This document shows, piece by piece, positions 1 through 64,000 of a stretch of DNA of 64,000 nucleotides. Each line of letters opens with the position of its first letter. Positions within the stretch are counted from its first letter, which is position 1. The stretch spans positions 22,035,425-22,099,424 of the forward strand of contig NC_068985.1 of the NCBI RefSeq assembly GCF_001194135.2. Direction: 5' to 3'. The notes beneath the pieces are model-generated. The model saw nothing but the letters and a program-made list of their open reading frames with translations, did no database searches and was not told the DNA's origin. The position numbers and the translations under genes were made by a program. This DNA comes from Octopus bimaculoides (lineage: Eukaryota).

Positions 1-1084
1 GATTTGATATAGAAAATAGCTATTGATTAAAGCCACGAAAGTCAAGTTATTTCAATAGACTATTTAGTCGAAATATCCAGAAAATAAAAGGTCTGATGGG
101 AATAAGATTTTAAACAATGAAGACAATTTTGGAAATGAAATTATATATTTGTTGCAATACAGTAGTTTATTCAGACTTCCATTTATACAGTCTTTGTTCT
201 GCATTAAATTATGCATTTCACACACACAGACACACACACACAAACAAACAAATAAATAAACAAACAAACAAATAAACACACATACATACACACACAAACA
301 AACAAATAAACAAACACACACACACAAAGAAATACACTGACACTCACATTTATTTTGACATTGCTAATATATTCAATACAGACTGAATTCAGAAGCTTTT
401 ATTCTATCTATAAGGTCACTACAGTGTCAAAAACTGACAAACACACACACATAACAGTTGTGCATTGAATACAAGTAGCAAGAAGAATATAAAAAATATG
501 AACCATATATGAAAATGAAACAGAAATTCACACACATACGAAGCATTCACATAGGAACCAGAGAGAGAGAGAAATCTATCAATGTGAATACATTGAGTGA
601 AACAGTAATAGTTTATCCTTTTATATTGTATGGAAAAGAAAATTAAGACACGAGAATTAAATTCATACATTGGACCAGACATGTTCATCAGGGAAAGGTC
701 AACTTCCCAAAACAGTTCAGTGTATATTAGTAAAAAAAAAAGAAAGAAAAAAATGAAAAATCTATACATATAAATGACCCTTGTCATTAACTCATGTTTA
801 TTATCTGCATTTCTTGTCACTTTCACAGAAAAGAAAAGGAAACAAATAACAAAACAAAAAACTTTGCATTCTTAATGTATCCAAATTAATCATACATGTT
901 TGTTTCATGAATATTTTGTGATATGACACCTTGATCAATTATTGTAACTGTTAAGGGTATGTTACTGTCTATTCCCATATGATGCACCACAAAACACACA
1001 TGCATTCACACACACACACATACGCGCACACACATATGAAGATATACACAAAGATATGTATTATATTTCATTCCATTCCAACTA

Positions 1085-1325
1085 CTTTGCCCATTATTCC
1101 TGGGAGTGTTGGAGGAGTAGAGTCCTGTCACATCTCCTCTATAGGGTCCTGACAGAATCAACTGTCATTAGATTTTCTGGATGGATTCCCAAGTGTGATC
1201 AGCTGGGACTACAGATATTATCCAACCATCTCATTCTTGATCTACCCTTAAGTCTTTTGCTGGTTGGCTTGGCTTGAAGAATCTGTCTTGTGATTCTTTC
1301 CTGTGACATTCTAATCACATATGTA
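1085..1325 (-). mobile_element. Decayed RTE-like LINE 3' fragment
   Basis: Minus frame reads RLKGRSRMRWLDNI...HLGIHPENL, similar to the RTE C-terminal RGRP..RW.D motif. Confidence 0.6.
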
Positions 1326-4300
1326 TTATATACATACATGTAATGTACTCAGAAATACTGATATCTGTGAAATTACAAGTTCTTGTTAAGCATTTTATTC
1401 AAAATGTACCCCACTATTACCAGACATGGGAAAACCACACACACACACATGTATATATGTAGTATTAACACTTTGACTCAGAATTGCATTAAAGTTTTTC
1501 GAAAGTGAGAGCAGCATTCCAGATTGTTTGGATACCTGCTTGTGGTAATCAGAGCCTTTACAGTTTGTCATTTGGTGAAGAGTAAGGCTTATTCTTGTTT
1601 TCATTGGCTGGTCCTAGTTCGACTGTCTTTGAACAGAGGTCTGATTATTTAGTGCTGACCTGGGGGCTAAACAACAAAAGAAAAAGAACCAATGAGGAAA
1701 CCTCAATGCAATTGCTCAGCTTATTAGCAGCCCAACTCCCTCATATTATCCCCTACTCTCTTGAGAGAGAGAGAGAGAGGACACATTGGATAATGTAATT
1801 TTGGATGCACACTGTCTGGAGTAAAAACTAGTCATATTTCTGCTCAATTAGAGATTAGTTTGCTCTATACAACAACAAAAGTAGAAGTAAATGTCAATTG
1901 TATATGTTGAAGAATCAGACATTTGCATGCCATGATACGGTGTAAGGTGAACAATAAGTTCATTGTATACCATCTACATCTTGTGAATAAAATAATCTAA
2001 AATGTATAGTGATTCTAAACTCCAGACTTTTGATGGCTTGTTAATAACTCTGAAATAGGAAACTATGGGCGATAAATTCCATTACTGAAAATAACTATTT
2101 CAACTAACCACCATTATTTATAAATTTGCTTCAAATCCACAAACTGTATAGTGGAGAATGAAAGGAAATATTCTCTCAGTAAAAAAAGATCCCTTACTCA
2201 AGAAGATATGAAATAATTTTGGTCTAAAAAATCTAGAGTGAAGCTAAAGATTTCAGTCATAAGACATTATAATTTAATACAATGAGAAAGAATACTATAC
2301 CATCAAAAGTAAAAATACACTATCAACTTCAAAACGACTGTGAAAAGTTGCGGGAAAACTGCATAATAAAAATGCACTAGGAAGAGATTAAATAGTTATA
2401 TATAGGTACAATAAATTAAATTCTACTTTACAAGTAGCAGTAGAAAACTACTCACCTGCAGGAAAACTATGGATGTAACTGATATACAAAACTAGTATAT
2501 TAATAAGATACATCTTGGTTATAATAAAAAACACTCACTCAGCAGAGAATTATATTATATAAGTTCTTTCATACAATTTGTATTAATCAATTCCTTTAGG
2601 GTCACTGCAACTCTGGCAGGTGGGAATAAGCAGTACAGATATCTACTGAACAATTTTTAATTAATAAATCTCTCCAGTCTCAAGTAATAATATGCCAACC
2701 AATAACTTATAAAATGGCTTGATTAGAAAATGGTATTTAACTATATTCCTCAGTCATGACCATTGGAACCATTACACTTGGCAAAAGTGCTTTCTGCTCT
2801 AGTTACTGCCTCTGAAAGCCACTCACCTTTGTAGCTAAAGGCTTAACAATTGCCTCCAATACTCTGTCTTTCAAAAAGACAATTCCAAGGAGACTTTTCT
2901 CTATGTACTATTTACTGTTCATGAATTCACACAGAATGACATAAACATATCTAAGAATAACATACACACACACACACACACACATGCATAGATATACATT
3001 GATGTACATATAAACACACAAAATATACGAATCTGTATAAGCTAGTCATTATAAAATAGATGAATATCATTATTCTTTGATACGTGATCATCAGTCATAT
3101 GAATGAAGTTGGTTCATTTCTTGTTAAAAACTGCCACCAAGCAAGGGAAAAAATAACATGTTATTAAAAAAACAAAGAAAAAACACACAGAGAGAAATAG
3201 AAATATTGAATACACACGAGCAGGGACAGATGATCAATAGACCCAGAAAATAGAAATAACATTAGAAAGTCATTTGTGTCAGTTCTGTCAAAAAGAACTA
3301 AGATATCCAATTTATGTTGAAAGCAGTCTAGAATATTTAGGAATGCCAAATAGCTAGATATAATCTCACCATTGCAGTTCATGCTTGTAGATGCAGTTTT
3401 TCTTAAATTGCATAAAATTGACTAACATTTCCTATTTGTACAAAGGAAATTATTCCTTACTCACTGACAGCAATATACAGCAGTCATGAAAATTGAAAGA
3501 TGAGGTGTTGCATACAGCTAGCTTATTAGCTGGTATGTCAATAACATATTTCATATCTTTAAGTATTTCTTGAATTCTTTTCCAAGGTACTATATAATAT
3601 TGTGGAGAGAAGAAGAGTATATATGAAAAAAAACAAAACTGTAAAATATCTATAACACTCCAACCACAGTTCCAGAAACTTTTAAGAGCCAACTGAAGAC
3701 AGGAGACATTTCTCATTGACTGCAAAATTTATTGAGCTACAGAAATGACTGTCAAATGTAACTAAGATTTATGAGAGTGTCATAAGAAGGTGGGTGGTTT
3801 TGTGTCTAACAATATAACAATGGCAGTTGCAACATAATGGTGGCAACAATAATTGTTTTCACACAAGAAGCCCCCTTGTCAATAGTAAATGAATTTGTTT
3901 TGTATTGGGTGATCTGTACTGTAAATATTCATTGTGAGGGTCAGTTGAGGAAGGAGACATATAAAACCAAAGTAATAAATCTTTTAAGACAGTTATGTAA
4001 TTTAAAAGCTACATCAAGAAAGGATATCTAAAAGTTATGTTAATGTTTTGTCTCCTCTAAACTGTTTCAAGATAAACTGAAAAAAGATTATTTAAGACTT
4101 ATGTTAAAATTTAGAGAGTATGTTATGAATTCTTTTAAAAATGTAAAATTTTAGGAGCACTTTAGGAATTTTAGATCACAAAATAAAACCAAAAGGAAAA
4201 AAGATGCATAGACGCACGTTGCTAATTTTAAGATATGCTCTAACATGAATGGAGAATATTTGATAAGTACTATCAAAAGTATATATAGTGTTTCTACATA

Positions 4301-5591
4301 TAATATAGACTCATGGTAAGATTTTGTGCACCTAAGATAACTTTATTAAAAGCTACTTTAGCATAAACATTTAAATTCTAAACCATGAAATGATATTTCG
4401 AACATGTTTGTGCAAATAGATTTCAATTGAACAAAGTTGAAAAATGTTTTGATCTATTCTCTTTATAAGCTGGAAATTTACATACTATAGCAATTAGGAC
4501 ATACTGGTACATGTAAGGTGAGTATATAGACAACAACTAGCAAACATAAGCAAATATCAACAAAATAAACACAGTTAAAAATTAAGACTGATTTATTCTA
4601 GTCAGAAAATAGAAATCTTTTAAAAGTATTTTCAATACTTTCATACTGAATACCCATTCAATTTAAACATACTTTGCCTGAAACCTCCTTAATTATATGT
4701 TCCTAGCAAATTCAGAAAACTGAGATGGTGAAAATTTGAAATAGCAGTTGTGAAGTTACTGTTTAGCAGCTCTATAAACTAGCAAAATTTCAGGGTAGAG
4801 AACACGGTTCTTACCATAAACAATCTATGGATATTTTCTTTTCTTTTCTAGTTTTACTTTTTACATAATGTTCACCATTGTTTTGTGAATAGAAACGAAG
4901 AAGTAACAACAAGGATCAAATCATTTAGCATTCAATTACAAGGTTGCCATTGTTGTTTACCTCTAAAATCCACTCTGGGAAGTAAGCTCTACATTGTGAA
5001 AAGGACTCCAACTATAAATTAATTGTAAAGATTTAACAAACTAAACCGATTGACCAAATCACAAAAGAAGTTTAAATAGAAACTGAGATGTACAATCTGA
5101 CCCAACAACAGATTGCAGTTTAGCATTATCATAAATAGGGAAGGAAGTGTTATCTCCTGCTTATTTCAGAAGAATGTCAATTTTGTAAAGAGTGAGCACA
5201 ATTGATTGAATTTACTACAATGTATCACTGGCATTTGGTTTATTGGCTTGAGAGGGGTGAAACTCAACCCACACTCCAAGCAGGATTTAAATGGTCAAAT
5301 GCAAGTGATAAAAATAAATACAACAGGCAAATTATTCACCTCAATTCTACTGCTGACATCTCCACCAGAATGCAATAAATGAGATGCCATTAATAATACA
5401 ATAGGCTACATCTCCAAAACATTGCAATTGAAATGGTAACATATCAGCCATAACACATTGCAGTTGCAATAGATGGTGCATTTTCTAGCAAAACACAATG
5501 ACCGACAACAAATGAGCTACAATCTGGCTGGTTACTTCACCACTACACTCCAGTAGGCTACATATCCACTGCAATTCAATAGGTGATATCT

Positions 5592-5646
<55 letters not shown>
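5592..5646. repeat. (CTA)n microsatellite
   Basis: Direct reading. Confidence 0.95.
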
Positions 5647-6116
5647 ACAAAACCCTATTTCTCTATTACTGTTACACAATACTTAAAATCTCCCCCCTAA
5701 ACAGAGTACCATATCCACCTTCTTACTCTTATCAACTACATGAGCTTCGCACACCTTCTCAAATCATACACACAACTTCATAAACCAGTGACACCAAACT
5801 AACATTCTCCCTTCATTCTCCAGACATGGTTACTCTTAGTTCTATGACACTCTCCTCGAACCTTCATTCCAAAACAACAGACTTAAAGCAGCACCTAACT
5901 GTTCCACTGTATTTCTCTTTTTATTAGCAACAACAGGTAACATCAAATACAACCATCACACTTGGAAACATAAACATAGGCACAGGATGGCTGTGTGGTT
6001 AGGAAGCATACAGTGCAACCATGTAGTGTCAGGTTCAGTCCTACTATAACCCCAGGCTGACCAATGCCTTGCATATGAATTTGACAGATGGAAACTGTGA
6101 GGAACACTTGCATGTA

Positions 6117-6319
6117 TACTCTTTTACTCTTTTACTTGTTTCTGCCATTTGACTGTGGCCATGCTGGAGCACTGCCTTTAGTCGAGCAAATTGTCCCCAG
6201 GACTTATTCTTTGTAAGCCTAGTACTTATTCTATTGGTCTCTTTTGCCAAAGCGCTAAGTTATGGGGACGTAAACACAACAGCATCGGTTGTCAAGCAAT
6301 GTTGGGGGAACAAACACAG

Positions 6320-6361
<42 letters not shown>

Positions 6362-6525
6362 GACGGGCTTCTTTCAGTTTTCATCTACCAAATCCACTCA
6401 CAAGGCTTTGGTCAGCCCGAGGCTATAGTTGAAGACACTTGCCCAAGGTGCCACGTAGTGGGACTGAACCCAGAACCATGTGGTTCCTAAGCAAGCTACT
6501 TACTACACAGCCACTCCTATGCCTA
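6117..6525 (-). mobile_element. SINE family A, full copy
   Basis: Same sequence. Further full or partial copies at ~7599-7972, 12720-13085, 19552-19960, 23170-23330, 38020-38130, 38545-38695 (all minus) and ~45035-45475, 56525-56700 (plus). Confidence 0.9.
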
Positions 6526-8374
6526 TGTGTCTGAGTCTTTGTGTGTGTGTCCTGCACTATGTGACATTCAGTGTTGGTTTGTTTATAGCCTTGTAACTTA
6601 ACAGTTCAGCAAAAGAAGCCAACAGAATAAGTACTAGACTTAAAAATAAGTATTGTGGTTGATTTACTGAACTAAAACCCTTCAAGACAGTGCTCCAGAA
6701 TTGGAAAAGTCCTGTTACTGAAACAAGTAAAAGATATACCATACACACATTAGACAAAAATAATATTAGTTACATACAACATCTCTACAACATTCACAGC
6801 ACAAAGAAAAGTATGCAAAACAACATACATAGAGCACTCACAGTTACAAGAAACAAATAACAATGGTTGTACAAATGGTACATTGATTATGCCAGTGCTG
6901 TTGTATTTTGTTCTCTTAGGTTTAAAGCACCACAAAGAACATAAAACAGTGAATTTCACATTATCACAGGTTGTAATAGACAACCCCCTTAGACTTCTCA
7001 AACATGACCCCCCCCCAAAAAAAAAGCAACTAAAAACAAAAGACATTTGTGATACAGTTTGTTTTTGTTGTAAATTCCAATTATTACAATTTTTGGCAGT
7101 ATATAAAAAAAAAACTCTAGAAATATATACATCACTGAAGATAACAACAACATCATAAACCTAGCTGATTGATTGATTGACTGAATGATGAATCAAAGGT
7201 TAACCAATTGACAAATAAATAATAAAGAAGTGAAATAGAACCAGTGGATGTGTTTATTATTGGTACAATGACCCTCCCAAAGTACAACAAAGTTTGATTC
7301 AATACATGAGTTCACATCAAGAATCTTGGAAACCAAATTACAAAAATGAAATATTCTAAAGGCCCTATTTCTTCCACTCATCCTAGATAAACCATAAAAA
7401 CTGTATCAATAGATTCACTAACTCCAAGCACTGTACTGGAATGCACACCCCCAATGGCAAGTGCAGAGAAACAGTAAATGCTGCACTCTGATCAAGTTCA
7501 CCTTTACAACCCCTATTTGTGCCCCCATCAGAATCTACATGTGTACAGACAAGCCAACAAGAGAGCTTCTACAAGGTTACCTGACCCACAAAGATATCTT
7601 TTACTTGTTTCAGTCATTTGACTGAGGTCATACTGGGGTACTGCCCTGAAGAGTTTTTAGCCAAGTGGACCAGCCTGAGTATTTATTTTTCTTTTAAGCC
7701 TGGTACTTACTCTATCAGTCTCTTTTGCCAAACTGCTAAGTTACAGAACATAAACACACCAACACCAGTTGTCAAGCAGAGTGGGAGGACAAACACACAC
7801 ACACACACACACACACATTTGCACAACAGGTTTCTTTCAGTTTCCATCTACCAAATCCTCTGACAAGGCTTTGGTTGGCTCGAGGCTATAGTAGAAGACA
7901 CTTGCCCAAGGTGCCATGCAGAGGGACTGAACCTGGAACCAGGCGGTTGGGAAGCAAACATCTTACCATAAACGTAATTCAAGGGAAAGTCAGCTGCTAT
8001 TTTTAGCAACCAAATTTCCCTCAAATTCCATTCAAGTGTCTAATATAAAGGTCACACTGGACAATGTAGCCTCTCAACCATCATATACAATAAGTCAGTA
8101 CGGCCATGGTTGGAATGATGTAATCATAGGGCTGATTGATCAAGAATGACCCAGGGCTAAACAACTATAACAATTAGAAAAACAGAAATAGATCAGACAG
8201 CAAGGAGAATGCAACATGTTCATACTGCCAGGTTGCAAGAAGCCCAGTATATCCAGAACAGTAAATCTGATATTGTTGCCATGTTATTCAGCCAACTACC
8301 TCAGTGTCATGTATCTACTCAAGTGGAATTAAACTGAGGCTACACTACAACTCAAAATCTCCTCTTCATTACAA

Positions 8375-9130
8375 TAAGGGATGTCTCACATTATGTGATA
8401 CCCTCTCTACAATATGTGATGTTTAACCCATAATATGTAGGATATATAATGTCACTACAGCATGTGATGTCTATCCCATAATATGCAATGTGTTTTCACA
8501 ATATAAGCGAAATCGTCATGGCACCTGTGCCCAGCATCGCCTTCCTGGCACTTGTGCCGGATGGCATGTGTAAAGACATTCGAGTGAGATTGTTGCCAGT
8601 GCCGCCGAACTGGCTCCTGTGCAGGTGGCATGTAAAATACACCATTTTGAGCGTTGCCGTTGCCAGTACCGCCTGACTGGCCTTCGTGCCAGTGGCACGT
8701 AAAAGCACTCATTACACTCTCGGAGTGGCTAGCGTTAGGAAGGGCATCCAGCTGTAGAAACTCTGCCAAATCAGATTGGAGCCTGGTGTAGCCATCTGGT
8801 TTCACCAGTCCTCAGTCAAATCGTCCAACCCATGCTAGCATGGAAAGCAGAGGTTAAACGACGATGATGATGATGATGTGATGTCACTCTCACCTACAAC
8901 ATGCGATGTGTCTTCACTACAATACATAATGCCTCTCCCCCTACATTGTGACAACTTCACTGCAGTATGTGATATCTCTTTTATGATATGTGATATCATC
9001 ACTACAATATGCAATATGTCCCCACTATAGCCTATGAATGTCCCCACTCCAATACATGATTTCTCCATATAATGTCCTACACTACAATATGCGATGTCTC
9101 CACTTTAATATGCAATGTTTCCTATTTAAT
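8375..9130. repeat. Degenerate ~21-bp minisatellite (approx. ctacaatatgtgatgtctcca), split by a family C element
   Basis: Recurrent ctacaatatg(t/c)(g/a)atgt units on both sides of 8519-8877. Confidence 0.75.
8519..8877 (+). mobile_element. SINE-like family C (RTE-type tail, (GAT)n end)
   Basis: Internal repeated gtggcacgtaaaa modules, then ggcgttaggaagggcatccagctgtagaaa ... ccaacccatgctagcatggaaag. Copies at 50778-51110 and 53551-53750. Confidence 0.9.
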
Positions 9131-10140
9131 ATAATGGGAAATATCTGAAAGCTAAATTGCTTAACAGCTTTGAAGACGAGTAAATTAAATAAAAATATAA
9201 CCAAATTATTTTATAAAAATACAACAACACAACAATAAAATAGGAAAACTTTAAAAAAGCCAATTAAATTTGGTTTCAGTAGTTTTCCCCTCTTGTCTCC
9301 GTAATCTTTATTTAATCGGAAGAATATTTGGATTTTTCTATTAATAAAGAATCTTAAAAACAGTCTAAAGCTTTTGTTGATGTGCCTAAGGAAACAAAAA
9401 TTGTGAGTTTAACTCATTTTAACAGTGCAGTTTAAGGTGTTTTACATATAAAAAGTTAAAAAAAAGATGAATGCCAAACAAGAGAAAAATGAATGAGAAG
9501 AATGAGAAAAAACAAAAAGGAAAAGAAAAAAGAAATAGAATAAGACAAAATGAGAAGATGAAGAAAGAAGAAGGACAACAAAGAAACCAATAACTATGAT
9601 GATGATGATGATGACGATGATGATAAATACTACTACTACTACTACTACTAGAGATTGCTGAAGAAGCAAAGTACTCAGGGATGAATGCCCAGTTATTCTG
9701 TTCTTTGCTTGACAAGTTTCCTGTTCATTTAGGCCCTGCTCCTTTTGTGTTTTAACACATGGAGATAACATTTAAACTCCTCTCTTACCCTGGAGTTTGA
9801 ATCAAATTAGAAAAGAATTGAAAGATGAATGACAATAAAACTTTTGAAAAGAAACAGAAGCCCCTATTTTCACTAAATTTAATTAATTATTCAATTTGAA
9901 AATTCAAAAAGATTACTTTATAAGTGATTGGAAAGTGTGTGTCAGGGGGTTATTTCGCAATCTACAGAAAGATCCTAAAACACCCAACATGAAAAAGAAA
10001 GGATGTTTATGTGTAATGGTATGTGCTTGTTTGTGTGACTGTGTGTATTTGCAATATAGTAATTGTGTGTATATGTATGCACATGCACAAGTCAAGTGCA
10101 TTTAACAGTATACACTTACTACTGCTCACACACACATTGG

Positions 10141-10199
<59 letters not shown>
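10141..10199. repeat. (AT)n microsatellite
   Basis: Direct reading. Confidence 0.95.
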
Positions 10200-10202
<3 letters not shown>

Positions 10203-11686
10203 TATGCAACATAGCAATGGCATATACACACCATTTTCTCTGTGTGTCTATTGTATGTAGAAAGTAATTGTGGGTACACACTTATGTAGTGCCATAAAAG
10301 TGGCATTTACTAAATGTCTTCATGTGTTTCAATATATATCTGAAGATCAGTTACAGAGTGTATGTGATATTAACAATATCTGCATTCAGTTATGTGTAAG
10401 TGTTGTCATTGCTGTTTAGCTCCAGGCCTTCTGTTATAGAGCAGACCTATGATAAAAGGCAATCCAGTTCTGACCAACATTTCTTTAATATCAGGGACTA
10501 CATTGACTAATATATCCGTCTTTAAGACTGCAGGGTATAATTTGAGCAAGGTTTGGTTGTTATTTCTACTCGATTCAATAACCACATAGAAGCTCCCTGT
10601 TGGCTGTGTGTGTATGTGCATGCTTAAAATTTAGCAACTATGTGTCATATGCTTTGTTTTGTGTATGTCTAGGCAGTTCAATAATTGCATTTTCATATCT
10701 GAGTTATGAATGCATGTAGAAGAGTGAGTGTTTGTAAATGTACGGGTGCATTCATGTGTGTGTGCATTCACCCCTGTCTTCTAATGTTATTAACAGATTG
10801 AAATCTCACTCCCCTACATGATATCAAAGAGGCTTACATTCAATCAAATTTAACAAGCTTAATTCTTTTTTTTTTAAATAAACTGAAATAAAAGACTAAA
10901 CAAAATACAAAAGATATAAGTATAAAATAAAGATGTGAATTAGATACAAGAAAGAGACATTGACATAGTTGGATAAAAGGAGGGGAAGAAAGAGGTACAG
11001 AGAAATGTAACAGAAAATATTCAGGAAAGACAGGAAGATATCAGAGGAAAGATGCATGGAGATAATGAGAAAAACTAAGGATGAGAAAGAAAGAGATAGT
11101 AAGGAAAGACAAGCAAATACACACACACACACACACACACACATGCACTCAAAAAATCTGAAATAGGCTTAAAGCCTATAAATTAAAGTGAAGAAGAGAA
11201 ATGAGATTATGTGACATTCATGATTATGTCAGGGTATTCCCCGACACATGAGTAGTGTATAATAATGATAAACAAAAACAAAAATGCAAAAGTGATTTAA
11301 CCCACATGAGAAATTGAGTCCATGCGGTAAAACAAAATCAGATTACGTTTGTTTCTGATTTCTCTAAACTTATTTGTAATTTCTGCTGAATGTTTACATT
11401 AATTCCTGATAAGTCTATTGCTCAAGCCAGTAAGAGAGAGCTTCAGGCTGGTTTCTGGACATGCTAGAAATAGTAGCCAAATCTCCCTCACAATCACATT
11501 CTACTGTTTTATTAAAGTAAAAATAAAACACTAAGGATAATGTAATACTAGAGACAGTCGTTGAAAAAAAAGTAAAAAAAAAGGAAGAAGTGGTCATGGG
11601 TATAAATAAGGCTTTTAGTCATCTGATCTAGACTTACACAACAACAATAATGAATCTGTCACTTTTCTCTTCCAGAAAACAGTCAA

Positions 11687-11899
11687 CCCTTCGGATACCA
11701 ACGCCACTCAAAACCACCCTGCTTCTATGATATCCTGTTTTTAAATGATCTAAATTAAAACCTTCCATCAAAATTCTGTGTTAATTTACATTCCAGACAC
11801 CAGCATAATAATAAAGTTATTCTACTGAATTCTTCGTTATTTTAACAATTAATTGAAACAGCAACAGTGTATTTCAACAGAAATTTGGTAACAAAAGAG
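11687..11899. mobile_element. piggyBac-type MITE, older copy
   Basis: tcaa|cccttcggatacc ... ggtaacaaaagag|ttaa. Interior similar to 63606-63820. Confidence 0.75.
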
Positions 11900-13229
11900 T
11901 TAATCACCATAGAATTTATGAATCTATGGTCTTCCAAACTTTTCATTTAAATCATTCTTGCAGTTAATTTTCTCTATTTGGAAGAATTCTGCTAACTATG
12001 GTACTACACAGCTTTGTTCAACACCAATCTACATTAAGCTATTACAAAAATTGTTCAATATATTGCTTCTCCCAGGATACCAATTTATTACTATTTAAGA
12101 AATCATTTAATGTAATAACAGAATTAATAATGACCTAAAATGTCAATGCCAAGAAAGAATGCCAATAAAATATTCTAAAATGTACATAAAGCATATATAT
12201 TACTTGAGCATATGTAGATACCAATCCCATAAGGCCTAAAGTTGAACAGAAATGAGAGGAAACTATTTTGATGATCTAGTCAAGTACTAAGGTTGATTTA
12301 ATCGACTAACCTCTTACACCAAATTTGTGGTGTTGTGTCTATCTCAAAAATCAATGATCTAATAAAATGATTTTTTCCTATTGGCACAAAGTCACAAACA
12401 AATTTTTTGTGGAGGTGTATAATCAATTAAAACACCTCAGTGCATGCTGGGTACATAATTGAGTAAACTTAGCTGAAGGAAAAGCAAAGTTAGATTTTGA
12501 AGTTGAACGCAAGGACAAAACTGAATATTATGTTATTCGGTTCTACTATTTTTACCAACTTGCCATTTCTAAAACTGTGATGTATATTAGCTAGTTTGTC
12601 TTCGATTATTCTTTGCAGATAATTTTGCAGGATAAGAATGTGATATCAAAGGTTCTAAAGGAGATAATTCAAATAATTTTAAATGAAATAAATAATTCTA
12701 AAAAAAAGAATAATAGCTTTACTTTTTACTTGCTTTAGTCATTGGACTGTGGCCATGTGGAGTCACCACTTTGAAGGGTTTTAGTCAAAGAAATAGACTC
12801 TGATACTGATTTTATTTATTTTGGTAATTATTCTATTGAACTCTTTTGTTTACAGGGACATAAATAACCAACACCAGTTGTCAAACAGTGGTGGAGGTAC
12901 AAATACAGACACAAAGACACACACACACAAATATATATATGATGAGCTTCTGTACAGTTTCCATTTACTAAATCCCCTGAAAAAAAAGCATTAGTTGCCC
13001 AAGGTGTTGCAGTGGGACTGAAACTAAAGTCATGTTGTTGCAAAGTGAGTTTTGTAACCACACAGCAGCCATGCTTGCATCTATAATATGCCTAAATAAG
13101 TGCAAAAGACAAAAAAATGCATCTGGTCTTCACTTAATAACTAGAGGCTTTTCCAATAATTACAGAAAGAGAGCAAAGATAAAACAATCCAAGAAGAAAA
13201 TATTAAAATCATACGTATTAAAGTCATAT

Positions 13230-13692
13230 AGGCATAGATGTGGCCATGTGGTAAGAAGTTTGCTACCCAACCAAATGGTTTTGGGTTCAGTCCCATTGTA
13301 TGACACCTTGGACAAGTGCCTTTTACTATAGCTCTGGCTAAAGCCTTGTGGATGGATTTGGTAGACAGAAAATGAAAGAAACTTGTTGTATGTGTGTGTG
13401 TGCATGTGTGTGTGTGTGTGTGTGTGTGTGCGCATGTGTGCGTACGTGCGTGCACACAAGTGTGTTACTGTCTTATAGCCTTGACATTGCATGATAGTTG
13501 TAAATAGATGTTACTGTCATACAAGCAGTGTCCACCGTTTCCAATGTCTGGTCATGGGAAAATAATACCTTACTGGAGAGCGGGTAAGGGTTGGCAACAG
13601 GAAGAGTATCTGGCTGTAGAAAACCTGCCTTAAGAAATTCCAGTCAACCTATGCAAGCATGGGAAAGTGGATGCTCAAATGATGATGATAAA
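13230..13692 (+). mobile_element. Chimeric SINE: family A head with an RTE-type 3' tail
   Basis: Family-A head, a (TG)n stretch, then ggttggcaacaggaagagtatctggctgtagaaa...cctatgcaagcatgggaaag...gatgatgat. Similar layout at 18626-18920. Confidence 0.75.
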
Positions 13693-13817
13693 ATGTAAAT
13701 ACAAGAAGCCTTCTGCAAGTGTCTTCTACTATAGCCTTAGTTGATCGATATCTGTAAATAGAATTTGGTATGCAAATAGTGTGCAGAAGTTTGTTGTGTG
13801 TGCATATGTACATATAT

Positions 13818-13860
<43 letters not shown>

Positions 13861-16800
13861 AATATATAGTTACAAATGTATATATTTAGAAGCATAAAAA
13901 CAATGAACATAGACTTAATAGAAGATTCAGTATGTGTAGAGTCCACTATTTATCATAAATGTATTGACAATTACATTGAAATTACACAAGGTTTGTAACT
14001 TTTTGAAACAGTTTGAATAAACCACAGAAGTAGTGAAATTTAGTCCATCACAGTCAGAATCAGTTATTATTTAAAGTTATTGCTCTTCCAGACAGGTTGG
14101 AGGACCATGCCTTGTTTGAAACTTCTATTTTTAGCATGGTTTCTACAGTTAGATACCCTTCCTATCACTAACCACTTTACAGAGTGTACCAGTTGCAATT
14201 TATCATGGCATTAGCATGAGAGAGGTTGTCATGTCTTTGACACTACCAAAGTGTATTGTCAATCCTACATTATTATTGTCTGATTGCCAACCACTTTACA
14301 GAGTGTCCTGGGTGCATTGTATCACGGTACCAACACTAGACAGGTTGTATTGTCCCCTGCAAGACTACAAAGTCCTCTCTGCACTATGTAATCTCCATTC
14401 TTTCAAAGAATATGTGACTGATAATGCAAATAGAAAATGAGTGATGATCAGGAAAGTGCAAGAGAATGTAAGTATGAAGGTATAAGATGGAGAAGACAGA
14501 GTGATAGGATGGTGGTGTGTGTGGTGGGGAGAGACACGGCAAAACCTATAAGTTGGTTGCTGGTAAGATGTTGAACAGGAAACAGCGTGAAAAATGTTTT
14601 GGGGATAGCAGCAATAATAATATGCAAAGATCGGAGAGAGAGTGAGTGGTGGATAACAACAGAGATGAGTGATAGTGAGAGTGGCAGATGTTGGTAAAGG
14701 TTGAATGAGGGGAGGGAAAAACAAGGGCAGTGGAAAATGATGGGTTGCTGTAGAGGGTAATGCTACTGAATATGGAAAGCTCTGTTATCCTTTTGTTTCA
14801 CAGGCATCATGATGAAAGAAAAATAAAGTGATAGAGGGATGATGGTGGGAAAGAAGTAGAATTGTAATGATAATGGGTGATGGTGGGCAGTTGGATGAAA
14901 TATCCCTGAAGAGAGAATAATGGTTAGGAGTAGTAAAGAGCACCAGTAAGGGATACTGAATATTAACAGACCTAATGTCTTTTTTTTACAATTAAGTAAA
15001 ATACCAAATTGTAATATTTATTTATGCATATGCTTATCAACAAGACTATATTCGAACTTTGATATATTTTTTTCTATCAATTATGTCCTTTTTTTATTAA
15101 AAATAAAAACAACAAAAATAGAATCATTATCACTTCTCATGTTAATACCAATGTCTACAGACAAAAATTCCAATAACTAATCTATGCAACAATTCTTCAG
15201 ATCTGTTTTCCAAACATTTAAAATGTCTTTACTGAAAGCAAAAAATTCTAAACATTTTTTTCTCAAAAACGCTATATAACATTTGGATGTGCCGTTAGAT
15301 GAAAATTTCCATGTGAAATCTTAAACATTTACTTTATTTAGACATTAAATATTTAACTATTTCAGGGGAAGCATCCACATTTGCATCTTCCTTTTTTTTT
15401 CTTTACTAGAGTGGCATTCCTCATTGATTAATTTGGCTCTTGAATGGAATAGATTTTGATAATTTTGTTATTTATTTACTTTTTCTTTCGTTTGCTTATG
15501 GTGATCTTTCAAATGATTATTAGATATGTTTCCTTTCCTTTGCTCTCTTCCACACCCATCCATCTCTCTGTCTCAATGATAGTAGCACAGGAAGAAGAGA
15601 GAAATAAAAAAAAAATATGAAAAATGAGAGAGAGAGAGAGGCAAATCAACAATAAAAAAAAAAACAGAAAAACATTCAGAGTGGAATTTGGGGATAGGGA
15701 AAAGATGATAGAGGTGAGAGGTAAGGGAGACATTGCACAGGAATAAAACATTTATGATCAGACCTCCCCCACTATACATTAGGCAGATGATCAAATAAAA
15801 TGTCCTAATAATATTTATATAGCTCAGCCCCTGTCTGAGAGGGAGACTAACAAAACCAAAGGGTAATGTAATTTGCGACATGTTTGAAACATTTTTAAGG
15901 GACAATGGCCAGAATTGACTGTGGTAAAGATATTTTCAATATGAGGAGAGTGACAATCCTTAAAATAAATACTTTACTACACAATCCATATGGTTTATTT
16001 CACAGTAATGATGCCTATGTTTATTTAGAGCCTCTCAGGCAGGCATAACTGTGCACTGATTAGTCATTGAAATCTGGGAATTTATTATCGAAACACACAT
16101 GCTAAATTACATTGTCAATGAATTAGAATTTTACTTTAATGATACCGAATGATTTTAGGATTTCATTTTCTTTCAGAAAAAGAGTTTAGCATTATTTCAG
16201 GAAAGAATATTTTCAATATACAGAATATAACAAAATAAAATTGATGTCATAGTGGTAATTTGGTGTAGAATCCTTTCCCAAAATAGTTGTAACTATGTGT
16301 ATACAGTGGTTAATAGATTATGATTAATCTTGTTTAAATTGGTGATGTCTCAGATTGAATAGTCAACATTAACATGAAACAGGTGTAATGCAAATAAAAT
16401 TAGAGCATGAGATGGCAATGTTAAGAGCACAAGCAAGAAGAAACTTGTACAACAGCCTGTCATTTTTTTACTTATCTATCTTTTCATAATTATTTCAGTG
16501 CTTACTTTCCTTGACACTGTCACAGCAACTTTAATTTCTAAGAATAAACCTTATAATAATATTTTTCTTTACTCCTGTTGATTGGTGTTCTTTTATATAA
16601 CTAAACATTATTCTCTGCAAGGTATATGTTTTTTTAATTAATAAGATATTCCAACTGACATAGCAGCCGACCAGTTATTTGATGTATTTATATAAAGCAA
16701 TGATTATAGATTTCTTTGTAATTCCAATAAAATGGTTCTTCATTATATTTACGATGGAGGTTGCTAGAATAAATAAATATGTAAATAAATAAATAAGGTA

Positions 16801-17854
16801 AGAAGCTTGCATTTTTATTTTTATATACTAGACTAGTGATTTTCATTTTTTTTTTTTAATAATATTATCTTCAACGGTAACCATAGAATTTTGAAAGACT
16901 TTTCCTAACTTAGAGTTTTATCTATATTCCAAACTTATTATAAGTTAGTATTTAGAAATCTGATAATTTGCCAACATCCTCAGATATTGTCTGCAGCCTC
17001 CTGCTGGGGAAGCCCAGTTTTAAAACGATGTATTCCACTCTGAGAAAAACCATGTTAAGATTCATCTACTGACAGGAAATTAACCTCTTATGGTGAAGAA
17101 TGGAGATAATACAGAATAGCAGTACAATAACAAAGAGGACAGTTACAACAAACTTCAGCTATGGCTAAATTATAGAATATGCTTTTGTCTTCAGTGTCCA
17201 TCGATCTATCAAGTCTCATTTATAAAGCTGGAATAGAAGTCAGGGAAAAGTGACATTTTCCAATTCTTAATCAGACTCCAAATAAGCTGTAAAGGAAATC
17301 AATGTATTTCAACAAGAAGGTCACCTCTGTTGAAGTACAAACATATTGCATAAACTAATAACAATATAAAAACAGAATCTTCTTAATACATAATTATAAA
17401 GAAGACATGCAGATAACTTTATGTAAATTGTCCACATTAAGCTGCAGAGTCTGATAAAGGTGGTTAGTACAATACAATACAATGTTGCCCGTCTAGGTAA
17501 TGTAATAAAATACTGTTGAGGTTAACTTCTATTTTTAATGCTTCTTAGTTTAATAAAGTCAGTACCAGTAGTGTACAAGCAATTATGCTTGTCTCCAAAA
17601 ATTAACTGTGTACCTGTGTATGAAACTAATTTTATTAATCTAAACATGAACAGTTTATATTACAATTATTTTCCTTTTATATTATCATCCTAATCTTCAG
17701 AAGTAGTAGAGTTAAAAAAAAAAAAAAAAAAAAGGTAGCATGATTAACTAAATAACTCACAGTACCTAGTTTCTATGATCAGATCCTGCTAGGGTCAACA
17801 TTGCTTTTCATCTTTCATAAAACAAGTATCAGTTAAGTATATATATGATTCCAC

Positions 17855-18045
17855 AATGTAACCTCGTGGATATCGTTGACGATTTTTTCTTCCTCCGTCT
17901 TCCCTTCTTTGGACTGTCCTATGTTTCCGACAAAGAGCTCCGCTCGAAACGTCATATTCTCTTTCTTTCCTTTCCCGAGCGTCTAGTAACACAATCTGTA
18001 TCACGTCCTTGCGTTGTTGTCTTTTGTCGTTTTTCTTTTTGAACT
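17855..18045 (+). mobile_element. Probable PLE-derived repeat carrying a degenerate minimal hammerhead-like motif (17927-17953)
   Basis: CpG-retaining patch with CCGACAA-A-GAG-ctccg-CTC-GAAAC-GTC. Confidence 0.55.
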
Positions 18046-18052
18046 TATATAT

Positions 18053-18140
18053 NNNNNNNNNNNNNNNNNNNNNNNNNNNNNNNNNNNNNNNNNNNNNNNN
18101 NNNNNNNNNNNNNNNNNNNNNNNNNNNNNNNNNNNNNNNN
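18053..18140. other. Assembly gap (N run)
   Basis: 88 N between (AT)n tracts. Confidence 1.
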
Positions 18141-18190
<50 letters not shown>

Positions 18191-18917
18191 TATTTACTTA
18201 CACGTACATATGGAGAAAGCCACTTAATTTGATCACTGTTAGATAAAAAATAACCAGTTGATAACATTAAGTAAGTAAATGATATAACACTATCATGAGC
18301 ATGTAGGGGACCCACTAACTTTGATATCATTATTGGTGATTATAATAGATAGCTTTCACTGAAGAGTTACCTCAGTTTCCTTGGAATCTACTTTATTCCA
18401 ATATATCTTTTTAAAGATAACTAACAAGAGAATAGTTTTTAAAAAACATTATTAAATATATTTTCTACTTTTTCCCTTTGGTATATATTCTAATTATTTC
18501 AAAACTATCTGCATACACAATAACATGTAAATTAACATCATTTATGGATGATTTACAGTAGGTAAAAATAGTTAATCTTTCTCCTGCTATTACACTCACT
18601 GAATTACTTTTTTTTTTTACTATCAATGCATGGCTGTGTGGTTAAGAAGCTTGCTCTGCAACTATGCAGCTTCAGGTTCAATCCCACTTTATGGCAGCTT
18701 AAGCAAGTGTCTTTTACAATAGTTCTAGGATGACCAATGCTTTGTGAATGAATTTGGCAGATGGAAACTGTGTGGAAGCCTTTAGGAAGGGTATCCAGCC
18801 ATAGAAGCCATGCAAAATCAGACTGGAGTCTGGTGCAGCCCCTCAGCTTGCCAGCCCTGGTCAAACTGTCCAACTCATGCCAGCAAAGACAGCAGACATT
18901 AAATGATGATGATGATG

Positions 18918-18956
<39 letters not shown>

Positions 18957-19012
18957 TATGTATGTATAAGTGAATGTATGTGTGTGTATGTATACTCATG
19001 TTTCTGTGTGTC

Positions 19013-19135
<123 letters not shown>

Positions 19136-20022
19136 CTTTCTCCCCCACTTAATGACCAGTGTTGGCTTGTGTATGTCCTTGTTACTTAGTAATTAGGATC
19201 TCGTTGATAACAAGAACTCATCAACAGATGAACACCAACAGTATTGTGATGTCAGCAGCTGGTTACATGACCTCAACGACAAGAATGGATTAAATCAGTT
19301 AAAAGTACAGAAAAAAGATTAAGCAGTATTTCTCAGGAGCTGTTGTTTAATCCCAGGCCAGATCAGCCTTTATTGAGTAATCCTATCATCGAATATTCCA
19401 CCCATGGCCATCCCATCTAATTTTAGACAATATATCAAAACTACTATCAAAATTGTATCTTTACTTTTTCTAAGATGGTAGGATAGGTTTGAGGAAAATT
19501 TTGCTGCTTTTTCTAGCAGGTCTAGAGACCAAGTAGAGACTCATCTATCTTTTATGTTTCAATTGTTTCAGTCATTGGATTGTGGCTATGCTGGAGCATC
19601 ACTTTGAAGGGTTTTAATGGAAGAAATCAACACCAATATTTTACTTTTAAATTTGGTACAGTCTTTTTACTGAACTGCTACATTACAGGGACATAAACTA
19701 ACAAGTTGTCATGCAGTGGAGTGATACACACAAAATACACACACACACACACACACACAAACATACACACACACACATATATCTACATATATATGACGGG
19801 CTTCTTTCAGTTTCTGTCAAACAAATCTACTCACAAGGCTTTGGTTAACCTGGGGCTATAGTAGAAAACACTTGCCCAAGGTGCTACATAGTGAGACTGA
19901 ATCCATAATCATGTGGTTGGGAAGCAAACTTCTTACCACACATCCATGCCTATGCTTATGGTAGGATATGGTTTGAGGAAAATTTGCCTGCTTTTTCTAG
20001 CAGGTCCAATGACCATATAGAG

Positions 20023-20678
20023 CAGTGGTTCTCAACTGGTGTTCATATGGCCCTTGTAGGTCCGTATAATATTTTGTTGTTAAAATTTATGTGTAATAAA
20101 TTGCTTATACTTCTAGAATGTGGAGGCACAATGACCCAGTGGTTAGAGCAGCGGACTTGCAGTCATAGGATCGCGGTTTCGATTCCCAGACTGGGCGTTG
20201 TGAGTGTTTATTGAGCGAAAACACCTAAAGCTCCACGAGGCTCCGGCAGGGGATGGTGGTGAACCCTGCTGTACTCTTCCACCACAACTTTCTCTCACTC
20301 TTACTTCCTGTTTCTGTTGTGCCTGTAATTCAAAAGGCCAGCCTTGTCACACTCTTTGTCACGCTGAATCTCCCCGAGAACTACGTTAAAGGGATACATG
20401 TCTGTGGAGTGCTCAGCCACATGCACGTTAATTTCACGAGCAGGCTGTTCTGTTGATCGGATCAACTGGAACCCTCGACGTCGTAAGCGGCGGAGTGCCA
20501 ATAACAACAACAACTTCTACAATACATAATTTTTTTTTTAATACAATTCCTGATAATGTTTAATTATAAAAATACAGTAGGAATTTTTGTTATCTACATC
20601 AAATGGCTATGGAGGTCAAGTGGAGAAAAATAGGAATCAAAGGAGTCCATTGATAAAATAAATGGTTGAGAACCACTG
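20023..20678. mobile_element. hAT (Buster/Charlie-like) MITE interrupted by a tRNA-derived SINE
   Basis: TIR cagtggttctcaac / gttgagaaccactg. 8-bp TSD ATATAGAG/ATGTAGAG. Confidence 0.85.
20122..20513 (+). mobile_element. tRNA-derived SINE family E (single copy here)
   Basis: A box TGACCCAGTGG (20132-20142), B box GGTTTCGATTCC (20175-20186), (AAC)n tail, and an 11-bp TSD-like ACTTCTA(G/C)AAT. Confidence 0.85.
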
Positions 20679-21269
20679 ATGTAGAGGCTTGTTTGTTGGT
20701 TTGTTGGTCAGAGATATTTCCCTTAAATCACTTTGTAAAGATTCTCCGTGTCTATGTTAAGAAATCAATATTTAACAGGTAGCAGCACAATCAGCAGACG
20801 CAGCAAATGAGTAATGAGGTTTTAGACAGAAAGAAACCAGATGCTTTCAGAATTACTGATTACACATCAGGTAGTACCCAGTGGAGGTCTGAAATTACAG
20901 GTGGTGCCTGGTCATTTGATTGATTTAACCAGCATTGCTGTGGTGGTGTCATTAATAATAACTTAGTGAATGTTGAGAGGCCTGCTTTTATTGATAACAA
21001 AAATTTTCTCCATCACAACACAAATGTAACAGTCGTATTTATAGACTGACTGTTGTAATATATTCAAAGGTAAGAAAAGAATTGAAAATAAAGATTACAG
21101 TGTAGACTGAAGTCAAGTTAATATATAAAGCCATAAAAAAAGAGTCTCTGAATTTTATAGTGCATTCATGCTGAGAACAGATGATGAGAATTGGATGACT
21201 GACAGTAGTGGGTTGGGGATAGAATACCTACTTAAGAGAGGATTACCTGTTGAGATGACTAAGATCTCA

Positions 21270-21475
21270 AGTGAGGGAGCCTCGAGGTGGCGTGTAGACA
21301 TGCTAGAAATAATAACCAAATTTCCTTCTAATCACACTGTACTATCTTAAAAATAAAGGACATATCGGATAATGTAATCCTGAAAATAAGAAAGGATGGT
21401 TAAGGTTGATATGCCTTTGATGAGAGATTTATCTGATCAGGGTTGACTGAGAATAAACAACAAAAACAACAACTA
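21270..21475 (+). mobile_element. Repeat family D (~200 bp, SINE-like, (ACA)n tail)
   Basis: Recurs at ~1610-1830, 7980-8175, 10400-10595 (minus), 11425-11650, 19335-19545 (minus), 21995-22170, 26130-26280 and 31165-31380. Confidence 0.75.
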
Positions 21476-22380
21476 AGAAGTCAACAGGTTGTGAGGAGAT
21501 GCATATAACTAGTGTGGTAGACATGAAGAAGGAGAAGGGGAAGAAGAGGGGAGGAGCAGGCAAAGACGACAGAAGAGAATAATAGAGAAAGGAAAATTAA
21601 CATATTCGATGGCATGTAAGATGCATTTTTTTTTTCAGAAAGATGTCTCCAAAAAAAAAAAAAAAGAAGAAGAAGAAAAGCACCCTGGGTCTTATGTGTA
21701 AGGTTGGGCTTCCCATAAGCTTTAATGCACTAAAAACATTTTATCCTGAATATACACTGTTGAAATTGGGGTGTGTCTAATATGCCTGAGAATCTTTCAA
21801 GCCATCAAATATGGTAGAAAGAAAAATAGAAAGCTGATAATCATTAAATAGATAAAGGTGATATGAAAATAAATATCTTGCCCCTCCCACCATAATTATT
21901 TCTCCATAATTTGAAAAGACAACCATTTCGTGTATAATTTGTTTATTACAAGCCAACATAATGGGATGGAATGGGGACTCTTGATGATCACTTGACTAGC
22001 TAAATATAGAAGCTCAATCTCCTCCATATATCACAACCTCTGTCTAAAAAAAAAATGAAGGGAAGACATATTGGATAATGTAGTTATTGATACATTGGTT
22101 GGAAAAAATATAGTCACATATAGAATGTCATTGCTCATAAGTTTGTTTGTCCAGACAGAGCTGCCCAAGGCTATGTAACAAGAAATTACTTATTACATCA
22201 GTTCTGTAAACAAATGAACAAGATTAATTGAAGTAATTACAGAGACAGAAGAATTTAAAAAAAAAAAAGAATAAAATCGATAGAACAAGTTAGATGTGAA
22301 TAAATCAATAGCCACAGAAAATGTGTTTACCTTGACCAAATAGCTTTATGAAAATAGGTGTGATATTTGAAGTAACATAC

Positions 22381-22493
22381 CTGTATTCTTCTTCAGGATA
22401 TTCTATGACTTTCAAAACATTATTTTTCCAAGCTTCTAGCTCATCAAACTCCAGTTTGGCTTCAATGGCAGCCAAAGACTGTTCAGGTTTAAT
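22381..22493 (-). CDS. Internal exon of the same gene: IKPEQSLAAIEAKLEFDELEAWKNNVLKVIEYPEEEY(R/S)
   Basis: Acceptor ttttattttcttatacctag and donor AG|gtatgt. 113 nt = 37 codons+2. The phase-0 start matches the preceding exon. Helical, charged segment. Confidence 0.85.
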
Positions 22494-23439
22494 CTAGGTA
22501 TAAGAAAATAAAACAAATAAAAAAAAAAATGAAAATAAAAAAAAAAATTACTGCTGCCACCTCCAAAACCACCACCAAAGCCACCACTACCATCACCAAG
22601 CATCACCTGTACAGATATTTTTACATTGGCCCATTGTAGGAGTAGAAGCATTATTGATTGAATTAACCCAAGTTTTTTTTTTTTTTAATTCAAATTTTAA
22701 TTTCATAATGCAGTTTGCAAACAATAGTTCTAGTTCAGTGCATTTACAATGAAGTAGGCATCTAAGGACTGCCTACACAAATTGGTTGGAACAAACATCA
22801 CAAGGAATTTTCATTTAACGGTCATCAGTTTATTGCATTCCTTGCTAAAGCTTATATCATTTGCTGCAACATACACACTTACACTCATACACACATATAC
22901 CATTCGTTCATTCAACATCTATTTTCCATGCTAGCATGGTTCAGATGGGGAACTGAAGTAGGGTTTTTTACAGATGCCCTCCTTATAGCCAACCCTCACC
23001 TGTTTTTCATGAAAGGGAATTTTTTTTTTAATTCCTGAGTTTTAAAAGGAATTTGAAAGCTTTGAGCTAGCAGATTTGTGGGCAGGAAATATCAACAAAC
23101 ATCACCATCTTTCTTTTTTTTTTGCTGTATGTAGCTCAGTATGGATTGTAAACATTTACACACATACACACATAATGGGCTTCTTTCAGTTTCTATCTAC
23201 CAAACTCCTTCACAAGGTATTGGTTAGCCTGAGGCTATAGTAGAAGACATGTGCCCAAAGTGCCATGCAGTGGGACTGGGCTCAAAGCCACATAGTTGTG
23301 AAGTGAACTTCTTAACCACACATCCATGCTTGCGTGTGCGCATGCACGCTCACACACACACATTAATTTGGTGGTCATTAAGAAAATTAGGAGTTGAAGA
23401 ATAGTTCAGCAGAAGTGCCAACCATGTATAAAGATGTTA

Positions 23440-23880
23440 TCAGCTAAATCAGGGTTGGAATTGAGTTTGGAATTGAGTTTGGAGTGCAAGCAGGGGTCCC
23501 CTCCTATTTATTATGGTCCTGAAGACACAACAGAAGAGGTTAAGACTGGCTGCTCATGAGAGTTCCTATATACTGATGACCTAGTGCTTATTAGCTGAGA
23601 CTGTGTAAGATTTAGAGTAAAAGTCCTAGATGTGGAAACAAAATTTAGAATCAAGAGACCTTAGAGTAAACTTAGAAAGATCCAGAAGATCCATGTGGAA
23701 AGATCCAATGGAAAGAGAAAAACTAAGGAAGACAAAGACAGAAATAGTGAAGGCTGATCCCAGGAAACTGAACCTTACACAAATGATGATTAAGGAACAC
23801 AACCAACAAGTTGGTGGAATGCTGTATAGGAGAGAACTTATCCAACCCATGCAAGCATGGAAAAACAGACAACATTTAAA
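23440..23880 (+). mobile_element. Decayed RTE-clade LINE fragment (RT core, C-terminus and 3' tail)
   Basis: Remnants EFGVQAGV..PLLFIMVL, KTGCS*EFLYTDDLVLI and MWKQNLESRDLRVNLE. Ends in tccaacccatgcaagcatggaaaa. Confidence 0.8.
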
Positions 23881-25256
23881 TAACAGAGAGAGTGTATATT
23901 TATATGTACCTCACTGTAGAATTGACTATGATGAATTAAAACCTTGCTGTTATATATTTCTTGTAAGAAGTGTGCATTTTAGAATTTAAAATGCAGTGTT
24001 CGATAAAAAATATTTCTAACAATGTGTTTAATGTATTTTGATTCAATGAGAAATATAAATTTTTTATGAGACAAAAAGCCAGTTACTTTAAATGAAGGGT
24101 GAATAAATATACCTTGTACCTTAACGTCTTAATAGCATTTGTTTTATTGAACCAGGAGAGATGAAAGGCAAATTCCACTCAAAAAGGAGGACACAAACAC
24201 AATGAAGCATTATCCTTGCCCTTTTCACTACCATCAAAGTATATTTTAGGGATCATGATCTATAAATGCTGAAAGACTGAAAATAATTGAGGGAAATGGA
24301 GAGTAGGAAGTTAAGGAGAATTAGCAAGAAAAGAGATTTCATTTACAGTGAAGATTTTAACTCCTTCTCCACCATTGACTCCCTTCTGACCTACTTGCCG
24401 AGAAAAAGGGATTTATTATATATCAGAAGTAATGGGGATCTATTATATATTAGAAAGGTTTTGCACTCAATCACTCATATTATGAGATAATGTTTATTTT
24501 GTCTTTCCATTAAAAATTAGCTTTAATTCTGAATAAAAGCAGCATGTGCTGTGTAGAAATATTCCTTATATTTACACAGCTGTTATAAAAGTGTGTCTCT
24601 TCATACATTATCAACAGACCACACACCTTTTCTAAGAATATAAATTGCTCAAATACTGCAAAATGATTTTAACAAGTTTAAATCATTGGCCATAGTTTGA
24701 AGGAATATAGTGAACTCCATCTGCAATATAAACATGGGAATATAGCATTCCAGTTTATTGTGCTTAACCAAATCTTAACACTTCAAGGGTGGCAATCAAG
24801 ATGAAGACATCTTCCCTGTTAGATTTTGGTTTACCACCTTAAGGGCATAATGTTTAGAATCAGCAGAAAGATATTGAACAAATGAGATGAAAGAAAACAG
24901 CTTTTAGCTTATATGTATAAAACAAGAAACTATTTCACATGAATGATAATAGCAATGAAAATTATACCATACTAAGACATCACAATCACAAGTCAATGAA
25001 AGATTCACTATATGATTGTTTGATTAGGTAGAAATAGCCAAATCTTCCTCATCTCTGAAGAACAACAACCAAAGGTCAAGTGTGTTTGAAGCAGGCTTTA
25101 AATTACTAAATGGTCTGAGTGTCTAACTGACAGAGAAAGTCTTTTACATTGTATTCATAGCAGCAACTGCATTGTGGAGATTTAACCATTTCTATTATTT
25201 TAATAACATGAAATTATCACTTTCTTCATCACAGGAAAGAAGAAAAAAAAAACATA

Positions 25257-25473
25257 TGAGGGGGTACTAAAAAGTTCCAGGCTTTGGGTGAATGAAAATA
25301 CAGGAGGATCAGTTAATTAGGATTTTATTCAACATATTTCCCTCTCAGATTCACACATTTAATGCAGCAGTCCTTCAGTTTTTCTAAGCCCTGTAAAAGA
25401 ACTCAGAAGGTTGGGCCTCCAACCAGGCCTTTCATGATACCCTTAAGGCCAGGAACTTTTCCGTACACTCTTG
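25257..25473. mobile_element. Mariner-derived MITE (~217 bp)
   Basis: TA flanks and degenerate TIRs tgagggggtactaaaaagttcc / ggaacttttccgtacactcttg. The interior carries a mariner transposase 3' end on the minus strand (KCVNLRGKYVE*). Confidence 0.8.
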
Positions 25474-25526
25474 TATAACCTAATTTCATTAGAACAATAC
25501 CAATGACTAAATGAGCAAATCATTAA

Positions 25527-26115
25527 TCTTTACTCTTTTACTTGTTTCAGTCATTTGACTGTGGCCATGCTGGAGCACCACCTTTAGTCGAGCAAATTGA
25601 CACCAGGGCTTATTCTTTGTAAGCGTAGTACTTATTCTATCGGTCTATTTTGCCGAAGCGCTAAGTTACGGGGACATAAACACACCAGCATCAGTTGTCA
25701 AGCGATGCTGGGGGACAAATACAGACACACAAACATACACACACACACACACACACACACGCAAAAACACACACACACACACGCACACACACATATATAN
25801 NNNNNNNNNNNNNNNNNNNNNNNNNNNNNNNNNNNNNNNNNNNNNNNNNNNNNNNNNNNNNNNNNNNNNATATATATATATATATACTCATGCTAGCATG
25901 GAAAGCGGACGTTAAACGATGATGATGATGATGATGATATACACATATATACGACAAGCTTCTTTCAGTTTCCGTCTACCAAATCCTCTCACAAGGCTTT
26001 GGTTGGCCTGAGGCTATAGTAAAAGACACTTGCCCAAGGTGCCATGCAGTGGGACTGAACCTGGAACCATGTGCTTGGTAAGCAAGCTACTTACCACACA
26101 GCCACTCCTACGCCA
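25527..26115 (-). mobile_element. SINE family A copy with an N gap and a family-C tail remnant in its central microsatellite
   Basis: Family A tail and head flank catgctagcatggaaagcggacgttaaacgatgatg (25889-25938). Confidence 0.85.
25800..25869. other. Assembly gap (N run)
   Basis: 70 N. Confidence 1.
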
Positions 26116-26341
26116 ATATTAGACCAATATCTCAAACTACATTTTTAAGGGTGACCATATTGGTCTTCTAATGTGGGTAGAATGACATAGCACAAAATTC
26201 ATAGAATATCCCTTAGTTTGATCAGGTTCTTATAGCAGAGCTTTATCAAGACTGACCTGGGGCTAAACAACTACAACAGTAATCACAATTTCGGAACAGA
26301 AAGTAAAGCAATCAAGTAGAAAAAATAAAATTTATGCTTAC

Positions 26342-26490
26342 TTGAAAAAAATAATTGGATGCAAGCCCAGGTCCAGCAACCCTCCGAGCAATGAAACCAT
26401 CACTGGCTGGTATCCTTCCTCGGCTTTTTATCACTGTATGAAACATAACACTGTCCCATAAACCACGAAAAGCCCGACGCAGTGTGCCGA
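26342..26490 (-). CDS. Internal exon of the same gene: GTLRRAFRGLWDSVMFHTVIKSRGRIPASDGFIARRVAGPGLASNYFFQ
   Basis: Acceptor ctctttctcctttattccag and donor CAA|gtaagc. 149 nt = 2+49 codons. GC/CpG-richer than flanks; lies within track ORF 26312..26593. Confidence 0.9.
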
Positions 26491-26814
26491 CTGGAATAAA
26501 GGAGAAAGAGACAGAAATCATTAAAAAAAATAGTATTTTATAACAGCTTTTAATGAATATACTAGTAAATGAATATTTAAAACTTAAGATCACTGATGAT
26601 AGAGATGGTTAAACCAAATGTGACAGAATTTTCACATTTACATTGTATCACTAAAGATTGGGTTTTGAATTCATTTGCGCAATATTCCTGGCAAAATAAT
26701 TTAAGTCAGTTCCATACAGGCATTCTTTGCTAAATACCATAAAATAGAGGTAGAACTAACTCGAATATGGAGAAGACACTTCAAGTGAGAAGTATTGATC
26801 ATTTCAGTTAACCC

Positions 26815-27100
26815 GTGAAAGAAATTAAAGTATAAATTATTTCCATACAATACTTTCTGTGCTTGACACTTATAAAAAAAAAAGGTATTGAACTATTAAT
26901 TCAATGATGTCGACGGTATTTTTCTGTATTTCTGGGTGAAAATACTTTTTTTTTTTTACACGTGCTGTGAATGAGATTCAATAAAGAATAAATTATTTAT
27001 GTAAGATGATTTGTGTTTAACGTATAAAAAAGACATTGAACTATCAACTCAATAATGTTGATGGTATTTTGCTGTATTTCTGAGCAAAACACTATATTTT
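26815..27100. repeat. Diverged tandem duplication, period ~150 bp
   Basis: Copies start gtgaa at 26815 and 26967 and share ataaattattt, ttgaactat.aa.tcaat.atgt.ga.ggtattt and ctgtatttctg. Confidence 0.75.
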
Positions 27101-28205
27101 GCTTGCACCAGTTAACCTGATTGTATAAAAGTACTCAAACCTAAAGGAATATTCTATGCAATTGACAAATCTTCAAAGGGAGCTACATCTCTTGTGCACA
27201 AAATCAGATAAATTTTGGAACAAAACATGTTCCATGAAAACCCTGTAGTGAATGGAAACATGATGGTTATGTAACATACATGAAAAATATGAAAAAGAAT
27301 TCTAGTAGAGATTGTTTTACATCAAAACTGTGCTTTCTCTTTCATTGATTACTTATATAAGGCTATTTTTTTTTCTTTGCACACCAGGTCTGGAAGTATC
27401 ACTGTAATAAATTGTGTCTAAACTTATCAGAAAACTGCAGGACCTAAGTTTATTCTAATTAGTTGGTAGCTCAGACTAACTCAGAGGAGACTATCATTCA
27501 TTTTAATCTTGTAACAGTCACTTTTCCTTTATTTTTATTTTTTTATTTTTTTTATTTGAGGAGGTAATCTTTGTAGATGATGTATAAACACTTTCAACTT
27601 TCAACAGAACCACTTAAAATTGCTTTTAGTCTTATTGACCTTAATCCTGCTATCAATGTGTTTTGCTGCATTGTCAATACAATCACATTTTTCATGTGGA
27701 AAGGTTTAAAAATCAGACAGGACATCATTATTCTTTAGCAGTCAAACTGACAAACTATTCTCTATCTAAAGCTGCTAATATATCTGTAACCTCTTAGCAA
27801 TAACAACATATTTCAGCTGACTTAATTAGCATCTTGTGTCTCATGAGATGTACATAATATATTGAAAAAGTGAAACCATTTGTAAGACTGGCAGAAAAAT
27901 CTCCTGAAATATTTAAAACTATCTGTTTCTCAATATGGGTGGGTGAGGGCAAGAACAAAGCTAAAACAAAATCTAGAAAGTTTTAGTTATTTTTATTCCT
28001 ATTGTTGAGTTAACTGTCTAAAAGAATTAAAATAGAATTAAACATTCTTTTTAATCTGAATGCTCATAATATAGGTCTTTTTGATGGTTACTTTTTTTCA
28101 GAAAGAGACAAGAGGAATAAGAGAGAGGGAGACAGAAAGAGAGAAGACAGATAGGAAAGAAGAGAGAAAGGAGGGAGATAAGGAGAGAGAAAGGAGGAGA
28201 GGAGA

Positions 28206-28315
<110 letters not shown>

Positions 28316-28458
28316 AGAAAATATCAACTATCAAATTAGAAAATTTCAGAATATTAATTTGAGTATAAGGCTTGTATTGTGAAAACTTATTGAAGAATAA
28401 GTATGTTTTCAATGTTGGCTTTTGAGAAAGAAATAATTCTTGAAGAATAGATACTTAC

Positions 28459-28596
28459 AAAGAAGACAAAAAAATGCTGCCAAGGGACAGAGTATGACAC
28501 CAAATATAAGTGCCGTTACAGGCTGAATGCAACCCTGCAGGACAATGTGCCACAGAATGGCTTCCATCAGAACAAGAATTTTGTTACCAGACAGCT
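28459..28596 (-). CDS. Internal exon of the same gene: (E)LSGNKILVLMEAILWHIVLQGCIQPVTALIFGVILCPLAAFFCLL(F)
   Basis: Acceptor tatattttcag and donor T|gtaagt. 138 nt = 2+45 codons+1. Lies within track ORF 28409..28612 and joins the next exon in frame (T|TC = Phe). Confidence 0.88.
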
Positions 28597-29699
28597 CTGA
28601 AAATATAACCATTTCAATAATTTATAATGGAAGTTTTATTGATGATTACAATACATTTTTCTGAAGCTGAAAAGAGATTAAGTCACAGATGACAGTTTAA
28701 TAAGGGAATGTCAAACAAAATAATCTACAAAAAAAGATGTTTTCTCCAAGTTGATGAATTCATTAAGAAGACATAAAATTTTAGAGATAATTATAAAACA
28801 ACAATGATACAATATAAGCTTAGAAACAAAAAAAAAAATGTTCTTATTTGACAATTAAAGACAATTTGCATTCTCTATCATTTTATAATAGATGCTTATT
28901 TTTATGACTGTATTTCATAGACAGGCATTCCTCTATTAACATAATTCTGTTCAACATTGTTTTGCTATAAATGTTAATGAGAAATAAATAAAATAAAGGC
29001 AAACATCTTAAAATAAAAATTTGAAATGTGTTTACACCTCACATACTGAATTTTCATTTAATTTTATTTTTCTATTCTTTCTTTTGTAACCTGTTACATT
29101 TTTCAATTCAGTAAAATAAAACTTAAATAAAAAAAAAATACTGAATAAAGATATGAATCATTAATCATTGAACTTCTTTTATTTCATGATCAACACTAAG
29201 ATACAATCTTTATATGTCTAGCAACTACTTCAAGGAGATGTTAACTTGTTTAAAGTACAATACTTAAAATATAAAGTCAAACATTGTAAAGAACAAAACT
29301 GTATGTTATAGATATCAATTAATATACTTCTAAAGCAGGGTCTGCTTCATCTTTATTAATCCACTTAAAATTCTAAATAACACTACTTTCTTCAATGTAC
29401 TAAGTGCAAAATGTTTTCCTTTCTAGTCTTCTACTAACAAGTTGTCTTTCTGCTGGGCTTTTAGACATGACATTAAATAAAAATTATAACAAACTAGGAT
29501 AAATAAACCAATGTAGAGAGGGGCAAGTGTGCAAATTAAAACAAAATGGCCAAATGGTAAACTACAATAAAGCCTGCCAAATTCAGAATTAACTAGTTTT
29601 TGTTACTGTTTGGAGCTGAACCGAGTGGTGGTAGGAGGTGCTCCTTACAATTTTCACTTTGTAAATTATTTACTTCTTAATTTATTGCAGTTGCAATGA

Positions 29700-30600
29700 C
29701 AGCTAACTGTGCACCAAGCACTGCTGCTGGCTATGATTTTCCTTGCCCACCCCCACAAAAGAGAGAGAGAGAGATTATAACATTAGAAACTAAATTAGAA
29801 GTGTTACTATTCAACAATGGACAGTGATCTGTAGATATTGGAAGAGCTCTCAGTTTGCAACTGACAATTTGCAGTAATATTAAATGAATTAAAGCTTGTA
29901 TTGAAAGTGTAAGACTTTTATCTATTACAAAATTAACTAGGAACACAAGCAATATAATGGAAATAATGGGCAGAGGACATGCCTCAACATAATTCTCCAT
30001 GTTTACTACTAGCCATACAAATCTCATCAAGTTTATTTGATGACCTAAAGAAAAAAAAAACAGAATTCTAGAACTGACACTAAAATGTTAGTGGCAAATT
30101 GTAGTTGCCTTCAGCATTTCAAGAATCATAATTAACAGGTGAACATGCAAATGCCAATGAAGTAACCACAGCTGCTTTTCCAGTTTTACTGAAAAGTATC
30201 ATTGACAACTGCATTGCTGATTTCCTGGGTTTAGAGGAGCATTTTCTGCCTCTTGATGCAAGATGTTCATCAGGAGTTTGTTGGGTTGGCACACAAGTTG
30301 CATTCAATGGAATAAATGTTGTAGCAGAGTTATTTGAATCAAAGAGTGAAAAAATACGAGGACCCTATGAAGATGGTACAATACCACTCTAAAGAAAATG
30401 AAGATGGAAAGGGTGAGGCTGCAAAACAAACAGGAATTTTAACCAGTAAAGATTTGCCCAAGGCTTTCCAGTTTTTAGATAAAGCTATTCGACCCCTTGT
30501 GGGTAATAAAGAAACCAGTTTTTAGATAAAGCTATGACCATTTCCACAAATAAAAATGAAAATAAGGTCCTCAAAGACAAAGAAGTTCAGAAGCAATCAG
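29700..30600 (+). mobile_element. Highly decayed, internally deleted Tigger/pogo-like transposon
   Basis: Remnant N-terminal HTH (IITLETKLEVL..NNGQ*SVDIGRALSL) near 29780-29850. Tigger-like C-terminus (ILTSKDLPKAFQFLDKAI) in ORF 30334..30525. Boundaries approximate. Confidence 0.55.
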
Positions 30601-30859
30601 GTTAATAATGAATGGATACAACTATCATTAGTTATGCAAACACAAGAAAAAAAAATGCACAATAAACCATGAACATATTTTAAGTAAAAAATTATTTAAT
30701 CGTTTTATTTTCATCCTTTTTCAAAGTATGTGTCGCACACATATTTGATTTTAGAAATATTTCATGTTTTTATTTAGTTATTTGATAAAGTCTTTTGTGA
30801 TTAGGAATATACTGTAAAATCATAACTCGTGTGTGCCTCTCTCTTTCTCTTTCTCTCTC

Positions 30860-30893
<34 letters not shown>

Positions 30894-32337
30894 GTAGGAA
30901 GGTAGGTAGGTAGGTAGGTCTGTATTATTGAGCCTATCGTTAAAATGGTATTTTGCTTTGCATCATTTCACTTAAAGTCACATTTCACAAGAACCTATCA
31001 ACAATGTTAAGTGAGGAGTGACAATATGTGTCATCTTTGTGTGTGTATTCATTAATTTCCATTTCTATCTCTATTCTTATCTGCTCTGATACTAGTTATT
31101 GATGCATGAAGACAGCACAATATCAGTGGTGGCAAATAAACTCATCATTATTACCGGTGAGACTTATGAAGGAATCTCTACATGGTTGCTCAACCTGCTA
31201 GAAACAGCACTCAAATCTCACTTGTATCACAGAATCATCATCAAAACGATAAGGACACACTGGATAATATAATCCCGGATATTCTATGACTGGAAAATAT
31301 GTGATGTTCACATCTGGAATGCCTTTAGTTATAAGTCTGCTGGATTAGGGCTCACCTATATCTAAAAAAAACAACAGTAACCCTTCATGATTGTGATGGA
31401 ACATAACTATCAATGAACATTTATAATGTATAAATTATAATAAGTGAACCAGATTGTATAGTTTAAGCTTTAAAATATGCTAGCCTATTGCATGACAAAC
31501 TCATTGTATTTCATCACCAACTCACTTTGTCATATCTCATACATCAGATTAGGATCAGCTACAAACTGGAATTCAAAATACCTTCTTTCAGTTTTACATA
31601 TTAATGTAATCATTATGTCGAATATTTTAACTGAGGGTCTTAATTTCCAGCGTTTTAACTGAAGAAAGAATGTAAAATAGAACTATTATTTAAAGAAGCC
31701 ATAAGGATTTTATAGTACTCCTTACAAGATTTCAGGAACATTAAAGATTTAGCTCTTGCTACTGAAATACAATACATATTCAAGCTTAAATTTAATCTCC
31801 AAACATCATTTAATAGTCTCAACTAAATGAAAAATTAGATTTTCAGTTTAATTACTTTCATCTCTAGTCTATTTCTGCTAGATGAACTAGAGAGATTTGA
31901 CTCAGCATTTCCTCTATAAGTCTAAAAATTAATTTTGAAAATGTAATTTTTTAATCTGTTGAGAGCATTAGGTGATGCTTGAAGATTAAAATAAGAGATT
32001 AAGCTTCAATATATATTACATTTTAGCAACAAGAGATGCATCATTATGATGTTTCTGAAATCTTGTATTTTTATCATAAGAAGTATTATGAAATCTCTGT
32101 AGTTTCTTTGTACAGTGACTCTAGTTTTTATTCTTTCTTTAGTTCATTATCTCAGTTAAAACACAATAACGTTTACTGAATATAATGATTACATTCAATT
32201 CTAGTAACTATCAGATTGTTTGTAGCAGCTGTGATAAAAATTTTATACTTTAACAAATTATGGATGAGGTCATTCTATGTTGCGAATGATGAGTTACTGC
32301 TTTCATAGACTTTAAAGATATATTTGATAGTGCAGAC

Positions 32338-32476
32338 CAGTGGTCCTCAACTGGGGTTCATAATGACCCTTGGATGTCCATATAATATTTTGTTGTTAAA
32401 GTTTATGAGCAATAGATTGGTTAAACATCTACAATACATAAAATATTTTAAGAATATTTTTATACAACTTCCAATA
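32338..32476. mobile_element. Left part of a third hAT MITE copy, split by the mariner
   Basis: Starts cagtggtcctcaac, and the interior matches the 54496 copy. MITE-like sequence resumes after 33771 (aatatttataaaaatac). Confidence 0.75.
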
Positions 32477-33769
32477 TGAGGTGGCATCAAAACTAGTTCT
32501 GAAGTGTGCCAACAGATGACAGCACATGGTTGCATGCACAGTGAGAGCTAGAAGTGACCTTCAGGAGGCAGTATGCTGAGTAACATCACCGTGTTTACTT
32601 AGCAAGTTGTGAAATTTGTTTCTGTGATCACATGTATGCTGTAATCTGCAATTTTGTCATGGACAGGAAGTTGGAACAAAGAGCCAACATGAAATTTCGC
32701 ACTGAACTTGGGAAGTCTGCTACAGGGACATTGAGCATGCTTCAGCAAGCTTACAGCAATGAGGCAATGGGTCATACACAATGTTTCAAGTGGTATGGGT
32801 GCTTCAAAAGCAGAAGAATGTTCTTGGAAGACCTGTCATAAGCGTCACCTCCAGAAATGTAGAGAAAATTTATCAGCTTGTGCTTGAGGATCACTGGAGG
32901 ACAATCAACAACATTTCTGATGTTGTTAGTTTATTGCATGGGTCTGTGCAGGCAATCCTAACATCTGAATTGAACATGTGGTATATCTCTGCCAAGCTTG
33001 TACCCTGTCTGCTGACCACTGATCAGAAAGAACATCACATCGAAGTCTGTCAAGATCTCCATCAGCGTGCCACTGATGACCCATCCAGCATGTCAAGGAT
33101 GATCACTGGTGACAAGAATTGGGTCTGTGGGTATGACCCTGAAATGAAGAAGTAGTTTTCACAATGGAAGAGCCCTTCATCTTCATGACTGAAGAAGGCA
33201 CAATAGAGTCACAGCTCAATCAAGAGCATGCTCATCACTTATTTTTTGACATCCATAATATGGTGCATTGAGAATTCATCCCCTAGAGCCAGACTGTCAA
33301 TCAAGAGTTCTACTGTAACGTTTTGAAGTGGTTGAGAGAGAACATTTGGTGAAAGCAACCGGATCTATGGAGCATGAAGAATTGGATTCTTCATACTGAC
33401 AGTGCACCTTGTCACTGAGCTCTACTCACTCATGAGTTTCTTGCCAAAAACAAAATGGTATCACTTCTGCACCCACCCTATTTGCTAGATTTAGCACCTG
33501 CAGACTTCAACCTCTTCCCCAAGATGAAAAGGTGGCTCAAAGGTCGCAGTTTTAACACCATTGTTGAGATCCAGAGCAAATCACAGAAGGTCTTTGACTC
33601 ACTTACAGAAAATTACTTCCAGGTTGAATTCCAAAAGTGGCAGGAACACAGGGACTGGTGTATTTGCTGCACACGGTAACTATTTTGAAGGAGATGATGT
33701 TAAAACCTAGATAAATAAGTTAGTTTTTATTAAACATAACTAGTTTGGGAACTTTTTAATACCAACTCA
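32477..33769 (+). mobile_element. Full-length but decayed mariner (Tc1/mariner, DD34D) transposon
   Basis: 1293 bp with TA on both sides and imperfect TIRs (tgaggtggcatcaaaactagttc / ggaactttttaataccaactca). Transposase remnants: MDRKLEQRANMKF, ITGDKNWVCGYDPE, HTDSAPCH, PYLLDLAPADFNLFPKMK. 34 residues lie between the 2nd and 3rd Asp. Several stops and a deletion. Confidence 0.95.
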
Positions 33770-35820
33770 TAATATTTATAAAAATACGATTTTTTAAAGC
33801 GTGTTTCTATGACACAAAATTCTTGTTTTAAAAGTGATCTAAATTAAATTCTACCTTCAAAATTCCATGTTGTGTTCTAAACACCAGCTAAATGATAACA
33901 AAATTATTTTACTAAATTCTTCATTATTTTGTTTCATAACTGAAACAAAAGCAGTATATTTCTACAGAAATCAGATGTCTTCTCTGTCACCAACCTTTAC
34001 TTGTTTCTAAGCAAAATAATATTTTCCCCATAACTAATGTTTTTCATGGAAGACTAGCAATGAACAAAGCTTGTATCACAGTAATGCATGTTTACAACCA
34101 TCACCTGATTTCAAGTATGATTTCATTAAATGATATGTTTGAAGACAATAGAACATTTCATTTACACACCAAAATCTACTTTTATCTACCATCTATATTT
34201 CCTGTGTTGTTGTATGCTACTGGACCATAAATATTACCCTAGAACGATTTGGATATGTTGAAAGTCTTTCAAATAGGATACACTTGCCAAACACTTGGAG
34301 CATCACAGATTAACCATTTGCAGAATTATCAAATTCAACAAAGTTGCATTTGCCAGCCAACTATTTCTGAATTAATTCAGAAATAGTGGTTGTGCTGGTT
34401 TAGTCATGTGAACTGAATGGATCATTTTCTGGACAATGGACACCTATGGAGATGGAGATAGATCAAGGAAAGCATCCTAAGAGCATTCTGTTTAAAGAAT
34501 TAATGATAACAATCAGATAGTACAGCTTTCAATTCAGTATCTCACACAGAGAGCGTGAGTGGAGAGAGAAAAGCTCAATTCTTCAATATAACTAAGATAA
34601 CATCACAAAGGTGGGGTTTCTTCTTCAGTCTTAAGCATCTATTAACATAAACACTGTTAAATACCTTGGCTACTCGCTAGATGCAAACATACACATACAT
34701 ACTTGATGAGCTTCCTTACCAAATATCATTTGTTGATAAAAATAACAGCTTAATAATGACAAAATTAGTTGGGCATCCTATGGACCAAAGAGCATTTAAA
34801 GGTAAATATACATTGAAGTTAAGCATCTGAGAGACACATCTCACCTCAGATAAGACACTCGTCTGTAGCACCCAAGTATACAACAAAAGCTTGCAGTGGA
34901 TTAGATATTGATACCTCTGAGCTGATAATGTGATGCTATATATATCCTCTTGGTCATTTTACTTCTGTTTGATTGGTAGGTCAGCCTCTACTCACAGATG
35001 CACTACAAATTCTTGCCCATCAATGGGCTCTGGCCTCTTCCTGTTTCTTTTTTATAATTACATAGCCTCACCTAAACACCCATCTGATACCATTCCATTC
35101 TATTTTTCTCTTTTTACATTTGCTGCATCTTATTACTCAACATTTGGGTAGGCTTTTTACACACACACACACACACACTCAGACACATGCATGTACAGAC
35201 ACAACTTGCCATGCATGCACAGACACGCATGCGTGCATGTATGACAACACATGCGCATACATACACACAGGTTAAGCTAATGTATTTAATTGAAAAACAC
35301 ATAGAATAATGTTTGAAGACTTTCAAATTTTTCAGAATAATAATTTATACATGCAATTAAACTGAATACATTTATGGAAATTAATTTGAATTCTCTGAGA
35401 AAAGAATCATAGGAAAGTGATTTTAATGGCAAGAGAGAAGAGTACTTTTTTTTATTAAATTGTAAATGTTTTCCTTTGATCATTTAATAGAAAAGATTCT
35501 CTTATTTACTTGACTGAAAATATTTCAAGTTTTTATTCTTTCATACAATATGTATATATATTTTTTTTTAATGTCTTAAATTATTCTGAATCTCTTTACA
35601 GAGTGATATTGATTTTGTAAGCAAGATATCTATTTTTAAATTTCAATATGTAAATTCTCATATAAACATTACTTTCATTTGTTAATACTTGTCAGAATTA
35701 TACCAAGATTCTTATCAAGTAAGAATTATTAAAATATATCTAAGATTTTCAGAGCAGACCTTCCTATCAAACTAAAACAGGATAAACTGCTTTCTTCTAT
35801 AATCACATTCACACACACAG

Positions 35821-35851
<31 letters not shown>

Positions 35852-35948
35852 ATCATCGTTATCATATTATCATAATCATTTTAATGTCCACTTTCCCATG
35901 CTTGCATGGGCCATATGAATGTGTGTGTGTGTGTGTGTGTGTGTGTGT

Positions 35949-36265
35949 NNNNNNNNNNNNNNNNNNNNNNNNNNNNNNNNNNNNNNNNNNNNNNNNNNNN
36001 NNNNNNNNNNNNNNNNNNNNNNNNNNNNNNNNNNNNNNNNNNNNNNNNNNNNNNNNNNNNNNNNNNNNNNNNNNNNNNNNNNNNNNNNNNNNNNNNNNNN
36101 NNNNNNNNNNNNNNNNNNNNNNNNNNNNNNNNNNNNNNNNNNNNNNNNNNNNNNNNNNNNNNNNNNNNNNNNNNNNNNNNNNNNNNNNNNNNNNNNNNNN
36201 NNNNNNNNNNNNNNNNNNNNNNNNNNNNNNNNNNNNNNNNNNNNNNNNNNNNNNNNNNNNNNNNN
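35949..36265. other. Assembly gap (N run)
   Basis: 317 N after a (GT)n tract. Confidence 1.
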
Positions 36266-37034
36266 CTGAGCCCATGAGCCTGGTTAGGCTTTAAAAGGGC
36301 GCATAAAAAAATAAAATATATATATATGTACACATACACAAACATATACACATGCACAAACATATATATATCCTCACTATCTAGATGCTTGATGAGTTAG
36401 GTTCATTCTATAAGTCTACAAAATCGCAACATTCATGATGACGAGATCTTATAACACTCAAACATCTGAAGTGGTCACACTAATACAAAAGACCAGACTC
36501 ACCTCGCACTACGTACTATAATAAATAAATACGCATTAACCGAAATTTCAGAGTTGTCTTTCCTGTCATTTTTGTCAAGAATTAGTCACTATGATAATGA
36601 CTGTTCTTATCGCTAAGAGTACAATTTTATTCAACTCTTTTGTAACAGGACACAAACACATATGACATGACATATTTTAAGTAAAGATTTGAGATAGAAA
36701 AAGAGGAAGAAGGACTAATGATAAATACTCTGGTCAGTTTAATTAACTACATCCTTCCCAAAAAGTTGTGGGTTTTGCAAATATTAGAGATCATTATCAA
36801 TACAAACGAGAAAGTAAGAGCTATTATTGAATTTGAATAACTCCACCACCAATCGAGTTACATCTGGCAAGTGAATGTGATGTAAGATTATAGTAAAGTG
36901 GAATCTACCTTATTTTGGAAATATACTCAAAAGCAAACATTTAATTCCAATACCAGAAGACCTAAGATCACAGCATTGGGGAGGATTTTGAGACCTGATG
37001 ATATAAGTGTAAATACAAGAGTGAGACATTCCAC

Positions 37035-37086
<52 letters not shown>

Positions 37087-37277
37087 ATGTATGTATGTAT
37101 GTATGTATGTATGTATCAGGCTTCTTTCAGTTTCTATCTATCAAATACACTAATTGTATTTTAAATACCTTAAACAGAAAAATTAATGCATATTTTCAAA
37201 ATATTATGTGTAGACAGAAAACCAAAGACTTTTGTGCTTTAAATTTAACCAGATAGATAAAAACATAATCAAATTTT

Positions 37278-37312
<35 letters not shown>

Positions 37313-38461
37313 ATGATATATATATATATACATAATGGCATGTTTGGGAAAATTTAATTTTGAATAATACTTTCACATTCTTATTTATGATATAAAGAAA
37401 TATAGGAACACACACATACACACACATACACACACATGCACAAATATAAACACATTAAAAAATGTAGAATCGTCTTAGGTGGATCTGGGGAGCAATTCCA
37501 TTTACATAAATTTCTACTTATGGTATAGCACAAATCTGTAATACAAACAAAATTTCTTTATGATGCAAAAAAATGAAAGACCCATTTAAGTAAAACTACT
37601 AATAGAAAATTCAATCAGGTAAAAAAAAAAAAAGGAACCAAGTTTCAATGACCCCCTAAAAATTCAATATTTTAAAATATTTATGGAGCAAGTAGATTCA
37701 AATGTAGCATTCAAAAGATGCGATCAAACACTTTTCCTAATTACTATAATTAAACACAATAAGTCAGTATGAAACCAAGACACATACACCTTGTGTTAAA
37801 AGCACTGTTACAGCAAGTAACTATGAACAGAGGAAAGTTTCAGCTTTAAGAAAAATCACGCAAATTTACCATAAAAGTACAATAAAAGTAAATCATTATT
37901 AGGCGAATGCTCAGAGAAACATCCCTTTGTTAGATACAGCTTAATGATAGATGGAGCTTCAAGTGAGATTTATGCTTTTGAAATCTTTTACATTTTCCAT
38001 GCTAGAATAGATGTATTTTTTATCTTTTACTTGTTTCAGTCATTAGAATGAGGCCATACTGGGGCACCATCTCGAAGAATTCTATTGGTCTCTTTTGCTA
38101 AACCGCTAAGTCACATGGATGTAAACCCACACACATACACATCTATCTATCTATCTATATAGCTACCTATCTATCTATCTATCAAAATCAAAAAATAAGC
38201 AACACGGATTTCAAAGGTGATTGCAGTACGCACGTTTCATGCTACTCCAATTTATTTAAGTAATGCGAGCATTACATTAAATGCAATATAAAGAGCAATC
38301 TTCAGCTGCACGAAAAAGCAGAAAATTACTGTAGAAAAGACATATTATAAATGTGGCAACATTTCAAATCCAAGTGGGAGAGAGAATACATAAAAATCCA
38401 AATGTGAAGAAGAATACATAAGACCATCTTGACATAGCCGAGTCTATCTATCTATCTATCC

Positions 38462-38544
<83 letters not shown>

Positions 38545-39533
38545 ATGGGCTTCTTTCAGTTTCCATCTATCAAATCCACTCACAAGGCTTTGGTCAACCC
38601 AAGGCTATAGTAGAAGGCACTTGCCCAAGGTGCCAACAGTTAGACCGAACCTGGAATCATGTGGTTGGGAAGTAAGCTTCTTACCACACAGTTATAACTT
38701 TTTTTTTTTATTAAAATGGAGCCTATGAATAACAATTGACTGACCTTTCTGATATCTACCATTCAACTAACTGCAAAGGTGGTAATTATTTATGTTTAGC
38801 CAGTTAGATTGAAATGAGAAATATCTTGCTTAAAGGTATACCAGCATGATGACTAGAAAATTTGCAATGATAACCATTAATCCAACACTACAATTTAATC
38901 TGCCGCAATTATGCTCCCCAGTAAAAGAAAATATGAAAAAAACTATTGAAATTGATGCCATTAGAGATAAAAATTTTAGTTCTAAGAATATCTTAGGCTA
39001 AAGAGCTGCAAGCTTTTTTTTTTTTTTTTGATAGTGCATTATACATAAGTTTTTGTGTCCCCAAACAAAGTATTTATTTCATATTAATTTCAAGCATATG
39101 ATAAAGTTAAGGCTCCTAGAAAGTTGATTTCATGAGAACACCAATAAAGTAACAATCTATAATAATCTAAAAGAGAAAACAAAATATAAACTGTCCACAA
39201 GACTTCACCTTCCAAGGCAGTATTCCAACAAGTTGTTTTGAGGCTACAGCTTGATATAATAAAATCTAAAAATTGAGATACTAAAACTTTAACCATTGAA
39301 CCATCATACAGACTTGAGATATTTTCTATAATTTACAGTACTGTCTTATGTAAAAAGAATATCATAATCTATTTATTATATTAGTTTTGTTTTGAGCTGT
39401 TTATACAGTTCTAAAATTACAATCATTGAAATTTACTGTTAAATTTAATTACTACAAAATAATAAATAATCATTATGTTTATGCATTTGTTTTCCAAAAT
39501 TCTTGATGTGAAATCATGTGTTGAAACAGATAT

Positions 39534-39780
39534 TGTTATACTTGGGGATGGTCATATTTTGCCAATTAAACACATGCATTATATGTTAGGTCTTTACTTC
39601 AGTTTTATTATTATCATATTTGTTTCTTTGTCACAGTTTTTATAACACATTCTGTGACCTCTTCAATGACTCTTTATAAAGAGTCACTGAAGAGGTCACA
39701 GGATAATAAAGTTGAAGTAAAGACTAAACATATAGTGTGTGTATTTAAATGGCAAAACATGACCATCCCTAAATATAACA
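39534..39780. repeat. Head-to-head inverted duplication with a central 50-bp hairpin
   Basis: Outer arms ~39534-39612 and ~39702-39780. The inner 25/25-bp palindrome at 39652-39701 has one mismatch. Confidence 0.9.
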
Positions 39781-40012
39781 ATAATAATAATCATCATTTC
39801 TTCTATAGGAACAAGAACTGAAATTTTGTGAGATGCAGGCTAGTGTTGATTACATTGACCCCAGTGCTTGATTGGTATTTAATTTATCAATCACAAAAGG
39901 ATGAATGACAAAATTGACTTTGATGGAATTTGAACTCAGAACATATGGGGCCAGTAAAAAACATTGCTAAGCATTTTCTTTGACAAGTTAACAATTCTGT
40001 CAGCTTACTGCC

Positions 40013-40168
<156 letters not shown>

Positions 40169-41442
40169 GATTTCTTATACTGATCACTAGGGCCTTTGAA
40201 GCAAGGGACATTACACAAAATACATAGAACAGTGGGGGATTTACATGACAGAGCAAAATTCTCAATAACAATAATAAAAATAAATTACAATAAATAACAA
40301 TAAAGAACAACAAAACAACAAGAAAATATCTCAGTAATGGGAACAACCACATAGAAGATTTGGGACACCTCACACAAAACACCAGATTTCCCTGACGCAC
40401 TAAGGACAGGCAGTTTCTCTTAGTTCTTGCCATCAGCTTATAGCAGCATAGCTAGAGTATCCCATTTAACCATATCTATTTCGCCACTCTCATCCACCTT
40501 TCATTCATAAAGCTTACTGGGCATGGGACTGCATTAATAATGAGTTATGAAGCAGAAAGAAAAAATATATATATGTATAGAAAAAAGTTTTTAAAAAGCC
40601 AGCATTGTCAGTTACTCATAAAAGAAACAGCACTTAAAGAGAAATGGTTTGAATAGGAAATCTCACAAACATGTCTATATTGGTGATGGAATAGCATTCT
40701 AAATAGAATTTATTAATATTGGGGAAAGTTGTAAACTGTAAGCTAATCTAATGTAATTTGAGCTGAATGGTATAATTTAATTAATTTTAGCAAATAACTT
40801 CACTAGGCATCAACCCATACAAAACCAAATCAAGAGAACTCATTCATAGAAGCTTACAATTTAATAAACTGAACAATTGGCAATTTAGAACTATTGACAG
40901 TCAATGTAAGAATACAATGTGAAAATTACATAGAAGTCATTGTCATTCTCTTTCTGTGTGTTGAAAATGCTTAACTACATAATATGAGAGGGAGAAAAAG
41001 CAGGGAAGGACGTATGAAAAAGTGAGAGTCTAATTATGATATCTTTCTTTTCATACATTTAACTTGTCATCTTTCTTCAATAACAAAAAAAGAAAATATT
41101 AAATTAAAATATGAGTAAAATAAATTTAGACAGCAAGCTAATGCAATATGGCAAATACCATAATTCTAGTTTATTAAAAACAATGAACCCTGCCAATATC
41201 AGGTATCTGGATAAGTTATTATACTTGCCAGAACAATATGGCTTAATCTTTTTGCTATTTTTAATCAGAAAGCCAATGCACCCTGGGGTTTCTGTTCCAA
41301 GTTACTTAAGCCAAACATATCAACCCTCTTCACCGAATGTCAAACAAAAAGAAAAAAGAAAAAGAAAGAAAAGGGGATTATGCTTTGTCAGTGATTTACT
41401 TTGATTCAGTTATTTCATGCCCCTTTGTTTTGTTTTGTGTGT

Positions 41443-41476
<34 letters not shown>

Positions 41477-42566
41477 CCATGAAACCTTATTGCTGTTCAT
41501 ATATTTTCCTTCAGGAAAATATCTTATTCCATCAAAGTGCTGTTGTTGTTTTATTGTTTATTATTACTGTTCCTTCATTCTCTGCTGTGTAATAGATTGT
41601 TTCATCTTTCCCACCCCCTTTTTTCCCTTTTCCTGTCTGTTATTTGAAGATAATTCCATATTTGCAATTCTATGATTTGTGTCTCCCCACCCTCACACCC
41701 CCATTCTTCCTCTTACAGAGATTGTGTGCAGCTGCTGAAGTTGCAGTTAAGGATATACATACAAATGTAGGGCAGCAGAGTATGTCCAGGCATTATAGTG
41801 AATACATGCAGATTAAAATTGGTGCTAAATGAATGTTATTTCATGTGTTAACAATATCAGACGAAGAGAACAGATAGACATTTAACAATGCCTATGGAAT
41901 TATGGAAAAAACAAAAAAGAAAAAGAAAACTAATGTTAAACAAATTCAAAAGAGGATTTCAGTCGAAGTAAATATAATCTATGCAAAGCTTTTATAAAGC
42001 AAAAATATAAAATTTTGAAAACACTTAGAGATGAATTCAAATAATGATTGAAAATAGAAAAATAAAACTAAATAAACAATGGATATGATAAATTATTTTA
42101 ACAATACAACACTGAAAATGTAACTGATTTTTAGTAGTTAAAACCATTTGTGATAAGCAATAAACTGTCAATGTTTCATTTTAGTAGATGTAGGAAATAA
42201 CTTGAGGTGAAAAAAAAAAAGTTTTGTAATTTATCAGATTGTTTAGATATCATCGATTCAATGTAGAATATTCTTGAGTGGTTTCTTCATTCTCTTTTCT
42301 ACATTCATATGAGGACTTGTGCTCAGCAATGTAAACTAACAAAACTTGTCAGTTATATAGTTTTCATTCTGCTTCCATCAGTATAGTTTTCGTATTTGTT
42401 GTATATATTTACAACTTAAAAGACTGAGCTATTAAGACTTAAGTGTCTTTGCCAACAGAGAACAGTGCTGGAGGAGAGAAAGAGATGAATGAACTGCTGC
42501 TTTGCCTTTTGCTTTTTTTTTTCTACAGATAGCTTTGTACATTTAATTATGTGCTCAGCAAGCAAG

Positions 42567-42647
42567 ATTTGGGATATATTTCACCATAGTCAAAGCATAT
42601 ATATATATATATATATATATATGCTTTAACTATGGTGAAATATATCC

Positions 42648-42652
<5 letters not shown>
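42567..42652. repeat. 86-bp palindrome: 30-bp arms around an (AT)n centre
   Basis: atttgggatatatttcaccatagtcaaagc-(at)n-gctttaactatggtgaaatatatcccaaat, one mismatch. Confidence 0.95.
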
Positions 42653-42681
<29 letters not shown>

Positions 42682-45600
42682 AACTGGTTTGTTAATTTAG
42701 CTTAGAAATATGTTAATAAAATAATAAATATAATCAATAAGTGAAATGAAGAAAGAAGGAAAAATATTCCAGTGAATAATTTCTGAAAATTATAATCATT
42801 AATAGCTGCAAATTAGATTTAATTTTAGAACCATAGTTTTTTATGCTTTTATGATTAAATTACTTTGAAGACATTTAATTATTTTGTTGGACTTGCTTAT
42901 ATTATTTTCACTAATTTCATTTTTTCAGTAATAAAATATTTTTGAACAGATGAAACCTTAAGAAAAATCCAAAAATTAGAAATAGCTATCAATTTCTTTT
43001 TTTTTTTTCCTAAATCGATTTTAGCATTTTCATTACTAACAGATAATTAACAATAAAATATATTTAGAAATAAATTACATTTTCAGTATTCAGAAATAAA
43101 TGTATTCTGACCAGTGGGTAGTTTAGAAATTAAAAACAGTTTGACTGGAAATCTAAAAGTAAAAATCTGTATTTCTGAACCCACAGGTTCAGAAATGCAT
43201 TTTGTTTCTAATTATATCTCAAGATAATTTAATGAATGTAATCGGTGAATTAGTTTTAAATGAAATTAGAAATTGAATTCAAGGTCTGTAAATAATTAAA
43301 TAGAATATTGCCAAGAAAAGAACTATTTGTACTTAGCAAGTAACAGTAAGACAGTTTAAGTTCAATCCTTCTGTGTGTGTGTGTGTGTAGCATGCATTTC
43401 TGTGCATGTGCATATGTGTGTGTGTGTGCCATATGCACATAAATTCTCATCTCAAATATTTAAGCATTAATTTGTTATTAAGTATTAGAATATTTTTTAA
43501 AAAATGTATTTCAGACTAATTTTGATTCCTGACATCAGTTACCAATGCACCAATGCAATGAGAAATGTAACATACCATGCAGTTTGTAACAATGATGAAT
43601 ATCAAAATAGGAAGAAAGGCAATTATCAAAATAATTAATCTCCAGATGTGGTGTATCATTGTAAAAACAGACCAATTTCTGTTGTAATACAGAATATAAC
43701 TGAGGAGTTGGTCTTAACAAGACACAGGGTATATATCAATTAACATGTACAAGCTATAATGTATTGATTGATTGACAATGTTTGACACATGTTTTGGTTA
43801 GTTTAAACTGGAAGTAATCAAACAATTCCATTTATACTCATTTATTATGATCTAAAATAAAACAGGGCAGTATTTACTTAATCATCATTTCTTTCTTTAA
43901 TGGTCAAAATGGTTCTTTTTCTGGTTTATATTCTCTTTTTCAAACAAGTACGTTTCTCACTTGAAGTAATATCTGTTCTTTTTTTTGGATATAATTTTCT
44001 ACGATTATATTAAAATTTCTTAGGAATGAATTTGTTCTCCAGATCGTGTATTATGCAAAGAAAAGGAATGGAAGTTGTAGCATCTATGCCCTTCTTGCTA
44101 AAATCAAGGACAGAAGACATTGTGGTAGACCAGTGTGCCGAGGAGTTAACTCCTATTCTATAACAATCAACGAATGCAGTGGTATTTGGTTACAAAAAAA
44201 AAAAGCAATGACATTTTGTTGTCTGATATAATTAATTTTTAAGGTAGAAAGCTGGCAGAATCATTACCACACTGGGCAAAGTGCTTAGTGACATTTCATC
44301 CATCTCTATGTACTGAGTTTTTAATTCCACTGGGAGTCAACTTTGCTTTTTATCTTTTTGGGGTGGATAAAATAAGTACCTGTTGAACACTGGGGCTGAT
44401 TTGATGTAATCGACTTACCCCCTCCCTTAAAATTGCTGGCCTTGTGCCTAAATTTGAAACCAATATTACAATTAATTTTAGTTTCTCTATTAGGTTATAA
44501 AAAACTGGTGACCCAATAAATAAGAAGAGACCGCCTCATCTGGAGATATTTTACAGCTTAATGGAGGCATTATAAAGTACTTTATTATTCTTTATTATTA
44601 AAATAATTAAGGAAGAATCAGAGAATGGTAAGTTTGTATCAAGTTGCTTTGTACATGAATCAGTATGCTATATACTGAAATAGATAAGACATTCTAAAAA
44701 TTACCAACCTGTTTTTGCAGGGGCTGTATTTTAAATATATAAGAAACAGATAAACAGTGAATACACCTTTCATAGAACAAAAATACCAAAATCAAAATAC
44801 ACTGCATCACCCATATCAGCAATTTGTATAAAATCTTTTGTAAAACTGAAAATAGCTTGGATTTTTCAAATAAATGCAAGGTATTCAAACTTTCTGAGTC
44901 CACCATATATGCTTGGCTCTACACCTCATTCCCAGTTGCCACTATCATGGAGCATTACCAAGAAATGAGGATCACATAATTCTAAAGATTATTGTAAGAT
45001 GAGAAATTTCTAAATGTGTGTTAATAAATGTGATTCCTTCTCAACCACATGGTTTGGGGTTCAGTCCCACTGCATGACACCTTGGGCAAGTATCTTTTAC
45101 TGTAGCCTCAGGTTGACCAAAACCTTGTGAGTGGATTTAGTAGATAGAAACTGAAAGAAGCCTAATGTGTATATATATATATATTATATATATATACACA
45201 TACATATATATATGTATATCTATATATGTACATATGTATGTGTGTATGAGTCTGTGTGTGTGTGTGTGTGTGTCTAGGTGTGTATGTCTTTGTGTCTGTG
45301 TTTGTCCCCCCACCTCCCATCATTTTTTGACAACTGGTGTCGGTGTGCTTATATCCCCATAACTTAGTAGTTCGGCAAAAGAAAAATAAGTCCTAGGGTT
45401 GATTTGGTCCACTAATAACCCTTCAAGGTAGTGCTCCAGCACGGCCACAGTCAAATGACTGAAACAAGTAAAAAGATTTTTAAAAAAAGAATATGAGAAA
45501 TTGCTCAAAACTGCTTTTAAAACAGTGCTGGGAAACCGGAAAACACAGTAAATTGCTTCAAGAACTACTGCTACAGATATGTGGAGTAAAGTACAGACTT

Positions 45601-48600
45601 CAGCAAATAATATAGAAAGAAATATTGAAGTAAACATGGTATATGTAAGAAAAGTAAGAAATAATGTCTTTCAAAGGTAGGAAGAGCTTATGCAAACATT
45701 AAAACAACTTTTCACCCATGTAAAGTAGATAGTTTCATAAGAAACCAGCTATTCACACAAAATAAATACAGTATAAAAAAATCAATATCAGACACTCGAT
45801 GAACAAATATATATTTAAAAAATATATCATTAATTTTATGACTGTAATTATCATCTTTATGTATGGCTTTATCAGTAGGAACCAGAAGATACAAAACATG
45901 CTGAATATTAAAGTAAATTTAACATAATTTAGCATGTAAATTAGTGTGCCAATTTTCAATTGAGCAGAAAATATGTAAAAAGTGTTTTTAAAAATTTAAG
46001 CTATCAAAAATAAACATAAAGAGCTTTATATATAGATGAATACCACAGTTTCACAATAAATTAATACTGAGAATATACACTTTTGGACTTTATAATTCCT
46101 ATATATTAAAAGAGCAACTCTTTGTATAATCTAAACAAAATTAGTTACCTCAGATAGAATAACTTTGAAAATTATAAAGAACTACCCACTACACCTGACA
46201 TTTAAACAAGTCTAATAATTATTGATTATAATATTTATCATATTTAAGGTGGAGAGCTGGCAGAATTATTAGCATTTCAGGCAGAATGCTTACTGACATT
46301 TCATCTGTCTTTATGTTCTGAGTTCAAATTCCACCGAGGTGGACTTTGCCTTTCATCCTTTTGCGGGGTTAATAAAATAAGTACCAGATGAGCACTGGAG
46401 TTGATTTAATTGACTTAACCTCCTCCCTCCAAACTGCTGGCCTTGTGCCAAAATCTGAAACTAATGAGTTGGCAGAATCATTGGCATGCCAGGCTAAATG
46501 CTTAGCAACATTTTGTTTGCCTTTATGATCTGAGTTTAAATTCTGCCAAGGTAGATTTTGCCTTGCACCTTTTCAGGGTCGATAAAATAAGTACTAGCTA
46601 ACTTTCACCCTCCCTTGAAATTGCTGGCTTTGTGCCAAAATTCGAAACCAATATTTATCATACATAATCATTAATATTTTCTTTTCTCTTCATATGAAAC
46701 TGAAGTATTAATATAATATTGTAAACTTACAACAACCAAGAAAAGGGAGGGAAAATGAAAGATTAAACATTATGTTTCCAAGGGATTCCATATAGCTATG
46801 TGACCTACTTAAATACAGTGGCTAATACACTTGCAGTTGTCTTTCAAATAGGAGCTAAATGCTTTAAGAAATACATCTTAGGACAAGCATTCTTAAAATT
46901 AAGACAGGATGACCTCAGTTAGAGACAGTCCAAAGGACAGTTTTAGCCTAAACTGTCAAACAAGATTTCTCATATCTACTTATCTGAGGTGCTGAGCTTG
47001 TGGATTGCCTTTAAGGCATTCTTTGCAGAGATGACCTACGATAATCAACAACAACAATCTCTTAAACATCATTTTTACTGTTAAGATCAAGTGAAAGTCA
47101 CATTTTTTTGTGTTATTTAGGCAGCACATAGGGGCAATGAGTATAATAAAATCTCAATTACAAAATTGGGTTGAACTTCCTATTTTGCTGATTGTACTCT
47201 TTGACTATCTTTATCAAACTGAATCAATGACTTGTATAGAATCTTTGACTTAACAAACTTGTCTCAAACAAGGATGGTAAATACCTACGGAAGCTGGGTA
47301 ATGTTGATGATAACAATGATGACAGTGAAGGCAATAATATCTATAACAACAAGAATGATGATAATATGGGGGTGCAGATAGTGGTAGTCATGGTGGGGTA
47401 GTGGTAACAACAACAGTGATGGTCACTAGCAATGATACTGATAATAGTAGCAGTGGTGGTGGTGGTGGTGGCTGCAATAGCAGCGGTGGTGGCTGCAATG
47501 GTATTGATAGTGGCAGTGGCAGCAGCAGCAGTGATGGTAGTGGCACCAGCAGGAGTGGTGGTGGTGGTGGTGCTAGAAGCAGCAGTGAATATATTGTGAC
47601 AGATAATGCCGGGAATGGTGATGGTGGCGATGTGACCTTCCACTGAACAGGCACAGCTCTTAGATGTAAAATTTAATACATAAATTTTTATGTGTTTTCA
47701 GACCATAAAATATGTATATATTGTCCCACCACTATAAACCACCCACCCCAATGCACATGCACACACACACACATTTTCATTTTTTATATTTCTTCACATA
47801 TGACATGCTTCTGGAAATATCCAAGTTTCTAAACAGAGAGATATTTCGATATTTCATTGCAAACTTTTATAGAAGAAAAGGACCATAACGTATAAATATT
47901 CTTCATAAAGTATAACAAATATCCCACCCGCTTTTGAGTGGGGAAGGCTATGAAAACACTTCTTTTGTCAAAGGGGGTCTCCAGAAGTTTCCTCAACCAT
48001 TACTGAGCATGATCATTGTGTTGGGTTACTTTTTCCCTCTATGAGACTTGATAATGTCCCCATAAATCATATGAATGCAGTTTTATAATGTAGAGAGTAT
48101 AAAACACATTTCTAAAGATTTTTATGAACTCAGGGTAGGAAAGAGGTTAAACTTAAGTGAACACATGACAATGGAGACCAATAAGATAGGAACAAAATAT
48201 CTGAATACTTTTAAATAATCAAGTGCCAACTTTGAATCCATTTTTTTAAAACTTCCAAGTGTCAAATATTGGAATAATAAAGACATGCAAATATTCCAAG
48301 GGAACAGTGCTTACAATGGATCTGCCACTAATTTAGTATGTTTTATACATACATACAAAGATACATACATACATGGATACATACACACATGGATACATAC
48401 ATATATATATAAGTATATGTAAGTATTTGAAGAATTTGAAATGGCCATATTCAAATAATGTTTTATGCTCTTCAATTGCTCCCAACAGTTTGATATTGCA
48501 ATTGGACAATTCCACATTTGTAGAAATTTATCAAAGAGCTGCATTTTTGTGCAATTGTTAAATTCCTTTTGATAAATGCAATATAAAAAATACTTTATTT

Positions 48601-49708
48601 GCTTCTATAAGGTTTTATTTCTTATTTTGCTATATGCTGCATGGTTTCTTTCTATGTATGCCATGATTACTATAATTATATAATAAACAATCTGAAATAC
48701 TGGTTGAAGAAGAGAAATGCTTCTCAGAGCAATAGAATTTAATGACAATGGTGGGGCTGGGGTAGTGATGATGGTGATGGTCGTCGTGGTGATGGTCGTC
48801 GTGGTGATGGCAACAGTGGAAATGGTAGCATTCAATGAAGATAAAAAGACGTACACAAAGACATTATTGAAAGAACTAAAAGAAGTGTGTAATATCAGAG
48901 AAGAGCATTAGCAGAAATGAATTATAAGACAAAAGTAGAAGATTATGCAAGAGAGAAGAGCTTTTAGCAGAAAGACGAGAAACTTGCAGCAAAAATAATG
49001 AAGTGAAAGGAATTAGATAATAAAAAAAGAACATATGATAGACAGCAAAAGAAGCAACATATTGAATGTGTCCAAAAAAGATTGATGATAGATAAAATAA
49101 AGAATGCACAGGAAGAATATTTGAATAAATTCCAAGCCTGAATATATACTGAAATAAACGTGTGTGGTACTTAAAATGAAATTTAATTTGTACAGTTTAT
49201 TCAGCAGAAAGTATAAATTTAAATTCGTATTGGGAATGTAAATATAGAGGCTTTCTTGAGCCAAAAGAATCCACATCATGATAAAAAAAAACAAAAAAAA
49301 AACATAAATGAATAAATAACAAAGAAACCTGGAACTGACAAATAGTTTGTGTAAACAATTTAATCAGTTAAATTATAAATGACAGCATTTATAATGGCAG
49401 AAAGAGATATTAAAATTCCCGAGTGAAAAGCAAAACAACTAATAATAATAATAATAATAATAACAATAATAATAATAATAATAAAAATAATGGCTTCAAA
49501 TTTTGGCACAAAACCAGCAATTTCAGTGGGGGAGGGGGAAGAATAAGTAGAGTACATTGATCTCAGTTTTCAACTCCTACTTATTTTATTGACCCTGAAA
49601 GGATAAAAGGCAAAGTCAACCTTGGCAGCATTTGAACTCAATGTAAACTTGGAAGAATTGCAGCTAAACACTTTTACCAGCACAGTAGCGATTCTGCCAG
49701 CTTGCTGG

Positions 49709-50077
49709 GACAACCAAGAGTGCCTAATACATGATGTGGCAATGCCAAGAGATCAACATATCATCATGAAAAGTTAATAAATATGGAGATTTGAGAACTG
49801 AGATCACTAAGATGTGGCAGCTACGAAAGTCAGATATAAAGGTTATCCCTATTGTCACTGGAGCATTGGGTTCAATACCACCCAGTCTCAGAAAACATCT
49901 GAAAACCTTAGAAATACCCTACAATCTAGATGTATTGCAAAAGTTGGCATCACTTGGAACTGCATGTATACTGTCTGCCTGAGGTTCTTGTTGTGACTTG
50001 ACAAACAGTACAAACCCCTGGTAGACACAATATCTTCAATCAACAACCTCATGATATTGTATACTGTGCGACATCTA
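49709..50077 (+). mobile_element. 3' fragment of an R4/Dong-like (restriction-like endonuclease) non-LTR retrotransposon
   Basis: CLIHDVAMPRDQHII..KYGDLRTEITKMWQLRKSDIKVIPIVTGALGSIP..LQKLASLGTACIL, then a short 3' UTR and a (TAA)n tail at 50078-50134. Confidence 0.85.
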
Positions 50078-50102
50078 CTATAATAATAATAATAATAATA
50101 AC

Positions 50103-50134
<32 letters not shown>

Positions 50135-50136
<2 letters not shown>

Positions 50137-50410
50137 TCGTTTTATTGGCCACAAGGGCTAATATCAATTAAAAACATGTAAGGACAAAGACAGGACGAAG
50201 GTTACAAAAGGTTTTGTCCGAAAAGGTAGGAAAGTTCGTCTAAACAGAGGAAGAAAACGGAATAAGATATAACAAATAAATAGATAAATAAATAAATAAA
50301 TAGAACTCCCAAAGGGGGAGGCGCTTCGAAAAAGGAAAGGTTACACGTGGAAAAACCCATAAAACCATGGGAGCCTGGTCAGAAAAAATAAGAAAGGGGT
50401 ATAGAGCCCT
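50135..50410 (-). mobile_element. Probable LINE 3' end, tail-to-tail with the Dong fragment
   Basis: Non-SINE, pyrimidine-rich minus-strand sequence ending in aataaaacgaat+(TTA)n. A similar arrangement occurs at 40167-40440. Family not identified. Confidence 0.35.
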
Positions 50411-50645
50411 TTCTCCTAATAATAATAATGGTTTCAAATTTTGGTACAAAGCCATCAGTTTTAAGGGATGGGATAAGTTGATTACATCAACCCCCATGCT
50501 CAGCTGATACTTTATGTCATTGACACGAAAAGGGGGAAAGGCAAAGATGACATTGGTGAGGTTTGAACTTAGAACATAAAGCATTGAAGGAAATGCTATT
50601 AAGCATTTTGTTTGATGTGCTAATGATTCTGCCTGCATACAACCT

Positions 50646-50646
<1 letters not shown>

Positions 50647-50688
<42 letters not shown>

Positions 50689-50693
50689 TGATG

Positions 50694-50776
<83 letters not shown>
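50647..50776. repeat. (AAT)n microsatellite with GAT interruptions
   Basis: Direct reading. Confidence 0.95.
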
Positions 50777-50777
<1 letters not shown>

Positions 50778-50778
<1 letters not shown>

Positions 50779-51110
50779 CAGCGTCGCCTTACTGGCATTT
50801 GTGCCGGTGGCACATGAAAAAACATTCAAGCTAGGTTGTTGCCAGTGCCACTGGACTGGCACCTGTGCAGGTGGCACGTAAAAAACACCATTTTGAGTGT
50901 GGCCGTTACCAGTACCGCTTGACTGGCCCTTGTGCCAGTGGCACGTAAAAGCACCCACTACACTCTCGGAGTGGTTGGCGTTAGGAAGGGCATCCAGCTG
51001 TAGAAACTCTGCCAGATCAGATTGGAGCCTGGTGCAGCCATCTGGTTTCACTAGTCCTCAGTCAAATCGTCCAACCCATGCTAGCATGGAAAGCGGACGT
51101 TAAACAATGA
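50778..51110 (+). mobile_element. SINE-like family C copy inside a (TAA)n array
   Basis: Near-identical to 8519-8877, with (TAA)n on both sides. Confidence 0.9.
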
Positions 51111-51122
51111 ATAATAATAATA

Positions 51123-51153
<31 letters not shown>

Positions 51154-51386
51154 TCTTTTCTACAAAAGACACAAGGGGGGAGGGGACTAGTTGATTACAT
51201 CAGCCCCAGTGTTCCACTAGTACTTAATATGTAGACCCCGAAAGGATGAAGGTCAAAGCCGACCTCAGTGGAATTTGAATAATAAGAGCACCACAACAAA
51301 CCACAGCATATACCCAAGGCACATAGAGCTGCACTAGGCAGTGCAGTGAAAGTATGTGATAAAAATAAAGACTACTGAATAATAAC

Positions 51387-51457
<71 letters not shown>

Positions 51458-51646
51458 TGATGATAATAATGAAAATAATAATCCTTTCTGAAATTTTGCG
51501 GGAGAGGACTAGTCAATTACATCAAATTTCACCCCAAAAGGATGAAAGGCAAAGTCAACCTCGGTGGAATTCGAACTCAGAATGTAGCAACAGGCAAAAT
51601 ATTGCTAAGCATTTCATCCAGGGTGCTAGTAACTCTGCCAGCTCAT

Positions 51647-51680
<34 letters not shown>

Positions 51681-52670
51681 GTCTGAAATTTTGGCACAAG
51701 GCCAGCAATTTCGGGAGAAGGAGTAAGTTGATTACATCGACCCCTGTGCTCAGCTGCCACTTATTTTCTTTTCTACTCTAGGCACAAGGCTCGAAATTTA
51801 TGGGGAGGGAGCCAGTCAATTAGATTGACCCCAGTACGCAACTGGTACTTAATTTATCAATCCCGAAAGTCAAAGTTGACCTCGGTGGAATTTGAACTCA
51901 GAACATAAAGACAGACGATATACCATTAAGCATTTCGCCTGGCGTGCTAACGTTTCTGCCAGCTCGCCGCCTTATTTTATCAACCTTGAAAGGAAGAAAG
52001 GTAATGTTGACTCCAACAGAATTTGAACTCAAAAAATGTGAAGCCAGAAGAAATGCCACTAAGCATCCTTGTGCCTAACTAATTTTTTTTTTGCAGCCTT
52101 TAGCCCTGCAATAAGTTTGTTACATTCTATCTTTTTTTCTTTCATACCAAACAAAAACAGCCACTAGTAGCCAGCATGTATCTATTTCTGGTGATACATC
52201 GACCGCCTTTATTTTTAAGGACGAGTTTGTCATTCTTTAGCAAGTGTTACAGAGTATTTCTTGACTTCATCTATCATCAGAAAGCTCACCTCTACCATGC
52301 CAAACATTTTTCCTTGAGCAACATATGTTTTGCTGTTTCAGATTGATTTAACACACTTCCAAAATTTGGTCTTACATCACTTGATCCACTTACATTATAT
52401 AACATGTAATACATTTTTTGAGTGACCTCTTCGACCTGTTGCAATATGCTTAAGGAAACTGTTCTTCCATTCTTATGAAATAAATATTTGGCATTTTTCA
52501 AATCTTGTGGCAATAAAAAAAAACTGATGGTCTCATTTAAACAGTATTAGTAAAACTGTTAACAGTTGTTTGCTAGCCATAGCTATTAATGATGTCAGTG
52601 TCAATGGTGGTGGTGGTGGTGGTGGTGGTGGTAGTTGTATTGACAGTATTTGTAGGTGTGTTGTTACTCC

Positions 52671-52878
52671 TACTCTTATGCTTTACTTGTTTCAGTCATT
52701 TGACTGCGGCCATGCTGGAGCACCACCTTTAGTCAAGCAAATTGACCCCAGGATTTATTCTTTGTAAGCCAAGTACTTATTCTATTGGTCTCTTTTGCTG
52801 AACCGCTAAGTTACGGGAGCGTAAACACACCAGCATTGGTTGTCAAGCGATGTTGGAGGGACAAACACTGACACACAA

Positions 52879-52915
<37 letters not shown>

Positions 52916-53079
52916 CGACGGGCTTCTTTTCAGTTTCTGTCTACCAAATCCACTCACAAGGCTTTGGTCGGCCCGAGGCTATAGTAGAAGACACTTCCCC
53001 AAGGTGTCATGCTGTGGGACTGAACCCGGAACCATGTGGTTGGTAAGCAAGCTACTTACCACACAGCCACTCCTGCACC
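52671..53079 (-). mobile_element. SINE family A, full copy
   Basis: Reverse complement of 54832-55220. Confidence 0.9.
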
Positions 53080-53379
53080 AGTTAACTTTTTTTAATTTCC
53101 ATTGTTGTCGTTATCTTGTCGTTATTAATGTTGCTTTTTACTTTTTGTCATCATTATAATTATGTTGCTGTTGTCGCAATTTATTGAAAAAGTGGTCACA
53201 GTGGTGTTGGGTGATAACAGTGATGTCACTGTTACCACCCATTCTTTTGTTGTTGTTGTTGTTGTCTCTGTTAGTATTGGTGGTGATGCTTTAGCTGAAG
53301 ATAGGAAAGCTAATGTCAAAACTGCTATCCCAAACACTATTTAACTCTCTATAGAATTCTTTGAAAAATTTCAACATCG

Positions 53380-53411
<32 letters not shown>

Positions 53412-54495
53412 CATTTTTTTAATGAGTAAGTTACAGAAAAAAAAAATTAACAAATTCCACCTTAAAGGATGAGAACAAAACAAGTGACCAGTTACTCAGG
53501 ATCCTGGTCAATTCAGTAACAACACAGAACAAACATTTTTAAACACAGAAGGCCTTCGTGCGGGTGATACGTAAAAGCACCCACTACACTCTCGGAGTGG
53601 CTGGCGTTAGGAAGGGCATCCACCTGTAGAAACTCTGCCAAATCAGATTGGAGCCTGGTGCAGCCATCTGGTTCACCAGTCCTCAGTCAAATCGTCCAAC
53701 CCATGCTAGCATGGAAAGCGGACGTTCAACGATGATGATGATGATGATGAGAATATTAAAATGCAGCTAAAACAAGACTTATAAATGATCTGAACTGGTG
53801 TTTGGCCAATACAAAAACAAAAATATACAAAATATAAAATACAAAGGACAACAACAGAAATAAAAGCACGTTTTTGCTCCTACAAAAAGTAATAATAAAA
53901 GTAGACTCAATGACATTTAGCCAGTATGCAGCCCACTGAATCCTTTGGCAAATAACAAAAGAACCTAGTTAGTAATATAGCTATCAACAAAGCTATGTCC
54001 TGCCTTTATTCTATGCTATATAACCTAATTAATTACAACTGTTTACTTTGAAAGGCAACACTATACACCAAATTTAATCTTGTCTACTTCTGAATCCTAA
54101 CTAATAACACTATATGACATCAAACTAATATCCATTTTTTAAAAAGGTGTAAGATTTGGAATTTATAGAAGGAAAAAATTGAAATATTAATGAGTTTTTC
54201 TCACCCAAGGGTATTAGCAACGTAAGCAATATCACCAAATTTTAACTATTACCACCATGTTAAAATCTACTTCAAATATCATATTTAATGAGACAGAGTT
54301 AAAGAAGATAAAATATTGAATAAATAACTGAATATTTACATGCAGGTGCATGTTAATAATTTTAAGCCAAGTATTGACAGAGCTATAAAAAGTGAAAGTC
54401 TACAATTTAGTTATTTATTCTGTCATTGGTTCCAAACATTGGACTATGGTCATGCAGAGGCATTACCTTCAAAGAAAAAGTTGGATTATACAGAC

Positions 54496-54743
54496 CAGTG
54501 GTTCTCAATCAGGGTCTACATGACCCTTGGGGTTGCATATAAAATTTTGTTGTTAAAATTTATGAGCAATAAATTGGTTATACATTTACAATACACAAAA
54601 ATATTTTAACAATTTTTTTATACAATTCTTAATAATATTACATAAAAATAAAATAGGACTTTTTTTCTAAAAATTGAATGGCTGCAAGGGTCCACGTGAG
54701 TAAAATAGGACTCCATAGGTTAAAAAATGGTTCAGAACCACTG
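54496..54743. mobile_element. hAT MITE, same family, uninterrupted (248 bp)
   Basis: TIR cagtggttctcaa / ttcagaaccactg. 8-bp TSD ATACAGAC/CTACAGAC. Interior similar to 20023-20678. Confidence 0.85.
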
Positions 54744-54831
54744 CTACAGACCATTAGTACTTGGCCAGTACTCATTTTATTAACCTAAGGCAAAGTCAAT
54801 CTGAGTAAGATTTGAATTCAGAAAGCAAGGA

Positions 54832-55220
54832 GGCATAGGAGTGGCTGTGTGGTAAGTAGCTTGCTTACCAGCCACATGATTCCGGGTTCAGTCCCACTAT
54901 AGCCTCAGGCCGACCAAAGCCTTGTGAGTGGATTTGGTAGACGGAAACTGAAAGAAGCCTGTCATATATGTGTATATATATATATGTGTGTGTGTATGTG
55001 TGTGTATATGTTTGTGTGTCTGTGTTTGTCCCCCAAACATCGCTTGACAACCGATGCTGGTGTGTTTACGTTCCCGTAACCTAGCGGTTCAGCATAAGAG
55101 ACTGATAGAATAAGTACTAGGCTTCCAAAGAATAAGTCCTGGGCTCAATTTGCTCGACTAAAGGCGGTGCTCCAGCATGGCCACAGTCAAATGACTGAAA
55201 CAAGTAAAAGAGTAAAAGAG
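54832..55220 (+). mobile_element. tRNA-headed SINE family A, full copy (~390 bp, central TA/TG microsatellite, gagtaaaa tail)
   Basis: A-box-like TGGCTGTGTGG, B-box-like GGTTCAGTCC, and near-identity to other copies in the window. Confidence 0.9.
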
Positions 55221-56704
55221 AATACTCTATTGATTCTGCCATCATTCACCCAATGTATCTTCATAACATCATTCAAATTATGTACTCACATATTTACCAC
55301 TCAATTCCAGTTTACTCTTCAGTAAAAAGAAATAGAATGAAAATTTAATTTGAATAGGGGTTTCTCAGAATATATCACTTTTTGTATTCTCTTGAGTTGA
55401 ATCTAAGTTTAGAAGTTGGTGTTAACTATGATTGTAAGACTGTTCTGGCACAGATATGCAATGTGAAGAAATGATGTGTATTGAGTGAAACTGTGCTGTG
55501 AGTTCGTTTTAGAGAATACCTGCAGGAGTAGTAAATAAAGGAAGCTTTGGGAAGAAATAAGTCATACATGAGAACATTGATCCTTACAGACAAAATAATG
55601 TATGTTATAGGATCAAAACACATAACAACTTTCTGTACCATGGATCTTCAATCCATATTATTAATCTTCAATCTATGCTATCTTGGAAAAATAGACTTCA
55701 ACATGAAAATGATGTTAGCAATGATGACAATGATGATGATAAGCATAAAGAAAATTATTAAAATTATATTACTCACCAGGGCAATCAATATCGTAGACCA
55801 GGAAAAATCCTATGTGAGCCAATAGTGTTACAACAGGCATCCTTGAAGAAGATTAAACAATCATTATTAATTATTATGATGACTGAAAATTATAATTCAA
55901 AATCTTCACTGGTGGTAAAATATTAGACAAGGATGCATTAAGGTGTCTAGTTTAGTGGCTCATGTTTCAATGTTCAAACACTAGTGGGGTCAATTTTCAG
56001 CAATTTTGCTTTATAATGTCAATAAAATAAGAAACTGGAGTAGACTCGAGTGACAACACTCTTTTCTTTCATTAAAAAAAAAAAAAATTACTTAAGGTTT
56101 TTAGTTAAATTTTTTTTCAATGAGAAGTATAAAAATATTTAGCAAATTAATTATGGAAATTATGCAGAAATTTCATTCAAAAGAATTATTTTGTAGCTTA
56201 GGTTTTAGAAATTAGAGAATGAGAGAATAACACAAGAGAAAAGTAAAAGGAATAAAAAAAAGCGAGAGAGGGAGAGGAGTAATTACAGAAAATGGAAGAG
56301 TAGAGAAAAATAGATATCGAAAAGTATAGATAGAAGAGAAAGAGATGAGAGTAAGAGGAAAATGAAGAGTGTTGAAGAAAGAAGGCAGAGGAATAGATAG
56401 AGAAGACAGTAAAGTAACAGAAATTAGAACGACTGGTGAAAGAAGTAAAAAGATAAAGTGAGGAAAATGGAGGGAAAGAATCAAAGAAAGAGATTCAACA
56501 AAAAATTTGTTTATCAAAGAGGAGGTGCAGGCATGGCTACATGGTAAGTCTGCTTCCCAACCACATGGATTTGGGTTCTGTTCCACTGCATGGCACTTTG
56601 GGCAAATGTCTTCAACTGTAGCCCTGAGCTAATCAAAACTTTTTCAGTGAATTTGGTACGTGGAAACTGCATGAAGCTCATTGCTGTGTGTGTGTGTGTG
56701 TGTA

Positions 56705-56880
56705 TGAGGGGGGTACTGAAAAGTTCCTGGTTTTAAGGGTATTGCAAAAGGCCTGGTTGAAGGCTCAACCTTCCAAGTTCTTTTACAAGACTTAGAAAAA
56801 CTGAAGGACTATTGCAATAAGTGTGTGAATCTGAGAGCAGAATATGTTGAATAAAATCATAATTAACTAATCCTTCTGCA
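56705..56880. mobile_element. Truncated copy of the same mariner MITE, opposite orientation
   Basis: TA|tgaggggggtactgaaaagttcc, followed by the reverse complement of the 25257-25473 interior. Confidence 0.75.
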
Positions 56881-56999
56881 TTGCAATCTATGTAGGTGTT
56901 TTTTCAAAACATTGTCTGGTTTAAAAAGCCATCTCAGATACCATGATGGTTCTAGGATGTAAGTACAGGAGATGGTGAAACTCTGCATAAGGAGTAGAC

Positions 57000-57430
57000 A
57001 ACCATCATATTTGACATATTTGTAAAGCTTGCAAAGATTCTCTAAGCCTATGCATTAATGTTCCTCCCACTACTGACCTCAAACTAAGACGCATCATTGC
57101 TGGCCCTGCTTGTGAAACCCAGCGTTTGAGCAATTTCCTCGACATCCTACTCAAACCATTTCTAAAATATGTGAAAAGCTTCATCAGGGATGACTTAGAC
57201 ATGCTTAACCACCTCCCAAAGACAATAAATGAAGGAACCCTGTTAGTATCATTCAATGTAGTGAACTTGTACACCAATATCCCACATGATTATGGTAGAG
57301 AAGCAATCACCTTTTGACTAGAAAAATACCCAGAAGAGATCCCAGGACGCATCAACCACAGATTCATATTCGCAGCACTGAAATTCATCCTACTGAACAA
57401 CTATTTCATGTTCAATACAGTTTACTATTG
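57000..57430 (+). mobile_element. Penelope-like retroelement (PLE) reverse-transcriptase fragment
   Basis: One frame reads KLRRIIAGPACETQRLSNFLDILLKPFLKYVKSFIRDDLDMLNHLPKTINEGTLLVSFNVVNLYTNIPHDYGREAITF*LEKYPEEIPGRINHRFIFAALKFILLNNYFMFN. These are typical PLE RT motifs (SFDV.xLYTNIP, NNYF.F). Confidence 0.9.
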
Positions 57431-58120
57431 TGTTATTTTCTCCTGTTTCTTTTATATTTACTTCACCCAAGACTCTTCTAACTTCTAAAACCTAAGCTGT
57501 AGAACACTTCTTTTGATTGAAATTTCCAATCTTCTGTGAAAACATGTCATTATGGGAAAATATCACTTTTTGGAAACAGGTGAGGGTTGGCAACAAGAAG
57601 GGCATCCATCCAGCCCTAGAAAAAAATCTGCCTCAACAAATTATTTTTGACGCATGCAATTATAGAAAAGCAGACATTAAAATAGTAATGATGATGATGG
57701 GAAAGTGGAGGAGAGGGAAGAGTCATATGAAGGGTGCTATTAACAATGATTATCTCATTTACTTTTTAAACCAAGGAACTATTTGTATGAAGTACATGAA
57801 CTAGGAGTGATTTAGGTGAAAGAAGATTCCGGGAATTTATGCATAAAGGCAGAGTAATCCAAATTGAATTTTTTGGTAAATTACACCATAGAACATTTAA
57901 CTGAACTTATCAACTGAGATTAAGAAACTTCAACCTAATGATTAGCAAATTTATTTTCCATGTTTGTTACAGCACTACCAAGTATGTCTGCATACTCTAA
58001 TTGATGCAAGGAATACAGGCTACTGACTAACAGTGCCAGAGACTTGTATGATTCTGGTAAGCTGAATTAGCAACATGGTTTCAAATCCTAACTGTGCTGT
58101 TTCATTTCATTTCTGCTTTG

Positions 58121-58724
58121 GGATCTTTTTTAAAACGGGGGCCACATTTTTCATTAATGTTTTACGTAGTGTTTTTGGTACCGAAAGACTTTCAAACTTC
58201 GTATACTTATCTATTTTGTGTTACAGAACAGAAAAATATTTTTGTATTCAAATTTATTTCATGTAAAAAATTGTCTTATTTCGATAATTTCAACCAATCA
58301 CTGACAAGTATTCAGTTGTTTACATTTACTCCTTTGGCTGATTAAGCCATAGCTTCGTTTTATTTGCTTTTTTCATTTTAAATTTGCTTTTTTCATTTTC
58401 TTTTTTTTTCTTCGTTTTATTTACTTTTTTCTTTTTAAATTTGCTGTTTTACCCTAACCCTAACCCTAACCCTATCACCGATAGAATTGTTTCAGAATCG
58501 TTTGTTTATGTAGTTGGCACTTAATGTATATCAGCTGAATGGACGTCAGTGATTGGTTGAAATTACAGAAATACGACAACTTTAACATGGAATAAGTTAG
58601 GGATTTCTTTTTTTTTTAAGAAGACTAAGAGAAAAAGATGTTTTATATGACACATTCTACCAGTGTTCCAAGTTTCAAAGTGTTTCGTTAATGAAAAATG
58701 TGGCCCCCGTTTTAAAAAAGATCC
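58121..58724. mobile_element. Non-autonomous DNA transposon, Merlin-like (604 bp)
   Basis: Perfect 37-bp TIR starting GGATC and perfect 8-bp TSD CTGCTTTG (58113-58120, 58725-58732). Internal 20-bp inverted repeat and (CCCTAA)3.8 at 58452-58474. Confidence 0.8.
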
Positions 58725-59488
58725 CTGCTTTGTTCTTTAGTATCTATCTATGGCCAAAAGGTAACAGAAGCATGATAGATTCTGTTCAGTAGACATACAC
58801 TTGACACCCTTAAATCAACACAAAACACTCAATGATGCTGTCACAACAAGATAAAAAGCTACCAGACATTTCCAGCCTTATATTATTCATATTATTTTTT
58901 TACTGAGAGAAAATGAAACGCAAAGTCAAGTTTGGTGGCCTTTGAACTTGGAAGTATAATACACAACAAAATGGGATACTGTAACAGATCCAATTTGGTT
59001 CTCTACTGTTTACATCGTTACTAATATATTATTAATGAGAATAGGGCAGTGGGTGGCAGCTGTTCCTCTCTGCTCAAAACTTGTACCAATGTTAGAAATA
59101 AATATATTATTAATAACAATTGTATAATTAACCAACTAGAACATGTTGTATTGATTTCTTTTCACAAACCATAAGAACAATTCTATTTGATGGTTAGGAA
59201 TAATAGTTGTTGAATTAACCTCAAAGTAATTTCAGCATATTCTCTAATAATTATTATTAATGAGTTATATCATACTATAATAATGCTATAATAATGATTA
59301 CTTTAGAATAATCACAAGATCAGTTCTGTGAGGTGAGGAGATATAGTCAATATATATCAACTCCAGTCTATTACTGGTATTTAGTTTATCAACTTTGAAG
59401 GGTGAAAAGTAAATTCAACACCAGTAAGATTTGAACTCAGAACAAGGTACAACGCTAGATATAATTATAATATTTTACTCAATTCAAA

Positions 59489-59703
59489 GGCAGCGAGCTG
59501 GCAGAAACGTTAGCATGCTAGGCGAAATGCTTAGCAGTATTTTGTCTGTCTTTATGTTCTGAGTTCAAATTCCGCTGAGGTTAACTTTGCCTTTCATCCT
59601 TTTAGGGTCGATAAATTAAGTAGCAGTTGTGTACTGGGGTCGATCTAATCAACTGGCCCCCTCCCCCAAAATTTCGGGCCTTGTGCCTAGAGTAGAAAAG
59701 AAT
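59489..59703 (+). mobile_element. SINE family B, young copy
   Basis: Head ggcagcgagctggcagaa, B-box-like gagttcaaattcc, and an 18-bp TSD aatattttactca(a/g)ttca. Other copies at ~39790-40013, 44246-44470, 46248-46650, 49490-49706, 50425-50640, 51150-52070, 59330-59440 and 62472-62777. Confidence 0.9.
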
Positions 59704-61110
59704 ATTTTACTCAGTTCAGTTTTCTATTATATTTGCCATCTTCACTATATACTCCCAAAACTGTTAAATAGCAACAGGACAAATCTAACTCAAGTAAAAG
59801 TATGATCGCTGTATGTCTCTTTCCTATTCCCTTACATAATCAAAAAATATTTGATCCAATTATAAACTGAGAAGTTAATGAAAGAAAAGAAAAAGAAATA
59901 TATTTTGTTTGTATATGATTAGTATTTGGATATATTTTGCATTACTAAATACTGTGGCCACTAATATTTGAAAGAAATTGTGTTACAATGTGTGGGAATA
60001 TAATGTCCTAATGTGTAGGAATATAAGCTTTTATTGCAATTTTCTTTTCTTTGTAACAGGTTTTGTGTTTCTTATAAACTGTAAGCATATAACATGTTGA
60101 ATAACATTGAGTAATATACTTGATATCTAGACAACTTGATTAAAAAAAAAATTTTTACTAATCATTGATTAAAATTTTGGGCTTCCAAGCTTCAGTAATT
60201 TCTGAGATACTAGAATGAACACTGAAGAGATCAAACAAGCAAACAAATAAGATAAAAATAATATTAAATATTTTTTGATGGTCGTACATGGCTGCATAGG
60301 GAGAATGATGATAGTAATGCATGGAAACATCAGTGAATAATGTGAATTTCATATCCTATGGCTGCCTTCATTAACAGAGCAATATCAGAGGATATACTAG
60401 GAGTCTATGAGTATATGCTGTGATATGTTTCATTAACTATTCTACATATTTCATATTTTCTGCACTATAAATAATTATTTGTAATGCCACACTCTGATTT
60501 ACATTTATGAAATAACATTCAAGTTTAATTTACTCCATTTCAATAGCTCCATAACTGAAGCCGGATAAGCAGGTTGCTAAAATGAGTCTATATCATAAGA
60601 ATTTAGAATATTTGGGAGACATGAAGTAAATCATTTTTAGCAGTTAAATTCAAAGTAGATAAAGCTATAAATAATAGCATGTAAATATTGGATTTAAAAG
60701 CCCCTTGGATTGAAGAAGTTGAAGGCTGCCCACAACATACAATTCTTGCAAGTAAGAACAAAGCTTTTAAAATGGTTGGAGAAATTGAAAGGATCGCTTT
60801 GGTACATGTTAAAATATCTGTTATGATTTTAGAAGATATGAATTCAGGTCCAATGGGCAACCTCTGACTTTTTTCTATCTAAGTGCTTTTTTTTTTTACA
60901 TGCTATTATTATAGCTTTATGTTCTTCAAGTTCCACAGTTAAAAATGATTTATCTAAAACAAGTAATTGTTACTCCCAACAACATCAAAAATAATATGTT
61001 TTCTAATGTTGAACAAAATCCTAAACAGTTCTCAAACATTCTAAATTATAAAAGAGAGAAACTTCTAATAATTTCACTTGAAATGATTTAAGAACTAACT
61101 TCATGCTACA

Positions 61111-61326
61111 CCCTTTTGTTACCAAATTTTTTCTGAAATGCACTGCTTTGTTTCAATTAATTTTGAAAATAATGAAGAATTTTCTAAACTAACTTTGTTA
61201 TTAAGCTCATGCTTGGAACAAATTAACAAGCAGTTCTGATGGAAGATTTTAATTTGAATCACTTTAAAACAGGTAGTTTGTATTGTAGAACTAAGGGTGA
61301 TCTCAGGCAGGTTGGTACCAAAAGAG
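61111..61326. mobile_element. piggyBac-type MITE in reverse orientation
   Basis: cccttttgttacc ... ggtaccaaaagag|ttaa, the reverse complement of the 11687 interior. Partial copies also at ~33790-33975 and ~62215-62405. Confidence 0.75.
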
Positions 61327-62471
61327 TTAAAAACCAAGGACAATCAAATAATGGGTGACAAGAAGAGAAATTTTTTGAGGATGTTTTGCAAAATGTAAAA
61401 CCTAGATTGGGAAGTATTCTTACATGAATGCTTCTAGATTTATCTTTACCTATTTAGAGTTTTAAAGAAGGAAAAAATAATGAAAATAAAGTAAAAATAT
61501 TAGTTTTACAATGTCTTTTATCAAGATTGAGATAAAATAATGTCTCTTTTTGAAAGAGACATTATTTTAAACAGAAAAGAAATTTAAATTTTCAACTTGC
61601 TTTCACTGTTCTTAGAATATAAATTACTAAGAGAACTTATTCAGTGATGCAATAGAAATTACTTAGTGATGTATAGAAAGCAACAGTCAAGTTGCTGTTA
61701 CTATAGTTGATGCAGAGAGTATTAAAGAAACTTGCAGTGAGAAAAAAACAATATTAGTCAATGACTAATGTTATTTTTATTTTTTCCAACAAGTACAAGA
61801 GAAACTCCAGACATATTCTAATCATATTAGTCTTCTTCAGAAAAGCATACTTCAACATCTTAGTGATGCAGTGATGAGAAAATCATTAAGTACAATACTG
61901 GTATCTAACATAAGCAAATGGCCACAAATTTCAGGAACAAGCACAGCCTTGAGTGGTACCTATTCCACCAATCCCAATTCTTGACTGATGTTTACTTCAT
62001 CAATCCCAATACTTGCAGTAGTGGTAGTATGGAGGCATGCACTGTAACAGCATATCGCTTCATCCACCATTTGTTGGTGATTCACTACTCTTGGTGGATG
62101 GCATTTTTGTGCCACTCAGGCAACAACCCTCCAAAACATGGGTCTGTTTGAGTAGTTGTTACTGGCAAGGGTTGGGTTTTACAAGGTTGGAGTGTAAATC
62201 CTACCTCTGCTTCTTTTAGTCACCTTTCTATGACACAAACAACCTATTTTAAAGTGATTTTAATTTAAACATCAAAATCTTATGTTAATTTATGTTTCAA
62301 ATACCAGCTTAATAATGACTAAATTATTTTACTAAATTCTTCATTATTTTTAAAAGTAATTAAAACAAAGAAGGTGTATGTCAACAGAAATATGGTAACA
62401 AAAGTGTTATATCATATTTCCTAATATTTCAAAGGCCAAAATAAGTAACATTTCATTGAAAGACAAATATT

Positions 62472-62777
62472 CTTTTCTACTCTAGGCACAAGGCCCAAAA
62501 TTTGGTGGGAGAGGGCCAGTTGATTAGATTGACCCCAGAACACAACTGGTACTTAATTTCTTTTCTACACTAGGCACAGGGTCCGAAATTTTTTGGGGGG
62601 GTGGGGGGCAATCAATTAGATCAACTCCAGTATGCAACTAGTACTTAATTTATTGACCCCAAAAGGATGAAAGGCAAAGTCAGCCTTGGCAGAATTTGAA
62701 CTCAGAATGTAAAGACAGATGAAATACCACTAAGCATTTTGCCCGGTGTGTTAACGCTTCTACCAGCTCACTACCTT
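62472..62777 (-). mobile_element. SINE family B with a tandemly duplicated 3' ~76 nt
   Basis: A single perfect 17-bp TSD attgaaagacaaatatt (62455-62471, 62778-62794) flanks the whole unit. Confidence 0.85.
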
Positions 62778-62990
62778 ATTGAAAGACAAATATTACATCA
62801 GGGTTTATAATTTGGCATTTCAGAATATACATATTCATTGACCAGTGAACAATTAGAAATATCAATACGCTTTCTTTTCTTTTATTTTTTTCTTCTTTGT
62901 TATGTTCTAAGAGTTTTTCAAGAAATGTCATACAGAAATATTTCTCTTTCTTCAAAGAAATACATTTTATTAAATAAATATGATGCTTAC

Positions 62991-63147
62991 CAAACTGGTG
63001 CTGTAAGTGCCATAATGACTGAGAGTCCTGATGTAACTATGCATAGCAAAGGGAACACTAAGACTAATAAGAAACTCCCAAGACCGCCTTTCAATACAAA
63101 GTTCCAGAAACGATTTAAATGACGGGTAAAACTTTTTCCCAAGAAGC
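62991..63147 (-). CDS. Internal exon of an uncharacterised multi-pass membrane protein: (G)FLGKSFTRHLNRFWNFVLKGGLGSFLLVLVFPLLCIVTSGLSVIMALTAPV(W/C)
   Basis: Acceptor ttttttctttaattttcag and donor TG|gtaagc. 157 nt = 2+51 codons+2, open frame with long hydrophobic segments. Resembles an invertebrate/ciliate uncharacterised TM family as I recall it (unverified). Confidence 0.85.
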
Positions 63148-63605
63148 CTGAAAATTAAAGAAAAAAATCAATATTTTTTTAGTTCATACATACTTGTACA
63201 TAAAGCAGAAGTTCCTATCATGCTATGAATATTAAATCATGAAACTGGAATATTTTCAAAATTTTATTTATTTCTCTTTTTAATTTTTGTGAATTTCTTT
63301 TATACTTTAAAAATAAACATGCCAATATATTCTAAAAATTAAACATCATTTCATTCCTGCTCATGTTATACAAAAACAGTTTATCCTTTAACATAGAAAT
63401 AGAATTAAAAGTTAATATTAATAAAATTTCTATTTAACTTTTTAAACAGCTCAGCACCCACAACTTACAGAAATAATTTTTTGCACTCAGAATTATCAAA
63501 GCTTGGAAGAAACTACTCACATCAGTTGTTAGCTATCAGGACACTGCATCCTTCAAGAATTTCTTGCTTACTGAAATTCGCCAACACTACTCCTGACATG
63601 CTTAA

Positions 63606-63820
63606 CCCTTTCGTTACCAACCCAGCTGAAACCGGCTCTGAGTACAAATGTCTTGTTTTCATGAGTTTTGAATTAAAATCTTCCACCAAACCTTAGTCAC
63701 ATTTAATGTTCCTAACACTAGCTGAATGATAACTAAGTTAGTTTACTAAATTCTTTGTTATATTTAAAATCAATTGAAAGAAACATAGAGCATCTCAAAA
63801 TAAATACAGTAACGAAAGGG
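63606..63820. mobile_element. piggyBac-type MITE (215 bp)
   Basis: TTAA on both sides and perfect 12-bp TIR CCCTTTCGTTAC/GTAACGAAAGGG. Confidence 0.85.
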
Positions 63821-64000
63821 TTAATGAAACTCTGTCCTTTTTATGACTTTTAATGTTTTCTATTTTTTGTGTTTTATTCTGTGTACTGTACAGGAACTTC
63901 TAGCTTTCATTGAGGTCTTTCATTACTTGACTTATTGCTGCTTTTTTTTCTCCCCTCTTTTAATTTTTTTTTTTTTGAGAAGTTGTAGTACACCTGAGCC

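What the first reader, a model, noticed from the sequence alone, without database searches (positions are those of the whole stretch)
22381..63147. Uncharacterised multi-pass membrane protein gene spread over more than 40 kb
Seen: four minus-strand exons with canonical splice sites. The last three join in frame: ...LMEAILWHIVLQGCIQPVTALIFGVILCPLAAFFCLLF-GTLRRAFRGLWDSVMFHTVIKSRGRIPASDGFIARRVAGPGLASNYFFQ-IKPEQSLAAIEAKLEFDELEAW... Several hydrophobic helices are followed by a basic, Gly/Pro-rich motif (GRIPASD...RRVAGPGL) and a charged helix. Recollection, unverified: this matches a family of unnamed proteins in insects, molluscs, cnidarians and ciliates with no described function. Inference: an ancient, patchily distributed channel-, transporter- or scaffold-like protein.
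Basis: partly seen in the sequence, partly recalled or inferred. Interest (0 to 1): 0.7.

Follow-up and report, generated by a model that had tools for sequence, protein, structure and literature searches.

The report
Octopus gene of unstudied Lips family
The window holds five internal exons of a very large octopus gene for a conserved membrane protein of Pfam family "Lips" (PF25228); the gene and the family are already catalogued, but nobody has described what the protein does.

Summary
All four reported minus-strand exons exist with AG/GT borders, and the last three join in frame. I found a fifth exon (55777-55841) that puts the first exon in frame. The joined 206 aa are 98% identical, without gaps, to residues 639-844 of an annotated Octopus vulgaris protein of 1211 aa. 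A transcript contig from a related cephalopod joins the same five exons. The flagged N gaps lie in introns, inside microsatellites, and no coding residue is missing.

The gene runs off both ends of the window. In O. vulgaris it spans about 363 kb.

The protein belongs to Pfam PF25228 "Lips" (187 bits against a cut-off of 27). Every member whose name I saw is called "uncharacterized" or carries an uninformative or mistaken name. Members occur in:
- arthropods, molluscs, annelids and flatworms
- amoebozoans, a euglenozoan and a dinoflagellate
- Myxococcota genome bins
- giant viruses

A confident AlphaFold model (pLDDT 87.6) has no counterpart in the PDB, and I found no paper on the family.

The window encodes the family's most conserved core: charge-free membrane helices followed by the invariant R-x-P...RR-x-GPG loop. 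My best guess is a cytoplasm-facing helical scaffold anchored by hairpins. That guess is inference only.

Verdict: a known gene and family, with unknown function.

The parts
62991..63147 (-). Exon A (157 nt): ...G|FLGKSFTRHLNRFWNFVLKGGLGSFLLVLVFPLLCIVTSGLSVIMALTAPV|W. It encodes the conserved basic pre-membrane motif (GK..R..NR.WN..KG) and membrane helix TM2.
   Evidence: AG/GT borders. Pfam Lips profile positions 556-606, E 1.1e-18. 94% identical to O. vulgaris residues 637-690. cDNA L003 2078-2153 matches the 5' part of the exon.
55777..55841 (-). It encodes membrane helix TM3 and the near-invariant Asp of the Y-D-x-D turn.
   Evidence: AAG|..|GTGAGT borders, and its length restores the frame between A and B. 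100% identical to O. vulgaris residues 691-711. Family HMM E 0.008. cDNA L003 2237-2300.
28459..28596 (-). Exon B (138 nt): (E)LSGNKILVLMEAILWHIVLQGCIQPVTALIFGVILCPLAAFFCLL(F). It encodes the long hydrophobic helix TM4a/b with the conserved G..Q-P.
   Evidence: Pfam Lips. 96% identical to O. vulgaris residues 712-757. Conserved in L001 8387-8538. cDNA L003 2300-2438.
26342..26490 (-). Exon C (149 nt): GTLRRAFRGLWDSVMFHTVIKSRGRIPASDGFIARRVAGPGLASNYFFQ. It encodes the basic juxtamembrane helix and the family's invariant R-x-P...RR-x-G-P-G loop.
   Evidence: Strongest HMM hit in the window, E 2.4e-27. Invariant P, G and P in 89 of 89 family members. L001 10114-10243. cDNA L003 2462-2588.
22381..22493 (-). 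Exon D (113 nt): IKPEQSLAAIEAKLEFDELEAWKNNVLKVIEYPEEEY(R/S). It encodes the start of the C-terminal helical domain. It is the last exon of the gene inside the window.
   Evidence: The donor is supported by loss of similarity right after ...TACAG|GT in L001 and in P0010. cDNA L003 2588-2703.
28597..55776 (-). Intron X-B (27,180 nt). It contains the N gap 35949-36265, which is flanked by (GT)n.
   Evidence: No coding residue is missing across it.
22494..26341 (-). Intron C-D (3,848 nt). It contains the N gap 25800-25869, which is flanked by (CA)n and (TA)n.
   Evidence: No coding residue is missing across it.
1..22380 (-). Presumed intron after exon D (at least 22.4 kb inside the window). It contains the N gap 18053-18140, inside (TA)n. 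No further exon of the gene is detectable here.
   Evidence: tblastn with the 98%-identical O. vulgaris protein finds nothing for residues 845-1211. The family HMM finds nothing either. The relative L001 also has no next exon within 8.9 kb.

Best explanation
Shown: window positions 22381-63147 (minus strand) carry five consecutive internal exons of the octopus orthologue of the Pfam PF25228 'Lips' family. These are proteins of roughly 1000-1300 aa.

The gene is intact, spliced, transcribed in a related cephalopod and under purifying selection. It is much larger than the window, spanning about 363 kb in O. vulgaris. Its 5' two-thirds lie beyond position 64000 and its 3' third lies beyond position 1.

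The five exons encode the family's most conserved core:
- a basic motif before the membrane
- a 49-residue, completely charge-free helix-turn-helix (TM2-TM3)
- a 41-residue hydrophobic helix with a conserved G..QP in its middle
- a strongly basic helix and the invariant R-x-P...RR-x-GPG loop

Inferred, about 0.3 likely: the large N- and C-terminal helical domains both face the cytoplasm. I base this on three points: the N-termini I read show no obvious signal peptide, the segments flanking the hydrophobic helices are basic, and the hydrophobic segments read as hairpins. On this reading the protein is a membrane-anchored helical scaffold. Its conserved basic and acidic interfacial residues (K642, R646, D707, D770, R783, R794, GPG) would form a site at the cytoplasmic membrane surface that binds lipid head groups or a partner. 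The role would then be membrane organisation or lipid handling rather than a classical multi-helix transporter.
For: Identity:
- Pfam Lips scores 186.9 bits for exons B-D and 67.3 bits for exon A, against a cut-off of 27.
- The joined peptide is 98% identical, without gaps, to O. vulgaris residues 639-844.
- A transcript contig joins the same exons.
- pN is 0.07 against pS 0.76.
- The O. vulgaris gene spans 363 kb.
- Nothing else of the protein is present in the window.

Core status:
- The highest conservation blocks of the whole family are octopus residues 631-660 and 781-810.
- The invariant and near-invariant residues are all present in the window peptide (one search compared with the peptide).

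Architecture:
- AlphaFold2 of a gastropod orthologue gives pLDDT 87.6 and pTM 0.69, mostly long helices.
- Across 89 sequences, TM2, the turn and TM3 carry no charges.
- Net charge of flanking segments across the family:

| Segment | Net charge |
|---|---|
| N-side of the first hydrophobic segment | +2.8 |
| Two segments before TM2 | +4.0 and +1.9 |
| After TM4 | +3.3 |

- No other Pfam domain matches and there is no PDB relative by sequence or fold, so no channel, transporter or enzyme family is indicated.
Against: - The mechanism is inference from sequence features only.
- AlphaFold draws TM4 as one continuous 62-residue helix, not a hairpin. A topology with the C-terminal domain on the other side of the membrane is therefore not excluded.
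- I had no model coordinates, so I could not check whether the conserved residues cluster in space.
- Conserved G733 and Q736 inside the hydrophobic helix could instead line a polar path, as in a channel.
- No localisation, expression pattern or phenotype for any family member was found.
Confidence: 0.85

Rival explanations
1. The protein is the subunit of an oligomeric ion channel or small transporter. Three or four membrane helices per subunit would assemble around a pore lined by the conserved G733 and Q736, with the large helical domains acting as cytoplasmic gating or assembly modules.
For: Polar residues are conserved inside the hydrophobic helix: G733 in 82 of 89 sequences and Q736 in 84 of 89. 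Conserved charged residues lie at both helix ends. Long cytoplasmic helices are predicted.
Against: No similarity to any channel or transporter family in Pfam or in PDB sequences. The best PDB fold matches, to ABC transporters and pyrophosphatases, have TM-scores of 0.09 or less and E of 0.16 or more, which is noise. The fully charge-free TM2-turn-TM3 looks like an anchor.
Confidence: 0.15
2. The protein is a membrane-embedded enzyme. It could be a CPBP/Rce1-like intramembrane protease or a lipid-modifying enzyme that uses the conserved Asp, Arg and Glu residues at the membrane interface.
For: Two weak hits fall on the TM4 region: Rce1-like PF02517 at E 0.19 and myxosortase Mrt_core NF040914 at E 0.008. 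Many invariant charged residues lie near the membrane.
Against: Both hits are far below their curated cut-offs (12.5 against 22.4 bits; 16.2 against 100 bits). The defining metal-ligand motifs are absent: H775 is kept in only 50 of 89 sequences, and the Glu and His near W727 are not conserved in the family consensus. The G-F-L-G-K-S stretch does not fit the Walker A pattern [AG]-x4-G-K-[ST] (read directly from the sequence) and lies between two helices in the model.
Confidence: 0.1
3. The feature is not a working host gene. It could be chance ORFs, a pseudogene, a mis-assembly across the N gaps, or a recent insertion of giant-virus origin.
For: The region contains assembly gaps. The family has giant-virus members.
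Against: Five colinear exons with canonical splice sites join in frame and match an annotated orthologue at 98% and a transcript of a relative. Selection is strongly purifying. Intron positions are shared with another cephalopod genome. Orthologues occur across protostomes. The gaps lie in intronic microsatellites.
Confidence: 0.02

Closest known systems
Pfam PF25228 'Lips protein' family; closest member 'Hypothetical predicted protein' of Octopus vulgaris (P0206, 1211 aa, assembly GCA_951406725.2)
   Same: The window peptide matches profile positions 556-762 in order, well above the gathering score. It is 98% identical to residues 639-844 of the O. vulgaris protein. All invariant residues are present.
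   Different: Only about 17% of the protein (206 of 1211 aa) is encoded in the window. Four amino-acid differences from O. vulgaris suggest a different but close Octopus species. The family has a Pfam name, but I could find no described function and no paper.
Uncharacterized protein A0A7D3V553 of Fadolivirus FV1/VV64 (giant virus), plus similar AT-rich genes of about 950 aa on giant-virus-like metagenome contigs
   Same: The fold matches over the full length of the gastropod orthologue's model: Foldseek E 5.8e-47, TM 0.65/0.72, 24% identity. P0120 scores 451 bits on the Lips profile. It sits among intronless genes for topoisomerase IB, an EF-Tu-like GTPase, GIY-YIG, ankyrin repeats and UvdE, which is the content I expect of a giant virus (the reading as viral is from general knowledge).
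   Different: The viral proteins are shorter, are encoded without introns and lack the long disordered C-terminal tail of the animal proteins. Their function is equally unknown.
Hairpin-anchored membrane-shaping or tethering proteins (reticulons, atlastin/Sey1, mitofusins). This is an analogy of how it may work, not a claim of membership.
   Same: Charge-free hydrophobic helix pairs with a very short turn are flanked by large helical domains that would sit on the cytoplasmic side. The description of the comparison families comes from general knowledge.
   Different: No sequence or fold similarity was detected. There is no GTPase domain and no reticulon-homology domain.
CPBP/Rce1-like intramembrane proteases (PF02517; myxosortase NF040914)
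   Same: Weak profile hits fall on the TM4 helix.
   Different: Scores are far below the cut-offs, and the conserved Glu/His metal-ligand motifs are missing. I treat the hits as an effect of hydrophobic composition.

Membership tests
Pfam PF25228 (Lips) | Match to the family HMM above the gathering score (27 bits) | tested here: met
   Exons B-D score 186.9 bits (E 7.8e-55). Exon A scores 67.3 bits (E 1.1e-18).
Pfam PF25228 (Lips) | Exons cover the profile colinearly, in the order seen in full-length members | tested here: met
   Own family HMM: A covers 584-637, X 638-659, B 664-709, C up to 758 and D 756-804, in genomic order on one strand. The alignment to P0206 residues 639-844 is ungapped.
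Pfam PF25228 (Lips) | Invariant signature R-x-P...R-R-x-G-P-G after the last membrane helix, plus near-invariant K642, R646, D707, G733, Q736, D770 and E822 | tested here: met
   P785, G797 and P798 are present in 89 of 89 sequences and the other residues in 82-88 of 89. All are present in the window peptide.
Pfam PF25228 (Lips) | Full-length architecture: N-terminal helical/beta region of about 550 aa, membrane helices, and a C-terminal helical domain | not testable with these tools
   Only profile positions 556-762 of 892 lie in the window, and the rest of the gene lies outside it. The full architecture is present in the 98%-identical O. vulgaris protein.
CPBP / Rce1-like intramembrane proteases (PF02517, NF040914) | Score above the curated cut-off | tested here: not met
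   12.5 bits against 22.4. 16.2 bits against 100.
CPBP / Rce1-like intramembrane proteases (PF02517, NF040914) | Conserved EExxxR, FxxxH and HxxxN/D metal-ligand motifs in the membrane helices (motifs recalled from general knowledge) | tested here: not met
   No conserved His or Glu-Glu in TM4. H775 is kept in only 50 of 89 sequences, and the residues around W727 vary (consensus lines).
Known channel or transporter families (any in Pfam or the PDB) | Detectable sequence or fold relationship | tested here: not met
   Lips is the only significant Pfam family, and every other hit is far below its cut-off. The family profile against PDB sequences gives a best E of 0.045, to unrelated helical proteins. 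Foldseek against the PDB gives a best E of 0.16 with TM of 0.07 or less. For the C-terminal half the best E is 1.3.
P-loop NTPases | Walker A motif [AG]-x4-G-K-[ST] in a strand-loop-helix | tested here: not met
   The conserved P-D-T-G-F-L-G-K-S has Asp, not Ala or Gly, five residues before the G-K. It lies between two helices in the model.

The most novel reading that the evidence does not exclude
The Lips family may be a membrane-protein fold with no solved relative that has moved between giant viruses, their amoebal hosts, predatory myxobacteria and protostome animals, and that carries out a membrane-remodelling or lipid-handling task not yet described. The octopus gene would be the animal version of that machine. 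The window encodes its conserved working core.
Probability: 0.3. Interest if true: 0.65.

Novelty: already known. Interest (0 to 1): 0.35.

Why it matters
As a genome feature this is ordinary. It is a correctly spliced slice of a gene that already has a public gene model in a sister species and a Pfam family.

What remains open is the function of the family. It is large: 579 representatives at 50% identity match at E <= 0.001. It is strongly conserved, gives a confident AlphaFold model, has no PDB relative, and has an unusual host range of protostomes, amoebae, other protists, Myxococcota bins and giant viruses.

A family like this is a reasonable target for a first functional study. Fly orthologues exist in Drosophila ananassae and D. 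teissieri, so a fly knockout should be feasible. The family could also inform how genes travel between giant viruses, bacteria and eukaryotes.

The window itself adds the exact exon structure of the conserved core in an octopus. It also shows that these exons are spread over very long introns.

Tried and rejected
1. Looked for the 3' exons (protein residues 845-1211) and 5' exons inside the window. None were found with:
- tblastn using ten family fragments
- tblastn using ten full-length members
- tblastn using the 98%-identical octopus protein
- a family HMM against all ORF fragments of at least 12 aa
- tblastx against the relative's contig L001

2. A read-through after exon D (RYVTSNITPIFIKLFGQG) looks weakly like the next conserved segment (SNFVAQVFKPFSAG). 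I rejected it because two relatives lose similarity exactly at the GT donor and the O. vulgaris protein continues differently.

3. The spliced peptide could not be submitted to the representative search. A two-sequence profile was used instead.

4. The third homologue search, with a protist and bacterial profile, returned only 2 proteins and was wasted.

5. No conserved gene neighbourhood exists around the three bacterial homologues, so no operon clue is available.

6. Scans of viral contigs (IMG/VR) with P0120 and with a back-translated FLVKRI.GPGL pattern found nothing.

7. NCBIfam gave only far-sub-threshold hits and PADLOC gave nothing.

8. Literature searches on 'Lips protein', 'PF25228' and related phrases found only unrelated things:
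- Fish-lips LRR protein
- FOUR LIPS
- C. elegans lips lipases
- metagenomic lipase LipS
- a 'protein LIPS' mention in two mosquito-saliva papers (not opened)

I do not know where the Pfam name comes from.

9. The CPBP-protease, P-loop and ClyA-like pore-former readings were all rejected (see the membership rows).

10. Rfam and the tRNA scan found nothing in the window.

Full report
**1. What is in the sequence**

The window is AT-rich (33% GC) animal DNA with three N runs, at 18053-18140, 25800-25869 and 35949-36265.

- A: 62991-63147
- B: 28459-28596
- C: 26342-26490
- D: 22381-22493

B, C and D join in frame to exactly the peptide quoted. A cannot be joined to B, because it leaves two bases and B needs one.

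A tblastn search with family fragments pointed to 55778-55840. Reading the DNA shows a 65-nt exon X at 55777-55841, with AAG| at the acceptor and |GTGAGT at the donor. It encodes (W)MPVVTLLAHIGFFLVYDIDCP(E), and its length restores the frame. A+X+B+C+D gives 206 aa.

**2. Is it more than chance, and do the gaps matter**

The 206 aa align without a gap, at 98% identity, to residues 639-844 of 'Hypothetical predicted protein [Octopus vulgaris]' (P0206, 1211 aa). The window therefore comes from an Octopus close to O. vulgaris.

Transcript and comparative support:
- An 8.3-kb contig assembled from a public sequencing run of a related cephalopod (L003, SRR8281678) carries an uninterrupted 1212-aa ORF, so it looks like an mRNA. 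It matches the window in five colinear pieces. The X/B, B/C and C/D junctions fall within a few bases of my exon borders. The local match to exon A ends before the A/X junction, which rests on the protein alignments.
- A genomic contig of another relative (L001) conserves exons B, C and D only. It has a GT donor at the same place after exon D, and similarity stops there.
- Synonymous sites are saturated (pS 0.76) while pN is 0.07, so the exons are under purifying selection.

The two N gaps flagged by the scan's program lie in introns C-D and X-B. All three gaps in the window are flanked by (CA)n, (TA)n or (GT)n runs. The exons on either side of the flagged gaps join in frame with no residue missing against both the orthologue and the cDNA. 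The gaps therefore do not affect the reading.

**3. Extent of the gene**

With the 98%-identical protein as query, only these five exons match. Residues 1-638 and 845-1211 have no match in the window. A family HMM built from 65 full-length members finds the same five pieces and nothing else.

In O. vulgaris the gene spans 363,224 bp. The window is therefore an internal slice:

| Interval | Length |
|---|---|
| Intron A-X | 7.1 kb |
| Intron X-B | 27.2 kb |
| Intron B-C | 2.0 kb |
| Intron C-D | 3.8 kb |
| After exon D, to the window start | at least 22.4 kb |

A next exon hidden in the 18053-18140 gap cannot be formally excluded. However, the relative L001 also shows none within 8.9 kb.

**4. 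What family it is**

Pfam assigns the peptide to PF25228 'Lips protein'. Exons B-D score 186.9 bits and exon A 67.3 bits, against a cut-off of 27. In full-length members the Lips model covers almost the whole conserved protein, and no other domain is detected even at E <= 5.

A profile search of 1.84 billion representative proteins gave 579 hits at E <= 0.001.

Where names exist they are 'uncharacterized', 'hypothetical' or 'unnamed'. The exceptions are a few uninformative or mistaken labels, such as 'Transmembrane protein', 'Gmk_2 protein' and 'Mariner Mos1 transposase'. The named members come from:
- insects, including Drosophila ananassae and D. teissieri
- chelicerates, crustaceans and myriapods
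- bivalves, gastropods and octopus
- annelids and flatworms

Outside animals I found these members:
- Pelomyxa, Mastigamoeba and Pyxidicula (Amoebozoa), Entosiphon (Euglenozoa) and Polykrikos (a dinoflagellate).
- Three contigs of 68-69% GC. Two are deposited as Myxococcota genome bins ('Myxococcales bacterium' and 'Deltaproteobacteria bacterium'). The third has bacterial-type neighbouring genes.
- Giant viruses. Foldseek matched the model over its full length to an uncharacterized Fadolivirus protein (E 5.8e-47, TM 0.65/0.72). An AT-rich metagenome member sits among intronless genes typical of giant viruses.

I saw no vertebrate, cnidarian or ciliate, but I could only look up names for part of the hits. 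Their absence is therefore not shown.

**5. Anatomy and likely working**

AlphaFold2 of the gastropod orthologue P0196 (1100 aa, 89-sequence alignment) is confident, with mean pLDDT 87.6 and pTM 0.69. The model shows:
- a small alpha/beta start
- about 300 aa of long helices
- a five-strand beta unit
- the membrane helices
- a further helical C-terminal domain
- a disordered tail

The two most conserved blocks of the entire family are octopus residues 631-660 and 781-810, which correspond to the start of exon A and to exon C. P785, G797 and P798 are invariant in 89 of 89 sequences. E632, K642, R646, D707, G733, Q736, D770, R783, R794, G799 and E822 are kept in 81-88 of 89.

Charge distribution across the 89 sequences:

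| Segment | Length | Charge |
|---|---|---|
| N-side of the first hydrophobic segment | - | net +2.8 |
| Two segments before TM2 | - | net +4.0 and +1.9 |
| TM2-turn-TM3 | 49 aa | no charged residues at all |
| TM4 | 41 aa | nearly uncharged |
| After TM4 | - | net +3.3 |

I also saw no obvious signal peptide in the N-termini I read. Together these features favour both large domains on the cytoplasmic side. The hydrophobic segments would then act as hairpins, or as four crossings.

My best guess is a membrane-anchored cytoplasmic helical scaffold with a conserved charged site at the membrane surface. This is inference, at about 0.3.

AlphaFold draws TM4 as one straight helix, and I had no coordinates. 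The topology is therefore open. The conserved G..Q inside TM4 keeps a channel reading alive.

**6. Comparison with known systems**

- The family profile against all PDB sequences found nothing better than E 0.045, to unrelated helical proteins.
- Foldseek against the PDB gave only noise for the full model (best E 0.16, TM <= 0.07) and for the C-terminal half.
- Weak hits of the TM4 region to Rce1-like and myxosortase proteases are far below their cut-offs and lack the conserved metal-ligand residues.
- G-F-L-G-K-S is not a Walker A motif.
- NCBIfam gave only far-sub-threshold hits and PADLOC gave nothing.
- The three bacterial loci share no neighbouring genes.
- Five literature searches found no paper on this family.

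**7. Verdict**

The gene and the family are already in public databases, so the feature itself is not new.

The function remains unknown, and the scaffold model is only a hypothesis.

Noticed in passing
window 6310-6527, 7773-7990, 19743-19960, 23122-23339, 25901-26118, 38492-38709, 52866-53083: Seven copies of an interspersed repeat of about 218 nt (61-83% identical to the reference copy), all inside introns of the gene. It looks like a SINE-like element.
   Followed up: partly
window 8562-8861 and 50808-51107; related ORF at 18604-18999: A 300-nt repeat pair, 90% identical. Overlapping minus-strand ORFs share a motif of the form MKPDG.TRLQSDLAEFLQLDALPNA. Pfam finds no match. It is probably another transposable-element family.
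   Followed up: partly
window 32781-33155 (+): A 124-aa ORF ending ...MITGDKNWVCGYDPEMKK. From memory it resembles the start of a mariner/Tc1-type transposase, but Pfam gave no hit at E <= 0.1. Its identity is unverified.
   Followed up: partly
window about 40009-40170, 49440-49500, 50080-50135, 50640-50780, 51110-51155, 51380-51460: Long trinucleotide repeats that read as poly-Leu ORFs. The same repeat type occurs in the 3' UTR of the related cephalopod transcript L003, at 4019-4067.
   Followed up: no
P0206 (O. vulgaris protein) residues 635-638, encoded just upstream of the window's exon A: The O. vulgaris model reads P-H-A-G where 84 of 89 family members, including the other cephalopod, have P-D-T-G with a near-invariant Asp. 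The position abuts the exon A acceptor, so it may be a mis-called upstream donor in that gene model rather than a real change.
   Followed up: partly
P0039 (Argopecten irradians XP_069125487.1) and P0067 (Pelomyxa schiedti KAH3757038.1): Two public annotations look wrong. The scallop model leaves the family exactly at the boundary equivalent to exon D and continues into about 340 aa of repeats. The Pelomyxa family member is named 'Mariner Mos1 transposase' although it matches only the Lips profile over its full length.
   Followed up: partly
L004, L006 and L007 (bacterial contigs); L008 (giant-virus-like contig): Lips homologues of 38-50% mutual identity occur on contigs of 68-69% GC. Two are deposited as Myxococcota bins and one has bacterial neighbours. 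They share no conserved neighbouring genes. Another homologue lies on an AT-rich contig with genes for topoisomerase IB, an EF-Tu-like GTPase, GIY-YIG, ankyrin repeats and UvdE. This suggests horizontal transfer of the family.
   Followed up: partly
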